A stretch of DNA of 64,000 nucleotides from Chiloscyllium plagiosum (Eukaryota). Position 1 is the stretch's first letter. Every line of letters starts with the position of its first letter. The DNA lies in the NCBI RefSeq assembly GCF_004010195.1, contig NC_057736.1:25007685-25071684 (forward strand). The letters are read 5' to 3'. A model generated the notes under the pieces. It had not been told where the DNA came from, did not search any database, and saw only the letters and a list, made by a program, of their open reading frames with translations. Of the stretch, positions 1-64,000 are shown in pieces. Both the position numbers and the translations under genes were made by a program.

Positions 1-398
1 TCTTTCCTGTCTGACAGGTACATACATATCAAGGACACGTTGTATCTGTTCCTTGAAAAAGTTCCACATTTCCACGACATCCTTCCCTGACAGCCTCTGC
101 TCCCAACTTATGCTCCTCAGATCCTGTCTTACAGCATCGTAATTACCCTTCCCCCAATTGTAAAACCTACCCTGTTGCACGCACCTATCTCTCTCCATAA
201 CCAAGGTGAAAGTCACAGAATTGTGGTCACCATCATCAAAATGCTCACCCACTAACAAGCCCATCACTTGTCCCGGTTCATTACCAAATACCAAATCCAA
301 TATGGCCTCTCCTCTGGTCGGACAATCTACATACTGAGTTAGAAAAGCTTCATGGACACACTGCACAAACACCACCCCGTCCAATCTACTTGATCTAT
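1..398 (-). mobile_element. CR1-like LINE ORF2 fragment (endonuclease region)
   Basis: Reverse strand reads ...CVHEAFLTQYVDCPTRGEAILDLVFGNEPGQV..., the PTR-x-A-ILDL motif of CR1-clade APE endonuclease. Truncated by the window start. Confidence 0.8.
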
Positions 399-3022
399 AA
401 CTGTACATGCACCAATCACCTTTGGATTCAATGGATTAACTATTTCAGCTTAATATCATCCTTTTAAGATGCCCCAAAATCTGATTTGCTTTATTGATCA
501 AAAATAAGCTTGCAATAGCTTCAATTTACCCAAGTTTCTGGACGTCTTCCGTGTGTTACATTGTTTCTATCTATTTGAGAAACACTTCCTACATATTTTT
601 ATTCTATGTGAAAGATTCTGTATTTCTCCTCATAGGAGGCAAATGCAATTTAATTTGACTGATTTCGAAGCATATTCTCATATTTATGTAACTTTTTCTG
701 TTCAGCATTGCAGTCTATCATCATCATGAGCTTTGAATCTGCTGCAAACTGAGCCATTTTGCTCAAGCCAGATCGTTCATCGATGAAGTTGCAAACAAGA
801 TCACCACCAGCCCAGCCCACGCCACCATACTTCTCCCTCCATCCCACCCCTTCTAACCTTCTGTCAAAGAAAATTTAAAACCTCTACATTTACAACCCTC
901 TGGATTCTATTGGTCAACTATATATCATTAAAAACATTTTGACTTATGTCTTTAATTCTTGCCTTTCTGGTTGAATTCTATGAAAGGTGTTCTTTAAATC
1001 CAAATACACTATTCCTACTGCCTTGCTCCTAACAAACTTTATCGCACATCGAAATGCAGATTCTCTAGCTAAAATGGACATGGTCTATTGTTCAGTTTGA
1101 ATTCAGATGCTCCATGATTTTATCTTGTAAAGATTTAGCTTCACAACACTGGAGGACAAATTCATGGTCCACTGCCACTCATACTTCAAAAACAAAAGTA
1201 ACATTTATCTTCTCAGTGCCCACTTGAACTGATAAAACTTTTATCATAGAGGAATTCAAATGCACCTTATCTGGCTGCAAGTTCATCTATCTAAAATATT
1301 CATAGCTGTTCAGCAACCCAGTATGCAAAACTTACCTTTATAATCTCCCAGTTTCCTTCCAGCTCCTCTTCTTAAAAAAAACTCTTTTGCCCCCACAAAA
1401 ATGAGTTTTTGCACACAAAGCATGAGCATTCTGGCAAATCAGCACAGACATTGTGCACTCCTGAATTAAAGTTCTTTACCTCACTTTCTGCACAAGGTTG
1501 CAAGTTTTTTTTGTTCTTTAGGAATGGCATGGTGCACCACGGAAGGCCATCATATCTCAAGTTTAAATCCATGAGATTTTGGTTCTTCAATTTAGGACTC
1601 AACCAATAATAACCAAAACCAATTAATCTAAACTTAAATAAGACAGATCCAAAATACAAGATTATGCGCAACTAAATTTATCTGAATTTTCAGACAGTTC
1701 CAAGCACTACAGCTTTCTGTACCGCACCAAGTCAATACTTCTGATCTAATTGCCAATTTGCACAATCATAGACTTACTCCAACACCTATCAAAAACTGGT
1801 TTCAGACTGCCTAAACTGTCTCTCCGGCTGCACGAATTACCTGAGCAAAATTAAACACAACATCCTGTTCAACAAGTCCGATGGTTGATACATAAGCCTC
1901 CTTTTTTGTTGGAAAAGATCAGAATGTCAATTTGAATGTTAATGCATTGCCAAATAGAAAAATTTTGAAACAACACCTCTTTAAAGTTTAGGTTGGGCCT
2001 TCTATGCTGCATAAATGTTTACTCTGACAGCGAATTATTCCAATTAACTTTCATGTTTGATGCAGATGGTGAGATAAACACTAGAAGCTAACCAGATGGA
2101 GTGGGAACATAGTTAGCAAACATAGGAAGGAGTTACGCAAGATCTGATGCATAAAGAACAACAGCAATCAATTACAGAGATTTGGACAGAGATTTGGATA
2201 GATTGACGTTTTTTCCATCCAAACACAGAATACTGTCTACTCTGCATCAATATCAAGGTCAAGTGTCGATCTGTACCACAAGTAGCAACATAAAGACATA
2301 TTTTCAAAATTTATCATAGGTATGCAAAAGGAGGGAAGAATACTATTCCCAACCATCAACATGGTAATAGGCTAATCCAAAAATTACCAGATTTACTGAG
2401 TTCAATTTTAAAGTTACCACAGTGGCGTTTGAAGTCGACTTCTAGTGTCAGGTTCAGTATTTCAACTACTATACTATAGTAATAGAGAGGAGCTTTGTTT
2501 TGAATTTACCGTAAGTATTCTTCAGCAAGGTTAAATTGTTGGTGATGGCTAAAATTAAAACATCTTTTGTTTCACTTTGACAGGTTCAAAATACATATAG
2601 CCAAGGAGATTTGCATTTGTTATTGCTGGAAAATGTGGAAAATGCAACTTTTATGCTTCTCAATTAATTTACATTTTTTTTAAAACTTAAAACAACTGTG
2701 AGTGAAAAGGAAATTAGCTCAGTAATTTCTTAATGTCATGATTAGTTATGCTGGGTGGTCAACCGAAGTCAGTTAATGTAATTCTATCTAATGCTATTTT
2801 GATTTTTGCCACGTCAGCAGATTCAAACAACACCCAACATTTGTTTTGTGCCGTGTTTTTGGCACAAAGGCTTATGAGCTTGAAAACAATATACAGATTT
2901 TCATCACACAACAGCTACCTTCTCCAACTACAGTTTTTTTTCATTGCAACAAACTTTCGCTCATGTTCCTTTTGGGTTTGGGACCAGGGACATGTCAGAA
3001 TCTTTGTTGTTGGATTGAGATT

Positions 3023-3073
3023 GGGGCGGTTTTGGGGGGGGTGGGGTGGGGGGGGGGGGGGGGGGGGGGGGGG
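3023..3073 (+). repeat. G-rich low-complexity tract with a 26-G homopolymer (3048-3073)
   Basis: Directly visible. It explains the poly-Gly and poly-Pro ORFs in the ORF track. Confidence 0.95.
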
Positions 3074-4999
3074 AGAAAGAGTTTGGATGATTTATAACAG
3101 GCAAATGTTTTACCTGGGAATCCATAGAATCTTTGGTAATATACAATCATTTTATCTTAACTTCCTAAGCAAGAACACTCAAAAAGTTTAACACTAACAG
3201 AAAATTATTTAATTATTGAATTTTAAAAAGTCAGCAAGAATGAAAATACAGCATCTTAAAACCAAAATATAGTCGTCATAAATAAATTACTGTGACCCTT
3301 GATTTGGAAGTATCCGGAGTTAAAAATGTTTCGCAACATAATGGATTTTGCTGAGGTTATTTGGAGATCTGGGCTAGGAATCCAAAACATCTCAATCTAC
3401 ACAGAAGTTCCTTTGTTTCTAATATGTTCAAAGTCTTAGAGATCAATTTTCCTTCAGTAATTCTACGTAACTAGCTATAGAATGAGGAGATCAGTGGTAA
3501 CAAATGGACTAGAAACACACTAACTCTGTACCTTATCAATTATTTAAATTAGAGTCCAGTTCACTGACTGACTAGTCAGTTCCCCCTCTCAACCCTTTCA
3601 AACACTGCCTCATGATGGAACGTTATAGTGAAAGGGGGGAAATTCAAGATCGACAGGTTTAACGTTATGAAACAAAACAGGAGATAGGAAACTCCAGCAG
3701 GGAAGAGTTATCCCTCCTGGACCTTGTTACATCCTTCTTGCTCATACCACTCTCCTCTAAAACTTTTGCTATCCTGCTTTCCCAAGCCTTCCAGTCACCA
3801 ATTTCCTCCCCAACATTCCTGCTCACTGCTTGTTATTTGGCCCTCCTGCTTGATGTTATCTCGTCTGTTCACCACTTTCCTCTCACCAACTCTGTCCGTG
3901 AGAGGACTGTCAAGAAAGGGGCCAGGCAGCAAAATGGCAAGGAAGGGAAGCAAGCTAAAAGGTTGGAAAGCAGGACAAGTAGAACATCGAATTCAAGAAA
4001 GATAAATGCTGACATATTTTCAAGCTCCAGGAACTGACGTGAATTTCAACACTTAACTCTACCTGACTGATCCTCTCAGGCTCGACTCTGAGACATTCCT
4101 TGAGACAAGACATGAGTAGACATCAGTTCTTCATTTTTGGACTAGAATGGAAATATATTTCAGTGCACCATCACATAGTGTATAACTGTGATTAAGTGGC
4201 TCCAGAATGATGGATTGCTAGTCGATATAAGACTACTCAGCCAATTTTGTCAAAGATACTAGGATAGGCAGAATTATAAGTAGTTCTATTAAGCACATGA
4301 AATTACAAAAGGTGACATTGATAGATCCAAGATTGTGGTATTTAAGTTGCTTGTAATCTGTCCAATTTAAGCAAATGAGAGGCCATCCACTTTGGACCAA
4401 AAGTAGGTAGAACTGGGCACTTCATAAATGGCAAAGCTTCAAGTTTTAATTTGTTTGCAAAAATTATTTTTTCAAAACCAACAGATTTGTTTTGATGCTG
4501 CTGCTAGATGTGCAAGATCTGGGTGTGTAAAACAAAACAGCTGCATTGACACAACAGGACATCAATAAACAGTCCGAAGTTTGAGGTCTTGACTTATCAG
4601 CGGTGGCCAACCTTTCTATGGTTTGCATGGCAGATGAAGCTTTTCCTCAACATTAAAAAAAAGTATGCTCTCCTCAATGAACGGAGCCTTGGTCTGCAAT
4701 TTTTACATGCCCTCTTTCAAGGGAATTTGTACATCTGTCAGGAAATCTGTAAATCACAGCTCTCTAGAGAACACACTATTCCAGATATTCAGAGGTAAAT
4801 CTTACATTTACCATTACTTGGATGCCCAGCTCTTTATTCAGAATTTCAGCAATTACAATTAAATTCAGATAATTATTTTGGAATAAAACACTGAAGCGCA
4901 CAAGCTTCAAACCAGGTCACTTTTCCGCTCCTGATCCCTCAAGATTCAAACAGAAATTAAGTTTCACCTGTTTCCCACATGGTCAACAATGAAGTTAGT

Positions 5000-6290
5000 G
5001 ACCAGGGATATGGGCTAAGTGCTGGCAAGTGGGTCTAGATTAATTCAGGGTATCTGGATGGCATGAACAAGTTGGACAAAAGGGTCTGTTTCTGTGCTGT
5101 ACATCTCAATGACTCTATGACTGACATATGCTGTTGAAACGTTGGAGCACATATGCGTACTGTACTTTAATTCCCAGAAAGTATTTAATAAAGTGCCACA
5201 TAGAAAGTTAGAGCAAAATGGAAGCACATGCTCTGGGGATCTAGCAAAGGAGGACCAAGAAACTGATAAGGACGGGGAATACAACTTAGAAGGAACATAA
5301 AGGTGGACTGTATCTGCTTCTGCCAATCTCTGAAAAGAAAAACATAATGTGTGCCCAATACAGGTGTAAAGATGAGAATTTATAGTGGAAAACAGGCAAA
5401 TGGCAAATAACTTGAACAGTTACTGTGTGTCTAGTATCAATGAAGATACAGAAACACTGTGTGACTAAGGGACTTTTGTGACTGAGTAGCTAAAATAAAT
5501 TAGTATTCGTGAAGTGGAGGTATTTTAAAAATTAGCTGGATTGAGGGGACCAGTTGAGTTTCATTCTGGAGAGAGTTGAAGTAGTAGCAAAAAAAAAGTG
5601 GTTACACAGGTGGTTATCTTTCAAACTTTAAAGATTCTTGTTGACAGAGAAGATAGTGAATGTTACCCCAATGCAGACCTGTTGGTTTGACATACACAGT
5701 AGGGAGAATATTAGAATCTATGACAAGCATGTTGTCACTGAATCTTTGGAAAAGAATGGCAAAATTGGGAACTCATCATGGATTTATGAAAGGGAAGTCA
5801 CATTTAACAAACATGGGATGTTTTGTAACGATGGTTCTTGTTACACAGATGAAGGAGATCCTGTGAATGTGGTGTGTGGGGATCTTCAGAATAATCTTGG
5901 AAACAGTCCCATGCAGGAGGTTTGTAAATCACAATAAGTGCATGGGATCGGGCAAAGGGGAAGAACATAATAGCATGGATAGAAATTTGGTTAATAGCTA
6001 TAGAAACAAAGAGTAGGAGTCAATTGATCAATCTCAGGATGGCAACTGTTCCTTGTGTGATACTGCAAAGTTCAGTGCTGGGTTCAAACTGCTCACAATC
6101 TACATAGAAATTTGGATGTGGGGACCAATTGTAATATTTCCAATTTTGTTGGTGATACCTAAGTGGGTGGGAACACAAGTTGTCAAGTGATACAAGGAGG
6201 CTTGAAGAGAGTTTGGATAGGTTGCATGAATGGGCTAGGACATGGTTGATGGAATCCAAGTGTAATTAAATGGGAGGTTAGTCACTTTGT
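5000..6290 (+). mobile_element. Decayed CR1-like LINE fragments (3' tail at ~5000-5120 plus degenerate RT region)
   Basis: The tail sequence matches other CR1 tails in the window (13290, 43850). Degenerate RT-like codons with stops and frameshifts. Boundaries approximate. Confidence 0.6.
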
Positions 6291-6713
6291 GCTCTTCTGG
6301 GTTGTCCACTCTGATCAATTAGCTTGCCAACACTCCACCTAGGTTTACAAATAAAGAACTGCCACTTAGCTGAAGCAGTCAGAAGGGAGACAATGCTTTT
6401 CAAATGTACTTCAGTGTAAAGACAGTGTGTTTAGAAGAAGACAGAAGAATAGCAGAGGAAAGAAAGCACTAAAAAGGTACAATATGGTAGCTGATATTTG
6501 GATTGTTGAAACAGCATGAAATTGTGTTGTTTAAAGAAAAACGTAAAGGAACAAGATCATGTATGAGATTAAGGTAGAATGATTCAGTTCTTGGACTGGA
6601 CAGCATCTGGGTGACGTGCAATGAGGGATACAGTCTGGATATTTTGATGACTGCTCCACAAATTGCTAACATGTAGCGTGGGTGAATGGCTTGTGGAAAG
6701 TGACAGTAATGTG

Positions 6714-7030
6714 AATTAGATTAGATTCCTTACAGTGTGGAAACAGGCCCTTCAGCCCAACAAGTCCACACCGACCCTCCGAAGAGTAACCCACCCAGAC
6801 CCATTTCCCTCTGACTATTGCACCTAACACCATGGGTAATTTAGCATGGCCAACCCATCTGACCTGCACATCTTTGGACTGTGGGAGGAAACCAGAGCAC
6901 CCGGTGGAAACCCATGCAGACACAGGGAGAATGTGCAAACTCCACACAGACAGTTGTCAGAGGCTGGAATCGAACATGGGACCCTGGTGCTGTGAGGCAG
7001 CAGTGCTAACCACTGAGCCACCGTGTGCCC
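6714..7030 (-). mobile_element. tRNA-derived V-SINE (HE1-like)
   Basis: Minus strand has box A TGGCTCAGTGG, box B GTTCGATTCC, the V-domain TGTGTGGAGTTTGCACATTCTCC..., a CR1-like 3' end and a (TCTAA)n tail. Confidence 0.85.
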
Positions 7031-7479
7031 TAGTGAGGGCAGAGTTCCTACTGACGTAATGTTTAAAAAAATTTACAAATGAAGAACTGCACCAAAAAAA
7101 AAAGAGAAATTATACAACCATGAATACAGATCAGGCACTTAATGTGGCGCAGTCATCTGTCAATTCCAACAGGTGAACAACCCAATAATTTTTTCTGACA
7201 GATCTTCTCCTGGCTACTCCTTCAGGTGCATTCGAATTCCTGTTTTTACATAATATGTTTGCAAGTTTCAGATTAACTAGCATAGACTTACCAAGCACGT
7301 TAACTAGCAGGACATATTTCATCAGAGATCATTCAGATTGTCCAGCACACGTCTCATTTTAACACAGTAACATTCCCACCTTGGTGACAGAAGTATATGA
7401 GACTGTTCACAGCTCAATGCAGTACAGAGGAATGTGACATGATGTTAATGACATACAACTGGAGTTCCTGGTACCCTGG

Positions 7480-7800
7480 TCATGTGGAGATGAAAGGCCT
7501 CATAGATCTGAGGAAACTTCCTGTAAACAACTGAGTGGCTTGGCTGGACCATTTTAGGAGGACAGCAAAGGGCCACCATATCACTGTGGTTCTGGAGTCC
7601 AAGGCCAAAAGTGTAGAATTCCTTTGCTCGTGGAAGACAAACCAGATGGGTTCGACAACAAAACTCAAGTTTCACTGCAGATTTAATTAGTTAATTGAAT
7701 TCAATTCCCCAGTTGCATGGTGGGATCTGAACTCATGCTCTTCGATCATTTGTTCAGTCCATGGATTAATAAGACAATAGCATAATCACTATGCTGCCAT
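7480..7800 (-). mobile_element. Old tRNA-derived SINE (SacSINE1/Deu-SINE-like), degenerate
   Basis: Minus strand has a tRNA-like head (...GAGTTCAGATCCCACCATG). Similar to the copies at 23050 and 51060. Confidence 0.45.
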
Positions 7801-8049
7801 ATCCTATAATATAAACCTGCACAGTCGCATCTCAAATTTATGGCAGTAATATAGTTTCAAAGTCAACGAAAATTCCTTCTTCCCTGCCGGTCCTGAAAGA
7901 TGGAAGGTATCATATAAATAAACCAAAAACAGGTGTCTATATGTTGCATCTTGCAGTATTTACCGTAAATGGTCACAAAGAAGCAGATAATAAGAGCAGA
8001 AATAGGCCATTTGGCCCTTTCAGCCTCCTCTACCATTCAACATGATCAT

Positions 8050-10830
8050 AGGATGATTGCATTATAAAGGAAGAAGGTAAATGAGCTTGTTGCGCAGATC
8101 GAAATTGGCAGGTGAGACATGGTGGGCATTACATCAATAGTAGTCAATAGTAAGAAATTAAATAGGGTCAGATAGTGTATAATCTGTGTGGGTAGAATTG
8201 AGGAACTGCAAAGGTTTTAAAAAAAAACATAGCTGGAGTTAAGTACAGGCCTCCAAAGAGTGGTCAGGAGCTGGGGCGCAAGATACACCAAGAGATAGAA
8301 AAGGTATGTAGGAAAGGCAAAGTTACAGTGATCATTGGGATTTCAATATGCAGGTGGACTGGGAAAATCAGGTTGGTAGTGGATTGCAAGAAAAGGAATT
8401 TGTGGAATATCTATGAGGTGGCTTTTTGGAACAGCTTGTGGAGGAGCCGACTAGGGAACAGGCAATACCGAATTTAGTGGTGTGCAATGAAACAGACTTG
8501 ATAAGGGAGCTTAAGGTGAAGGAGCCTTTAGGAGGTAGTGATCATAATATGATTGAATTTACCCTGCAATTTGAAAGCAATAAGGTAGAATCAGAGGCAA
8601 CGGTATTACACCTGAATAAAGGCAACTACAGATGCATGAGGAAGGAGATGGGTAGAATTGACTGGCAAAGGAGCCTAGCAGAAAAGACAGTGGCACAGCA
8701 ATGGCAGGAGTTTCTGGGAGTAATTTAGGAGACATAGCAGAGATTCATGCTGAGGAAAAAGAAGCATGGTAGAGGAAGGATGAGGCAACCCTGGCTGACT
8801 AGGGAAGTTGAGGATAGCATAAGAGCAAAAGAGATAGCATATAATGTGGCAATGGACAGTAGGAAACCAGAGGGTTGGGAAGCTTACAAAGAGCAAATGA
8901 GGGCAACAAAAAAAAAGTAGTAAGGAGGGAGAAGATTAAATATGAGGGTAAGCTAACCAGTAACATAAAAGGAAGACTATAAGATTTTTCAGACATATAA
9001 AGTGCAAAAGAGAGGGAAAAGTGGATATTGGGCTGCTGAAAAATGACGCTGTCGAGATAGCTGTTGGGAACAAGGAAATGGCTGAGGAACTGAATCATTA
9101 CTTCACATCAATCTTCACGGTGGAAAACATGAGTACTATCCCAAAAATTCAATCACCAGAGAGAAGGTGTTAGAAAAACTGAAAGCTCTGAAAATGGTAA
9201 GTCACCTGGATCAGATGGACTGCATTCTAGACTTCAAAGGGAGACAGCTGAACAGACAGTGGAGTTAATGGTGATCTTTCAAGAGAGTCCCAGAGGACTG
9301 GAAAATTATTAACGTGACACCCCTGTTTAAAAAGGCATTATGGCTGAAGATGGAAAATTACAGACCGATTAGCCAAACCCTGTGGGTAAGATCCTGGAAT
9401 CCATTGTGAAGGATGAGATTTCTGCATACTTGGGAAGTGTCTGATAAAATAGGGCAAAGTCAGCATGGTTTCATCAAGGGGAGGTCAAGCCTGATAAATC
9501 TGTTAGAATCCTTTGTGGAAATAATGTGCAGGTTGGACCAATGAGAGCCAATGGATGATGTTATCTACCTGGACTTCAAGGCGGCTTTTGACAAGGTTAT
9601 ACACAGGAGGCTACTGAATAAGATAAGGCCCCATGGTGTTAGAGGCAAGATGCTAGCATAGACAGAAGCTTGGCTGTCTGGCAGAAAGCAGAGAGTGGGG
9701 ATAAAAAGATCATTGAGGAGAAAGTGAGGTCTGCAGATGCTGGAGATTAGAGCTGGAAATGTGCTGCTGGAAAAGCGCAGCAGGTCAGGCAGCATCCAGG
9801 GAACAGGAGAATCGACGTTTCGGGCATAAGCCCTTCTTCAGGAAAGATCATTCTCAGGATGGCAGCCAGGGACAATTGGTGTTCTGCAAGACTCTGGGTT
9901 GGGATCACAGCTTTTCACTTTATACGTTAACAATCTAAATGAAGGAATTGAGGGGATTCTGGCTTGCAGATGATACAAAGATAGGTAGAGGGACAGATAG
10001 CATTGAGGAGGCGGGGAGGCTGCAGAAGGATTTGGACAGATTAGGAGACTGGGCAACAAAGTGGCCGATGAAGAACAATGTGGGTAAGTGTGAGGTCATA
10101 CACTTTGGTCGGGAGAAAATAGTCAACGTGGCGATTCTAAATGGGAAGAAAATTCAGAAGTCAGAAGTGCAAAGAGACTTGGGAGTTCTAGTCCAGGATT
10201 CTCTCAAGGTAAACTTGCAGGTTGAGTCAGTAGTTAGGAAGGCAAATGCAATGATGGCACTTATTTTGAGAGTACTTGAATGTAAAAGCAGGGATGTACT
10301 TTCGAGGCTCGAATCAGAAGGAAGGATGTACTGGCCCTGGAATGTGTTCAGAGGTGACTCACGAGAATGGTCCCAGGAATGAAAAGCTGAACATATGAGG
10401 GACATTTGAGGACTGTGGGTTTATACTCGAGGGGATTTAGAAGGATGAGGGAGGATTTAATTGAAACATACAGAATACTGAATAGCCTGGATGGATTAGA
10501 TGTTGGGAAGATGTTTTCATTGATAGGAGAGACTAGAACCTGAAGGCACAGCCTTCGAGTAAATGGAAAACCTTTTAGAACAGAAATAAGGAAAAGCTTC
10601 TTCAGTCAGCATGGTGAATAATAGAATTCAGTGCCACAGAAGGCTGTGAAGGCCAGGTCATTCAGTATAGTTAAGACTGAGGTAGATAGGTTCTTGAATA
10701 TCAAGGGGAACAATGGTTACAGAGACAAAGCAGGAGAATGGAGTTATGAAACTGATCAGCCATGACTGAATGCTGGAGCTGACGTGATGGGCAGAATGGC
10801 CTAATTTCTGCTCCTATGTCCTACAGTCAT
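8050..10830 (+). mobile_element. CR1-like LINE, most of ORF2 (EN+RT) plus 3' UTR, degenerate
   Basis: ORFs 8426-8728 (EEPTREQAIPNL...GGSDHNMIEF, endonuclease) and 9939-10382 (LADDTK RT motif, KCEVIHFG, QRDLGV). Many stops and frameshifts. Confidence 0.9.
9715..9842 (-). mobile_element. Short non-autonomous Penelope-type element (family 1) with hammerhead core, nested in the LINE
   Basis: 10-bp TSD AAAGATCATT (9705-9714 / 9843-9852). Minus strand begins CCTGAAGAAGGGCTTATGCCCGAAACGTC. Confidence 0.8.
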
Positions 10831-10909
10831 ATAGCCAATCAATCATTCAACTCAGTTCCCTGTTCAAGCTTTCTCCCCATGCTCTTTGATCCCTTTGGCC
10901 CCAAAAACT

Positions 10910-11220
10910 ATGTGGGAGAGCTCACAGCATAGGAACAGATAAGTGCATAGTTTTAAAGTCTTGCTGTAAATCTACAATAGTGAGCAGAGTGGGTTCTTTC
11001 TTGATTATTTGTTTTATTGAGATCTGTCTCTTGATTAAATTTTAAAAATATAAGCCATAAGTATTAAGTTAGCCTGGAGCAGTCTTTTTTTTAAAACAAC
11101 AATAAGACAATGCTATTTTCTGGATCTGTAGGTTGTGAAGGAGCAAAAGTGGCCTTTTGTAGAGTGATGTGCTCTTCCTGTCAGAGTTTAGAGACAGTTT
11201 TCATGTCACTGATTATTATG
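10910..11220 (+). mobile_element. 5' end fragment of a CR1-like LINE
   Basis: Similar to the reverse complement of ~39950-40290, the 5' part of the long LINE in NCDN intron 5. Confidence 0.6.
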
Positions 11221-11701
11221 TCTCTCTCTCTCTCCCTCTCTTCCCCTCATATGCGCACGCGCACACATCTCAGTCTATGGGGTGAATTTGCATTTGCAGA
11301 ATCATATTTGCAGACACATTCTATTTGTGCTCTAAAAAGCACACAACCTGCAGGCAGTCAATCCATATAACATTTTATAAATTCCTACTTTGGAAATAGA
11401 ACCTGTCTGGTTCAAGACAGACTCTAATTTCATATCTTTAATGCATTGCCTGAGCTGAGATGTCACTCTTTAAATAAAACCTTAAAATTACCTCGAGTGT
11501 GTGACTTGAAAGTAGTTGTGGCTTTACATATTACTGAACAGAAACCTGCAACCCATTCTACAAGATGAAAGACTTAATAGCAATCTAGGTTTGTTCAATA
11601 TATCGTTTTAACTGCGTAACAGGTGATCAAAGTTTGTGAGAAGATTTGTAGCTCGGGTGCTTGTTGCTGTGGTTCTGTTCGCCGAGCTGGAAGTTTTTGT
11701 T

Positions 11702-11741
11702 GCAAACGTTTCGTCCCCTGTCTAGGTGACATCCTCAGTGC
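11702..11741 (-). ncRNA. Minimal hammerhead ribozyme motif (Penelope pLTR)
   Basis: Minus strand: GCA CUGAGGA U GUC A CCU AGAC AGG G GAC GAAA CG UU UGC. Core intact, helix II and 3-bp helix I pair. Confidence 0.75.
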
Positions 11742-12004
11742 TTGGGAGCTTCCCGTGAAGCGCTTCTGAGGTGTTTCCTCCGGCATTTATAGTGGCCTGT
11801 CCCTGCCGCTTCCGGTTGTCAGTTTCAGCTGTCCGCTGTAGTGGCCGGTATATTGGGTCCAGGTCGATGTGTTTGTTGATGGAGTTTGTGGATGAGTGCC
11901 AAGCTTCTAGGAATTCCCTGGCTGTTCTTTGTTTCGCTTGCCCTATAATGGTAGTGTTGTCCCAGAAACACCACAGAAGCGCTTCACAGGAGGATCCCAA
12001 GCAC

Positions 12005-12319
12005 NNNNNNNNNNNNNNNNNNNNNNNNNNNNNNNNNNNNNNNNNNNNNNNNNNNNNNNNNNNNNNNNNNNNNNNNNNNNNNNNNNNNNNNNNNNNNNNN
12101 NNNNNNNNNNNNNNNNNNNNNNNNNNNNNNNNNNNNNNNNNNNNNNNNNNNNNNNNNNNNNNNNNNNNNNNNNNNNNNNNNNNNNNNNNNNNNNNNNNNN
12201 NNNNNNNNNNNNNNNNNNNNNNNNNNNNNNNNNNNNNNNNNNNNNNNNNNNNNNNNNNNNNNNNNNNNNNNNNNNNNNNNNNNNNNNNNNNNNNNNNNNN
12301 NNNNNNNNNNNNNNNNNNN
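12005..12319. other. Assembly gap (315 N)
   Basis: Run of N. Confidence 1.
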
Positions 12320-12692
12320 ATCCCATGCAAGGTCTGCACAAAACACTATATAGGACAAACAGGAAGACAGCTAACAATCTGTATCCATGAACACCAACTA
12401 GCCATGAAACGACATGACCAGCTATCCCTAGTAGCCACACACGCAGACGACAAGCAACATGAATTTGACTGGGACAACATTACCATTATAGGGCAAGCCA
12501 AACAAAGAACAGCCAGGGAATTCCTAGAAGCATGGCACTCATCCACAAACTCCATCAACAAACACATCGACCTGGACCCAATATACCGGCCACTACAGCG
12601 GACAGCTGAAACTGACAACCGGAAGCGGCAGGGACAGGCCACTATAAATGCCGGAGGAAACACCACAGAAGCGCTTCACAGGAGGCTCCCAA

Positions 12693-12732
12693 GCACTGAG
12701 GATGTCACCTAGACAGGGGACGAAACGTTTGC
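12693..12732 (+). ncRNA. Minimal hammerhead ribozyme motif (Penelope pLTR), overlapping the ORF stop codon
   Basis: GCA CTGAGGA T GTCACCTAGACAGGGGAC GAAA CG TT TGC; identical to the minus-strand copy. Confidence 0.75.
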
Positions 12733-13019
12733 AACAAAAACTTCCAGCTCGGCGAACAGAACCACAGTGACAGGTGATCTTTTGCTCCAAATTCTGTGTC
12801 TTATGGTCCCGCCCACTAGTGACCTGATGAAGGAACAGCGCTCTGAAAGGCAGTACTTCCAAATAAACCTGTTGGACCATAACCTGGTGTTGTGTGACTT
12901 TTCAAACTTTGTCCACCCCAGTCCAACACCGGCACCTCCACATCATGGATAAATTCCAATGAGCAGAGTCTCAATCGGATTCCTCTGTACAGGTGATCAG
13001 CCTTGCAAACATTCTTTAA

Positions 13020-13945
13020 ATAGCCTCCAATAAAATATTATTTTTTCTTAAATAAGGGGACCAAAACTATACACAGTATTCTGGCTGCAGTCTCACCAGC
13101 ACTTTGAACATTTGCACTACAACTTCCCTACTCTTATATTCCAACCACCTTGAACTAAAGGCCAACATTCCATTTCTCTTGCCAATTACCTGCTGCACCT
13201 ATGTGCAAGCTTTCTGTTTTATGCATATGTATCCCAAAGTTCCTCTATGTGGCAGTTTTCTACAGTTTTTCATTTAAATAATCGTGTTATGGAGTCATAG
13301 AGATGTACAGCATGGAAACAGATCTTTGGTCCAACTCATCCATGCCGACCAGATATCTCAACCCAATCTAGTCCCACCTGCCAGCACCCAGCCCATATCC
13401 CTCCAAACCCTTCCTATTCATACACCCATCCAAATGCCTTTTAAATGTTGCACTTGTACTAGCCTCCACTACTTCCTCTGGCAACTCATTCTGCCACGCA
13501 CCACCCTCTGCGTGAAAAAGTTGCCCCTTAGGTTAAAAATGCCACTCCCCCTCCTCTCTTGCCTCCCTTTCTGTCCTTCCTGTAGCATTTGTATTCTGGA
13601 AAATTACACTGCCAGTCCTGTCCATCCCGGAGCCATGTTTCTGTAATTTCTATGATATCCCAGTCCCATGTTCCTAACCATGTCCTGAGCTCATTGGCCT
13701 TCCCTGTTAGACCCCTTGCCATGAAATAAATTAAAGCGCATTTACCAGTCCTACCTTGTTCTCTGCTTTACCCCTGACTGTTTGATTTGCTTCTTTTCTC
13801 AACTGTACCAGTCTCAAATTGACCTCTTTCCTCACTATCTCCCTGGATCCCACCCTCCCCACATTACAGGCACCAGGGCGGCAACACACCATTCTGATAT
13901 TTTGCTGCTGGCCGCAGAAACATCTGTCTGTGCCTCTGACTAGAT
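13020..13945 (-). mobile_element. Cluster of CR1-like LINE fragments (RT C-terminus, 3' tail, EN N-terminus)
   Basis: ORF 13528-13722 (ARGLTGKANEL...DIIEITETWL...YKCYRKDR..RGGGVA) is the APE endonuclease N-terminus. 13290-13530 is the recurrent CR1 3' tail. Confidence 0.8.
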
Positions 13946-14389
13946 TCTTTTGTTTTTCCTTTCAAAATGAACTGCAGATTTTTGACATTACACTCCATAT
14001 GCCAACTTCCTGCCCACTTACTTCACCTATCAAATGTCTCTCTGAAAACTGCATGCATCTCTTAAAACTTGCCTTTCCAACACTTTGTGTATTGTCTGCA
14101 GATTTAGTTATATTGACTTTGCTCCTTTGAATAATGATTATATATTTTAAATAGTTGTGGTCCCACATGACTCATGTTGAACTCTACTGGTTACAGGTTG
14201 CTAATCTGAAAAAGAACCTTTTATCCCCAAACTCTGTCTCCTGCCCATTAGCCAGTCCTCTAACCACCCCAAAATACTGCCTCCAGCACCATCAGTTCTT
14301 ATCTTAGGACAAATAGTTTGCATGGCACCTTGTTTATTGCCTTTTGAAATTCCAAATGCAACACAGTTCCCCACTCATACTTTTTCAGT

Positions 14390-14605
14390 TATTTTAAGGG
14401 TTGATCAGTCATGTGTCTACAATTCCATGCCTGCCTGCCAGAGTTGTAGACTTGCCAACTTTAAGGGCATTTAAATGGTCATTGGATAAATATATACAGC
14501 ATCATGGAATAGTGTAGGTTAGATGGGCTTCAGATTGGTTTCACAGTTCGGCACAACATCGAGTGCCGAAGGGCCTGTACTGCGCTGTAATGTTCTATGT
14601 TCTAA
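14390..14605 (+). mobile_element. CR1-like LINE 3' tail
   Basis: Ends GAAGGGCCTGTACTGCGCTGTAATGTTCTATGTTCTA, a typical CR1 3' terminus with short tandem repeat. Confidence 0.65.
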
Positions 14606-17600
14606 TACATTAACATTTCTGCAATGCATTCTTTAAACAACCAATAAATATCAAGCTAGTTACATTCCATCAGTGTAACTTGCCTCCCAGTGCATGCAGT
14701 CAGTTGACTAAATTGCCTCAGGGTACAGGCTGACCTGAATACACTGCACCATCCTACTGCTTTGAATATAAATCAATGTGCAATTGTACTGTGAAATTTT
14801 AAACTTGAAAAACAATGACATTCATTCACAGTAAAAAAATGTTACAAAACAATTGTGAAGGATTAATATTGTTCAGTTGAACTGACTGACTGAGTCTTCA
14901 GCTCAGATACAACACTAAAATTTGTGTTCAGAGACAAGACGCTACAAATCCCAGACAAATGTTACCTTCCAGTTTTTTCATAGTCATGGATTGTGGGTCA
15001 GAAAATATGAAAAATATGTGCACGTGTGATATTTGTTTTACTCCTGAGTAGATAAATATTTTCTCGAAAACACAAATTGATTTTGAGCAAGGCAAATAAA
15101 ATTGGGATACTCAAAACAAAGTGAATAACTTCTCTTTTCATTTCTAACTGTTAATTCCCAAAGAGGAAATTCAGCAAATTATTCAATGGATCATTTCTTA
15201 AAATATATCCATGACTTTTTTTTTTTTTACAGAATTTAAACCACAAAATCAATTTCTCACTAAAGACTGCTGTGCTCGAAACTGACAAGTTACAATTGAC
15301 TTGGACTTAAGCGTACCACTGAAAATAGTATTAGTCATTTAATAGACATTATACCTTGAATGTTCGGGAAAAGACATTTGAACAAACTCCAGTTATATTA
15401 GTTTATTTTTCAATGCATAAATTCCAGAGTTTACCGCTTATACACTTGAAACATGGACTATTCTAAGATTTAGGAGTCAAAGAGTTAATCCAGTATAATT
15501 TTCTGAGCTCTGTGCTCTATGCAGACTACATTCTGACAGCTGGCAACCAGCAAGTGACAGTAAACGTGTCAACACTGATCTTCAAACATTATATACATGA
15601 TTCAGTCAGTTAATTAGATATTGCTAGTGTTGACACTGGAGTTAAAACAAGGCAACAGATACTTACACTAAAATGCTTAGCAACAAATGTCAATGTTCAA
15701 GTCCAAAGTTCCAGGGAGACAGCAGGGGTGGGGGGTTGGGAAGTAACAGTGTGTCTGTACAATCATGCATGCATTTGCATTAAAACAGGACTGTGGGTCA
15801 AGGTAAACTGCCTACAAATATTCATCGTCTCCTTACACACATGAAAAATGGTCACTTGGAAAAGACACTTCAAAACATAAAATCATGAATGCTCCAAAGC
15901 TCCATAAGAGTGTTCCTCTTATTATCTACAAAGTATTCTTAACCATGTGGGCAGGCTGAAATTGGAAGGCAAAAAAGGTCAAGACTAAGCTGAATAGAGC
16001 AAAGACATAAAATTAAAGTGAAATATAGTTCCTCACAAAAAAGGCTAACAGAGTATCACCACCCCCTTTGTTTAAATTAAGTTTATGTTACTACAGCTCA
16101 AATAATATATTTTGCTTTCATGCACACCAGCCAAATGCCTAAAAACATAAATTTAACAAATCTCAATTATAAAATTGAGAAAATGCTGTTTAATTCAACA
16201 ATGGCAATCACAAACGAAAGTAGACCAATTATATACATTTAATGGCTAAGGTTTAATAAAATCATTTAATTTTCATAGTAAGAAAAATTATACAAGTGTT
16301 GAATGAGTTTCTTTACAAGTAATACTTTTAAAGGATTAAAAGTCCTTGCATAAGTGGATGGATAGCTTTGCTTAAAAAATACACACGACACACAAAATAA
16401 ATCAAGTTTTTAAACAATTGATTATGGAAATCAAAACGACAAATATCAACAACTTAAAAAACATAAACTACCACTCAAATGATTTCTTTTTTCACTTGCC
16501 CTAAGTTAATGCTGAGCCAAAAGATTACTGACAACATATTCAAAACTCAGAACAAAATGTATTATGAACACGACATACTCAATTTGCTAAGACCTGAAAC
16601 TTGATCTTTGGTTAGTGTCATGTTTATAGTTTTGAACTGAATTATCAGGAACGGGGAAGTTTAATAACTAGCACACTTCCCAATCAGCAAATGTGGTATT
16701 TAGAACAGAACCCAATGTCATCATCTTAGTTGAACTGCATGAACAGGATGCACCCAGCTGTCTTCCCCTCTGGAAATAGATGAGCTTTTGAATAATTTCA
16801 GGTAGGAGAAACACTGACAAATAATGATATTGAAATGACACAAGCCAATAATAAAAGAATACTTGTACATACCATATGTAAATCCCAGAGCATATATCAG
16901 GCCCTCAACATTACTAAAACTGAGACTCAAAAGTCGACAGAAGTTGGTTTTTCTAAAGCCATTCCAATATCTTCAAATCAATTTCCATATCAGTATAAAT
17001 AAAATAAAAAGTGGTTTGATTTCTAAGGTTCCGGATTTCAAATTTCACTTCTTCAGGCTTATGCAATGAATTACACAGCTTCCAATGTAACACAGTTAAA
17101 GAACTCCAGGATCCAACTGCACATTATACAAATGCAGCTTTATCATTCATTTTATGCAGAAGTGTCCACTTGTTACTTAAATATCATTTTAGACACTACA
17201 CATATGCCATATTGACCAAGTCTCTTAATGGGTTCACACAGCTATCGAACAATATAACAGCAACGGCAGAATGCTGGAAGCAGTTCAACTATACACTGGC
17301 TCAATTCAACTAAGAAATGCTAAGACACAAGAGGAATAAATGCAAATATTTGAACAATAAAAACTGGGGGATATGAACATATGCAAGAGACTAGCATATG
17401 CACTAATCATAAAGACCAGTATGCGTTACTGCCATTTATTTTCCATAGCCTTTCCTTAAAAGAGCAAAAGCATTTTTTTCTTCAAATATCCTGCAGCTGG
17501 CTGTATAAACAATTCCAAAATTATTATTAAGTAGGAATCACAGGTTGAAAAATGTAAGTACCACCAAGAAATTACTGAATACTACAAAGTCTAATAGGTC

Positions 17601-19127
17601 ATACAATGTAAACTGGGTTGAATTAAGATTCTGGCAGAAAAGTGCTTGCTTTGCAATTAAAGCTGACAATTTGATTGAATGATATAACTTACTAGTAAAT
17701 GAATTCAATGTGGTCAGACAAAAGCAGCCATACAACAGGAACTTAAGATTCGAAACACATGTCCAACGAAGTAAAATTCCAATTTTTACAGAAGAGGTCA
17801 CAGGGACAAGGAAACTTTCCAACCTCCTATCCATGGCAACAATATTATTGAAGACAACTGCCTGTAGAAAAAAAACAAGTCAAATTTCAATGTAGCAATA
17901 GTCTGGTACTTGCTATGTTTGTCACATCCTCAAAATATAGTATTTAATTTTGTAACAGTAATCACATTAAGTATGACTGATTGTAGTTCCTCATCAATTG
18001 TACACAAGATAAAATAATTCCCATAATGAGAAAGATTGCACAAATATTAAACAAGAACATTTCGCTCAGTGGTACAGTAGGATTATAAAGCCACCATAGA
18101 ATGTTGGAAATAAGTAAATCATTTATGTTACAACTACATCTGAAGAAAAACATCAGTTGGATCTTCAGAAGTTGTGTTTATAGCTGTACCCAAAGGATCA
18201 TTGAAACACTGAAGGAAAATCATATTTTTCTGTTGGATAACCTAAAGGAAAACTACTAACCACCAAGAAATGCAAGATTATGTGAGATTCTTTTGCACTT
18301 ATTTCCTTGTATAAATTCAATGTATAATTCACATCAGAACAAATCAACTCAAGCAGTGTGGATAAACCAATCAAGAGTTTCTTGAAAACTGCTTCAAAAC
18401 AGAACACTGCTAATTCCCATTTATCATAGCTTTATTTATAAGTGGAAAACATACAGAAACAGCTCACCAACTGTCCGATCCAGCCACCAGCTTGCACAGC
18501 CTAATCACCAGATGCCAACAAATATCATGAAATATTTTTTGAATTTCTAATGTTTAAAACAATTGGGAAAAATGCATAGTTAAATGCATGAATCATTTGA
18601 GTTGTCTTTTTTGTCTTGTAGCTTTATTTGAAGACCTCAGCTTCTCCCAAAGGTTTTGCCTATGGGTATAACAATGATATTTGTTGGAATGATGTTGTCG
18701 GCTGAATTTTATTGTTCATGATTGTGCACACAGTGTATCTGAATTTTGTAAGGCGCATCAATACCAAGTAGCTTTAAAAAGGAAGATGTTTTTTCTTCCC
18801 TTCTGCTTTTAGCAGTTAAATGTTGGAAGGGAAGGCCACTGTCAAAAAGTTTTACTAAGGTAGTGCTCATGGCATTTAATTATTTTCCCCTGCATCCAAA
18901 ACAAAAACATCTCAGTGAATTCCACTCTTCTGCACCTTCCTTAAAGCCTGCAAATTCTCTCCCTTTCGCTGGGACGTTTGAAACAGCCATGACCAAATTC
19001 CCAGGCAAAAGAATTCCATACTTAAACCAAAACTTTATGAACATTTTCATTAATTATTCTGACATCACCTTAAAGTGATGCCCTCCAGTTCTCGAGCTTC
19101 TGCAATGGGAACAGACTCTTCTCATCT

Positions 19128-19218
19128 TCCTGAAGAAGGGCTTATGCCCGAAACGTCGATTCTCCTGTTCCCTGGATGCTGCCTGACCTGCTGCGCTTTT
19201 CTAGCAACACATTTTCAG
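19128..19218 (+). mobile_element. Short Penelope-type element (family 1) with intact hammerhead core
   Basis: 12-bp TSD CTCTTCTCATCT (19116-19127 / 19219-19230). CTGAAGA-A-GGGC-TTAT-GCCC-GAAACGTC starts at 19130. Confidence 0.8.
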
Positions 19219-19539
19219 CTCTTCTCATCTATGATTAGGCTTCTCATAATTTTATCCAAAGTTATGAACTTTCTGATCAATCTTCGCTTTTTGAAAGAAA
19301 ATGTAGCCGATTACCATGAACATACAGATTAGGAGAGGTGAACCTGCAACTCAGCCTTTCAAGTCTGCTCTGCAATTCAATAAGATTATGTTGGTCTAAT
19401 TATACGACATTACTAACTAATCTCAATAACCTTTCACTCCATATCATGGATTTATCTCCCTCTGTCTTAAAAAGGTACCAGGACCTCTTCCATCGGCTTT
19501 TGAGAAAGAGTTCCATGGCGATTTTGACATGAATAGAGG

Positions 19540-20130
19540 AGTTCTGCTTCCTAACTTTGCAGGTGACACCAAAATCAATGATGTCGTGAAGGTTATCTCA
19601 GAGTATAACAGGACCTTGATCAGATGGACAAATGAGCCAAGGGGTAGCAGATGGAGGTTAATTTGGATGAATGCATTTTGGCAAGGCAAACCAGGGCAGG
19701 ACTTATACTGTAAATGGCAGGGCCCTAGGGAGTCCTGCCAAACAAAAGACCTCGGAGTGCAGGAGTCGCAGGTAAACAGGGAGGTGAAGAAAGCATTTGG
19801 CATACTTGCCTTCAGTGGTCAGTATACTGAGTATACGAATTGGGATGCCATGTTGTAAGTGTACAGGACATTGGTGAGACCCAATTAGGATTAGAGGAAA
19901 ACATTTGCACCCAGAGGATGGTTGCAATGTGGAATACACTGCATGGGAGGGTAGTTGAGTCACAAAACAACAGGCTTTAAAAATGTACGTGGGTGAGCAC
20001 TTAAAATTTCATAACATTGAAGACTATGGGTCAAATCTGGAAAGTGGAAATAGTGAAGACAGGTAATTTTTTTTAAAATCAGTGCAGCCTTAATAGGCTG
20101 AAGGGCCTCTTTGAAACTGTGTAACTATGA
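19540..20130 (+). mobile_element. Decayed CR1-like LINE 3' portion
   Basis: ORF 19529-19858 contains FAGDTK (RT FADDTK-like) and KDLGVQ. Confidence 0.65.
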
Positions 20131-23049
20131 CAGTATATTTCATATGCACAGGCTCTGCAACGTCTGACAATTGGCAAAACTTAGCTCATTTGCACAAGTG
20201 ATTTCCAAGTTAAAATTGGCTCTGATCATAAAGAATCTTAACATATTTACAATGTCAATAAGGTTAAATTTCAATAGACTGGCAATTGGAAACCTTGCTT
20301 CTATGAGTAAAACATTTTACAACTTGTAGCATTGTAATCTTGACTGAGGGAGAAACAACTTAATTTAAAAATATGTTTGTCTAATGTCAGTACTAGGAAT
20401 TGGAGTACTAACTGGTACATCAGCAATCACACCAGTCTTGCATTACACTGGATTCGATAAACAAACAAGGAAACAATGGGATACTACATAGTGTAATCCA
20501 TGAAAGGTCATAAAAAGCCTATTCAACAACAGAGCACTCCTTTCTCTTCAGATCACAAATAAGTCTGTCATATTGCATTTGTTACACTGAAATTTTTGAA
20601 AAATCTCCATTGTGTGGAATGGCAAAAAACACCAAATTTACAAAACATGGGCTATGTCACCAAAATAAATTGGTTGGACTGAATAACCTTGAAATTACAT
20701 TCAGATCACTAAGACTGGTTGCACATGGACAACCACACATGCATTGTGGTGGCCAACAAGGCACCAACTACAGAACTTTACTTCTGAAACTCCATCTGCC
20801 CTCTCAGACAGGCAAAGATTTCAATCAAGGAGAGGGATTTTTCCCAGTTCAAAATGACACTGATTCTTCAACCAATACTACAAGTAAAAACTTAATTCAA
20901 AAGGTTTATCTGTGTGCCATTTTTGAACTTTGCTCTACTCAACTTGGGTGTTGTGCTTCCTACAATTTTGCCACAACTCCAAGCATATCACTGACTATAA
21001 AGCACTTTGGGCATCCCAAAATTGAGAAGGCACTGTCTCAATCTTACTTTTTATTTTTCCAAACAAATCCTTCAAAAAGAAGTGACACAATTGCACTGGA
21101 TGAGTAAAACTGATAGTAAATAATTAAAAACTTCTAATCCATATTTTAAAAAATTCCTTCATTGATGTTGCAAAATTTTCACCAAGGTATTGAAAGTTCT
21201 TTTTAAGAAACATTTTTATATTTTCAAAGAAATTTCTGTAAATTCAGTGAAACAACACTTTTTCACTTTTTAATGGAATAAAAGTCAATCACTCTCCAGC
21301 TCTACTGGCTATTCAATTACTTTGGGATAATCGTATGGCTGCATTATCCCTAACTGTCTCCACAATCAGAAGTCCACTAATTAAAATGACATTTCTAACT
21401 TTCCACTAGTTAGAATCATTCCCATACCTATTGTTGGGTAAGAAACATTGAAGTTTCTTTCCTGGGGTTCAGTTTGATAATGTTGGAAAATAACCAAGAT
21501 GCAGCATCATCAGCAGTAACCAGACCCATTGCACAAACCTAGACTACACAATTTCAATTCAATTGACTGAAATACAGCTGCAGGCAAAAAAGTCTTTTGT
21601 TTAAATTCTGCATCCTTGGTTTAAAATATTAGAAATTTCAATTACTGAATAACAAAAATCAATGTACAAGATTTTCAGAAATAAAGTAGTTGCATTCAGC
21701 AGAAGATTATTCTATTCATTATAAAGTAGCTGTTGCATCTTGTAGATGTAGTGGGAGTCATGATACCTTGAACACTAAAAAAAGACACCCAACTTGAAAG
21801 CCTCGCAGTTAATGTAAACATATATTATGCACTTGCATCAGTTGTGGCTTAATCATGTCATCAAGGCTGAGGGAGGAGTGCTGCACTTGTGAAGATGCCA
21901 TCTTTTAGGCAAAATGTTAAACCAAGAATCCATTTATCCTATAAACTGAATGTTGAAAAAAATCTCTCTTAAGTATCCAAAATATTCAGGCTATTTTGGA
22001 ATCATTCACATTAAAACAAGTTATGCAGTTATCATATTGCTGGTTGGGGGAGCTTACTATGTGCAAATTGGCTGCAAATTTTATACATTACAATGGTAAT
22101 TGCACTTTAATAGAATTTGCCAAATGGCAAAGCTCTCTGGGAAATCCTGTTGTCCTGAAAAAGGTGCAAATCTTTCCTTTTTTTCCTTCTATTCATATAA
22201 TAGCTACTAGCGGTTCAAATTCAGTTTATTACCTTACATGTATTAACTCCAAGATGCCTTCAATCTCGAAACAGAGCCCAAAACAATATTATTCAAACCA
22301 TGAAATGAAATTCATGGGTTGACCTTATTCATCTTTCTGGTAAATGTATTTTGCCTGCAGCTCAGATCAGCATGGAGAGCAATGCGTGACCAGAGCCGTC
22401 AACTGGGATTACAAAATTAGTACTGAAGTTCCGCTCTGTCTTATTTTACTACAGGTAACAGTGCTTCTGCATACTCCAAGCATCCTCTGTCTTCAATGAT
22501 ATAATCTCAGCATTATTCGTTAACTAATTAACAAATGACAATGTGAACCAATGATAAAGTCATTCATCTAATAATGCTGAAGTTTTTTTTAATTAAGTAT
22601 TGAAAATTTTGATATCTTTATAAAGGTCAAATGATGCAAGTTTAACCTTACAGGTCTGACTCACAAGCTTTGTGCTTCGAAGATGAATTACATAAACCAC
22701 AGGACAATACATTCACTCCCAACAATTCTAAATGCACCATTTATGTTTCTATCTTGTGATACTAATTGAACCACCTATTGTTTTGGAATTACCCTTATGG
22801 AAATTGGATACTGGAATTGAAAAACAGAAAAACTTATAAAATACATGGCAAGTAATTAACATTTAACTGTACTCAAATTTGGTTCATTATTTCAAAAGAT
22901 GTTTATTGAATCCATTATGTGGGCTCATTTCTTCTCCTTCCTTCTAAACAAGAGATTCCCAGTTCCTATCTTAAACATGTTGTTCTCCATTTAATCTTAA
23001 ATTTTGTTGGAACTCGTTACTAGAAGTTGACATGTAATGTACATGACAG

Positions 23050-23290
23050 ATAGGGGAGATGATTGACTTCCGGTATTATCACTGGACTATTAACGCAGAA
23101 ACCCTGGCTGTGTTCTGGGAACCTGAGTTCGAATCCCATCATAGCAGATGATAAAATTTGAATTAATTTCAGTTTTGTTTTAAAATTGAAGAATATAATG
23201 ACTCTCAAATGCCCTCTGGGTAATTAGGGGTAGGCAATAAATGGCGGCTTAGCCAGCGACACCTTCATCTTACGAATGAATAATTTTAAA
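23050..23290 (+). mobile_element. tRNA-derived SINE (SacSINE1/Deu-SINE-like)
   Basis: Box B GAGTTCGAATCCC, and a tail GGCAATAAATG...GCCAGCGAC...GAATGAATAA shared with 33980-34040, 27700 and 57030. Confidence 0.55.
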
Positions 23291-25758
23291 AAATGCCTTT
23301 TATTTCCCTGACAAAGTAGCAGTTCAGTGGAAGCATCAGACATTCATTTGGCACACCTCACTAAGAACTTGACAGGCTGAAATACATTATACTTTTGTAG
23401 GGATTAAGCATTAATGGGTTTTTCAATCTAAGTATTGCACCTTTGGGTGTATTACAGCTTTAAAACACAGAAATCTTATAATCCTCACAATAATTCACAT
23501 GCAAATGCCACTAAAGTACTGTACCAAATCCTCATTAAATCGGACTACTTAAGACCAACTAAACCAAGTTAGACTTCAGCCATTTTTACACTTATACTGA
23601 AATGTTGTTGGAAAGAACTGAAACTTAGCCCATTAGCAAATCAGAAAAAGCCTAGGGCTGCAGATGATCAATAATACATTTTAAGTTTCAAACTTTAATA
23701 CCCCGATTTATTCATGTTTTTTTCACGTGGATGATATGCAAACCTACAGTAGCAATGAACATAAAAAGGAAATCAAGTATAATGCAAAAGGATCAGTTTC
23801 AATCTCTACAATTTAAAGATGAAAACATTTTAATAATGCAGTAACCTGCACTTACATCATTAAGGAATGAACTTCCAAATGATGTTTACATGGAATGAGA
23901 GGTGAATAGAAAAATAAGTGCTAAGTACTTCTATGAACAAATCAGCACTCAAGTTAAATATATTTCTAATATTTAAAACTTGCCAAGCAAAGACATTGTA
24001 CCTACAATTATTGAATAAACATAACTACTCAAGACTTTATGATCATGATTGCACCTTATCATTGATCACTACCTATGTTACTGGTTTGCTTCACAAAAAG
24101 CCAATGAAGCATAATAATATGAATAATTTTAAATGGTTTGTATTATCTACTTTGAGACACTATAGAATACTGTGCAGTCAAAACAATTTTAGTTAACTAT
24201 TTCACAAAGTGCTATTTGCTTTCCATCTGTAATCATTTGCAGAACTAGCTGAAGGAATTGATATTCAATAAACTTCAAGTTGATAGCTCATTTTATGTTG
24301 ATTGATTGGTTAAACATGAGAGCTCATACAAGATGTACATCAAAAACTGTAACTTTACATTTTTCACCCATCCATCAAAACTATAGACAAACTAAGATCA
24401 CCTCAGCTTTTTACAAATCAATCTTAGCCATCAACTGTTAGAAAATAATTTGACATACTTTTATACAATAACTACAATATAATCGGATTTAATTTAAAAA
24501 CGTATGTTATCATGCACATATTACTGAAACCTTTAAGAAATCAATTCATTCCTTTGTGTCACCTTGCCTCAGTCAGTCGATGAAACTGCAAATTTATATC
24601 CCACTCCAGGACATCAGTAATTCATTCATCCTGATCTTCTAAGAGAGTGGAAAGAGTATTACTTTGTCATAATCGCCATCTATTTTTTACAAAAGATGCG
24701 TCTGTTTAACATCCAGCACCACGAGAACTACTTTCAGATTGGGTAGGCCAACATTTCCGATGATAAATATCAGTGGGATTCATGTAGAAACGAAACGCAT
24801 GGTCAAAAGATGAACACCAGGTGACATTGCAAGTAGTTTATAAAAGGTAGTCATCATCCCAGCAATTGTGTATACCCTATAATACCTAGCAGACCCAAAA
24901 GTGCCTAACGTTTCTCAACTGTTTAAGACTTTAAATTACAACAGTCTGAATCTAGTCACCACACAAACAAACCAGGTAAATGATCTGGAGACTCTCTAAC
25001 TGCAAATCTTATTCGGTCGCTATCAATTTCCAGTTGGAATCGGAGGAAAACTCAAATTTACCATATGTCCAATTCCAAATGATGGAGGCGAGTTCAGAAA
25101 CGCGACACGAAAGTGTGAGACCTTCAACCTGGTGCTGCTGATGTGTATGTAAAGCACATCTGGATAATGACTTTAAAACAAATAAAACGCATCGGTATGA
25201 CGGGGCACCTGCTGTTCGGGCTCCACAAACGCCTTTTCAGTTTCAGCTTTGCCGGAACGATATCCATCCCTGTCATGCCGGCACATTTATGCGGTTTACT
25301 ACCTGGGAAGTGGTCCGAGCTCGGATCCCGACCCTGCGCTCACAGTTCAGGGTCCCTTGAACACTTCTATCCCCTGTCTTTTCTCTCACTATATTCCCGT
25401 CAGGATCTTCCTCACCTCTCAAGGTCTCCTTCCTCTGACCCTCCACCGGGTCTACCTACCCTCTCCCTCCAACCCCATTGCCACCAATCTTTCCCCTGGC
25501 TGATCTCTCCCTCCCTCTCCCACCGGGGCTCGCTCTTTCCGTCACCCTCCACCGGTCCCACAACAGCTTTCCCCGGATTCCCGGTGAGTGTCTCCTACAC
25601 TCGAGCTTCTCAAACATACCTTTCGTCACTTCCGATGATCGACTCTCCCCATCACAATTTTTAATCAGTAAATCCTTTCCGCCCATCAAAGGCCGACATT
25701 AGCAATCCCGCAGTTAGCGGCCAGCTCGGAAAACACTTGCAGACGTGGGATCACTCAC

Positions 25759-26040
25759 AGAAGCGCCGTGAGGGGACGAGATGCGTCTGCACATAAACAG
25801 GTGGTGTCCGGGGAAAGCCGTCCCACGGAAACAAAAACCGAGTACTCTGGTTCCGAACCAAGACGGTATCAGGAATTATGACAGTGGACACAAAACGAAC
25901 CATTTAGCTAAGAGTTTGCATCGCCAGGAGTGAAGAGACAATATTTCAGTTGCAGACGCCGTGAATAGTCAGGATCGCCAGCGCCGCAGTCGGTTCGAGC
26001 AGGAAACTCCGGTGGCAATGTCAGGCCGGAGAGGGAAACC
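25759..26040 (-). other. Candidate first exon of a divergent gene (KIAA0319L expected by synteny, not verified)
   Basis: Donor TCT|GTGAGT at 25759/25758 on the minus strand within the CpG island. An ATG at 25903 opens a 145-nt frame to the donor. 5' end approximate. Confidence 0.4.
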
Positions 26041-26169
26041 CACGTGACTCTCCCGGGAACGGAGGCGGGGACTCGCTCCTGATTGGTCCTCCGACAGTTG
26101 CTTGGGGGATGCGTTGTGTTTCTATTGGTCCGGAATGCGGCATGCGCGCACGGGGCGGGGCGAGGGGCG

Positions 26170-26221
26170 GGTTGAGAGGTCATTGTAGCCCGGCTGTTGT
26201 TTGACAGAAGGAGTGTCGCAG
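26170..26221 (+). other. NCDN: NCDN non-coding exon 1 (5' UTR)
   Basis: Strong donor CAG|GTGAGT at 26221/26222, downstream of the promoter motifs. TSS approximate. Confidence 0.65.
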
Positions 26222-26639
26222 GTGAGTGAGAAAACGGTGAAGGTTTCGGGTTGTTCTTGTTAGATGATGTCGCAGCGCTTTATTGATCGATATCTCTTTT
26301 TCGAACGAGAGTTGTTCTGACGTTCAGAGAGTTCGCGTTAAGTGTCTGGCCATGGCTCGTTTTATTTTTGTTTTTGGCTTCACGTGCTCCGCTGTGGGTC
26401 TTGAGCCTGGTTTCACTTGTACTCCGGTGCTTTACTGAAGGTCTTCAAGAAGCGGTGTTAAATTTAGGCCTCGTTTGGCTATTTCGGGGCGGGGGAGGAC
26501 ATTAAAGATTGGCTGACTGTTCCAACCGCATCGAATTCTCCCTACCCAGACACCATCGAAAAGTTAATTAGCTGCTCCTTCCCAATTGTGGGATCTTGCT
26601 GTGCATCAGCATACTGCTACATATTCATCTCTGCAGGGC

Positions 26640-27720
26640 TTCCTCTGGATAGTGCCCTTGTCCCAACAATCTTCAATTGTTTCTTCGATAACTTTCTTCC
26701 ATCATAAGTTCAGAGATATTCGCTGATGACTGCACACTGTTCATTACCATTCATGATTCATAGGAGTAGGTCATTCAGTTTCTCGAGCCTGTTCAGCCAT
26801 TCAGTGATGTGTTGGCTGATCTGTGGCTGAACTCCATATACCTGCCTTTAGCCCATATCCCTTATTATTTCAGCTGAACAAAAAAAAATCTCAGATTTTA
26901 AAATAAACAACTGATCTATTTGTGGAAGAGAGTTCCAAAATTTACCAATCTTTGTATAAGACTGTTTCCTAACAACTGTCCTGAATAGTCTGGACTTAAT
27001 TCTCAGACTGTGGCCCCTCATATCAATATTCCCACTCAGTGGAAATAGTTTATTTATCTACCTTGCCTTTTTCTGTCAATATCTTGAAAACTCTGATCAC
27101 AAGTCCTCAGTAATTGAATCCAAGGAGGATACCTAACTGTTTCCTATTGATTTTCAATGGCAATGTTATCCCAGAATCCTCCATTGTTAAGTAGTTTTGG
27201 GTATAGCATTGACCAGGAACTGAATTGCCAGCCCTAAATAAATATTTCTGCTGTAAGAGCAGGTTGGAGGTTCAGAACTCTGGTAAGTAACACACCACCT
27301 GACTCTCGAAAGTTTGACCTCCATCTACAAATTACAGTTAGGACAGTAATGGAATACCGTACACCTGCCTGAGAGAGAGCAGTTCCAAAAATACTTGAGA
27401 AACTCAATCAGGCAAAACAGTCAGCTTGGTTGACAGTCTATCCGCTAATTTGCAATGTTCTTGCACCAACGCCTTCTAAACTCATGAAAGCAACCATCCA
27501 GAACGACAAGAGCAGCAAACGCAAGGGAGTACTAGTCCTGAAAATTCTTTCTCAGCTGTACACCATCCTGACTTTTCATTATATCACTTTATTGTCAATA
27601 GGTCAAAATCCTGAATTCCCTTTCTTAACAGCACTGTGGGTGTCCCTCCATCTGTGAACTATAGCAGTTAATAAAGGGCCTTCTTAAGGGCCCCTGTTGA
27701 TGGGCAATAAATGCTGACTT
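26640..27720 (+). mobile_element. Decayed LINE RT fragment with a nested reverse CR1 tail (26760-27100)
   Basis: TTCGCTGATGAC (FADD) at ~26719. Homologous to 55840-57090. Confidence 0.55.
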
Positions 27721-28188
27721 TGCTTGGTTCAGTTTGGTTTTTGTTTTAGTTACCATACAAAAAGGTTTGTGTTCTGTAATAGAATGATTTTTAGAGTTTA
27801 AGTCAACCCACTGTTGAATATTGCTTCTCCAATCTAATTAATTTTGTACCTGTTAACAGAATAATAGACTATGCGATGAAGCAACATTTATAAACATCTC
27901 AGTAGATTATTTAAACATTAAAGGTTTCTATCATGTCATTTACTTCTGTCCAGGAGGCAGCTGTGTTTTGAATTAAAATGTATCTGGATAAGAGTAATGC
28001 TAAAGCACCACAGTATTTTGCTTTTAATGAAGGACTGGTTTTGGTTGCTCACTTTCTCACTTACCCAAAAACTTAAGTGCTTTTGTCAAGCTGTGAAAAA
28101 TGTCAGGATTTTTTTAATAGAAACTCATCATTTTGAAATATTTTGCTCAGATTTTGTTAAATATTTTGTTACAGTTGCGATTACACTA

Positions 28189-28314
28189 ATGGCATCAAAT
28201 TCAGAAAATCCATGTGCAACTGAAGATATGGCTAGAAACAAGACACTGGACCGATGTCTTCAGGTTCTACAAGAAGCAAAAAATGATAGTGAGCAGTTTG
28301 CAGCACTTCTACTG
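28189..28314 (+). CDS. NCDN: Neurochondrin, coding exon 1 (MASNSENP...EAKNDSEQFAALLL)
   Basis: Acceptor ACAG| at 28174, ATG at 28189, donor CTG|GTAAAA. EAKNDSEQFAALLL matches the recalled NCDN N-terminus. Phase 0. Confidence 0.95.
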
Positions 28315-28984
28315 GTAAAAGCTTTTGGCAATGCTGCTAAGTACAAATATACTGTATATTTTCTGACCAGACTAAGTGTTTCTAGATGAGAATTTTACCC
28401 CTACACTTCCCAATACATGAGTTTTAATTATCATTAAACTAAATTACAGTATGTCTTTCTGCTGTGAATTGCAACTCATTAAGCAGTTAATTTTCCATAT
28501 TTGCAATTTCTATGATAACTTTTTAATCAAGTGCTCATGGCTGAAGCAACAATATCTAAAATTGGCTTGTGGTTTTTGAAAAACATAACAAAAATCCTTT
28601 TTAAGTGAATATTACTGATTGCTGTAATGGATGATATACCGTTGTGAATTTTGAGTAATCGTAACCAAAGTACAGGCAGAAAAACTTCATTGTTAGACTT
28701 TATTTATAAATGTGCATGTTGTATAGTGTTTTTTTTTGGTGTTCATCACCTATTAGAAAATAGAAACATAGGAAAAGAAGCAGTGCATTCCACCATCAAA
28801 TTTACTGATTGATCTATACCTTAACTCTTTCAATTTCGCTTGGTTCTGTAACTCTTGACATTTTTGATAGACAAGAATATTATTTCAGTTTTGAAATTTT
28901 TGATTGAACTGCTTTAAGCTTTCTGCAGGAAGTTCTTGATGTCCACAATTGTCAATCTGTGTTTGTGAATAAAGCACTCATGAA

Positions 28985-29260
28985 TATGATTTGGAGATGC
29001 TGGTGTTGGACTGGGGTGTACAAAGTTTAAAAATTACACAATACCAGATTATAGTCCAACAGGTTTAATTGGAAGCACACTAGCTTTCGGAGCGACGCTC
29101 CTTCATCAGGTGGTTGTGGAGGATACAATTGTAAGACACAGAATTTATAGCAAAAGTTTACAGTGTGATGTAATTGAAATTATACATTGATTGTCTGTTG
29201 AGTCTTTCATCTGTTCGAATACCATGATAGTTTCACTTCTTTCATGTGTAAATCACATAG
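28985..29260 (-). mobile_element. Penelope-type repeat (family 2)
   Basis: Homologous to 11500-11628 plus 12780-12950 and to 39296-39410. Confidence 0.7.
29078..29112 (-). ncRNA. Minimal hammerhead ribozyme motif (family 2), intact core
   Basis: Minus strand: CAC CUGAUGA A GGAGC GUC GCUCC GAAA GC UA GUG. 5-bp helix II, 3-bp helix I, palindromic AGCU. Confidence 0.75.
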
Positions 29261-29264
29261 TCAT

Positions 29265-30445
29265 AATAATAGAGGTGTACAGTGTGGAAACAGACCCTTC
29301 GGTCCAACTCGTCCATGCTGACCACATATCCCAAACTAATCTAGTCCCACCTGTCAGCACTTGGCCCATATCCTTCTAAACCCTTCCTGTTCCTAAACCT
29401 ATCCAAATGCCTTTTAAATGTTGCAATTGTACCAGCCTCCACCACTTCCTCTGGCAGCTCATTCCACACATATACCACCCTCTGCATGAAAATGTTGCCC
29501 CTTAGGTCCCTTTTTATATCTTTCTGCTGTCACCCTAAACTTATGCCCTCTAGTTCTAGATTCCCCCCACCCCAGGGAAAAGACTTGGTCTATTTATCCT
29601 ATCCATGCCCCTCATGATTTTATAAACCTCTGAGGTCCACTCCTCAGCCTTCGACATTCCAGGGAAAACAGCCCCAGTCTATTCAGCCTCTCCCTATAGG
29701 TCAAATCCTCCAACCTTGGCAACATGCTTGTAAATCTTTTCTGAACCCTTTCAAGTTTAACAACATGCTTCTGATAGGAAGCAGACCAGAATTGCACATA
29801 GTATTCTAAAAGTGGCCTAACCAACATCCTGTACAGCCTCAACATGACGTCCCAGTGTCAATACTCAATGCTCTGACCAAGAATGGAAAGCATGCCAAAC
29901 GTCTTTTTCACTATCCTATCCACCTATGACTCTACTTTGAAGGAGCTATGAACCTGCACTCCAGTCTTTATTCAGCAACACTCCCCAGGACCTTACCATT
30001 AAGTGTATAAGTCCTGCTCAGGTTTGCTTTCCCAAAATGCAGCACCTCACATTTATCTAAATTAAACTCCATCTGCCACTCTTCAACCCATTGGCCCATC
30101 TGATCAAGATCTCGTTATAATCTGAGGTAACCTTCTTCGCTGTCCACTATACCTCCAATTTTGGTGTCATCTGCACATTTCCTAACTATACATCCTATGT
30201 ACATATCCAAATCATTTATGAAAATGTACGAAAAGTAATGGACCCAGCACCGATCCTTATGGCACACTGTTGGTCACAGGCCTCCAGTCTGAAAAGCAAC
30301 CCTCCACCACCACCACCCTCTGTCTTCTACCTTTGAGCCAGTTCTGTATCCAAATAGCTAGTTCTCCCTGTATTCCATGTGATCTAACCTTGCAAATCAG
30401 TCCCATGGAGAACCTTGTTGAACTCCTTACTGAAGTCCATATAAA
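29265..30445 (-). mobile_element. CR1-like LINE 3' third (RT plus tail)
   Basis: ORF 29612-29845 (LYRMLVRPLLEY..QFW...LERVQKRFT) and the RT fragment WIQNWLKGRRQRVVV. Confidence 0.9.
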
Positions 30446-31073
30446 TGGGCATGTAAAATTAAAAAGTATTGAATTCTTTGTTCTCAACTTTGAACATACA
30501 GAAATAAATTTAATTTGACGTTGATGTGTTTGCGTAACTATCAAGGGACGTGTATTTATCCACAGAGTATTGACAAAAATAAAAGCAAATGGAATTAACA
30601 AGCTTTCTTGATGGATTAGCAGTTGTTTGGAAATAGGAAACCAAAAGTATGGGTAATGAGAATCAACTTTGGAGGCTCCACATTTTACCATAAAAATCAG
30701 TGACTTGAATGCAAAATAGACACTCAAGTTTTATTGTGTTAAAGGTACAGAGTAGCATAAACTGCATCACTGAATATGGTTGAGGCCGAGTTAGACAGAG
30801 AGCCTTGATCACAAGGGAGTTAAGGATCGTGGAGAAATGGTAGGAAAATGAAAATAAAGCAACAATCAGATTGTTTATGATTTTATTGAATTGTGGAGCT
30901 GACCATTCAGTCTATCTTAAGTTTTCATGATTTTTATTTCTTTTAAGAAAAAAATGGAAAAAGAAATCACTTCCACTAAACTAAGCAGATAGATTAAAAA
31001 CCCTTCCTGACAGTTTTGTACAGAACATAACAAAATATTTGACAATGCATTGAATAAAATGTGTTTATTTTAG

Positions 31074-32081
31074 GTGACCAAGGTGGTGAAGGCTGGTGAA
31101 ATAGATGCTGCAACCCGTCGACAGATCTTTGATGCAATCGGATTCTCTTTCCCAAATCGGCTACTTATTACCAAGGAGTCTCCGCATGGCTGCCCCAGTC
31201 AAATTTTCCAATCTCTTGGCATGACTCTCCTTGCATGTTTTTCGACAAATCCGGAATTGGCTATTCACCCACAAATCCTCAACAAAATCTCCATTTTCAA
31301 TGAAATTATTTGTTCAGAAATGGATGCTGGAGCGGATATTGCCACATTTACATCAATGATTGATGACTCCTTCCAGTGTCTCCAAGCAATTTCTGCCCAC
31401 CCTCAGGGTCAGAGACATCTCTTAGATGCAGGAACAGTGTCTGCATTATGTCAGGTTTATCTAAATCAAAGTCATGGCCACATGCACGCTTTGTGTCTTC
31501 TTGTCAGTCTGCTGAACACGATGGAAACCAAATGTTGGAAATCTAATAAATCCGACCTCTTGAAGGTTCTGAACAAACTCAGTGAACAGTTTGCTACAGA
31601 AGAAGATAATCAGAAATTTGAGTTGTGCAACATATTGCAGCATTTTCTACCTGCTGCACCTATCCTAACTGAGGACTCATCTCTCACTGGGTGCTTGAAA
31701 AATCTTTATACTGGTCTGTTCAGCATACTCAGCAGTAAACTGAATAGTTCACAACGAGACCCTGCCCTGAAACTTGGTGGCCTCTTAGTAACTGTTTATG
31801 GTTCAGACTGGATCTTGGCAGAAAATCCTGAAGCTAGCCGTAAATTTTTAGCATTGATGGTGAATCTTGCCTGTGTGGAAGTTCGAATGTGTTTGGAAGA
31901 CTCAAACCTGGATGCAACTCGCTTTAAACCAGATGTCATCACGGCCTGTTATAGTATCATTGAGTTTGGAATGATGGTTTGTGTGCTGGGAGAGAAAGTC
32001 TGTTTTACAGAAACTGAAAGTCGCCAATTAGTACGGATAATGGTGGAAGCTTTTGGAGCAGTCATTTGCTATTTTAAGCAG
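31074..32081 (+). CDS. NCDN: Neurochondrin, coding exon 2
   Basis: TTAG|GTG...AAG CAG|GTGAAA; 1008 nt. VTKVVKAGEIDAATRRQIFDAIGFSFPNRLL...KFLALMVNLACVEVR matches NCDN. Confidence 0.97.
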
Positions 32082-33389
32082 GTGAAATATGGAAATATGT
32101 TTATTATTAGAATAATTTACCTCATTTATGTATTTGTGGTTTCTTGTAACTCCATTTCTGTCTGGACATATTTTGCTGTAGTTCTGAATCTTCAGTCAAA
32201 CTTTCTCTGTAGTCATTGAATTATGGGAGTTTTCCAGCACAGGAGGCGGCCCCTGGCTTATCATGTCCACACCAACTGAAAGACCAACTAATCTTTATTT
32301 TTAGAATTTGGTTTGTAGTCCTGCATGGCATTTTAGGTAATGCTGCAGTCTCAATGTTTTGCAAATACTTTTTCTTTATTTTTTACCTTCAAACCAGCTC
32401 ATTAAATGTTATTCACAATGAAAAGCTTAGAACTGATGGAAGGGATGAAAGTAATCATATACATATGTGAAAATAACAAATGGTTCAGAAGACCATTGTG
32501 AATATTTTGTAAGCAATCTGTTTAACTGTTGTTTTTCCATACCTCTGGAGCCGGTAGGACTTGAACACTGACCTTCTGGTTCAGAAATAGAGACACTGTC
32601 ACTTCACGAGTCCTTCAGGTTTTTTTTTTTCTCAATCTAAAGATGTATTTTGTGGGATATAATTTTTTTTCTGCTGTTCTTTGAAGTTGTAAGAATGAAT
32701 GTGCTATCAGGCTGTCGCACACTACAACTGTGAATGCACACATTTCAAGTTCTTGCTCTCAGCCAGACTGGAGTGGGTGGGGAAGTTGCTTAGCAACCAC
32801 ACCATTGTATTTAGTAACTTCTTGTTAGAGTGCAGAAATGATCAGCCACAAATTCATTTGGAACAGTGTACAGTACATTTGGGACAGTCCAATTGACCGT
32901 AATTACAGGCAAACATTTGAATTGATCTAAGACTACAACCAAGAACAATGTATAGTGCCAATAAGGAAATAGAATTTCCAGCAGATGAGTATGGTGGTGT
33001 AGACAGACAGTGGGTTCCTGCTAAATTTTTAATCTGAATACAGACCTTGTAATTTCTTACTTGAATATATTCCCAAATTCATTGCCTTAGAACAAGGAAA
33101 AATACTTTTTTTAGGATCCAAAAATCACTGGTGCTTCATCATGTGAGCCTGTTTATTCTTACTCTGAAAAACACAAGGATTCAGACACTTTATTTTTTCA
33201 AAAATTCAGCATTGTTGGTGTCAACCAGACTCTTGTTGCAATCTCTATACTTAGAAACTTTGTATCTCAGTCTCTTGCAGCACACATTTTAGTGTGCCCG
33301 CTAGTCCTTTCACCATGGAATTCTTAAAAGAAATTTAGGCCATAAATTTATTAGCTTCACTTTACCTTTGTTTACTTCCTATGCTATAG

Positions 33390-33631
33390 GTTACAGAGGA
33401 ACAGCAGTGGGATCCATTTCTGTTTGCCTCAGTCCGAATCCTGGGTGCTTGGATGGCTGAAGAGACCTATGCACTCAGACAGGAAATCTGTGATGTGCTG
33501 CCTTTTCTGATTTGTTATGCTCAGAAGCTGTTTGAATGTCCAATAAAATCCAATGACCTAAACAATCAAGTGAAAGGACTATCATTGGCTGATAGACCCG
33601 AGGTAACAAAGTGGTCTGAAGATGCCTTGAG
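33390..33631 (+). CDS. NCDN: Neurochondrin, coding exon 3
   Basis: ATAG|GTT...AG|GTAAGA; VTEEQQWDPFLFASVRILGAWMAEET...WSEDALR. Phase 0 to 2. Confidence 0.96.
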
Positions 33632-34434
33632 GTAAGAGGAAAATATGATGCTGCATTGAGTGTAGTCCATTTAATGATCATTAACCTTGTGCATTATTTT
33701 AGTAATATTTCAACCAGTTGGGACAGAGCTTGTCTTTGGTCAGTGTTGTACTACTGTTTCAGTGGTCAAACACCAAACTGTTCAGAAGAATATGAATTTC
33801 TTTACCATGGAGGTAGATTGCAGTTGCAGTTTATTAACTTGCTCTTAATTCTCACAGACAAAACTATTAAATTATCACAACTGTCCTTTAGGGAAGTAGA
33901 CTGCCATCCTTACCTGGTCTGGCCTACATGTGTCTCCAGACCCACAGTAATGTGGTTGAATCTTAACTGTCCTCTGGGCAATAAAGGATAAGTAATAAAT
34001 GCTGGTCTGGCCAGTGATGCCCACATCCTGTGAATATTTTTTTAAAACATGATGGCTTACTGTGCCTCATCAATATTTTCCATTCCACATTTCTTTACTC
34101 AGGAGTTGTTGTTGTTTTTGGTCATGTGACCTGATATGGAGAACAAAAAGAATTGTCAAAAAGCATGTTGCTAAATGTGGTTTCCAAACTGAGAAATAGT
34201 CTCCTTTTTGGTTTCTAATCATTGTGAATATTTATTCCTTACATTTGTGTTTGATATTCTGGCCAGCAGATTAACCAGGATGGAAACTAACTGAGAGGTG
34301 CACTTTAATCACTAGTGAGCATGAACACCTTTCTTAACTTGTTAGATGGTTGTGGCTAAAACTGTTAAAAGTTATAGGAAAAAAAATTGTCTCCTTACTT
34401 AGTGTTTTTTGATATTGTATTTATTTACTTGCAG

Positions 34435-34659
34435 ATTTCTGTTGCCTGGATTTTGTCACCTTTCAGCTGAAGATGTCCCTCGGAGGATCTTAATTTCATG
34501 CGAGTTTCATGTTTTGCTTCTTCGTTATTTCACACAACAGTGGGAAGTCTTCAGTTCTTCCAAAAATGCACCAATTTTGCCAAATGATGCAGAGATGAGT
34601 CTTCGAACAGCTTGTGGAATTTTTCTGAACCTTGTGGTAACGGAGCCTGCACTGATCAG
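34435..34659 (+). CDS. NCDN: Neurochondrin, coding exon 4
   Basis: GCAG|A...AG|GTATAC; FLLPGFCHLSAED...IFLNLVVTEPALI. Phase 2 to 2. Confidence 0.96.
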
Positions 34660-36307
34660 GTATACGTACCTTATCTCAGTAATGAGGGTCACAGTATTAG
34701 GTGTAGATTTAGTGGAGATGGATGGATTCCTCTCAGTTAGCCCATGCAAATAAAGTTTAGTCTGGCTGGCTCAAGTGCCTGTTGGACCATCAAATTTAGG
34801 CTTTTGTAATATTTGATACAAACCGTAATATTGGTAACCAGTTCAAATTAGCTCATTAGTTGCTAGTGTGGGAAGGGAGGAGAGAGCAACATTTCTCTAT
34901 AAGAAGTTGATAGTGTTTTTATAACCATTATAGTTTATGTATTAATCATAGTCTTCAACTAATCCATTGTTTTTCATTTTAGAGCTGATCAAACTATAGT
35001 TGTTGAAATTTTATCAGCAGCAGATAAACCTCACCTCCGAAGCCTAATGCTGCTGCTATGTTTGTGTTTTTGGTTTTTTTTAAGACCGAAGGTCTGGACT
35101 TTGGACCACATTGCAGGATGACCAGCAACAGTGGTCCTGGGGTTTGGCAGGCACAATGTCCTTTTGGTGTTCTGTTGCTGTCTGGTGTTGGTGCAGAAAA
35201 TCAACCTCTAATTTTAATGCTGGGACAGTGCAAGAGACAGATTTGTTAATACGGTGGCATGGTTGTCTTTTAGTTACCCCACCATTAATGCCCTGCCTTT
35301 TGATGCTGAATATTCTCTGCACAAACATAGTTAAGTAATGGGAATCACAGGGCTGGAGTGATCACTAGTACCATTTGTAAATATTTCCCACCAATTCATC
35401 CTTCCCATTACTCCTGAAGGTGTGACCTTTTGCTGGGATATAATACCTCGCTGAATAAGAATCATTGCTTACATATAAATTTTAAGAGAACTAGTTTAAA
35501 TATTGAATAGGTGATTTAACATTGGAGCTTTACAGCTGGGCCGATGACTCTTTCTTCCCTTCTAAGTTGTATCGCTTATCCTATTTGCCCTTGCAATTAT
35601 TAGTATTGGACTGCATCCATGTGTAGGACCAACAAGGTAAGGCTAGCTGATTGCTGCCTCAAGCTGACAGCATTTATGGTTAACAGTGTTTTTTCTGGAG
35701 CTTACTCACGGATGAGATTTTGTTGAATTAACTTCCACACCTTGCTACGGTCAAATGATGTATAGGTTGTTGGTCTTGTACCATAACTACTTAGCTAATT
35801 TACTTAACCTGAGCTTACCCCATGTGCATTTTCCAGCAGACGTACCATCACTGGGACTGCGCTTTTTCCTTATAGTTTCTAATTTGGTAAGTTGTAATGT
35901 TCCCTACTGCTATCCGAGCTTGAGATCGAAGATCAATCCCAAGTACGTACTTGGTGTATGATTTGACTACTTACTCATCAACCTGCTGAGGTGTCAGAGG
36001 GTCAGAGTAAATGATTTTGAAGTTCACTAAAGGGTCAGATACTTCTTCTGTATCTAATATTTAGTATCCACATTTACAGTTGTCCTGCTGTTCACAGGCT
36101 CGTAATTTATTCATTTGTCTCTCCACTGTAGAGTCTAGAATGATAGCCAGAGAGGTGTACAGCAAGAAACAGAGCCTTCGGTCCAACTCGTCCATGCCGA
36201 CCAGATATCCTAACCTAATCTTGTCCTATTTGCCAGCACTTGGCTCCCATCGCTCTAAACCCTTTCTATTCATATATCCATCCAGATGCCTTACAAATCT
36301 TGTAAGT

Positions 36308-36466
36308 GTTGAAAATGTGTTGCTGGAAAAGCGCAGCAGATCAGGCAGCATCCAAGGAACAGGAGAATCGACGTTTCGGGCACAAGCCCGAAGAAGGGCT
36401 TATGCCCGAAATGTCGATTCTCCTGTTCCTTGGATGCTGCCTGACCTGTTGCGCTTTTCCGGCAAC
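36308..36466. mobile_element. Fold-back (inverted) pair of family-1 Penelope-type elements
   Basis: Left arm ...GAATCGACGTTTCGGGCACAAGCCC, spacer GAAGAA, right arm GGGCTTATGCCCGAAATGTCGATTC... Confidence 0.8.
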
Positions 36467-37942
36467 TATATATACACACCCCCCAATCCAGGCTCCTCAT
36501 GATTTTATAAACCTCTATAAGGTAACCCCTTAGACCCCAACGCTCCAGGGAAAACAGCCCCAGCCAATTCAGCCTCTCCCTATAGCTCAAATCCTCCAAC
36601 CCTGGCAAATCCTTGTCAATCGTTTCTGAATCATTTCGAGTTTCACAACATCTTTCCGATAGAAGGGAGATCAGAATTGCAGAAGTATTCTAAAAGTGGC
36701 CTAACCAGTGTCCTGTACAGCCACAACATGACCTCACAACACCTATACTCGGAGCTCTGGCCAAAGGGGGGAAGCAGACCAAATGCTGCTTTCACTATCC
36801 TATCTACCTGCAACTCCACTTCCAAAGAACTATGAACTGCACTCCAAGGTCTTTTTGTTCAGCATCACTCCCCATAAGGACCTTCCAATTAAGTGTATAA
36901 GTGGTGCCTTGAATTGCCTTTCCAAAATATAGCAGTTCACATTTATCTAAATTAAACTCTGTCTGCCATGTCTTAGCCCATTGGCCTATCTGATCCAGAT
37001 CCTATTGTACTGTAAGGTAACCTCCTTGGCTATCCACTACACCTCCAATTTTGGTGTCATTTGCAAACTTACTAACTATACCTCCTATGTTCACATCCAA
37101 ATAATTTGTATAATTGAGGAAAAGCATTGGACCCAGCGCCGATCCTTGTGGCACACCACTGGTCACAGGCCTCTAGTCTGATAAACAACACTCCACCACC
37201 CTCTGTCTTCTGCCCTCTTCATTACTTATTCAAAAAAACTCAATCAAGTTTGTGCAACATAATTTCCCATGCACAAAACCATGTTGACAATCCCAATCAG
37301 TCCTTGCCTTTCCAAATGCATGTAAATCCTGTCCCCCAGGATTCCGCCCAACAACTTGACCACCACTGATGTCAGGCTCACCCGTCTATAGTTCCCTGGC
37401 TTTTCCTTAAATAGTGGCACCATGTTAGCCAACCTCCAGTCTTCTGGCACCTCACCTGTGATTATTGATAATACAAATATCTCAGCAAGAGGCCCAGCAA
37501 TCACTTTCCTGGCTTCCCACAGAGTTCAAGGGTACACTTGATCAGGTTCTGGGAATTTGTCCACTTTTATGCCTTTTTAAGACTTCCAGAATGACCACTT
37601 CTGTAATATGGACATTTTTCAAGATGTCACCATCTATTTCCCCACATTCTATATCTTCCATCTCCTTCTCTACAGTGCACACTGATGCAAAATACTCGTT
37701 TAGTATCCCCTCCACCCCCCCCAAAATCTCCTGTGGTTCCATACATAAGCCACCTTGCTGATCTTTGAGGGACCCTATTCTCTCTCTACTTACTTAATGC
37801 GTCCTTAATGTGTTGATAGAATACAATTTGGATTCTCCTTAACCCTATTTGCCAAAGCTATCTTACGTTCCTTTTTTGCCCTCCTGATTTCCATCTTAGG
37901 TATACATCTACTGCCTTTATACTCTTTTAAGGTTTCTTTCGA

Positions 37943-37976
<34 letters not shown>

Positions 37977-38009
37977 ACTCACTCACTCACTCACTCTTTC
38001 TCTCTCTCT
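37943..38009 (+). repeat. (TC)n/(TCAC)n microsatellite
   Basis: Directly visible. Confidence 0.9.
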
Positions 38010-39295
38010 GCTGTCCATACATGACATATGCTCCCTTCTTTTTCTTGACCAAAACCTCAATTTCTCTAGTCGTCCAACCTTCCCTTCTATTCTAACAGGA
38101 ATATATTGTCTTTATCTCATTTTTGAAGGCGTCCCATAATCTGCAAACATCTGTCCCTAAGACGTACTTGTCTAATACTGTCAAAATTGGCCTTTCTACA
38201 ATTTAGAACTTCAACTTTTAGATCTGGTCTATCCTTTTCTATCTCTGTTTTAAAATTAATAAAATTATATTGTCTGTTTTCGTGCTGTACACCTCTATGA
38301 CTATTATTTAAATGGTCGCTGGCCCTAAAACACTCCCCCCACTGACACCTTAGTCACCTGCCCTGCCTTATTTCCCAAGAGTGGGTCAAGTTTTGCACCT
38401 TCACATGCACTTTGTACATCTACATACTGAATAAAAATATTTTCTTGTACACACTTAACAAATTCCTCTCCGTCTAAATCCTTGTGGCAGTCCCAGTCTA
38501 TGTCTGGAAAGTTAAAATCGCCCTATTATTCCTACAGATGACTGAGATCTCCTTACAAGTTTTGTTTCTCAATTTCCCAAAGACTATAATACAATCCTAA
38601 TAAAGTGATCATCCATCTCTTATTTCTCTGTTCCACCCAAATAACTTCCCTGGATGTATTTCCAGTAATGTCCTCCCTCAGTACAGCTGTAATGCTGTCC
38701 CTTATCAAAAATACCACTCCCCTTCCTCTCTCTCTATCCTTCCTATAACATTTGTATCCTGGAACATTAAGCTGCCAGTCCTGTCCATCCTTGAGCCATG
38801 TCTTTATATTTGCTATGATATCCCAGTCCTATGTTCCCAACCATGCTCTGAGTTCATCTACTTTCCCTTTTGAATTGAAATAAATATAGTTCAATTTATC
38901 AATCCTACCTTGTTTTCTGCTTTGTTTCTGCCTGCCTTGACTGTTTGACTCCTTTTCCCAACTGTATCAGTCTCAGATTGGTCTTTGATCTTTTTCCTCA
39001 CTATCTCCCTGCCCACCCCCCCCCCCCCCCCCCCAACCTGACTAGTTTAAAATCTCCCGAGCAGGTCTAGCAAATTTCCCAGCCAGTATATTAGACCCCT
39101 TCTAATTCATATGCAATACGTCCTTCGTGTACAAGTCACCTCTATCCAGTAAGCGATTCCAGTGTTCCAAAAATGTGATCCCTTTGCCCCGTACTAGCTC
39201 CTCAGCCTCTCATTCACTTGCTCTATCCTCCCATTCCTACCCTCACTAGTTCGTAGCACCGGGAGTAATCCAGATATTACTACCCTCAAGGACCA

Positions 39296-39410
39296 TCAGC
39301 TACCTGATGAAGGAGCAGTGTTCCAAAAGCTGGTGCTTCCAAATAAACCTGTTGGGCTATAACCTGGTATTGTGTGATTTTTAACTTTGTCCACCTCATC
39401 CAGCACCAGC
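39296..39410 (+). mobile_element. Family-2 Penelope-type fragment with decayed hammerhead core
   Basis: CTGATGAAGGAGCAGTGTTCCAAAAGCTGG (GAAA changed to AAAA), followed by the family-2 tail AAATAAACCTGTTGG... Confidence 0.7.
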
Positions 39411-40788
39411 TCGTCCTGCCTAATTTTCTATTTTCTCTAAAATCTCATCTTTTTCCCTTCCTATGTCTTTATTTCAGTGTGTTCAATGACCTCCTGCTGG
39501 TGCCTCTCCCCTTTGAGGACATTCTGCACCCTCTGAGATATCAATCCTGCACCAAGGAGGCAACGCGCCATTTTGATTTTTCACTGCCCGCCACAGAAAC
39601 ATCTGTCTGTGCCTCTGACAAGAAAGTGCCCTATCGCTATCGATCCCTTGAAACCTGACGTACCCCCTTGTACGTTACAGCCATTCTCAGTGCCAGAAAC
39701 TTGGCTATTCCTGCTTCGTTCCATCACTTTCTTCATTTTCTAAAACCGCATACTTGTTTGAGATGGGGATAGTCACAGGAGACTCCTGCACTACCTGCCT
39801 CCCCCTCCTACCTTTCCTGGAGTAAACCCATCTGCCTGACTGTATCTGCGGCTTTTCTCCCTTTGTATAGCTGCCATCCATCACGCCCATTAGCTCCTTT
39901 TAAATTCCTTATTGCCTCTAACTGCCGCTCCAATTCATCGATTCACAACCAAAGATATTTCATGCAGACATAGTCGTCAGTAACATGGAAACTCTTCCTG
40001 AATTTCCCACATCTGACAGGAAGAGCACGTCACTCTACTAAAGGCCATCTTTGTTCCTTCATAAACTACTGACCCAGGAAATAGCACTGTCTTATTGCCC
40101 TTAAAAAAAAAATTGCTCCAGGTTAACCTAATTTTTGAGGCTTATATTTCAAAAATTAAATCAAGAGCCAGATCTCAATAAAACATAATCCAGAAAGAAC
40201 CCACTCTAGTCACTTTTCGAGATTTACAGCAAAGTTACACTTAAAAACTATACACTTATCTGTTCCTATACTGTGAACTCTTCCAAACAGGTTCCTCCAA
40301 GGTCAGCTGTGAATTTTGCTTTTTGTTCATTTTCTTTTCCTCTGCACTCCAATGTCCAGAGATACTTGAATTCAAACAGCAAAGGCAGTAACTGTGCAGA
40401 TTTACTCCTGTGTCAGACAGCAGCATAAGTGTCTTTCTTTGACCATGTGGTCACTGCCTTTGTGCATCTTCCTCCTTTTTATAGTGTCATTGTTTTGATG
40501 TTTTCTCCCCCAAAATTCCACAACAATGTAACAGCAAATAAAACAGTAATTGCTGCTCCTGGAATTCAAAGAAATCATCTCCAACACCTAAAATACCTTG
40601 AAAGGAGCAGCTCTTAGAATGTTTTCCCATTCTCCATCTTGGATATAATAATTCAAACAATTGTATTGTTAAATGGATTTCAAAGAAGTTTGGTTGAACT
40701 TGTTACATTTGTGTTCTTTCTAAAGGCTTTTTGGTAACATTTTAAAATTTGTTTCTTACACTTTTTTTTTAATAATCTGTCATTGCAG

Positions 40789-40931
40789 GCAGGAAGAATG
40801 TTTCTCATCTTTACTTAGCTTGTTAATGGAATCCTTGCAGTCTTTGCTTTATAGCCAACATCACCTGATTCTTGCTGCTAATTTCACAACTTTGGGCTTG
40901 ATGATGAGTCGCATACTTGCTGACACACCAG
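40789..40931 (+). CDS. NCDN: Neurochondrin, coding exon 5
   Basis: GCAG|G...G|GTACAG; QEECFSSLLSLLMESL...LILAANFTTLGLMMSRILADTP. Phase 2 to 1. Not in the ORF track. Confidence 0.95.
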
Positions 40932-41605
40932 GTACAGAATGAGAACACTGAATCGTTAACTCAACACCCTGTCCCCCACTCCATCATCATCGAGCAGTCT
41001 TAAACACACCATTTACTGTAAAACCAAGGGCTTTTGTGGTGCAGTTGAAGTATTGCTACCTCTGCGCCAGAAGGTGTGGATTGAAGTCCCACCTCTCCTC
41101 TCCATGTTATAGTATATCTGAACAGTTTGATTCAAAGATATCTATAATGTAAAACTGGTATAATTTATAGTACTTTGAGAAGGGAAACCTATAGAACATG
41201 AAAGGATTGTGCATCTTTTACTAGTGCAGTGCTAGAGCAGAAAATAACCAGGTTGATGTAAATGTATGTATTGTGTTAGAGATAGCAGTGGACCTTGTGC
41301 AAGATCAGGAGGGAAAAGTCTTTGCCTGAGCTAGAGTGCAACGGTGGGAGATGAATAATAAGAAAGATGGCATCATGGATCGGTTTGAAGGAAATGGGTT
41401 TCATGGAGGAGATGCATTAATGAGGGTTTGGAGACGAGGCTGAAGTTAAGAGGCTTGAAAATGACAGAAAACACCATGAATCAAAGGAGGGGAGAGGGGA
41501 AAACTGAGGGAGCTTAAAGTGTATTCTGTACTTTGGAGATCAAAAGTTGTCAAACTCGACTTTGGCATTAAACTTGAGAAGTAACCGTGTGCATCTTTTT
41601 TTCAG

Positions 41606-42045
41606 TGTTACAGGGAACTACAGTGTCGAAGGGCTTTTTCCGAGGGGCAATTCACTTTTTGTCAAAAGCACATACAACGCAGCTGAACACGATTGATGAC
41701 CAAACCCAGATTGTGGTGGCTGAGAGATACCAAAAAGCTTGGGATCAAATCTCAGAACTTTGGTTTCTGGGAATGCAGGCATTTAGTAGTTGTGTACCTT
41801 TGCTACCATGGCTACCACAAAGCGTAATTGAATCAGAATGGTTGAGTCACATTTTTGATTTGCTAAATAAGTGTTCTCCCATGACTATGGAGTTTGACCT
41901 CATTGCTGCCTTTCAGTGTGTTTTAGCTGAACTGGCCAAGAACAGCAAACCATGTAGAGACATTATATTGTTAAATAATGGTGAGGAGAAAGCCAACCTG
42001 TATGGAATGGCAGCTTTGGAGCAGTGTGTTTCTCAAAATTACTGA
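41606..42045 (+). CDS. NCDN: Neurochondrin, last coding exon
   Basis: TCAG|TG TTA CAG; LQGT..SKGFF...ELWFLGMQAF..CVPLLPWL...MAALEQC; stop TGA at 42043-42045. Total CDS 2184 nt (727 aa). Confidence 0.97.
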
Positions 42046-42363
42046 CAAGCCAACCTCAACGCAAACTGGCCAAGGAATGATCTGAAGAGGCTTGGAGCTT
42101 GGCTGTACTTCCTTGTAAAATGCTGGTTAAGATTTTTTTTTAAATTAACATTTTATTTAATTTTAGGTTTTGAAGAATTTGACATTTGCTGGTTACATTT
42201 GATCATTCAGCTATTTTGGGAATTGGTTTAACTTAGGAGATGCAACAACTGCAGCTCTCTTTACTCCACACATTCTCTGCTACGCTCACTCCTTTCATCT
42301 TTGGTTGCGAGAAGTTCTAAAATACAGCCCTCTTATATAAATACTTCATAATCAGTATTGTAC

Positions 42364-42377
42364 AATAAAAAAATAAA
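42364..42377 (+). terminator. Tandem AATAAA polyadenylation signals (NCDN proximal)
   Basis: AATAAA at 42364 and 42372, ~320 nt after the stop codon. Confidence 0.6.
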
Positions 42378-43538
42378 TTTTTGACAGTTGTGAATCAGAA
42401 ATGCAAGAAATAATGACTTTTTTACAGCATGGAATTAGTTTGAGTTTACTGCACAGCTGTATCATTGACTAAAAATCCAAGCTAGTTTGAATAGAAAATG
42501 CCCACATCCTGTTATGGCTCAGCTGGTGCTAAATAAATCAGTTTGGATCATTTTAATCCAGTTTTTAATGGGAAAGAGATTGCATCACAGAAATCCTCAG
42601 ATGTGGTAGAACTTGTCCAGACCAAATTGTCAGTTTGAATACGATACTTTTAAAGAAATTATATATGGATGCTGCGGGGAGGAGTTGGGCTTCTAAGTTG
42701 CTATTTTAAGCCATATAATTGAGGCAAAATCTCATCATCGAACCACCTTACCAGAATGAAAATCGGACTTGTTCGGACAAGCATAGAAAAATTCGAAGTA
42801 GCTTAAAATGGAACTGTCAGTAAGACACTTTAGGTCTTGTAGAATTGGATCCCATTAAAGTATCATTTTGTTATGTCATTTTCTGTGCAAAAAATTACTG
42901 CTGTGAATTTTTAGTTTATCTCCTGTAAAATTTCACTGCTTAGATAGGATATCATTCTATTGTCTGTCCTCCAGAGATGATGTGAACTCCTGTTTATAGC
43001 TGTCATTATCTTTTGGCAACTTGATATTGGAGGAATATCATTGGAGACAATGGTTCCAGAAGGGACAAAAAAAAGCTAGGTATGTGCATTGAAACATTAT
43101 TTTTCAAATTGAGCCAGCGAATGTTTGGAAGACAGCTGTGGTGAAACATAGATTTTTGTCTGTTTTACCTGAAAAGGGTCTTTGGTATGCCAGTGATGTT
43201 ATGACTCAACACTGCGTGTGCATGTGTGTGTATGTGTTGGCAGGAGGAAGGTGGTGGTGTTATTCTTTTAGATCAATTTCTGGTGTTCTATTCATGAATT
43301 GTCTTTAACAGTTCAGAATCTTTTCTGTGATGAGGGAGCATATCCCGTAGGTCCACCGTCTTTTCTTTCTTGTTATAAGACTCAAAATATTTTTTAATTC
43401 CCAATTTCAAAGTTTGGAACAATTCCCAATTGTCTAATGTAATTCCTAATTCATCTAAATATGTCTTAAGCTATTACTTTAGTGCTGTATATGAAGTTAA
43501 AGAAAATAACTTGTACACTGCTTCTATTAAAGAACATT

Positions 43539-43730
43539 AGAGTCGAAAAAGGTGGTACTGGAAAAGCACAGCAGGTCAGACAGCATCAGAGGAGCAGAAG
43601 AGTCTATGTTTCGGGCATAAGACGTTCCTGATGAAGGACTCCTGCTCCTCAGATGTTGCCTGACCTGCGCTTTTCTAGCGCTATCCTTTTCGACTCTGAC
43701 TCTCTAACATCTGCAGTCCTCACTTTTTCC
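43539..43730. mobile_element. Family-1-related fold-back insertion
   Basis: TSD (C)TATTAAAGAACATT (43524-43538 / 43730-43744). Inverted arms with an internal CTGATGA remnant. Confidence 0.75.
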
Positions 43731-43847
43731 TATTAAAGAACATTTGTTGAGAAAAACAAAGCTGAAAGTAATTTCTGCATGTTTTCTATATTTTTGTGCT
43801 TTCGCAAATTAAATTGCTGGCATAAAATGTACAGTCTGTTAATTGGC

Positions 43848-44160
43848 AGAGTCATAGAGATGTACAACATGGAAACAAACCCTTCGGTCCAACCCGTCCA
43901 TGCCGATCAGATATCCCAACCCAATGTAGTCTCACCTGCCAGCACCCGGCCCATATCCCTCCAAACCCTTCCTATTAATATACCCATCCAAATGCCTCTT
44001 AAATGTTGCAATTGTACCAGCCTCCACCACTTCCTCTGGCAGCTCATTCCATACACGTACCACCCTCTGTGTGAAAAAGTTGCCCCGTAGGTCTCTTTTC
44101 TATCTTTTCCCCTCTCCCCCTATAGGTCTCTTTTCTATCTTTTCCCCTCTCCCCCTAAAG
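43848..44160 (-). mobile_element. CR1-like 3' tail with a short tandem duplication
   Basis: Matches the 13290 and 29265 tails. Duplicated TAGGTCTCTTTTCTATCTTTTCCCCTCTCCCCC. Confidence 0.75.
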
Positions 44161-44297
44161 CAGACAGATTTTTTAAAAGGAAAGGGAATCAAGGGTTCCA
44201 TGCAAGTGGAGTTGAGGTTTATCAGTTCATCCACAATCTCTTGATGAATCAGATGACACTGCTACTTCTAATCTTATGGTCTGAAATAATTCCACCG

Positions 44298-44640
44298 AGG
44301 TGGCACAGTAGCTTAGTGGTTAGCACTGTTGTCTCAGTGTCAGGAACCCGGCCTCTGGTAACTGTCTGTGTGCACTTCTTACGTTCTCCCCATGTCTGCA
44401 TGGGTTTCCTCCGAGTGCTCTGGTTTCCTCCCATAATCCAGAGATGCACAAGTTAGGTGGATTGGCCATGCTGAATTGCCCATAACATCCAGGCATGTGT
44501 AGGTTAGCTGGATTAGCCATGGGAAATGCAGGGTTACATGGATAGGGTAGATGGTGTGTCTGGGTGGGATGCTCTTCAGAAGGTTGGTGTGGACTCAGGC
44601 TAAATGCTCTGCTTCCACATTAGGGATTCTGTGATTCTAT
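44298..44640 (+). mobile_element. V-SINE (HE1-like)
   Basis: tRNA-like head, V-domain and CR1-like tail GGGATTCTGTGATTCTAT. Confidence 0.8.
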
Positions 44641-45034
44641 AAGAGGCTGGTATCCCATCACCCTTTATTTACACATGGAAAGTGCTTAACACTGATCCAG
44701 TTTCCCAAGAGCCAGCTCTCAGTGAACAGAACCTCCTGACATTCTTGTTTCTATCTGCCAATCAGGACCTCTGATTTGTGGCTATTAACCTGGTCCAGAG
44801 TTGAAAAATGTGGTGCGAGAGAAACACAGCAGGCCAGGCAGCATCCGAGGAGCAGGAGAATTGACATTTCGGGCATAAGCCCTTCTTCAGGAATGATTCC
44901 TGAAGAAGGGCTTATGCCCGAAATGTCAATTCTCCTGCTCCTCGGATGCTGCCTGGCCTGCTGTATTTTTCCAGCACCACATTTTTCAACTCTATTAATC
45001 TGGTCCACCTGGCTGACCTTGTTACAATCACTAC
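44641..45034 (-). mobile_element. Possible solo-LTR-like repeat hosting the hairpin insertion
   Basis: Minus strand starts TGTAGTGATTGTAAC... and contains AATAAA. The other end is truncated by the SINE. Confidence 0.35.
44797..44993. repeat. Near-perfect 197-bp palindrome formed by two head-to-head family-1 elements
   Basis: 98-bp arms around G44895, ~4 mismatches. TSD ATTAA[C/T]CTGGTCC (44784-44796 / 44994-45006). Confidence 0.9.
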
Positions 45035-46199
45035 AGTTTAATGGAAATAAATGATCTTGTAACAATGCCAATTATAAATATTGTTTTATTAGCGTGCCTT
45101 AGCAACATTAATGCTCAGTGCATTGTTAACTCCAGGTTGGGAAAGAGGCTGTCTGGAATTGAACTCCTGCCATGTATTGCACCATCTTTGATTCTTCGCT
45201 CAGACATGAATTTTTTTTTAAACATAGTTTTGTTTCCATCTTGTTTAAATGGGATCCATTCCCACAGGGTCAAAAGAGTTCACTGAAAGGTGGAAAGACT
45301 CTGGAGCGGTCAGGGAGCACCAGTTAAGTGAAGTAAAACCAGCACAGAAGATCACTCGGCCTAACTATTTGAACGATCTCCCATTTTTTTTTTCTCACAT
45401 GCTTGTCTTGTCCTTTATCTGCACCCATGCTATTGACTTCAACTAATGACTGGGAGTGGTTCCTTCTTTCAGTTCTTCAGGTGCAAAAGTTTTTTTTTCT
45501 GAATTCACCTTTGGATTTCATGGTGACTGTGTTCTATTTGTGCCCTTTGCAGTTATGCTGTGCCCTACAGCGTGCTGAAAGAGGGAAATGGAACTGACAA
45601 TATCATTGTACAAGACGTTTGCTTTATTGTATACCTACGTTGTTTGTGTATTATCCTTGTGAATGTTTTGTCCCAGTTGAGCATTTGCATTTTAATAGAT
45701 AATTTTAATCACTCTGTATCTGATCTATTATGACATAGTTCTGGCGCAGGTAGGACTTGAACACAAGCCTCCTGGCTCAAAGGTAAAAATTCTCTGACAG
45801 CATCACAAGAGCCCCCATTTCTCCTTTTTCTATGTTAATCAGAAATATCTGAAGATCCAATACAGTTTTAGCTAATGTAACTTTCATACTTTCCAGTTCT
45901 AGATTTCAAATAAAGCTTGGTGCTTGTATTTTTTAAAAAAAATTGCTAAACTTAACTATTCCAATGTGTTTGTATTTGTCTAAATAATTGAACTATTGCT
46001 TTTTGTATTAATGATGTGTTGTAAGGGGAAAAACATCGATTTTACATGTTTTCTGAATGTGATTCCTCAAAAGAACAGGAATAGGCTAGTCAGCTGATCT
46101 GTGTCCGAAATCAAAATACGTGCCTTTGGCCTATATCCCTTAATTCCTTTGCTTGATAAAAGATTATCTACATTTGTTGTAATTTAGGTAAATATGAGT

Positions 46200-47975
46200 T
46201 GCCTCTTTTTTTTGGAAAGGTGAAGCAGGGCAGGATTTATACACTTAATAGTTTAAGATCTTGAGTGTTTGCTGTGCAAAGAGACCTTAGAGTGTAGGTT
46301 CATAGCTGCTTCAAAGTGAAGACACGGGTAGATAAGATAGTCAAAAAGACTTTATTGGCCAGCGTATTGAGCATAGGAGTTGGAAGGTCATGTTGTGGCT
46401 GTACAGGACATTGGTTAGGACACTATGGGAATACAGTGTGCAATCCTGGTCTCCCTGCTGTAGGATGTTGTGAAACTGGAAAGGGTTCAGAAAAGATTTA
46501 GTCACAGCTGTAGATCTATAGCACGGAAACGGACCCTTTTGGTTCAACCAGTCCACGCTGACCAGATATCCCAACACAATCCAGTCCCACCTGTCTGCAT
46601 GTGCCCCATATCCCTCCAAACCCTTCCTATTCATATGCCCATCCAGATGCCTTTTAAATGTTGCAATTGTACTAGCCTCCACCACTTCCTCTGGCAGTTC
46701 ATACATGCACCACCCTCTGTGTGGAAAAGCTGTCCCTGAGGTTCCTTTCATAGCTTTCCCCTCTTACCCTAAACCTATACCCTCTAGTTCTGGACTCCCC
46801 TATCCCAGGGAAACGACTTTGTCTATTTATCCTATCCACGCCACTCATGATTTAATAAACCTCTATAAGGTCACCTGTCAACCTCTGACGCACCATAGCA
46901 AATAGCCCCAGCCTATTCAACCTCTCCCTATAGCTCAAATCCTCCAACACAGGCAACGTCCTTTGTAAATCATTTCTGAACCCTTTCAAGTTTCACAACA
47001 TCCTTCCGGGAGGAAGGAAACCAGAATTGCCTGCAATATCCCAAAAGTGGCCTAACCAATGTCCTGTACAATTACCTTCAACTCCTGTACTCAATATTCT
47101 GACAAATAACGGAAAGCATACCAAACATCACCTTCACTATCCTATCCACCTATGACTCTACTTTCAAGGAACTATGAACCTGCATTTCAAAGTCTCTTGA
47201 TTCAGTAACATTCCCCAGGACCTTACTGTTAAGTGTATAAGTTCTGCTAAGATTTGATTTCCTAAAATGTAGCACCTCGCATCCATCTAAATTAAACTCC
47301 ATCTTCCACCCATTGGCCCATCTGGTCAAGATCTGTTGTAATTTGAGGTAAACTTCTTCGCTGTCCACTACACCTCCAATTTTGGTGTTATCTGCAAACT
47401 TATTAACTATACCACCTATGTTCATATCTAAATCATGTATATAAATAATGAAAAATAGTGGACCTAGCACTGATCCTTGTGCCACACTACCCTCCGTCTT
47501 CTACCTTCGAGCCAATTCTGTATCCAAATGGCTAGTTCTTCCAGTATTCCATGAGATCTAACCTTGCTAACCAGTCTGCAGTAGTGTAGGATATTGCCAG
47601 GGTTGGAGGGTTTGCGCTTTAAGAAGAGACTGAACTGGCTCGAGCTATTGTCCTTGGAGCAGCAGAGGTGGAGGGATGACTTTGTAGGAGTTTATGAAAT
47701 CACAAGGGTTAGGGTTACGTTGACTAGACAAGGTCTTTTTCCGGGGATGGGAGGTGACTAAAACTAATGGCAGAGATTTAAGGTGAGATGGAAAAATTTA
47801 AAAGGGACCTTCATAGCAATGGTTTCACACAGAGGATGGAATGAGCTGCCAAAAGTAGTGGTAGACACTGGCACAATTACAACATTTAAAAGGCATCTGG
47901 ATGGGTATATGAATAGGTGGGGTTTAGAGGGATTAGATTAGGATATCTGTTTGGCATAGATCAGTTGGACTGGTG
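46200..47975. mobile_element. Nested CR1-like LINE fragments (+ copy interrupted by a - copy at ~46505-47580)
   Basis: ORF 47150-47485 GSVLGPLFFIIYIHDLD...KFADNTK (RT). The + strand LERVQKRF frame breaks at ~46500 and resumes at ~47580. Confidence 0.85.
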
Positions 47976-48299
47976 GACTTTTCCAGCAACACACTTTTCA
48001 GCTCTGTATATCTCTAAGAGTCTTTGTGAAAGAAACCTCCAAACTGAACGGTCTTGTCCAAATTTTGACATTACGCTTTGTCATTTGAGTTTTCAACCAG
48101 GGAAAGTAGTTTATTTATCCTGCCTTTTTCTGTTAATACCCTGAAGCTTTGGACTACCTCTGGATCAGGTGGAACTTAAAACTATGCTTCTTGGCTTAGA
48201 GTTAGGGACACTACCCCTGCACCGCAAAAGCAAAACCATTTCGATTATGTGACGGTAGGGTAATCTGATCTAATTTTAATCAGGAGCTCTATTTCAAAT

Positions 48300-48900
48300 T
48301 TACCGCTGCAGAGCAGTGGGGAAAGAAGAACCAATGACAGGCGCCAGCTCTCATCGTGGAAATGTCAATCTTTGTGTTCTGGTGACATCACAATTCCGGG
48401 CGGAGACACTTCGACACCGAAGAGGCGGTCTTGTCTCGACGTTGGGGCCAATCAACAGCGACGGGGCGGAGCAACTGTCCGTGGCCGCCCCGAATCTGGA
48501 GCGGAGGGGGCGGGGCTCCGGTGATGGAGCATGCGCCGTGCGGCTGGGCGCGAAGGCCGAACTGGAGAGTTGGTTAGTTTGAGATTGAGCTTTCTCGCGG
48601 CTGGCGCCTGGAGCTGCTCAGTTTTAAAGGTCGGCATGAAGTCATTTTAATCGGAACGCGCCGATTTGCTGAACCCTTTGGACCTGCCGCCTTTTGTTCT
48701 TCGAGTATTTTTCCGTTAATTGTGCCGCGATGTCGGTGTCCGAGCCGCAGCCGTGCACGGAGGTAGGAGCAAAATGGAGGGAGGGTCTGCTGGGCCGGCT
48801 CCGGCTTGGCGCGCTGGCTGGGGACGGAGGGACGGGGACGGGGCCGGGGCCTCCGCTCTCAGTCTCTGCTTCTGGGATCCACTGGGGATTGTACCCGCAG
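48300..48900 (+). promoter_or_regulatory. CpG island / CLSPN promoter with cell-cycle-type motifs
   Basis: CCAAT at 48331 and 48448, GC box at 48507, NRF1-like GCATGCGC at 48529, E2F-like GGCGCGAA at 48547 and TTTCTCGCGG at 48591. Confidence 0.75.
48730..48762 (+). CDS. CLSPN: Claspin, coding exon 1 (MSVSEPQPCTE)
   Basis: ATG in the CpG island, donor GAG|GTAGGA, phase 0 matching the next exon. Assigned by position and phase rather than by homology. Confidence 0.75.
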
Positions 48901-51059
48901 TTCTCCCTCAGGACTTTGGCGAATCGTCCCGCTTCATCCTGAGATAAAATAAAAGCCTTGTAACTGTTGGCACTTTCAGACTTGTCAGCTGGTCTTTTTA
49001 ATCTCTCTGGTGGGTTTAAATATGTCAGTTTCTACAATTAAAAGCCTTCCGTATTTTAATGACTGGCTGCCTGTGTTTTGTACTCGCTCACTGCAGATTA
49101 TCTTTTTCCCGCTGTCTGTCTGTGCTCGATTGTGAATTTATTTATTTTTTGGCGGGTGTTGGTTTAGGTTAATCAAGGTGATCCTGATGATGGGAGTTGT
49201 TAGTTGGCGGTTTCCTATGGTAGTTTAGATGCAGCATATTATTATATCTTACGTTTTCCCCCTCCTGTTTAATCACCGCCCAAAATTGTTGGCGCTCGTT
49301 GTCTTTTGTTTTCATTCTATTCTTTTGTTGCACAACTTTTTATTTTCATTGGTTTGCGATCTTAAGTTCCATTGCTTTTAAATCTTTTCACAACTTGTAG
49401 AACATAGAACTACGATATGTTTATAACTGCTTTGCAGTCGTGAGGCAGCATGAAGAAAAGCTTAGCAAGGTGAAAATACAGTTGTAGCTGTGAAGAGATT
49501 AGTTACGCCTTGGGTACTTTTAACTTTTTGAACAGTCATACTGCTTCCATGTATTGCTTCTCATTGAGTGGAATGAGCACATCGTCTATTGCGTTCAGAA
49601 CAGTGAGAAGTGATCTAATTCAAACTATTTCATAATTCCGTGTATGCAGCTTGTTATCAAACCAGATAGTAACTTATCATTGGGCTAGCAAGCGTAAGCC
49701 AAAGCACTTGATATAGTTTCGTCTTGATATAACGCACTGGATAAGATCTTCAGGGTCCCAGGTTCAGTCTACTAGAATGGATTTTGATATGTTAGCTTTT
49801 GTACTTAAAATTGTGCAATGGTGAATTGGATTGTGAATACTGAGTGAGGGCAAGGTCGAACTTATTTGCGGTCGGTAAAACTTAATATTTTGAGTTGGAA
49901 TTTTTGGTGGGGTTTAGGGATTTTGGATTCATTATTTAGTGCAACCAATGTATAAGTAACATCTGCAATTCTGTTTACAATCCCAATGCAGTTCTTTGTG
50001 AACACGATTAAAAGTTTTTTGTTTAACTTCGCAAATACAGTAGCGTGTGTGTTTCTATAGGAAGTTCCCATACAAGTATCAAATGTCGCATTTAATATCA
50101 GTTTTATCACACTCGCATGTACTAGCAACAATTAATCATTGAATTCAATTCAGTAATGCCAATATTAAAATGGAATGCTGTTCATCGGCTGAGAAATATT
50201 GGACCGAATGGTGAAGCAGTGTCTCAACATCCAGTATGACATTAGGTATTGACATTTCACCAGCTGTGCGGTTTTTGAGGTACTTGTTTCATGTTCTGGA
50301 AACCTGTCCTGTGTTACAACTGCTTCCTCATTTTATCTATTTGCTAGGCTGTGATAGGCGCTACGAGGGAAGGGAAGACATTTCATGAACACAAAGTGTG
50401 ATCGGTTCTGTATATATTCAGTATTTTTTTTCACTGAAATGTAGAAAGTGTAAATTTATATCGGAGCAGGTTGGTACAAAATCAACTTCAACTGTTCATT
50501 TCAAACTGCTTATGTTGCAGTACTGACCAGATTGTAACTGGTGTCAGCAAATTGATTCATGTCATGGCTGCCACATATAAATAAGTACAAACCGTCTCAA
50601 ATCTTAGTTCAGCAATGGAATTCCTTTTGGTATAGAATTGTATGAGGATGTAATTGGCTATAAACAAAATATTAATTAAATTGTTTCCAACTTCACATTT
50701 CAGTAATATTTGGCTTGTATGAGCTACTTAACCCAGAACAATGGTTCATAAAAGTAAGTAATGGATTTCAAATTATTACAAAATCCTTCACTGAAATATT
50801 CTATCATAGAGGTCAGTAGATTAGGTTTTCAAACATGGTGAAGTTAAATGTGTCCAATTAGTATTGCGTACATGGAAATTTCTGTGAATGCTGTTGAAAG
50901 CAGTGAAAATGTTTATGGTCAGTTTCAAAGATACTTCTTGTAAATTGAACTTTCATGCCTGCATAAAGATGCTTATTAGTTTTAATTCTTTTGATTTCAT
51001 GTATCAATGTAGAGTGTAAGATTTACCCTGCTTTTACCTTGAATTTTAATTCTTTCATT

Positions 51060-51400
51060 AGTGTCACTGTCAAGGCCAATATTTGTTGCGTGTCCAATTG
51101 TTTTGTGACTGAGTGTCTTGCTCGGACATTTCAGAAGGCAATTTAGAATCAGCCAATGTACTCTGGACTTTTATCACGGGCAATACCAGATCAGGATGGA
51201 AGGTTTCCTTCCTTGGAAAATCCTGAAAGAACATCAGTGAATCAGGAGTTTTACAGCAAACAGTTACAGGTTCATGAGACGAGCTTTTAGTTCGAGATTT
51301 CATTTATTGAATTTAAATTCCATTACCTATCATGGTGGAATTTGAACTCCGTCACCAGGCTTCTGGATTACAGGTCCAGTGACATTACCACTATTTTCCA
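51060..51400 (-). mobile_element. Old SacSINE1/Deu-SINE-like element
   Basis: Minus strand has box B GAGTTCAAATTCC and a tail related to the 23050 copy. Confidence 0.45.
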
Positions 51401-52173
51401 CTTCAAATACTTTGTACCTGTCCATTAATTCAGCAAGGTATCTGAATGAGTTTAAAAGGGTAACAGAGCATTGGTGATGGTGCAGCGAAGATGTACATCA
51501 ATAATGCTAGCACTGATGTTAAACTATCACGAATGACTCGCTTGTCTGGAACTTTTTGAGAAGAGAGATGACTGAGTGATGATGTGCTGTAAAATTAGAG
51601 GTTTGATAAGATGGATGCAGCACACGTTTCCGGTTGTTAGGTATTCAAAAGAAGGGTCAAAGAACTTGGTCATCACTGTTAAATTCAGGGCAAATTTATT
51701 AACCTAATTGTGTTTGCAGTGTGAAACTTGCTAAATCGATGAGCAGTTGAAACAAGTAAATATGCATTTTAAGGGAATGCTACGACAACCATCTGAGGGA
51801 GAAAGAAATCAAAGACTATGCTAGCTATATCAGATGAAGTTGGGTGGAGGACTTTCATGTCGAGCATAAACTTTAATATGAACTGGTTATGTCAAGTAAC
51901 TTCTTTTTGAGCTGTATGTGATTTATTTGCTGAAAATGTTTGAAGGCTTGTTTGAGAAATATAAATGTTTGTGATCTCCATCAGGCAGAGAAAATCTTGC
52001 TTGATGCTCTGGTTTGAAATTGACCTTGAAGTGGAACTCAATGGTTGTAACATGTCTTTTATTTTCTGTCTTTGTGTACTCATTTTGATTGTAATCCATT
52101 TCGCTCAGTATTCTGATTTTATAACTAATGAGCTATGATCAAAGTACGCCCTGATTTTGTAATTTCTTTTCAG

Positions 52174-52282
52174 TTAACATTTGGTGAAGAAAAAACAAAT
52201 GACAGCGATAATGACAGTGGCAAGGGCAGTTATGGAATGGTCTCTCCATGTTCGAACAAAGAAACGTGTCACAATAGTGGAG
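52174..52282 (+). CDS. CLSPN: Claspin, coding exon 2 (contains the DSGKGS betaTrCP-type phosphodegron)
   Basis: TTCAG|TTA...G|GTTTGT; LTFGEEKTNDSDNDSGKGSYG... The DSGxxS motif corresponds to the human DSGQGS degron. Confidence 0.9.
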
Positions 52283-52514
52283 GTTTGTGCTTTTTTGTGT
52301 GTAATTTGTCAGCTTGCAAAGTTAATAGTCATTAATTCTCAATATCATCAAATCCATTATTTTATGGAGTACTTCATTACAAATTTTCTGTAAGTGTGAA
52401 TATTTTGGATGTTAATTCTTTATTGATCGAAGTTATCTGCTTTTACATTAGAATTAGACTAGGATAAGTAGAGAAATCATCAAGGGAGAACAAAAAGTAA
52501 GTTGAGAGAAAATT

Positions 52515-52813
52515 AAGATTAGATTAGATTACATTACAGTGTGGAAACAGGCCCTTCAGCCCAACAAGTCCACACCGACCCGCCAAAGCGCAACCCACCC
52601 ATGCCCCTACATTTGCCCCTTACCTCACACTACGGGCAATTTAGCATGGCCAATTCACCTTTGTGACTGTGGGAGGAAACCGGAGCACCCGGAGGAAACC
52701 CACGCAGACATGGGGAGAACGTGCAAACTCCAGACAGTCAGTCGCCTGAGGGGGGAATTGAACCCGGGTCTCAGGCGCTGTGAGGCAGCAGCGCTAACCA
52801 CTGTGCCACCGTG
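52515..52813 (-). mobile_element. V-SINE (HE1-like)
   Basis: tRNA-like head, V-domain and (TCTAA)n tail. Confidence 0.85.
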
Positions 52814-52859
52814 CTGTACTTCAAAGGTAAACTAGTGAACATAACTGTGAGCTTTTCTA

Positions 52860-53825
52860 AATGTACAAAAAGAAAGAGAAGTCAAATGAACATGGGCCCC
52901 TTAGAAAATGGAACTGGGGGAATAGTTACGAGGAACAAGCAAATAGCTGGGGAGCTAACCAAATAGTTTGCATCAGTCTGCATGGAAGATACTTGGAGGA
53001 TATCATCATGACTAAAGAATATGGGGGAAGAATTAAGGACCATCACTAGTAAAGTAGTATTAGACAAGCTAATAGGGCTAAAGGCACTTAAGTCCACTGA
53101 CCCTTGATGGCTTGCATACTAAGATCCTAAAAGAGATTGCTGCAGAGATAGTGGATGTGTTGGTTGTAATTTTTCAAAATACCTTGGATTCTGGGGAAGT
53201 ATTGGAGGGTTGGAAAGCTGCCAGTATGGCACTCCTAATCAAAAAATGGGGAGGCAAACAGCATATAATTATCAGCCAGTTAGTGTAACATCTATTGTTG
53301 GAAAAATGTTGAAATCAATTATTAAGGAAGTAATTGCAGAAAATTTGGAAAATCATAATTTAATCAAGCAGAGTCATGGCTTCATGGAAGGGAAATCATG
53401 TCTGACTAATTTAATCAAGTTTTTCAAGGAAGTCTCCACCAGCATGGATAGAGGGGTGTGATGTATTGGTATTTCCAGAAGGTGTTCGATAAAATCTCTC
53501 TCAAACGTTAAGTCGTAAGATCAGAGCCCACCGTGTTGGAGGTAATGAACTGGCTCATGAGCAGGAAACAGTGAATGGGCATAAGGGCATCTTTTTCAAA
53601 TTTGCAACCTGTAACCAATGGAGTTCTGCAGAAGTCGGTGCTAGGACCACAGCTGATTTACAATATACAATAATGACTTTAAGGAAGAAAGCAAATTTGC
53701 AAATGACAGAAAAATAGCATGAAAGACCACCTGTGGGACGGTTGCAAACAGTTTACAGAGGTAATGGGTAAAGTGGGAAGATAAGTTGGCAAATAGAGTA
53801 TAATGTGGAAAAATGTGGATTTGTT
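52860..53825 (+). mobile_element. Decayed CR1-like LINE RT fragment
   Basis: ORF 53210-53461 NYQPVSVTSIVGKMLKSII...SHGFMEGKSCLTNL. Confidence 0.8.
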
Positions 53826-53848
53826 CTTTGTTTTTTGTCTTCATCCAG

Positions 53849-54336
53849 ATTCTGAAGAGGAAATTTTTACCAAGAAGAAAATGACAATGAAACCTTTGCA
53901 AGACAGTGATAGTGATGGGGAGGCATGCAAGCCACACAGAAACAGCAATTCAAAATCAGATGGCGAGAGTGAATATGAAGAACAAAACTTAAGTGTTAAT
54001 TCTGGAGATAAGCGCAAGAGGCTGCGACGTGTTCGGAAAGTAATGTTGGACAGTGATGAAAGTGACTCTGATATTATTAATGGTGAAGGCCAAGTGAGAA
54101 TAATAAAACCTAGTTGTGTTGGTAGTGAAAATGAGGCACTGCCCATAACAGAAACCAGACATGAAAACTCCGATTCACATAGCTCTTCAATTAGCTTAGA
54201 AACATCCGAACATTCAAAACATCGCAGGGAACAAAGAAATCGCAAGGACAAATCCCAGAGACAACGAGAGAAAGCACAGAAAACATTCAAAGCAGTTGAG
54301 AAACTGAAGAGAAAGAAGAAAAAACAAGAAAAAATG
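53849..54336 (+). CDS. CLSPN: Claspin, coding exon 3
   Basis: CCAG|AT TCT; DSEEEIFTKKK..LQDSDSD...LDSDES...KKKKQEKM|GTGTGG. An alternative in-frame donor is possible at 54345/54346. Confidence 0.9.
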
Positions 54337-54516
54337 GTGTGGAAAGTAGATACTTAACAGGGTGCCTTCAGAGGTTAAACTTGAACTGTTGAACCATATG
54401 ACTTTTTAAGATCTTTTTCAAGTCAAATTTGTGACAGCTCTTTGAAGATAGTATTAAATAGTGAATACCTTAATCACTTTTAATTTTTTTTCTGATTTTC
54501 TTTAACTTCTGTTCAG

Positions 54517-54681
54517 GAAGAGTCCACAGAATACAAGCCAGCAGATGACAGTGGCTGCCTGCTAAACAACAGTGACCTGTTTGAAACGGAAATGGACGAT
54601 GTGAATGAATTCGATGCAGAGGAAGAGTTGTCATTGGATGCCATACGAGCAGTTGTGAAGAAGAAAGCAAAACAATTCAAA
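54517..54681 (+). CDS. CLSPN: Claspin, coding exon 4
   Basis: TCAG|GAA...AAA|GTGAGT; DDSGCLLNNSDLFETEM...SLDAIRAVVKKK (human, recalled: NDSGCLLVDKDLFETG...SLESIRAAVK). Confidence 0.95.
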
Positions 54682-55839
54682 GTGAGTGCAATTTGAAACT
54701 TCTAAAATTGGGTTTTGCTCCACAAAATGAACGACATGTGCGAGTTTTGTTTCCCAAAATGATCAACTGTTTTTTGGGTACAATACAACAGGTGCAATCA
54801 GATTCCCTGCCCTTGACAAACAACATAGAGCTAGTGGTTTGTGTGAAAATGGAAGAAATGGGCCCAGACTGGGGAACTTTATGAAAATCTGGACAAAGAT
54901 AGTAAATCTTCACTTGTAGGGATTTAACCATTGGGCAGGAATGTGGTTTTGTGAATGTACATTTGTGTGTTGAGTGTCAATTTTAAGTTGCAGTTACTAC
55001 AGTGATAAAATGTCACTTATCCACGGCAGCTACAACTGGTTAAGATTCAAAAATTCCATCATTCCTCTCAATACAATTTGCATTGTAGGACACCTGAAAA
55101 CCCCAGTGTTCACTGACCTTTATTAGCTGTCACTTGAACAATATCTTGATTATTAAAATTTTGATCCTTAAGTTTTAAATTCTTTTCATAATTTTACACC
55201 TATCTTTTGTAATCACCTCCAACCCTACAGTATGGAAATCGATGCCCTTTTCTAACCTGGCCTCTTGTGGAACATCAATTTCCATTGCTTCATCAATGGT
55301 GAGCCATGTAGTCAGTTGACTTGGCCCAAGCCCCTGGAATTCCCCTCAGCCTTCCTACCTCATTTTTCTCCTGATGACACAACATGGCATTTACCACTTT
55401 GTCCAAGCCTTCAGTCATGCCCTGTATCTTGTATGAGTGGCCCATTGTCATTCATACTTTACTTTGCAATAATTTTCTAACATGTCTTGGGATGTTTTAT
55501 TTCAACAATGGCTACTTCCAAATATGTTATTTCTGCCATCTGTTGTTTATTTAGTCATCTATTTTGTCATTTAAACAACACTCACCATCTGAACTGTAAA
55601 ATTTCATGTTAAAAATCACTCCTTTAAGATGCATCGCTTGCTCTGCTATCAGTATACATCCATACTTACTTTTCTGCTTGACACATTTTGATTAGAGATC
55701 AAATGTGGGAACCTAGATTGAAACTTTACTTTTGTTGATTTCATCATCACCCATGCAAAATGTTCCAAGGAATGGAGAATACATGTAGAAGTGTGAATTA
55801 CAGTCTTGGCTCAGAAGAACTGAATTCCAGAAATGAGTT

Positions 55840-57090
55840 GTGAGTAACAGCCCTTGAAATCAAGACTGTTTAGCAAAAGGCGCCCAAGGAAAACTGGAAT
55901 CATGGGTATCAGGAAAATTTCCTGCTGGTTGGAGTCATACCTGGCACAGAGGAAGGTGGTTGTGGTTGTTGGAGATCAGTGCTCCTCAGGGTAGTTTTTC
56001 TTGGCCCAAGTCTCTTCAGCTGCTTTATTGGTGACTTTCCCTCTAAAATAAGCTCCGAAGTGGGGATGTTCGCTGTTGACTCTCAATTCCTTTTCTTCCA
56101 AAGCAGTCTATGTTCAAATGCAGCAAGATCTGGGTGATATCTAGGCTTGGGCTGACAGGTGGCATGTAATATTTACACCACACAAATATCAGAATGTGGT
56201 GCTGGAAAAGCACAGCAGGTCAAGCAACATCTGAGCAGCGGGAGAATCAACGTTTCGGGCAAAAACCTCATTCTAGTCTCCTCCTCCTCAGATGCTGCCT
56301 GACCTGCTGAGCTTTTCCAGCATCTCTGGCATCTGCAGTCCTCACTTTGACCACACAAATACCAGGCAATGGACGTCTCCAATAAACGACAGTATAATTT
56401 CTGCCTCTTGACGTTCAATGGTGTTACCATCCCTGAATCGCTCACTATCTGTATTCTGGGGATTATCGTTGACCAGAAAATCTAACTGGATGCTGCATAA
56501 ACTGTAGCTACAAGAGTAGATCAGAGGCTAAGAATACTGTGGTGAGTAACTCACCTCCTGACTTCCCAAAGCCTGTCCACAATCTACAAGGCGTGTGATG
56601 GAGTATTTCCCATTTGGCTAGGTCAGTGCAGCTCCCACAACTCGAAAGAACCTTGACACCATCCAGGTCAAGGCAACTCATTTAATTGGTACCGCATCCA
56701 CGCCCTCCACTATCAAGGCTCAGTAGCAGCAGTGTACCATTTACACAATGCACTGCAGAAATTCACCAAAGATCCTTGGGTCCGAACCAATGACCACTTG
56801 CATCCAGGTGGACAAGGGCAGCAGATACATGGGGCCGCCACCACTGAAAGTTCCCCTCCAAGACACTCACTAGCCGAACGTAGAGGTATATAGCTTTTCC
56901 TTGGCTGTTGTTGGGTTACAATCCTGGAATTTCTTCCCTCAGGGCATTTGTGTCAAGCTGCCACATATGGACTTTAGCAGTTCAAGAATGCAGCTCGCCA
57001 GTACTTTTTTTTTCAAGGACTATGAGGGGCAAGGAATAAAATGCTGGTCAGCCATGAAATGGCCATGTATCATGAGTGACTTTTTAAAAA
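55840..57090 (+). mobile_element. Decayed LINE RT/3' fragment
   Basis: WLESYL-AQRK-VVVVG and FA(V)D RT-like remnants. Tail shared with the SacSINE-like elements. Confidence 0.65.
56189..56349. mobile_element. Family-1-related fold-back insertion
   Basis: 12-bp TSD ACCACACAAATA (56177-56188 / 56350-56361), with inverted arms. Confidence 0.75.
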
Positions 57091-57217
57091 AAAATTGACT
57101 GAGCAAGTAGTTCACTTTATTGCATTATTGTGCATTTTATAAATCATGTTACTTTATTTTGCTTATTTGTACAGTTTCTGCAATAATTTCTTAGTTACTC
57201 TTACGTCTGTTTTTTAG

Positions 57218-57295
57218 AGAATGAATCTAGTGCCATCTGGTGAGAATCTCCAGGATTATGATTGCGAGGAAGCTTTGCAAGTAGAGGAAAAAAAG
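57218..57295 (+). CDS. CLSPN: Claspin, coding exon 5
   Basis: TTTTTAG|AGA...AAG|GTGATA; 78 nt, open, phase 0 to 0, RMNLVPSGENLQDYDCEEALQVEEKK. Bridges exons 4 and 6; sequence divergent. Confidence 0.75.
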
Positions 57296-58527
57296 GTGAT
57301 ATTTGACTAAGACAAGCTTAATGTTGATGCTTCAACCCATCACCATTTAAAATGAAGTAATATATCCAATGTGTCATTTTTTTATGAAAATAAAGCCTTC
57401 ATAATGATACCAGGGATGACTAAATATTATTCTCGATTCCTTCTCCCATTCTTCTGTCCTTGACATCATATCTTAAAAATCAAAATTTTACAAGCCTATC
57501 TTCTTTTGTTTTGTTTTGAACAGAATATATTTTTTAAAACAAAACTTACAGCTGATGTACATTATCATCTGACAGGTTTCTTTAACCATTCAGTCCTTGG
57601 AAAATTGTTCTGGTTGAAGGTTGTTTGCAGTACATAATCACCTTTTAGTGGTTCATGGATAGCTACCATGTTCTATGCAATGTGGTGTCCCATAAACTAA
57701 ATAGCCGCTTATCTCTAACAGAAAATAAAAGCCCATGGCCCCTCCTGGACGATAGCTGATTACTCCATCTTGAATCAGTCGATATTTGACAATTTAAAAT
57801 AACTATACAAGGAGAGATATTTGGTAAACTATTAATGAGTACAAAAAGTAGTTAAATTGTAGTGTGGCATTGAGTGCTAAATGCTCGATTCAGACATTTG
57901 AAATTGATTTATTAGTTTCTTCTACTAGAAGAAAGTTCCTGTTTTTACGTAAACGTTACATTTGCGATTAATGTGGTGAATAGTTTTGAATCTCCGTCCT
58001 CATTTAAAATAAGAGGTAATTACATTGAAAAATTCAAGATTTTGAAGCAATTTAATTGGGTGGACGTGGACTTAAGGTTACAGGCTTGATGCTCTATACA
58101 GTTTACTCCTACTCCTGGTGCTCTTCAGAGGCGTGTATGGGGAATAAATGTTCACTATACTAGTTGGCTGAATTACCTGTTTCTTTGCAGTAAGTGCTGC
58201 TTATTTTTAAATGGTTGCATGCTCAACCCAAATTCTAAGCCGACAGTAATGTGGAGCTGAGGTCACAAGCTATATCTGAATATAGATTTGAAGTATACTT
58301 AAGATTTGAGATGTAATATCTGTCATACCAGTTCCAATGAATGTGGTTTATGAAGTTATGCTGCAAATGCAAAATTAAGCTGTTAGGTGCATACCTGCTG
58401 AAGGAACAATGGTCATGATGTCACCATCCATCATGAATAGATGTGCAGAGAAAATAAGTGCTCGTTTGTAAAATGTAAAAGGATATTACTCACATTGTGA
58501 TATTTGATATTACTTCATTTATCAGTG

Positions 58528-58656
58528 ATTCCTGAAGAAGGGCTAATGCCCGAAACGTCGATTCTCCTGTTCCCTAGATGCTGCCTGACCTGCTGCGCTT
58601 TTCCAGCAACATATTTCCATCTCTGATCTCCAGCATCTGCAGACCTCACTTTCTCC
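58528..58656 (+). mobile_element. Short Penelope-type element (family 1) with intact hammerhead core (58532-58559)
   Basis: 13-bp TSD TCATTTATCAGTG (58515-58527 / 58657-58669); CTGAAGA-A-GGGC-TAAT-GCCC-GAAACGTC. Confidence 0.85.
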
Positions 58657-58850
58657 TCATTTATCAGTGTCTGGTGATGTTTAACTAGAATTAAGATGGT
58701 CTTACTACTAAACCAATCCTTGGGTCCCATGTTGAATTTTTGAAATTTGATGAAAATGTCATGCCTAACATTGTGGTTGGTGCTCAAAGGTTAATATTGT
58801 ACGCAGTTGTGAAAGAGTTAAAACATGTCTTAGGTTTTCAAGATGATTTT

Positions 58851-59138
58851 TATTGTACAGTGTGGAAGCAGGTCATATGACCCATCGAGTCCACACTAAC
58901 CTTCTGTACAGCATCCTACTCAGACTTACTGCCCCATCCCTGTATCCTTGCATTTCCCATGGCTAATCTACCTAGCCTGCACATCCTTGGACTGTGGGAG
59001 GATACCATAGCACCCGAATGAAAGCCACGTAAATGTGTACAATGTGCAAACTACACGCAGACTGTCCAAGGTTGGAATTAAACCCAAAGGCCCTGGTGCT
59101 GAGAGGCAGCAGTGCTAACCACTGAGCAGCCATACTGC
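58851..59138 (-). mobile_element. V-SINE (HE1-like), older copy
   Basis: Minus strand GGCTGCTCAGTGGTTAGCACTGCTGCCTC... plus V-domain. Confidence 0.75.
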
Positions 59139-59378
59139 CTGAAATGCTATTATGCTCACTGATTCAAATTAAGTTGAACCCCAGCTGAATATTGATTTTT
59201 TTTAAATTAAATTTGAAAATGAGATTAAGCATCATTGGAATTATCCAGTGTAAGTTCTTTCTGGCAAATCAGGATGCAAATTTTTTAAAAGGTTAATTTT
59301 TAATATATTTCATTTGTTTAAAGTCTGAGGTTATGTGCCACTCTATCTGAGAAATTTTATCACTTTCTGTCCTTACAG

Positions 59379-59460
59379 GTACGTATAGAGAGGAAGGCAG
59401 CCAAACAGAGTAAGGAAGCAATGAGGCAGATCCACAGTGAAACTCAACGATTGATGCGAG
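59379..59460 (+). CDS. CLSPN: Claspin, coding exon 6
   Basis: TTACAG|GTA...G|GTGAGG; VRIERKAAKQSKEAMRQIHSETQRLMR (human, recalled: [24 protein letters not shown]). Confidence 0.95.
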
Positions 59461-60869
59461 GTGAGGTTTAAAGTGCAAATGACTTCGCTTGTATGTGTGA
59501 TTCTTCTTCCTGCCATCTGATGCTCTGTTTTTGTGATTGAATGGAGACATAATATACACAGAAATGTGCAAACCCATGAAGTAGCATAGTTCTACCTTTA
59601 CTAATTAATTGCAGAGTTCACTATATTCTGATAAGAATAGAGTTGATTTTGTGTTTAAATGTTACAGAAAACATTGATTGAAGAGCACTGCGAGTTTAAG
59701 GGAACAGTATTAAACTGGATGTAGCTTGAATTCGAAACGGTTACAAGGTAGAAAACACTAATGATTAATGGATGTTCTTAAAAATGAAGGATTTTTTTAA
59801 GAAGAGAAGTGATATCACTGTCATCAGAAGTTGAATTTCTTGTTCGTTGTTTCCCCTTGAACTGTGCTCCAGTATTGGGATCCATATGAAACTTCGGAGG
59901 CAACAAATAAGGGTTCTGGTTGATTGAAAAGTTTTGGGAATTTCGGGGCATAGGCAGATTTGTACGATTTGGGCATCAAATGTGTTTGAAAAGCATAGAA
60001 ATGGAGTGATGGATTATGGAAATAAGAATTCATAGATGACCCATTAACTACAGAGCAAAGCATTAAAAGAGGAGCAGAAACCTGGTGCATTGGGATCATT
60101 CATTCCCGTAGAGAAAGTGAGGACAACAGCTGCTGGAGATGAGCTTTTCCAGCACCACACACACTCCACTGACATCATTCATTTCTCACTCACCATAGCC
60201 CACTCGTCAATTAGTTTGTACCTTTTTCACAACTTCTTACATATCTGGAATTTATATGAAATACTTACTGTTTTGCCTCCACATTGTCTCATCTCAATAA
60301 CCTGACAATTCTGAATTTAGTTGAACTTTTTCTGATCTAAATGTAGCATATGCAGTCCTAATTAATGTAGTCTCCTTTGTGCTGGGAGAAACAAACACAG
60401 GCTGTTTTGTGGAGGACTCCCTTTCATTCTATAAATATGCCCAAGAGCTTTGGGCATCTGTCATTTTAATTCTGTGCCCCAGACCTTTTTGTCAGTTCTA
60501 CCCTATGCTGTAAAGTTAAGTATAAACTTGAACATCAACATTATTTTTGATTAGGTACATCATAGCTTTCCAAATTCAACATCGAGTTTTGATAATTTTA
60601 TGTAATAATAACCTTTGCACTAATTTCTTTTGAACAGAACTTAAAAACATAAACATGATTCTGCTATTCCCACTTACAACTTCTTTAAGCCCATCTTTGT
60701 TACTTTTACTTGTCACATTGCCATCATATTTTGCCTTTCACAATCTGCTCTTTCGTCATTTGAATGTATCCTGTCTTTCAGACTGTTGCAGACCTTTTGC
60801 TTTCATTCTTCCCTGTTCTTTTTCTGCATCTTTAATTGTTTATAACTAGTTGCACCTCTAACTATTTTC

Positions 60870-61000
60870 TACTTCCAAGAAAAGATCACCACCCTTAAGA
60901 TTTAGTATTATTTCTCTATAGATGTGCCTGACCTAAGTGTTTCCCAGCATTTCCTGTTTTTATTTGGATTTCTGACATCTGCAGTATTTGCTTTTGTACT
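60870..61000 (+). mobile_element. Old, degenerate relative of the family-1 Penelope-type element
   Basis: GATGTGCCTGACCT...TTTCCCAGCATTT...CATCTGCAGTATTTGCTTT resembles the family-1 body; the ribozyme core is lost. Confidence 0.5.
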
Positions 61001-62578
61001 GGCCAGAGATTGGCAATTGTTAAAGTCTTCAAACTTAGAAGAACAAATTGATTATTTATATTTTTGAAAAAAAAAATAGATTTTTTTCCAGACTATTTTT
61101 ATTTGTCTACAGTTAAGAGAAAAGAAATCCCTTTGTAAATCACTATTGCAATTTTGTTCAGTTTTGAGTATCTTGATTTCATACGGATAGCCAGGTGATG
61201 GAAACATTTATTTGGCTGGTACCCAAGATCAGAGCCTTCAGTTTTGAGAGAGATTGAGAGAAATGGGCTTTTTTTTTTCTTTTTAAAAAGAATGTTGGGA
61301 GGAGCTCAAAATTGAGGCTTTGATAGTGTATATGAGTGAAGCTATTTCTGCTGTCAAGGGATTGCAAAATTGGAGGGCAAAAATTTGAAGCATTACAATG
61401 ACAAAAGGAAAGATACTGTGATTTAGGTTTTTGAATGTAGCGATGTTCACATCTGAAATACTCGTGAAGAAATAGTGGCAGAATCCTCATGTCTGTCCTT
61501 TTAAAAAGTAAATAAATTCTCGAACATTTTAAAAGATGTGAGTGACACTGAACAGCACTTTCAGAGAATTAGCACCAGCATAATGAACCCATTTGACTTG
61601 AGTACTATAACTTAATTGCTTCTGGATAATAATAATAATAATAATAGGTATCTTGCAGCATGTCTTTTTGAATTCGAGGACTTGAGCGCAAAAATCTACG
61701 CTGGCACTTGTGTTGTGGGAGTGCTAAAATGTTGCAAATCTTTTGCTTGTGATGTTAAATAAAAGCCTTGTTCGCTGGTTTGGGTGCTTATAAAAGATCG
61801 CATGGCATAATTTTCATTAACTTAGCCTCTTTAATCACAAGCTCTGGCCAAGGTTGCATTTCTGAGCAAGTTGAAGTAGTTTATCATGGTCTCAATTGCA
61901 TTTTTTTTCTAGAATCCTGAAAACAGCAATCTTATTTCTCAATTTTCTCTTTGCCAATGAAGCAATAGCCACTTAATCGCACCATATAAATAAATGCCTC
62001 AGCTTTGTACCATCTGGTCCCTTCACCATTGTTCTGCTGTATCCTCTGCAGAGGTCACCAGAACTCAGTATTCTCAGGCAACCACAACAATGATTTACAA
62101 ATTCGTGGAATTACCTTTCTATATTGACATTTTTTAAATAGATCCCAATACAATCTATTTCACTCACTGCTCTGAGAGTTGTCACAGTGATCTTGTCAAG
62201 GTAGCAACGATACTCTTTCTGATATTTTCATTGTCCCCAATATACTTGCTGTGTAATCATTTACAAGATCTAACCTTTTTAAGCAATTGGAAAGAATGTT
62301 TGTGTTCTTCATCAATCTGAGACCAACCATAATTTTTCCTTTTGTTTTCTTTCTTCTGATGTACAACTGTAGTTGAGGTATGATATTTGATGAAACTCTG
62401 GGACTAGTTTTTCTTTTGTGTATCATGAAACCTTTAATTTAGAAAATGTCAGGGGGCAGAGGTTCTTGAAGAAGTGAAGAACGAGCAAATCATTGGTGGC
62501 CATACCGAAGAACTTAAGATTTTGGTATGTAATGCCAATTTGTGCCTTGTTAACAATATTGTCCATTTCCTTTTGCAG

Positions 62579-62687
62579 AGTCCAGTTTATCTCTACCATA
62601 TCACCTACCACAGCCAAAAACCATTCACGACTTTTTCAAGAAACGACCACGACCAGCTTGCCAAGGAAGTGCCATGTCATTGCTCAA
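62579..62687 (+). CDS. CLSPN: Claspin, coding exon 7 (gene continues beyond the window)
   Basis: TTGCAG|AG...AA|GTAAGG; [37 protein letters not shown] (human, recalled: [37 protein letters not shown]). Confidence 0.96.
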
Positions 62688-64000
62688 GTAAGGGCACTTT
62701 ATGGAGAGATCTCCCTGTAGGATAAAGAGGAAAGCTACTATATCAGATATATCTCCTGCACTTACACAAAATCCCAATTCCCCATATTTGCCACCTTATT
62801 TTTAGTAATTTCGTAGCTTTGTAATCCAGACTTGTGCCATTCACTAAATTATTGAGCAAAGTTACTTTTAGATATTTAAAGTTGCTTAAAACGTTCATTT
62901 TGGTCCTCTTTATTCCATGACTCTAAGACTTTCAATGTTTTGAAGCTTTGATTTAAACGGATGACATTGTACTGAAATAATTACTATTCTGTGCAATAAT
63001 ATTGCAGTGGAAAAATTCAATATTCTGAAACCAGTTCAGATTATCCAAGAAATAGAAGCAATGTATGCAGTAACTCTTTTCAGTCACGAGATGTGTTCAT
63101 GTGATTTGCAACCATGCAATGTATTTGTTTGCTGAATAGCAAAACATTTGTACTGGGTCTTTTATTCTCTTGAAAAGCTATTTAATGTGTGTTTTCAAGA
63201 ATTTCAATACATTCAATTATTGGAGAAGAGAACTTTGTTTTATAGGTTAGTTCCTTTGAGCATCTCCAAATTTCTTGACTATTGATTACTTTGCAATTGT
63301 GATTAGTATAATATTTTGTGATTTCAGTGCTGTAGTTTCAGAAGTCTGTCATAATGTGTCAACTTTAGCGCAGTAATAACATGCTTGCCTCCAGTTTGGA
63401 AAAGATTGTGGTGTTCAAGTCACTGTCTATATACTTGAACACATTATCTGACCTGGCACTCGTAAAACTGAAAGCGTGCTACCTGTCAACGACATTGCTT
63501 TTCAAATGAGATGGAAAATAAAGGTCCTGTCTGCTTGTTTGGATGAATTTAATAGACCTAATGACACTAATCAAAGTCCACTGGCTAGTTGAGATTTGGC
63601 CGTCAGATTTCTCTCCGCTGCAACTGTGACAACACTTCAGTTGTACTTTAATGGTTGTGAAGGATGTGTGAGATGCTGCATAAATAAGGTTCATTCTTAA
63701 ATGGGTGCGGGAGTAAAATTTAATCATAGTTGGATGTGAATTCATCCCATTCTCCAGGAAATTTGGATGGGAAAAAATTAATTATACTGCCAAAGCAATT
63801 TGAAAGCAGAATGCAATGTATATTTTTGAGTTGTGCAATCTTTCCTCCTCCACTTTCTAATGCTACCAAGAAAAATCATGCACCTTTTCATTTCTGAATT
63901 AATGCTTCTAAATAATATGAAATGTTCAACATGATCTTGTGTAAACTGTACTTTCAGATTGATCTCTCCATTTTTGTCAAGTCCCAAAAATAAATTCACT

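What the first reader, a model, noticed from the sequence alone, without database searches (positions are those of the whole stretch)
9715..58656. Three distinct families of minimal hammerhead ribozymes scattered through the introns
Seen in sequence: three otherwise unrelated repeats share one architecture, CUGANGA + one extra nt + helix II + GAAA + 2 nt + UH. Family 1 is CUGAAGA-A-GGGC-UUAU/UAAU-GCCC-GAAA-CG-UC (9814-9841 -, 19130 +, 58532 +). Family 2 is CUGAUGA-A-GGAGC-GUC-GCUCC-GAAA-GC-UA (29078-29112 -; decayed at 12824 and 39304). Family 3 is CUGAGGA-U-GUC..GAC-GAAA-CG-UU (11702-11741 -, 12693-12732 +). Helix II differs in sequence between families yet always pairs, and helix III is always replaced by a palindrome (ACGU or AGCU). 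Established knowledge: Penelope-like elements carry minimal type I hammerheads that lack helix III and are thought to cleave as dimers. Inference: about a dozen copies or remnants in 64 kb implies a very large genome-wide ribozyme-bearing PLE/retrozyme population in this lineage, probably little characterised.
Basis: partly seen in the sequence, partly recalled or inferred. Interest (0 to 1): 0.8.

Follow-up and report, generated by a model that had tools for sequence, protein, structure and literature searches.

The report
Penelope-element hammerhead stubs in a shark
The motifs are real and sit in the end repeats of three families of Penelope-like jumping genes, an arrangement already described; this shark-like genome holds over 70,000 exact copies, mostly short stubs that were likely copied from the uncut front end of the element's RNA.

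Summary
Observation confirmed; the kind is known. Six motifs have a full core with palindrome, and 16 family fragments lie in the window. Each family is the pseudo-LTR end of a Penelope-like element (PLE): RT and GIY-YIG-type parents were found for all three. This is the min-HHR of Cervera and De la Pena 2014. Exact genome counts: 41,377, 18,528 and 13,103. Extras: (1) 88 of 133 young family 1 copies start at the motif's 5' edge and 4 at the cut site, so most were made from uncut RNA. (2) 99 of 108 head-to-head pairs have one long and one short arm. (3) Family 2 has a poly(A) signal 12 nt after the predicted cut, and poly(A) reads end there. Against: no cleavage is shown, a cut-site footprint was inconclusive, family 1 shows no covariation, and only NCDN introns are proven hosts. 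The scan has noted this on other DNA: 284 findings held my search words. New members of a known kind.

The parts
9716..9844 (-). Family 1 stub, intact min-HHR core 9814-9841, long 3' end (+98), 10-bp target duplication; inserted in an old LINE fragment
11627..11965 (-). Family 3 insertion, left arm, intact core 11705-11738, long 3' end (+78)
12320..12767 (+). Family 3 insertion, right arm: end of a GIY-YIG-type ORF (read by eye; no Pfam hit), intact core 12696-12729, short 3' end (+38); gap of N at 12005-12319
12780..12945 (+). Family 2 copy, decayed core at 12824
19127..19222 (+). Family 1 stub, intact core 19130-19157, short 3' end, 12-bp target duplication
28987..29253 (-). Family 2 copy, intact core 29081-29109, ATTAAA at 29069-29064, antisense in an NCDN intron
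36310..36466 (.). Family 1 head-to-head pair, both cores broken, in an NCDN intron
39302..39410 (+). Family 2 copy, decayed core, sense in an NCDN intron
43548..43731 (.). Old family 1 head-to-head pair, cores broken, at or just past the NCDN 3' UTR
44796..44984 (.). Family 1 head-to-head pair, cores 44863-44890(-) and 44900-44927(+), palindrome broken (UG for CG)
56193..56348 (.). Old family 1 head-to-head pair, cores truncated
58528..58657 (+). Family 1 stub, intact core 58532-58559, long 3' end, 13-bp target duplication
28230..43427 (+). Host gene context: neurochondrin (NCDN) exons
   Evidence: Pfam PF05536 in six frames; spliced contigs

Best explanation
The motifs are minimal type I hammerhead motifs in the pseudo-LTRs of three Penelope-like retrotransposon families, and the window's copies are truncated insertions that were likely reverse-transcribed from uncut element RNA. 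Shown: parent elements with RT and GIY-YIG-type endonuclease, the motif in both end repeats, two 3' end classes about 36 nt apart, target duplications, head-to-head pairs with one long and one short arm, and 5' ends piled at the motif's 5' edge in families 1 and 2. Inferred: the element protein cuts both DNA strands and starts RT at two internal sites just 3' of the hammerhead, as shown in vitro for the anole element PAc; starting near the 5' end of the mRNA, RT runs off after 90-130 nt at a start site about 4 nt before the core, which gives the stubs. Inferred from literature: the motif in an active element is a weak, dimer- or protein-dependent ribozyme. The isolated genomic stubs are probably inert.
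For: Full elements: family 1 L195 (pLTR-ORF-pLTR) and a 749-aa frame in L193 with DKG, YIDD, CX4CxxC and GIY-YIG motifs; its homologues carry RVT_1, some also GIY-YIG. Family 2 L072, repeats flanking an RT frame, GIY-YIG-like motif in L071 and L075. Family 3 RT in L080 (RVT_1 E 5.7e-11), endonuclease end in the window, ATG inside the motif 28 nt before the cut (26 in PAc). 5' ends: 88 of 133 young F1 and 43 of 86 young F2 copies at the 5' edge; 4 and 1 at the cut; unselected subset 18 of 32 and 20 of 33; target-duplication-defined ends 27 of 35 in -35..-23. Pairs long+short: 59 of 66, 32 of 34, 8 of 8. G before ATTCC in 65 of the first 100 of 6,524 non-C junctions, 26% expected. Family 3 pairs covary.
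Against: No cleavage was observed. The start site and cap are not shown: no 5'-end reads were obtained. In the copies with G and a called target duplication the G lies inside the duplication (5 of 5), so target preference explains it as well as a cap does. Family 3 lacks the pile-up (0 of 24 young copies at the edge). Family 1 shows no covariation beyond shuffles. Minimum-energy folds do not give the active fold for family 1. Part of the sample was picked by an intact core, which favours 5' ends at or before the core. Clades were assigned by motif, with no tree against reference PLEs.
Confidence: 0.88

Rival explanations
1. Same elements, but the 5' pile-up comes from RT stalling at helix I, or from endonuclease trimming or microhomology joining at ATT, not from a transcription start.
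For: PAc endonuclease prefers 5'-ATT-3' (PMC11167929) and the family 1 edge reads ATTCC. Junction microhomology is common. The family 2 cluster is broad (-41 to -28).
Against: Helix I is only 2-3 bp. Family 3 has the same architecture and no pile-up. G, not the element's own C, is in excess among non-C junctions. The edge reads TCATTCC, which fits the initiator consensus (recalled).
Confidence: 0.3
2. The stubs are non-autonomous ribozyme-bearing SINEs or retrozymes that amplify from their own short or circular RNAs.
For: Uniform 90-130 nt size; very high copy number; Li et al. 2026 report tandem retrozymes in one chondrichthyan.
Against: Sequence is continuous with full PLE ends; 5' ends grade into long copies; no tandem arrays among the window's copies; copies span the cut site instead of starting there. 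Family 2 poly(A) reads end at +28 to +32, short of both 3' end classes.
Confidence: 0.08
3. Intact intronic copies act as host regulatory ribozymes or terminators.
For: Family 2 carries a poly(A) signal that is in use at some loci; head-to-head pairs form long hairpins.
Against: The intact NCDN-intron copy is antisense to the gene and the sense ones are broken; spliced NCDN contigs are normal; 10 of 16 window copies have a broken or missing core or palindrome.
Confidence: 0.05
4. Chance matches to a short descriptor.
For: Rfam finds no hammerhead here.
Against: 50 hits against 0-2 in controls; same architecture in three PLE families.
Confidence: 0.01

Closest known systems
Minimal hammerheads (min-HHR) in pLTRs of metazoan PLEs (Cervera and De la Pena 2014, PMC4209133; parts 1-2 of 4 read, supplements not read)
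   Same: Core, extra nucleotide after A9, G10.1-C11.1 pair, palindromic 15.2-16.2, no helix III, several families per genome, mostly single truncated copies and some close opposite-strand pairs.
   Different: Sharks are not named in the text read. Counts there are about 4,000 (coelacanth) and 9,000 (Xenopus) against at least 73,008 here, by different search methods. Helix I is shorter here (2-3 bp against 4-5 in Schistosoma).
PAc, Poseidon element of Anolis carolinensis (Frangieh et al. 2024, PMC11167929; parts 1-2 of 4 read)
   Same: Two RT start sites that define the tail, both strands extended, start codon inside the hammerhead (family 3), uncut RNA as main template.
   Different: Activity is shown in vitro for PAc and not here. 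A 5' pile-up at the motif edge and a poly(A) site after the cut are not described in the parts read.
EN+ PLE clades Neptune and Penelope/Poseidon (Craig et al. 2021, PMC8557442; passages)
   Same: RT then GIY-YIG, pLTRs, inverted truncated copies, 30-40 bp tail often at one end only; CX2-5CxxC linker in family 1.
   Different: Clades assigned by motif only; the family 2 linker was not seen intact.
Metazoan non-LTR retrozymes (Cervera and De la Pena 2020, PMC7229834, passages; Li et al. 2026, 10.64898/2026.07.22.740005, parts 1-3 of 5)
   Same: Type I hammerheads at high copy number (126,247 in axolotl); derived from PLE pLTRs according to Li et al.
   Different: Those are tandem repeats, mostly with canonical ribozymes and circular RNAs; these are dispersed PLE stubs.

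Membership tests
PLE min-HHR | CUGANGA and GAAA-NN-UH core around helix II | tested here: met
   6 full motifs in the window; 50 in 780 kb against 0-2 in controls
PLE min-HHR | One extra nucleotide between A9 and helix II; G10.1-C11.1 pair | tested here: met
   49 of 50 hits with the extra base (the script tried this register first); first pair G-C in 35 and G-U in 10 of 50
PLE min-HHR | No helix III; palindromic positions 15.2-16.2 | tested here: met
   30 of 50 self-complementary; 16 more are TG or CA, the CpG decay products
PLE min-HHR | Short helix I | tested here: met
   2 bp plus one (F1), 3 bp (F2, F3); outer F3 pair occurs as GC, CG and UA
PLE min-HHR | Compensatory changes between families and subfamilies | tested here: inconclusive
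   F3: 2 of 10 pairs with double changes, score 0.339 against 0.201 shuffled, 8 distinct rows; F1: not above shuffles; F2 not counted; rows were selected by the descriptor
PLE min-HHR | Located in the pLTRs of a PLE | tested here: met
   L195, L072, L077
PLE min-HHR | Self-cleavage as dimer or with protein help | not testable with these tools
   Genomic footprint inconclusive; no read pile-up listed at a cut site
EN+ PLE | Single ORF with RT and C-terminal GIY-YIG | tested here: met
   F1 in one frame (L193; GIY-YIG E 1.8e-4 in L060, under Pfam's cut-off); F2 and F3 from separate broken copies
EN+ PLE | 30-40 bp tail and inverted truncated copies | tested here: met
   Two 3' end classes in all families; 99 of 108 pairs long+short
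Neptune clade (F1, F2); Penelope/Poseidon clade (F3) | CX2-5CxxC linker present or absent; RT phylogeny | tested here: inconclusive
   Linker seen in F1, not seen intact in F2, absent in the F3 piece of L081; no tree built
Non-LTR retrozyme | Head-to-tail tandem units, each with a hammerhead | tested here: not met
   Window copies are single or head-to-head; the genome as a whole was not scanned for arrays

The most novel reading that the evidence does not exclude
Most hammerhead stubs in this genome are strong-stop-like cDNAs of the capped, uncut first 90-130 nt of PLE mRNA, laid down singly or as a pair by one cut that primes two cDNAs from the two RT start sites. The hammerhead then sits about 4 nt from the cap at the 5' repeat and about 30 nt before the poly(A) site at the 3' repeat, so cleavage would decap or detail the mRNA: a protein-triggered off switch for translation, not a step in making the template.
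Probability: 0.35. Interest if true: 0.6.

Novelty: new member of a known kind. Interest (0 to 1): 0.3.

Why it matters
The class is described, so the motif itself would not surprise a specialist. The value is in scale and in the record of ends. At least 20 exact motifs per Mb make this a very rich source of PLE hammerheads, and young families with long open frames give material for the open question of what the PLE hammerhead does. The copy ends give testable predictions: a start site at -32, uncut template, two RT starts per cut, and a poly(A) site just after the cut in family 2.

Tried and rejected
Rfam scan of the window: no hammerhead family. Cleavage footprint in family 1: 739 genome matches start at the cut against 421 at a control position 2 nt further on; of the first 30 inspected, 18 were flagged as inversion junctions, many with microhomology, 9 were indels, decayed inversions or deletions, and 3 were clean joins to other DNA (sorted by eye): inconclusive, one control position only. 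U6 fused at the cut (lead from earlier notes): 18 family 1, 0 family 2 and 1 family 3 matches to a T-run pattern; none of 9 loci inspected (8 of the 18, plus 1) held U6; a narrow test that does not refute the lead. Energy folds of monomers and homodimers: active fold not recovered for family 1; a short intermolecular helix over the palindrome appeared for families 1 and 3: weak. Run X22 laid no reads (no test); X1 and X2 are contigs only guessed to be RNA; no RNA holder was listed. A closer read lay on a young family 2 copy was not obtained, so the share of cut molecules and 5' ends stay open. Host genes outside NCDN were not identified (150 of 176 long frames and 129 shorter ones scanned). 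Lunse et al. (RNA Biol 14:1499) is not held: only its title was seen. One search counts held duplicates from overlapping loci and were replaced; two L240 copies with the same flanks may be one event.
Full report
Observation. Six have the whole core with a self-complementary A-NN-U, two more have the palindrome broken, and the window holds 16 fragments of the three families from about 11 insertions. A descriptor (CUGANGA, helix II of 3 bp or more, GAAA-NN-UH) gave 8 hits in the window against a mean of 0.15 in 20 first-order Markov controls, and 50 hits in eight unselected 100-kb blocks (780 kb without N) against 0-2 in five controls. Rfam has no matching model at E<=5.

Setting. The genome is 3.56 Gb. 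The closest homologues of the family 1 protein are from Chiloscyllium, Rhincodon and Mobula, so the host is probably an elasmobranch. A neurochondrin gene lies on the + strand at about 28.2-43.4 kb. The copies at 29.1, 36.3 and 39.3 kb are in its introns. Host genes for the other copies were not identified.

Copy number. Tight patterns match 41,377 (family 1), 18,528 (family 2) and 13,103 (family 3) places, with 0 for each reversed pattern. Scaling 50 hits per 780 kb gives about 2e5 descriptor-positive motifs; this is an extrapolation from eight blocks. Cervera and De la Pena give about 4,000 for coelacanth and 9,000 for Xenopus, and 126,247 canonical motifs for axolotl. Methods differ, so the numbers are not strictly comparable.

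What the families are. Family 1: L195 holds two direct repeats, each with the motif, around an ORF that starts 134 nt after the predicted cut; L193 has a 749-aa frame with DKG, YIDD, a CX4CxxC linker and a GIY-YIG motif. That fits the Neptune clade as defined in passages of Craig et al. 2021. Family 2: L072 has direct repeats 2.5 kb apart around a broken RT frame whose ATG lies 92 nt after the cut, at the end of the tail; a GIY-YIG-like motif lies upstream of family 2 motifs in L071 and L075. Family 3: the window itself has the end of an endonuclease frame before the motif (by eye, no Pfam hit), L080 has an RT (E 5.7e-11), and the ORF starts at an ATG inside the motif, 28 nt before the cut, as in the anole Poseidon element PAc (26 nt). 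The family 1 protein is 32% and 26% identical to those of families 2 and 3. Clades rest on motifs only.

Structure. Helix I is 2 bp plus one pair in family 1 and 3 bp in families 2 and 3. In family 3, 8 distinct rows give compensatory changes in 2 of 10 pairs (score 0.339 against 0.201 shuffled; related rows can inflate this). Family 1, 28 distinct rows, does not exceed shuffles. Both sets were chosen by a descriptor that demands helix II.

Ends of copies. I mapped 315, 124 and 38 unique copies in 1.4 Mb made of the window, the unselected blocks and loci picked by an intact core; loci picked for long upstream sequence were left out. All families have two 3' end classes about 36 nt apart, the PLE tail. 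Head-to-head pairs have one long and one short arm in 59 of 66, 32 of 34 and 8 of 8 cases (unselected: 20 of 25, 14 of 14, 4 of 4). This fits the in vitro result that PAc cuts and extends both strands from two internal RT starts, and the remark that the tail is often at one end only. Among young copies (90% identity or more in the tail), 5' ends fall from 12 nt before to 1 nt after C3 in 88 of 133 (F1), 43 of 86 (F2) and 0 of 24 (F3); within 4 nt of the cut in 4, 1 and 0. In the unselected subset: 18 of 32, 20 of 33, 0 of 8. Target duplications, which do not depend on the reference, put 27 of 35 family 1 ends between -35 and -23 (11 of 13 unselected). Most copies therefore span the cut site and came from uncut RNA, as Frangieh et al. 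found in vitro.

Why the pile-up. The commonest family 1 start is the A of TCATTCC, 4 nt before C3, which fits the initiator consensus (recalled). Drosophila Penelope starts transcription inside its pLTR (PMC2377424, passages). Of 6,524 copies with a base other than the element's C before ATTCC, 65 of the first 100 listed have G (counted by hand; 26% expected), and 9 of 14 single copies do. A copied cap would give this; I took that lead from earlier notes. But in all 5 such singles with a called duplication the G belongs to the duplication, so target preference or microhomology remains possible. Family 3 shows no pile-up.

Cleavage in vivo. Not shown. 739 copies match a pattern that starts at the family 1 cut against 421 at a control position; only 3 of 30 inspected were clean joins. 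A search for U6 joined at the cut found none in 9 loci. No pile-up of read ends at a cut site was listed, but a 30-nt cut fragment would hardly be recovered in such a library.

Poly(A) site. Family 2 has ATTAAA or AATAAA 12 nt after the cut (16 and 13 of 46 pattern hits, some of them chance), followed by a GU-rich stretch. In one single-cell poly(A) run (about 2% read), 208 and 177 reads carry poly-T ends at 29049 and 29052, 28-32 nt after the cut, and 309 first mates of that direction cover 29113, beyond the core. The reads resemble younger family 2 copies elsewhere, not this locus. The signal is thus in use at some loci, on RNA that is not cut. One sample only. Families 1 and 3 lack such a hexamer within 100 nt in the reference copies.

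Comparison and novelty. Every sequence feature of the min-HHR of Cervera and De la Pena 2014 is met; activity could not be tested. Tandem retrozyme structure is not met in the window. Eight searches of the library found no paper on dispersed PLE hammerheads in sharks; Li et al. 2026 included one chondrichthyan for tandem retrozymes and PLEs. Supplements of these papers and Lunse et al. were not seen and may list shark motifs. The scan has reported the same reading on other DNA (284 findings held my search words; 909 notes in this genome fit 'hammerhead'), including the 5' pile-up, the cap idea and the poly(A) signal; these notes are not independent support. Verdict: real, new members of a known kind, interest 0.3.

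Noticed in passing
window 28230-43427 (+): Neurochondrin gene; spliced contigs cover exons 31073-32079, 33388-33629, 34433-34656 and 41603-43427.
   Followed up: partly
window 25619-26044: End of a 3.6-kb transcript contig; possibly the first exon of a minus-strand gene head-to-head with NCDN (KIAA0319L by human synteny, recalled, untested).
   Followed up: no
window 48600-48950 and 53797-54354 (+): GC-rich stretch and an acidic, lysine-rich 186-aa frame that look like exons of another gene (claspin-like by recall; no Pfam hit).
   Followed up: partly
window 9842-9716 (-), 3' of the family 1 cut: Family 1 tail holds a branch-point-like CTGAC, a pyrimidine run and several CAG acceptor-like sites; sense copies in introns could be spliced into host RNA.
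   Followed up: no
window 11627-12945; L024, L032, L033, L016, L075: Copies of different PLE families often sit next to or inside each other (family 3 next to family 2; family 1 inside family 2).
   Followed up: no
L007 (G000:C1:350846): A family 1 copy is preceded by a piece of its own tail, inside one target duplication, as if the template had been entered twice.
   Followed up: no
L189 3589-7240: An 18-codon unit from the family 1 ORF is repeated dozens of times in tandem; may be an assembly artefact.
   Followed up: no
L111:5545-5581, L115:9491-9527 and 'other' rows: Further hammerhead subfamilies with other helix I and II sequences (helix I of 4-6 bp) occur in the unselected blocks.
   Followed up: partly
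window 44855-44935: Rfam MIR533 hit (E 3.5e-6, under its threshold) is only the hairpin of a head-to-head family 1 pair.
   Followed up: yes
L065-L068, L071, L080: Assembly gaps fall often inside long PLE insertions, so long copies are under-represented in this assembly.
   Followed up: no
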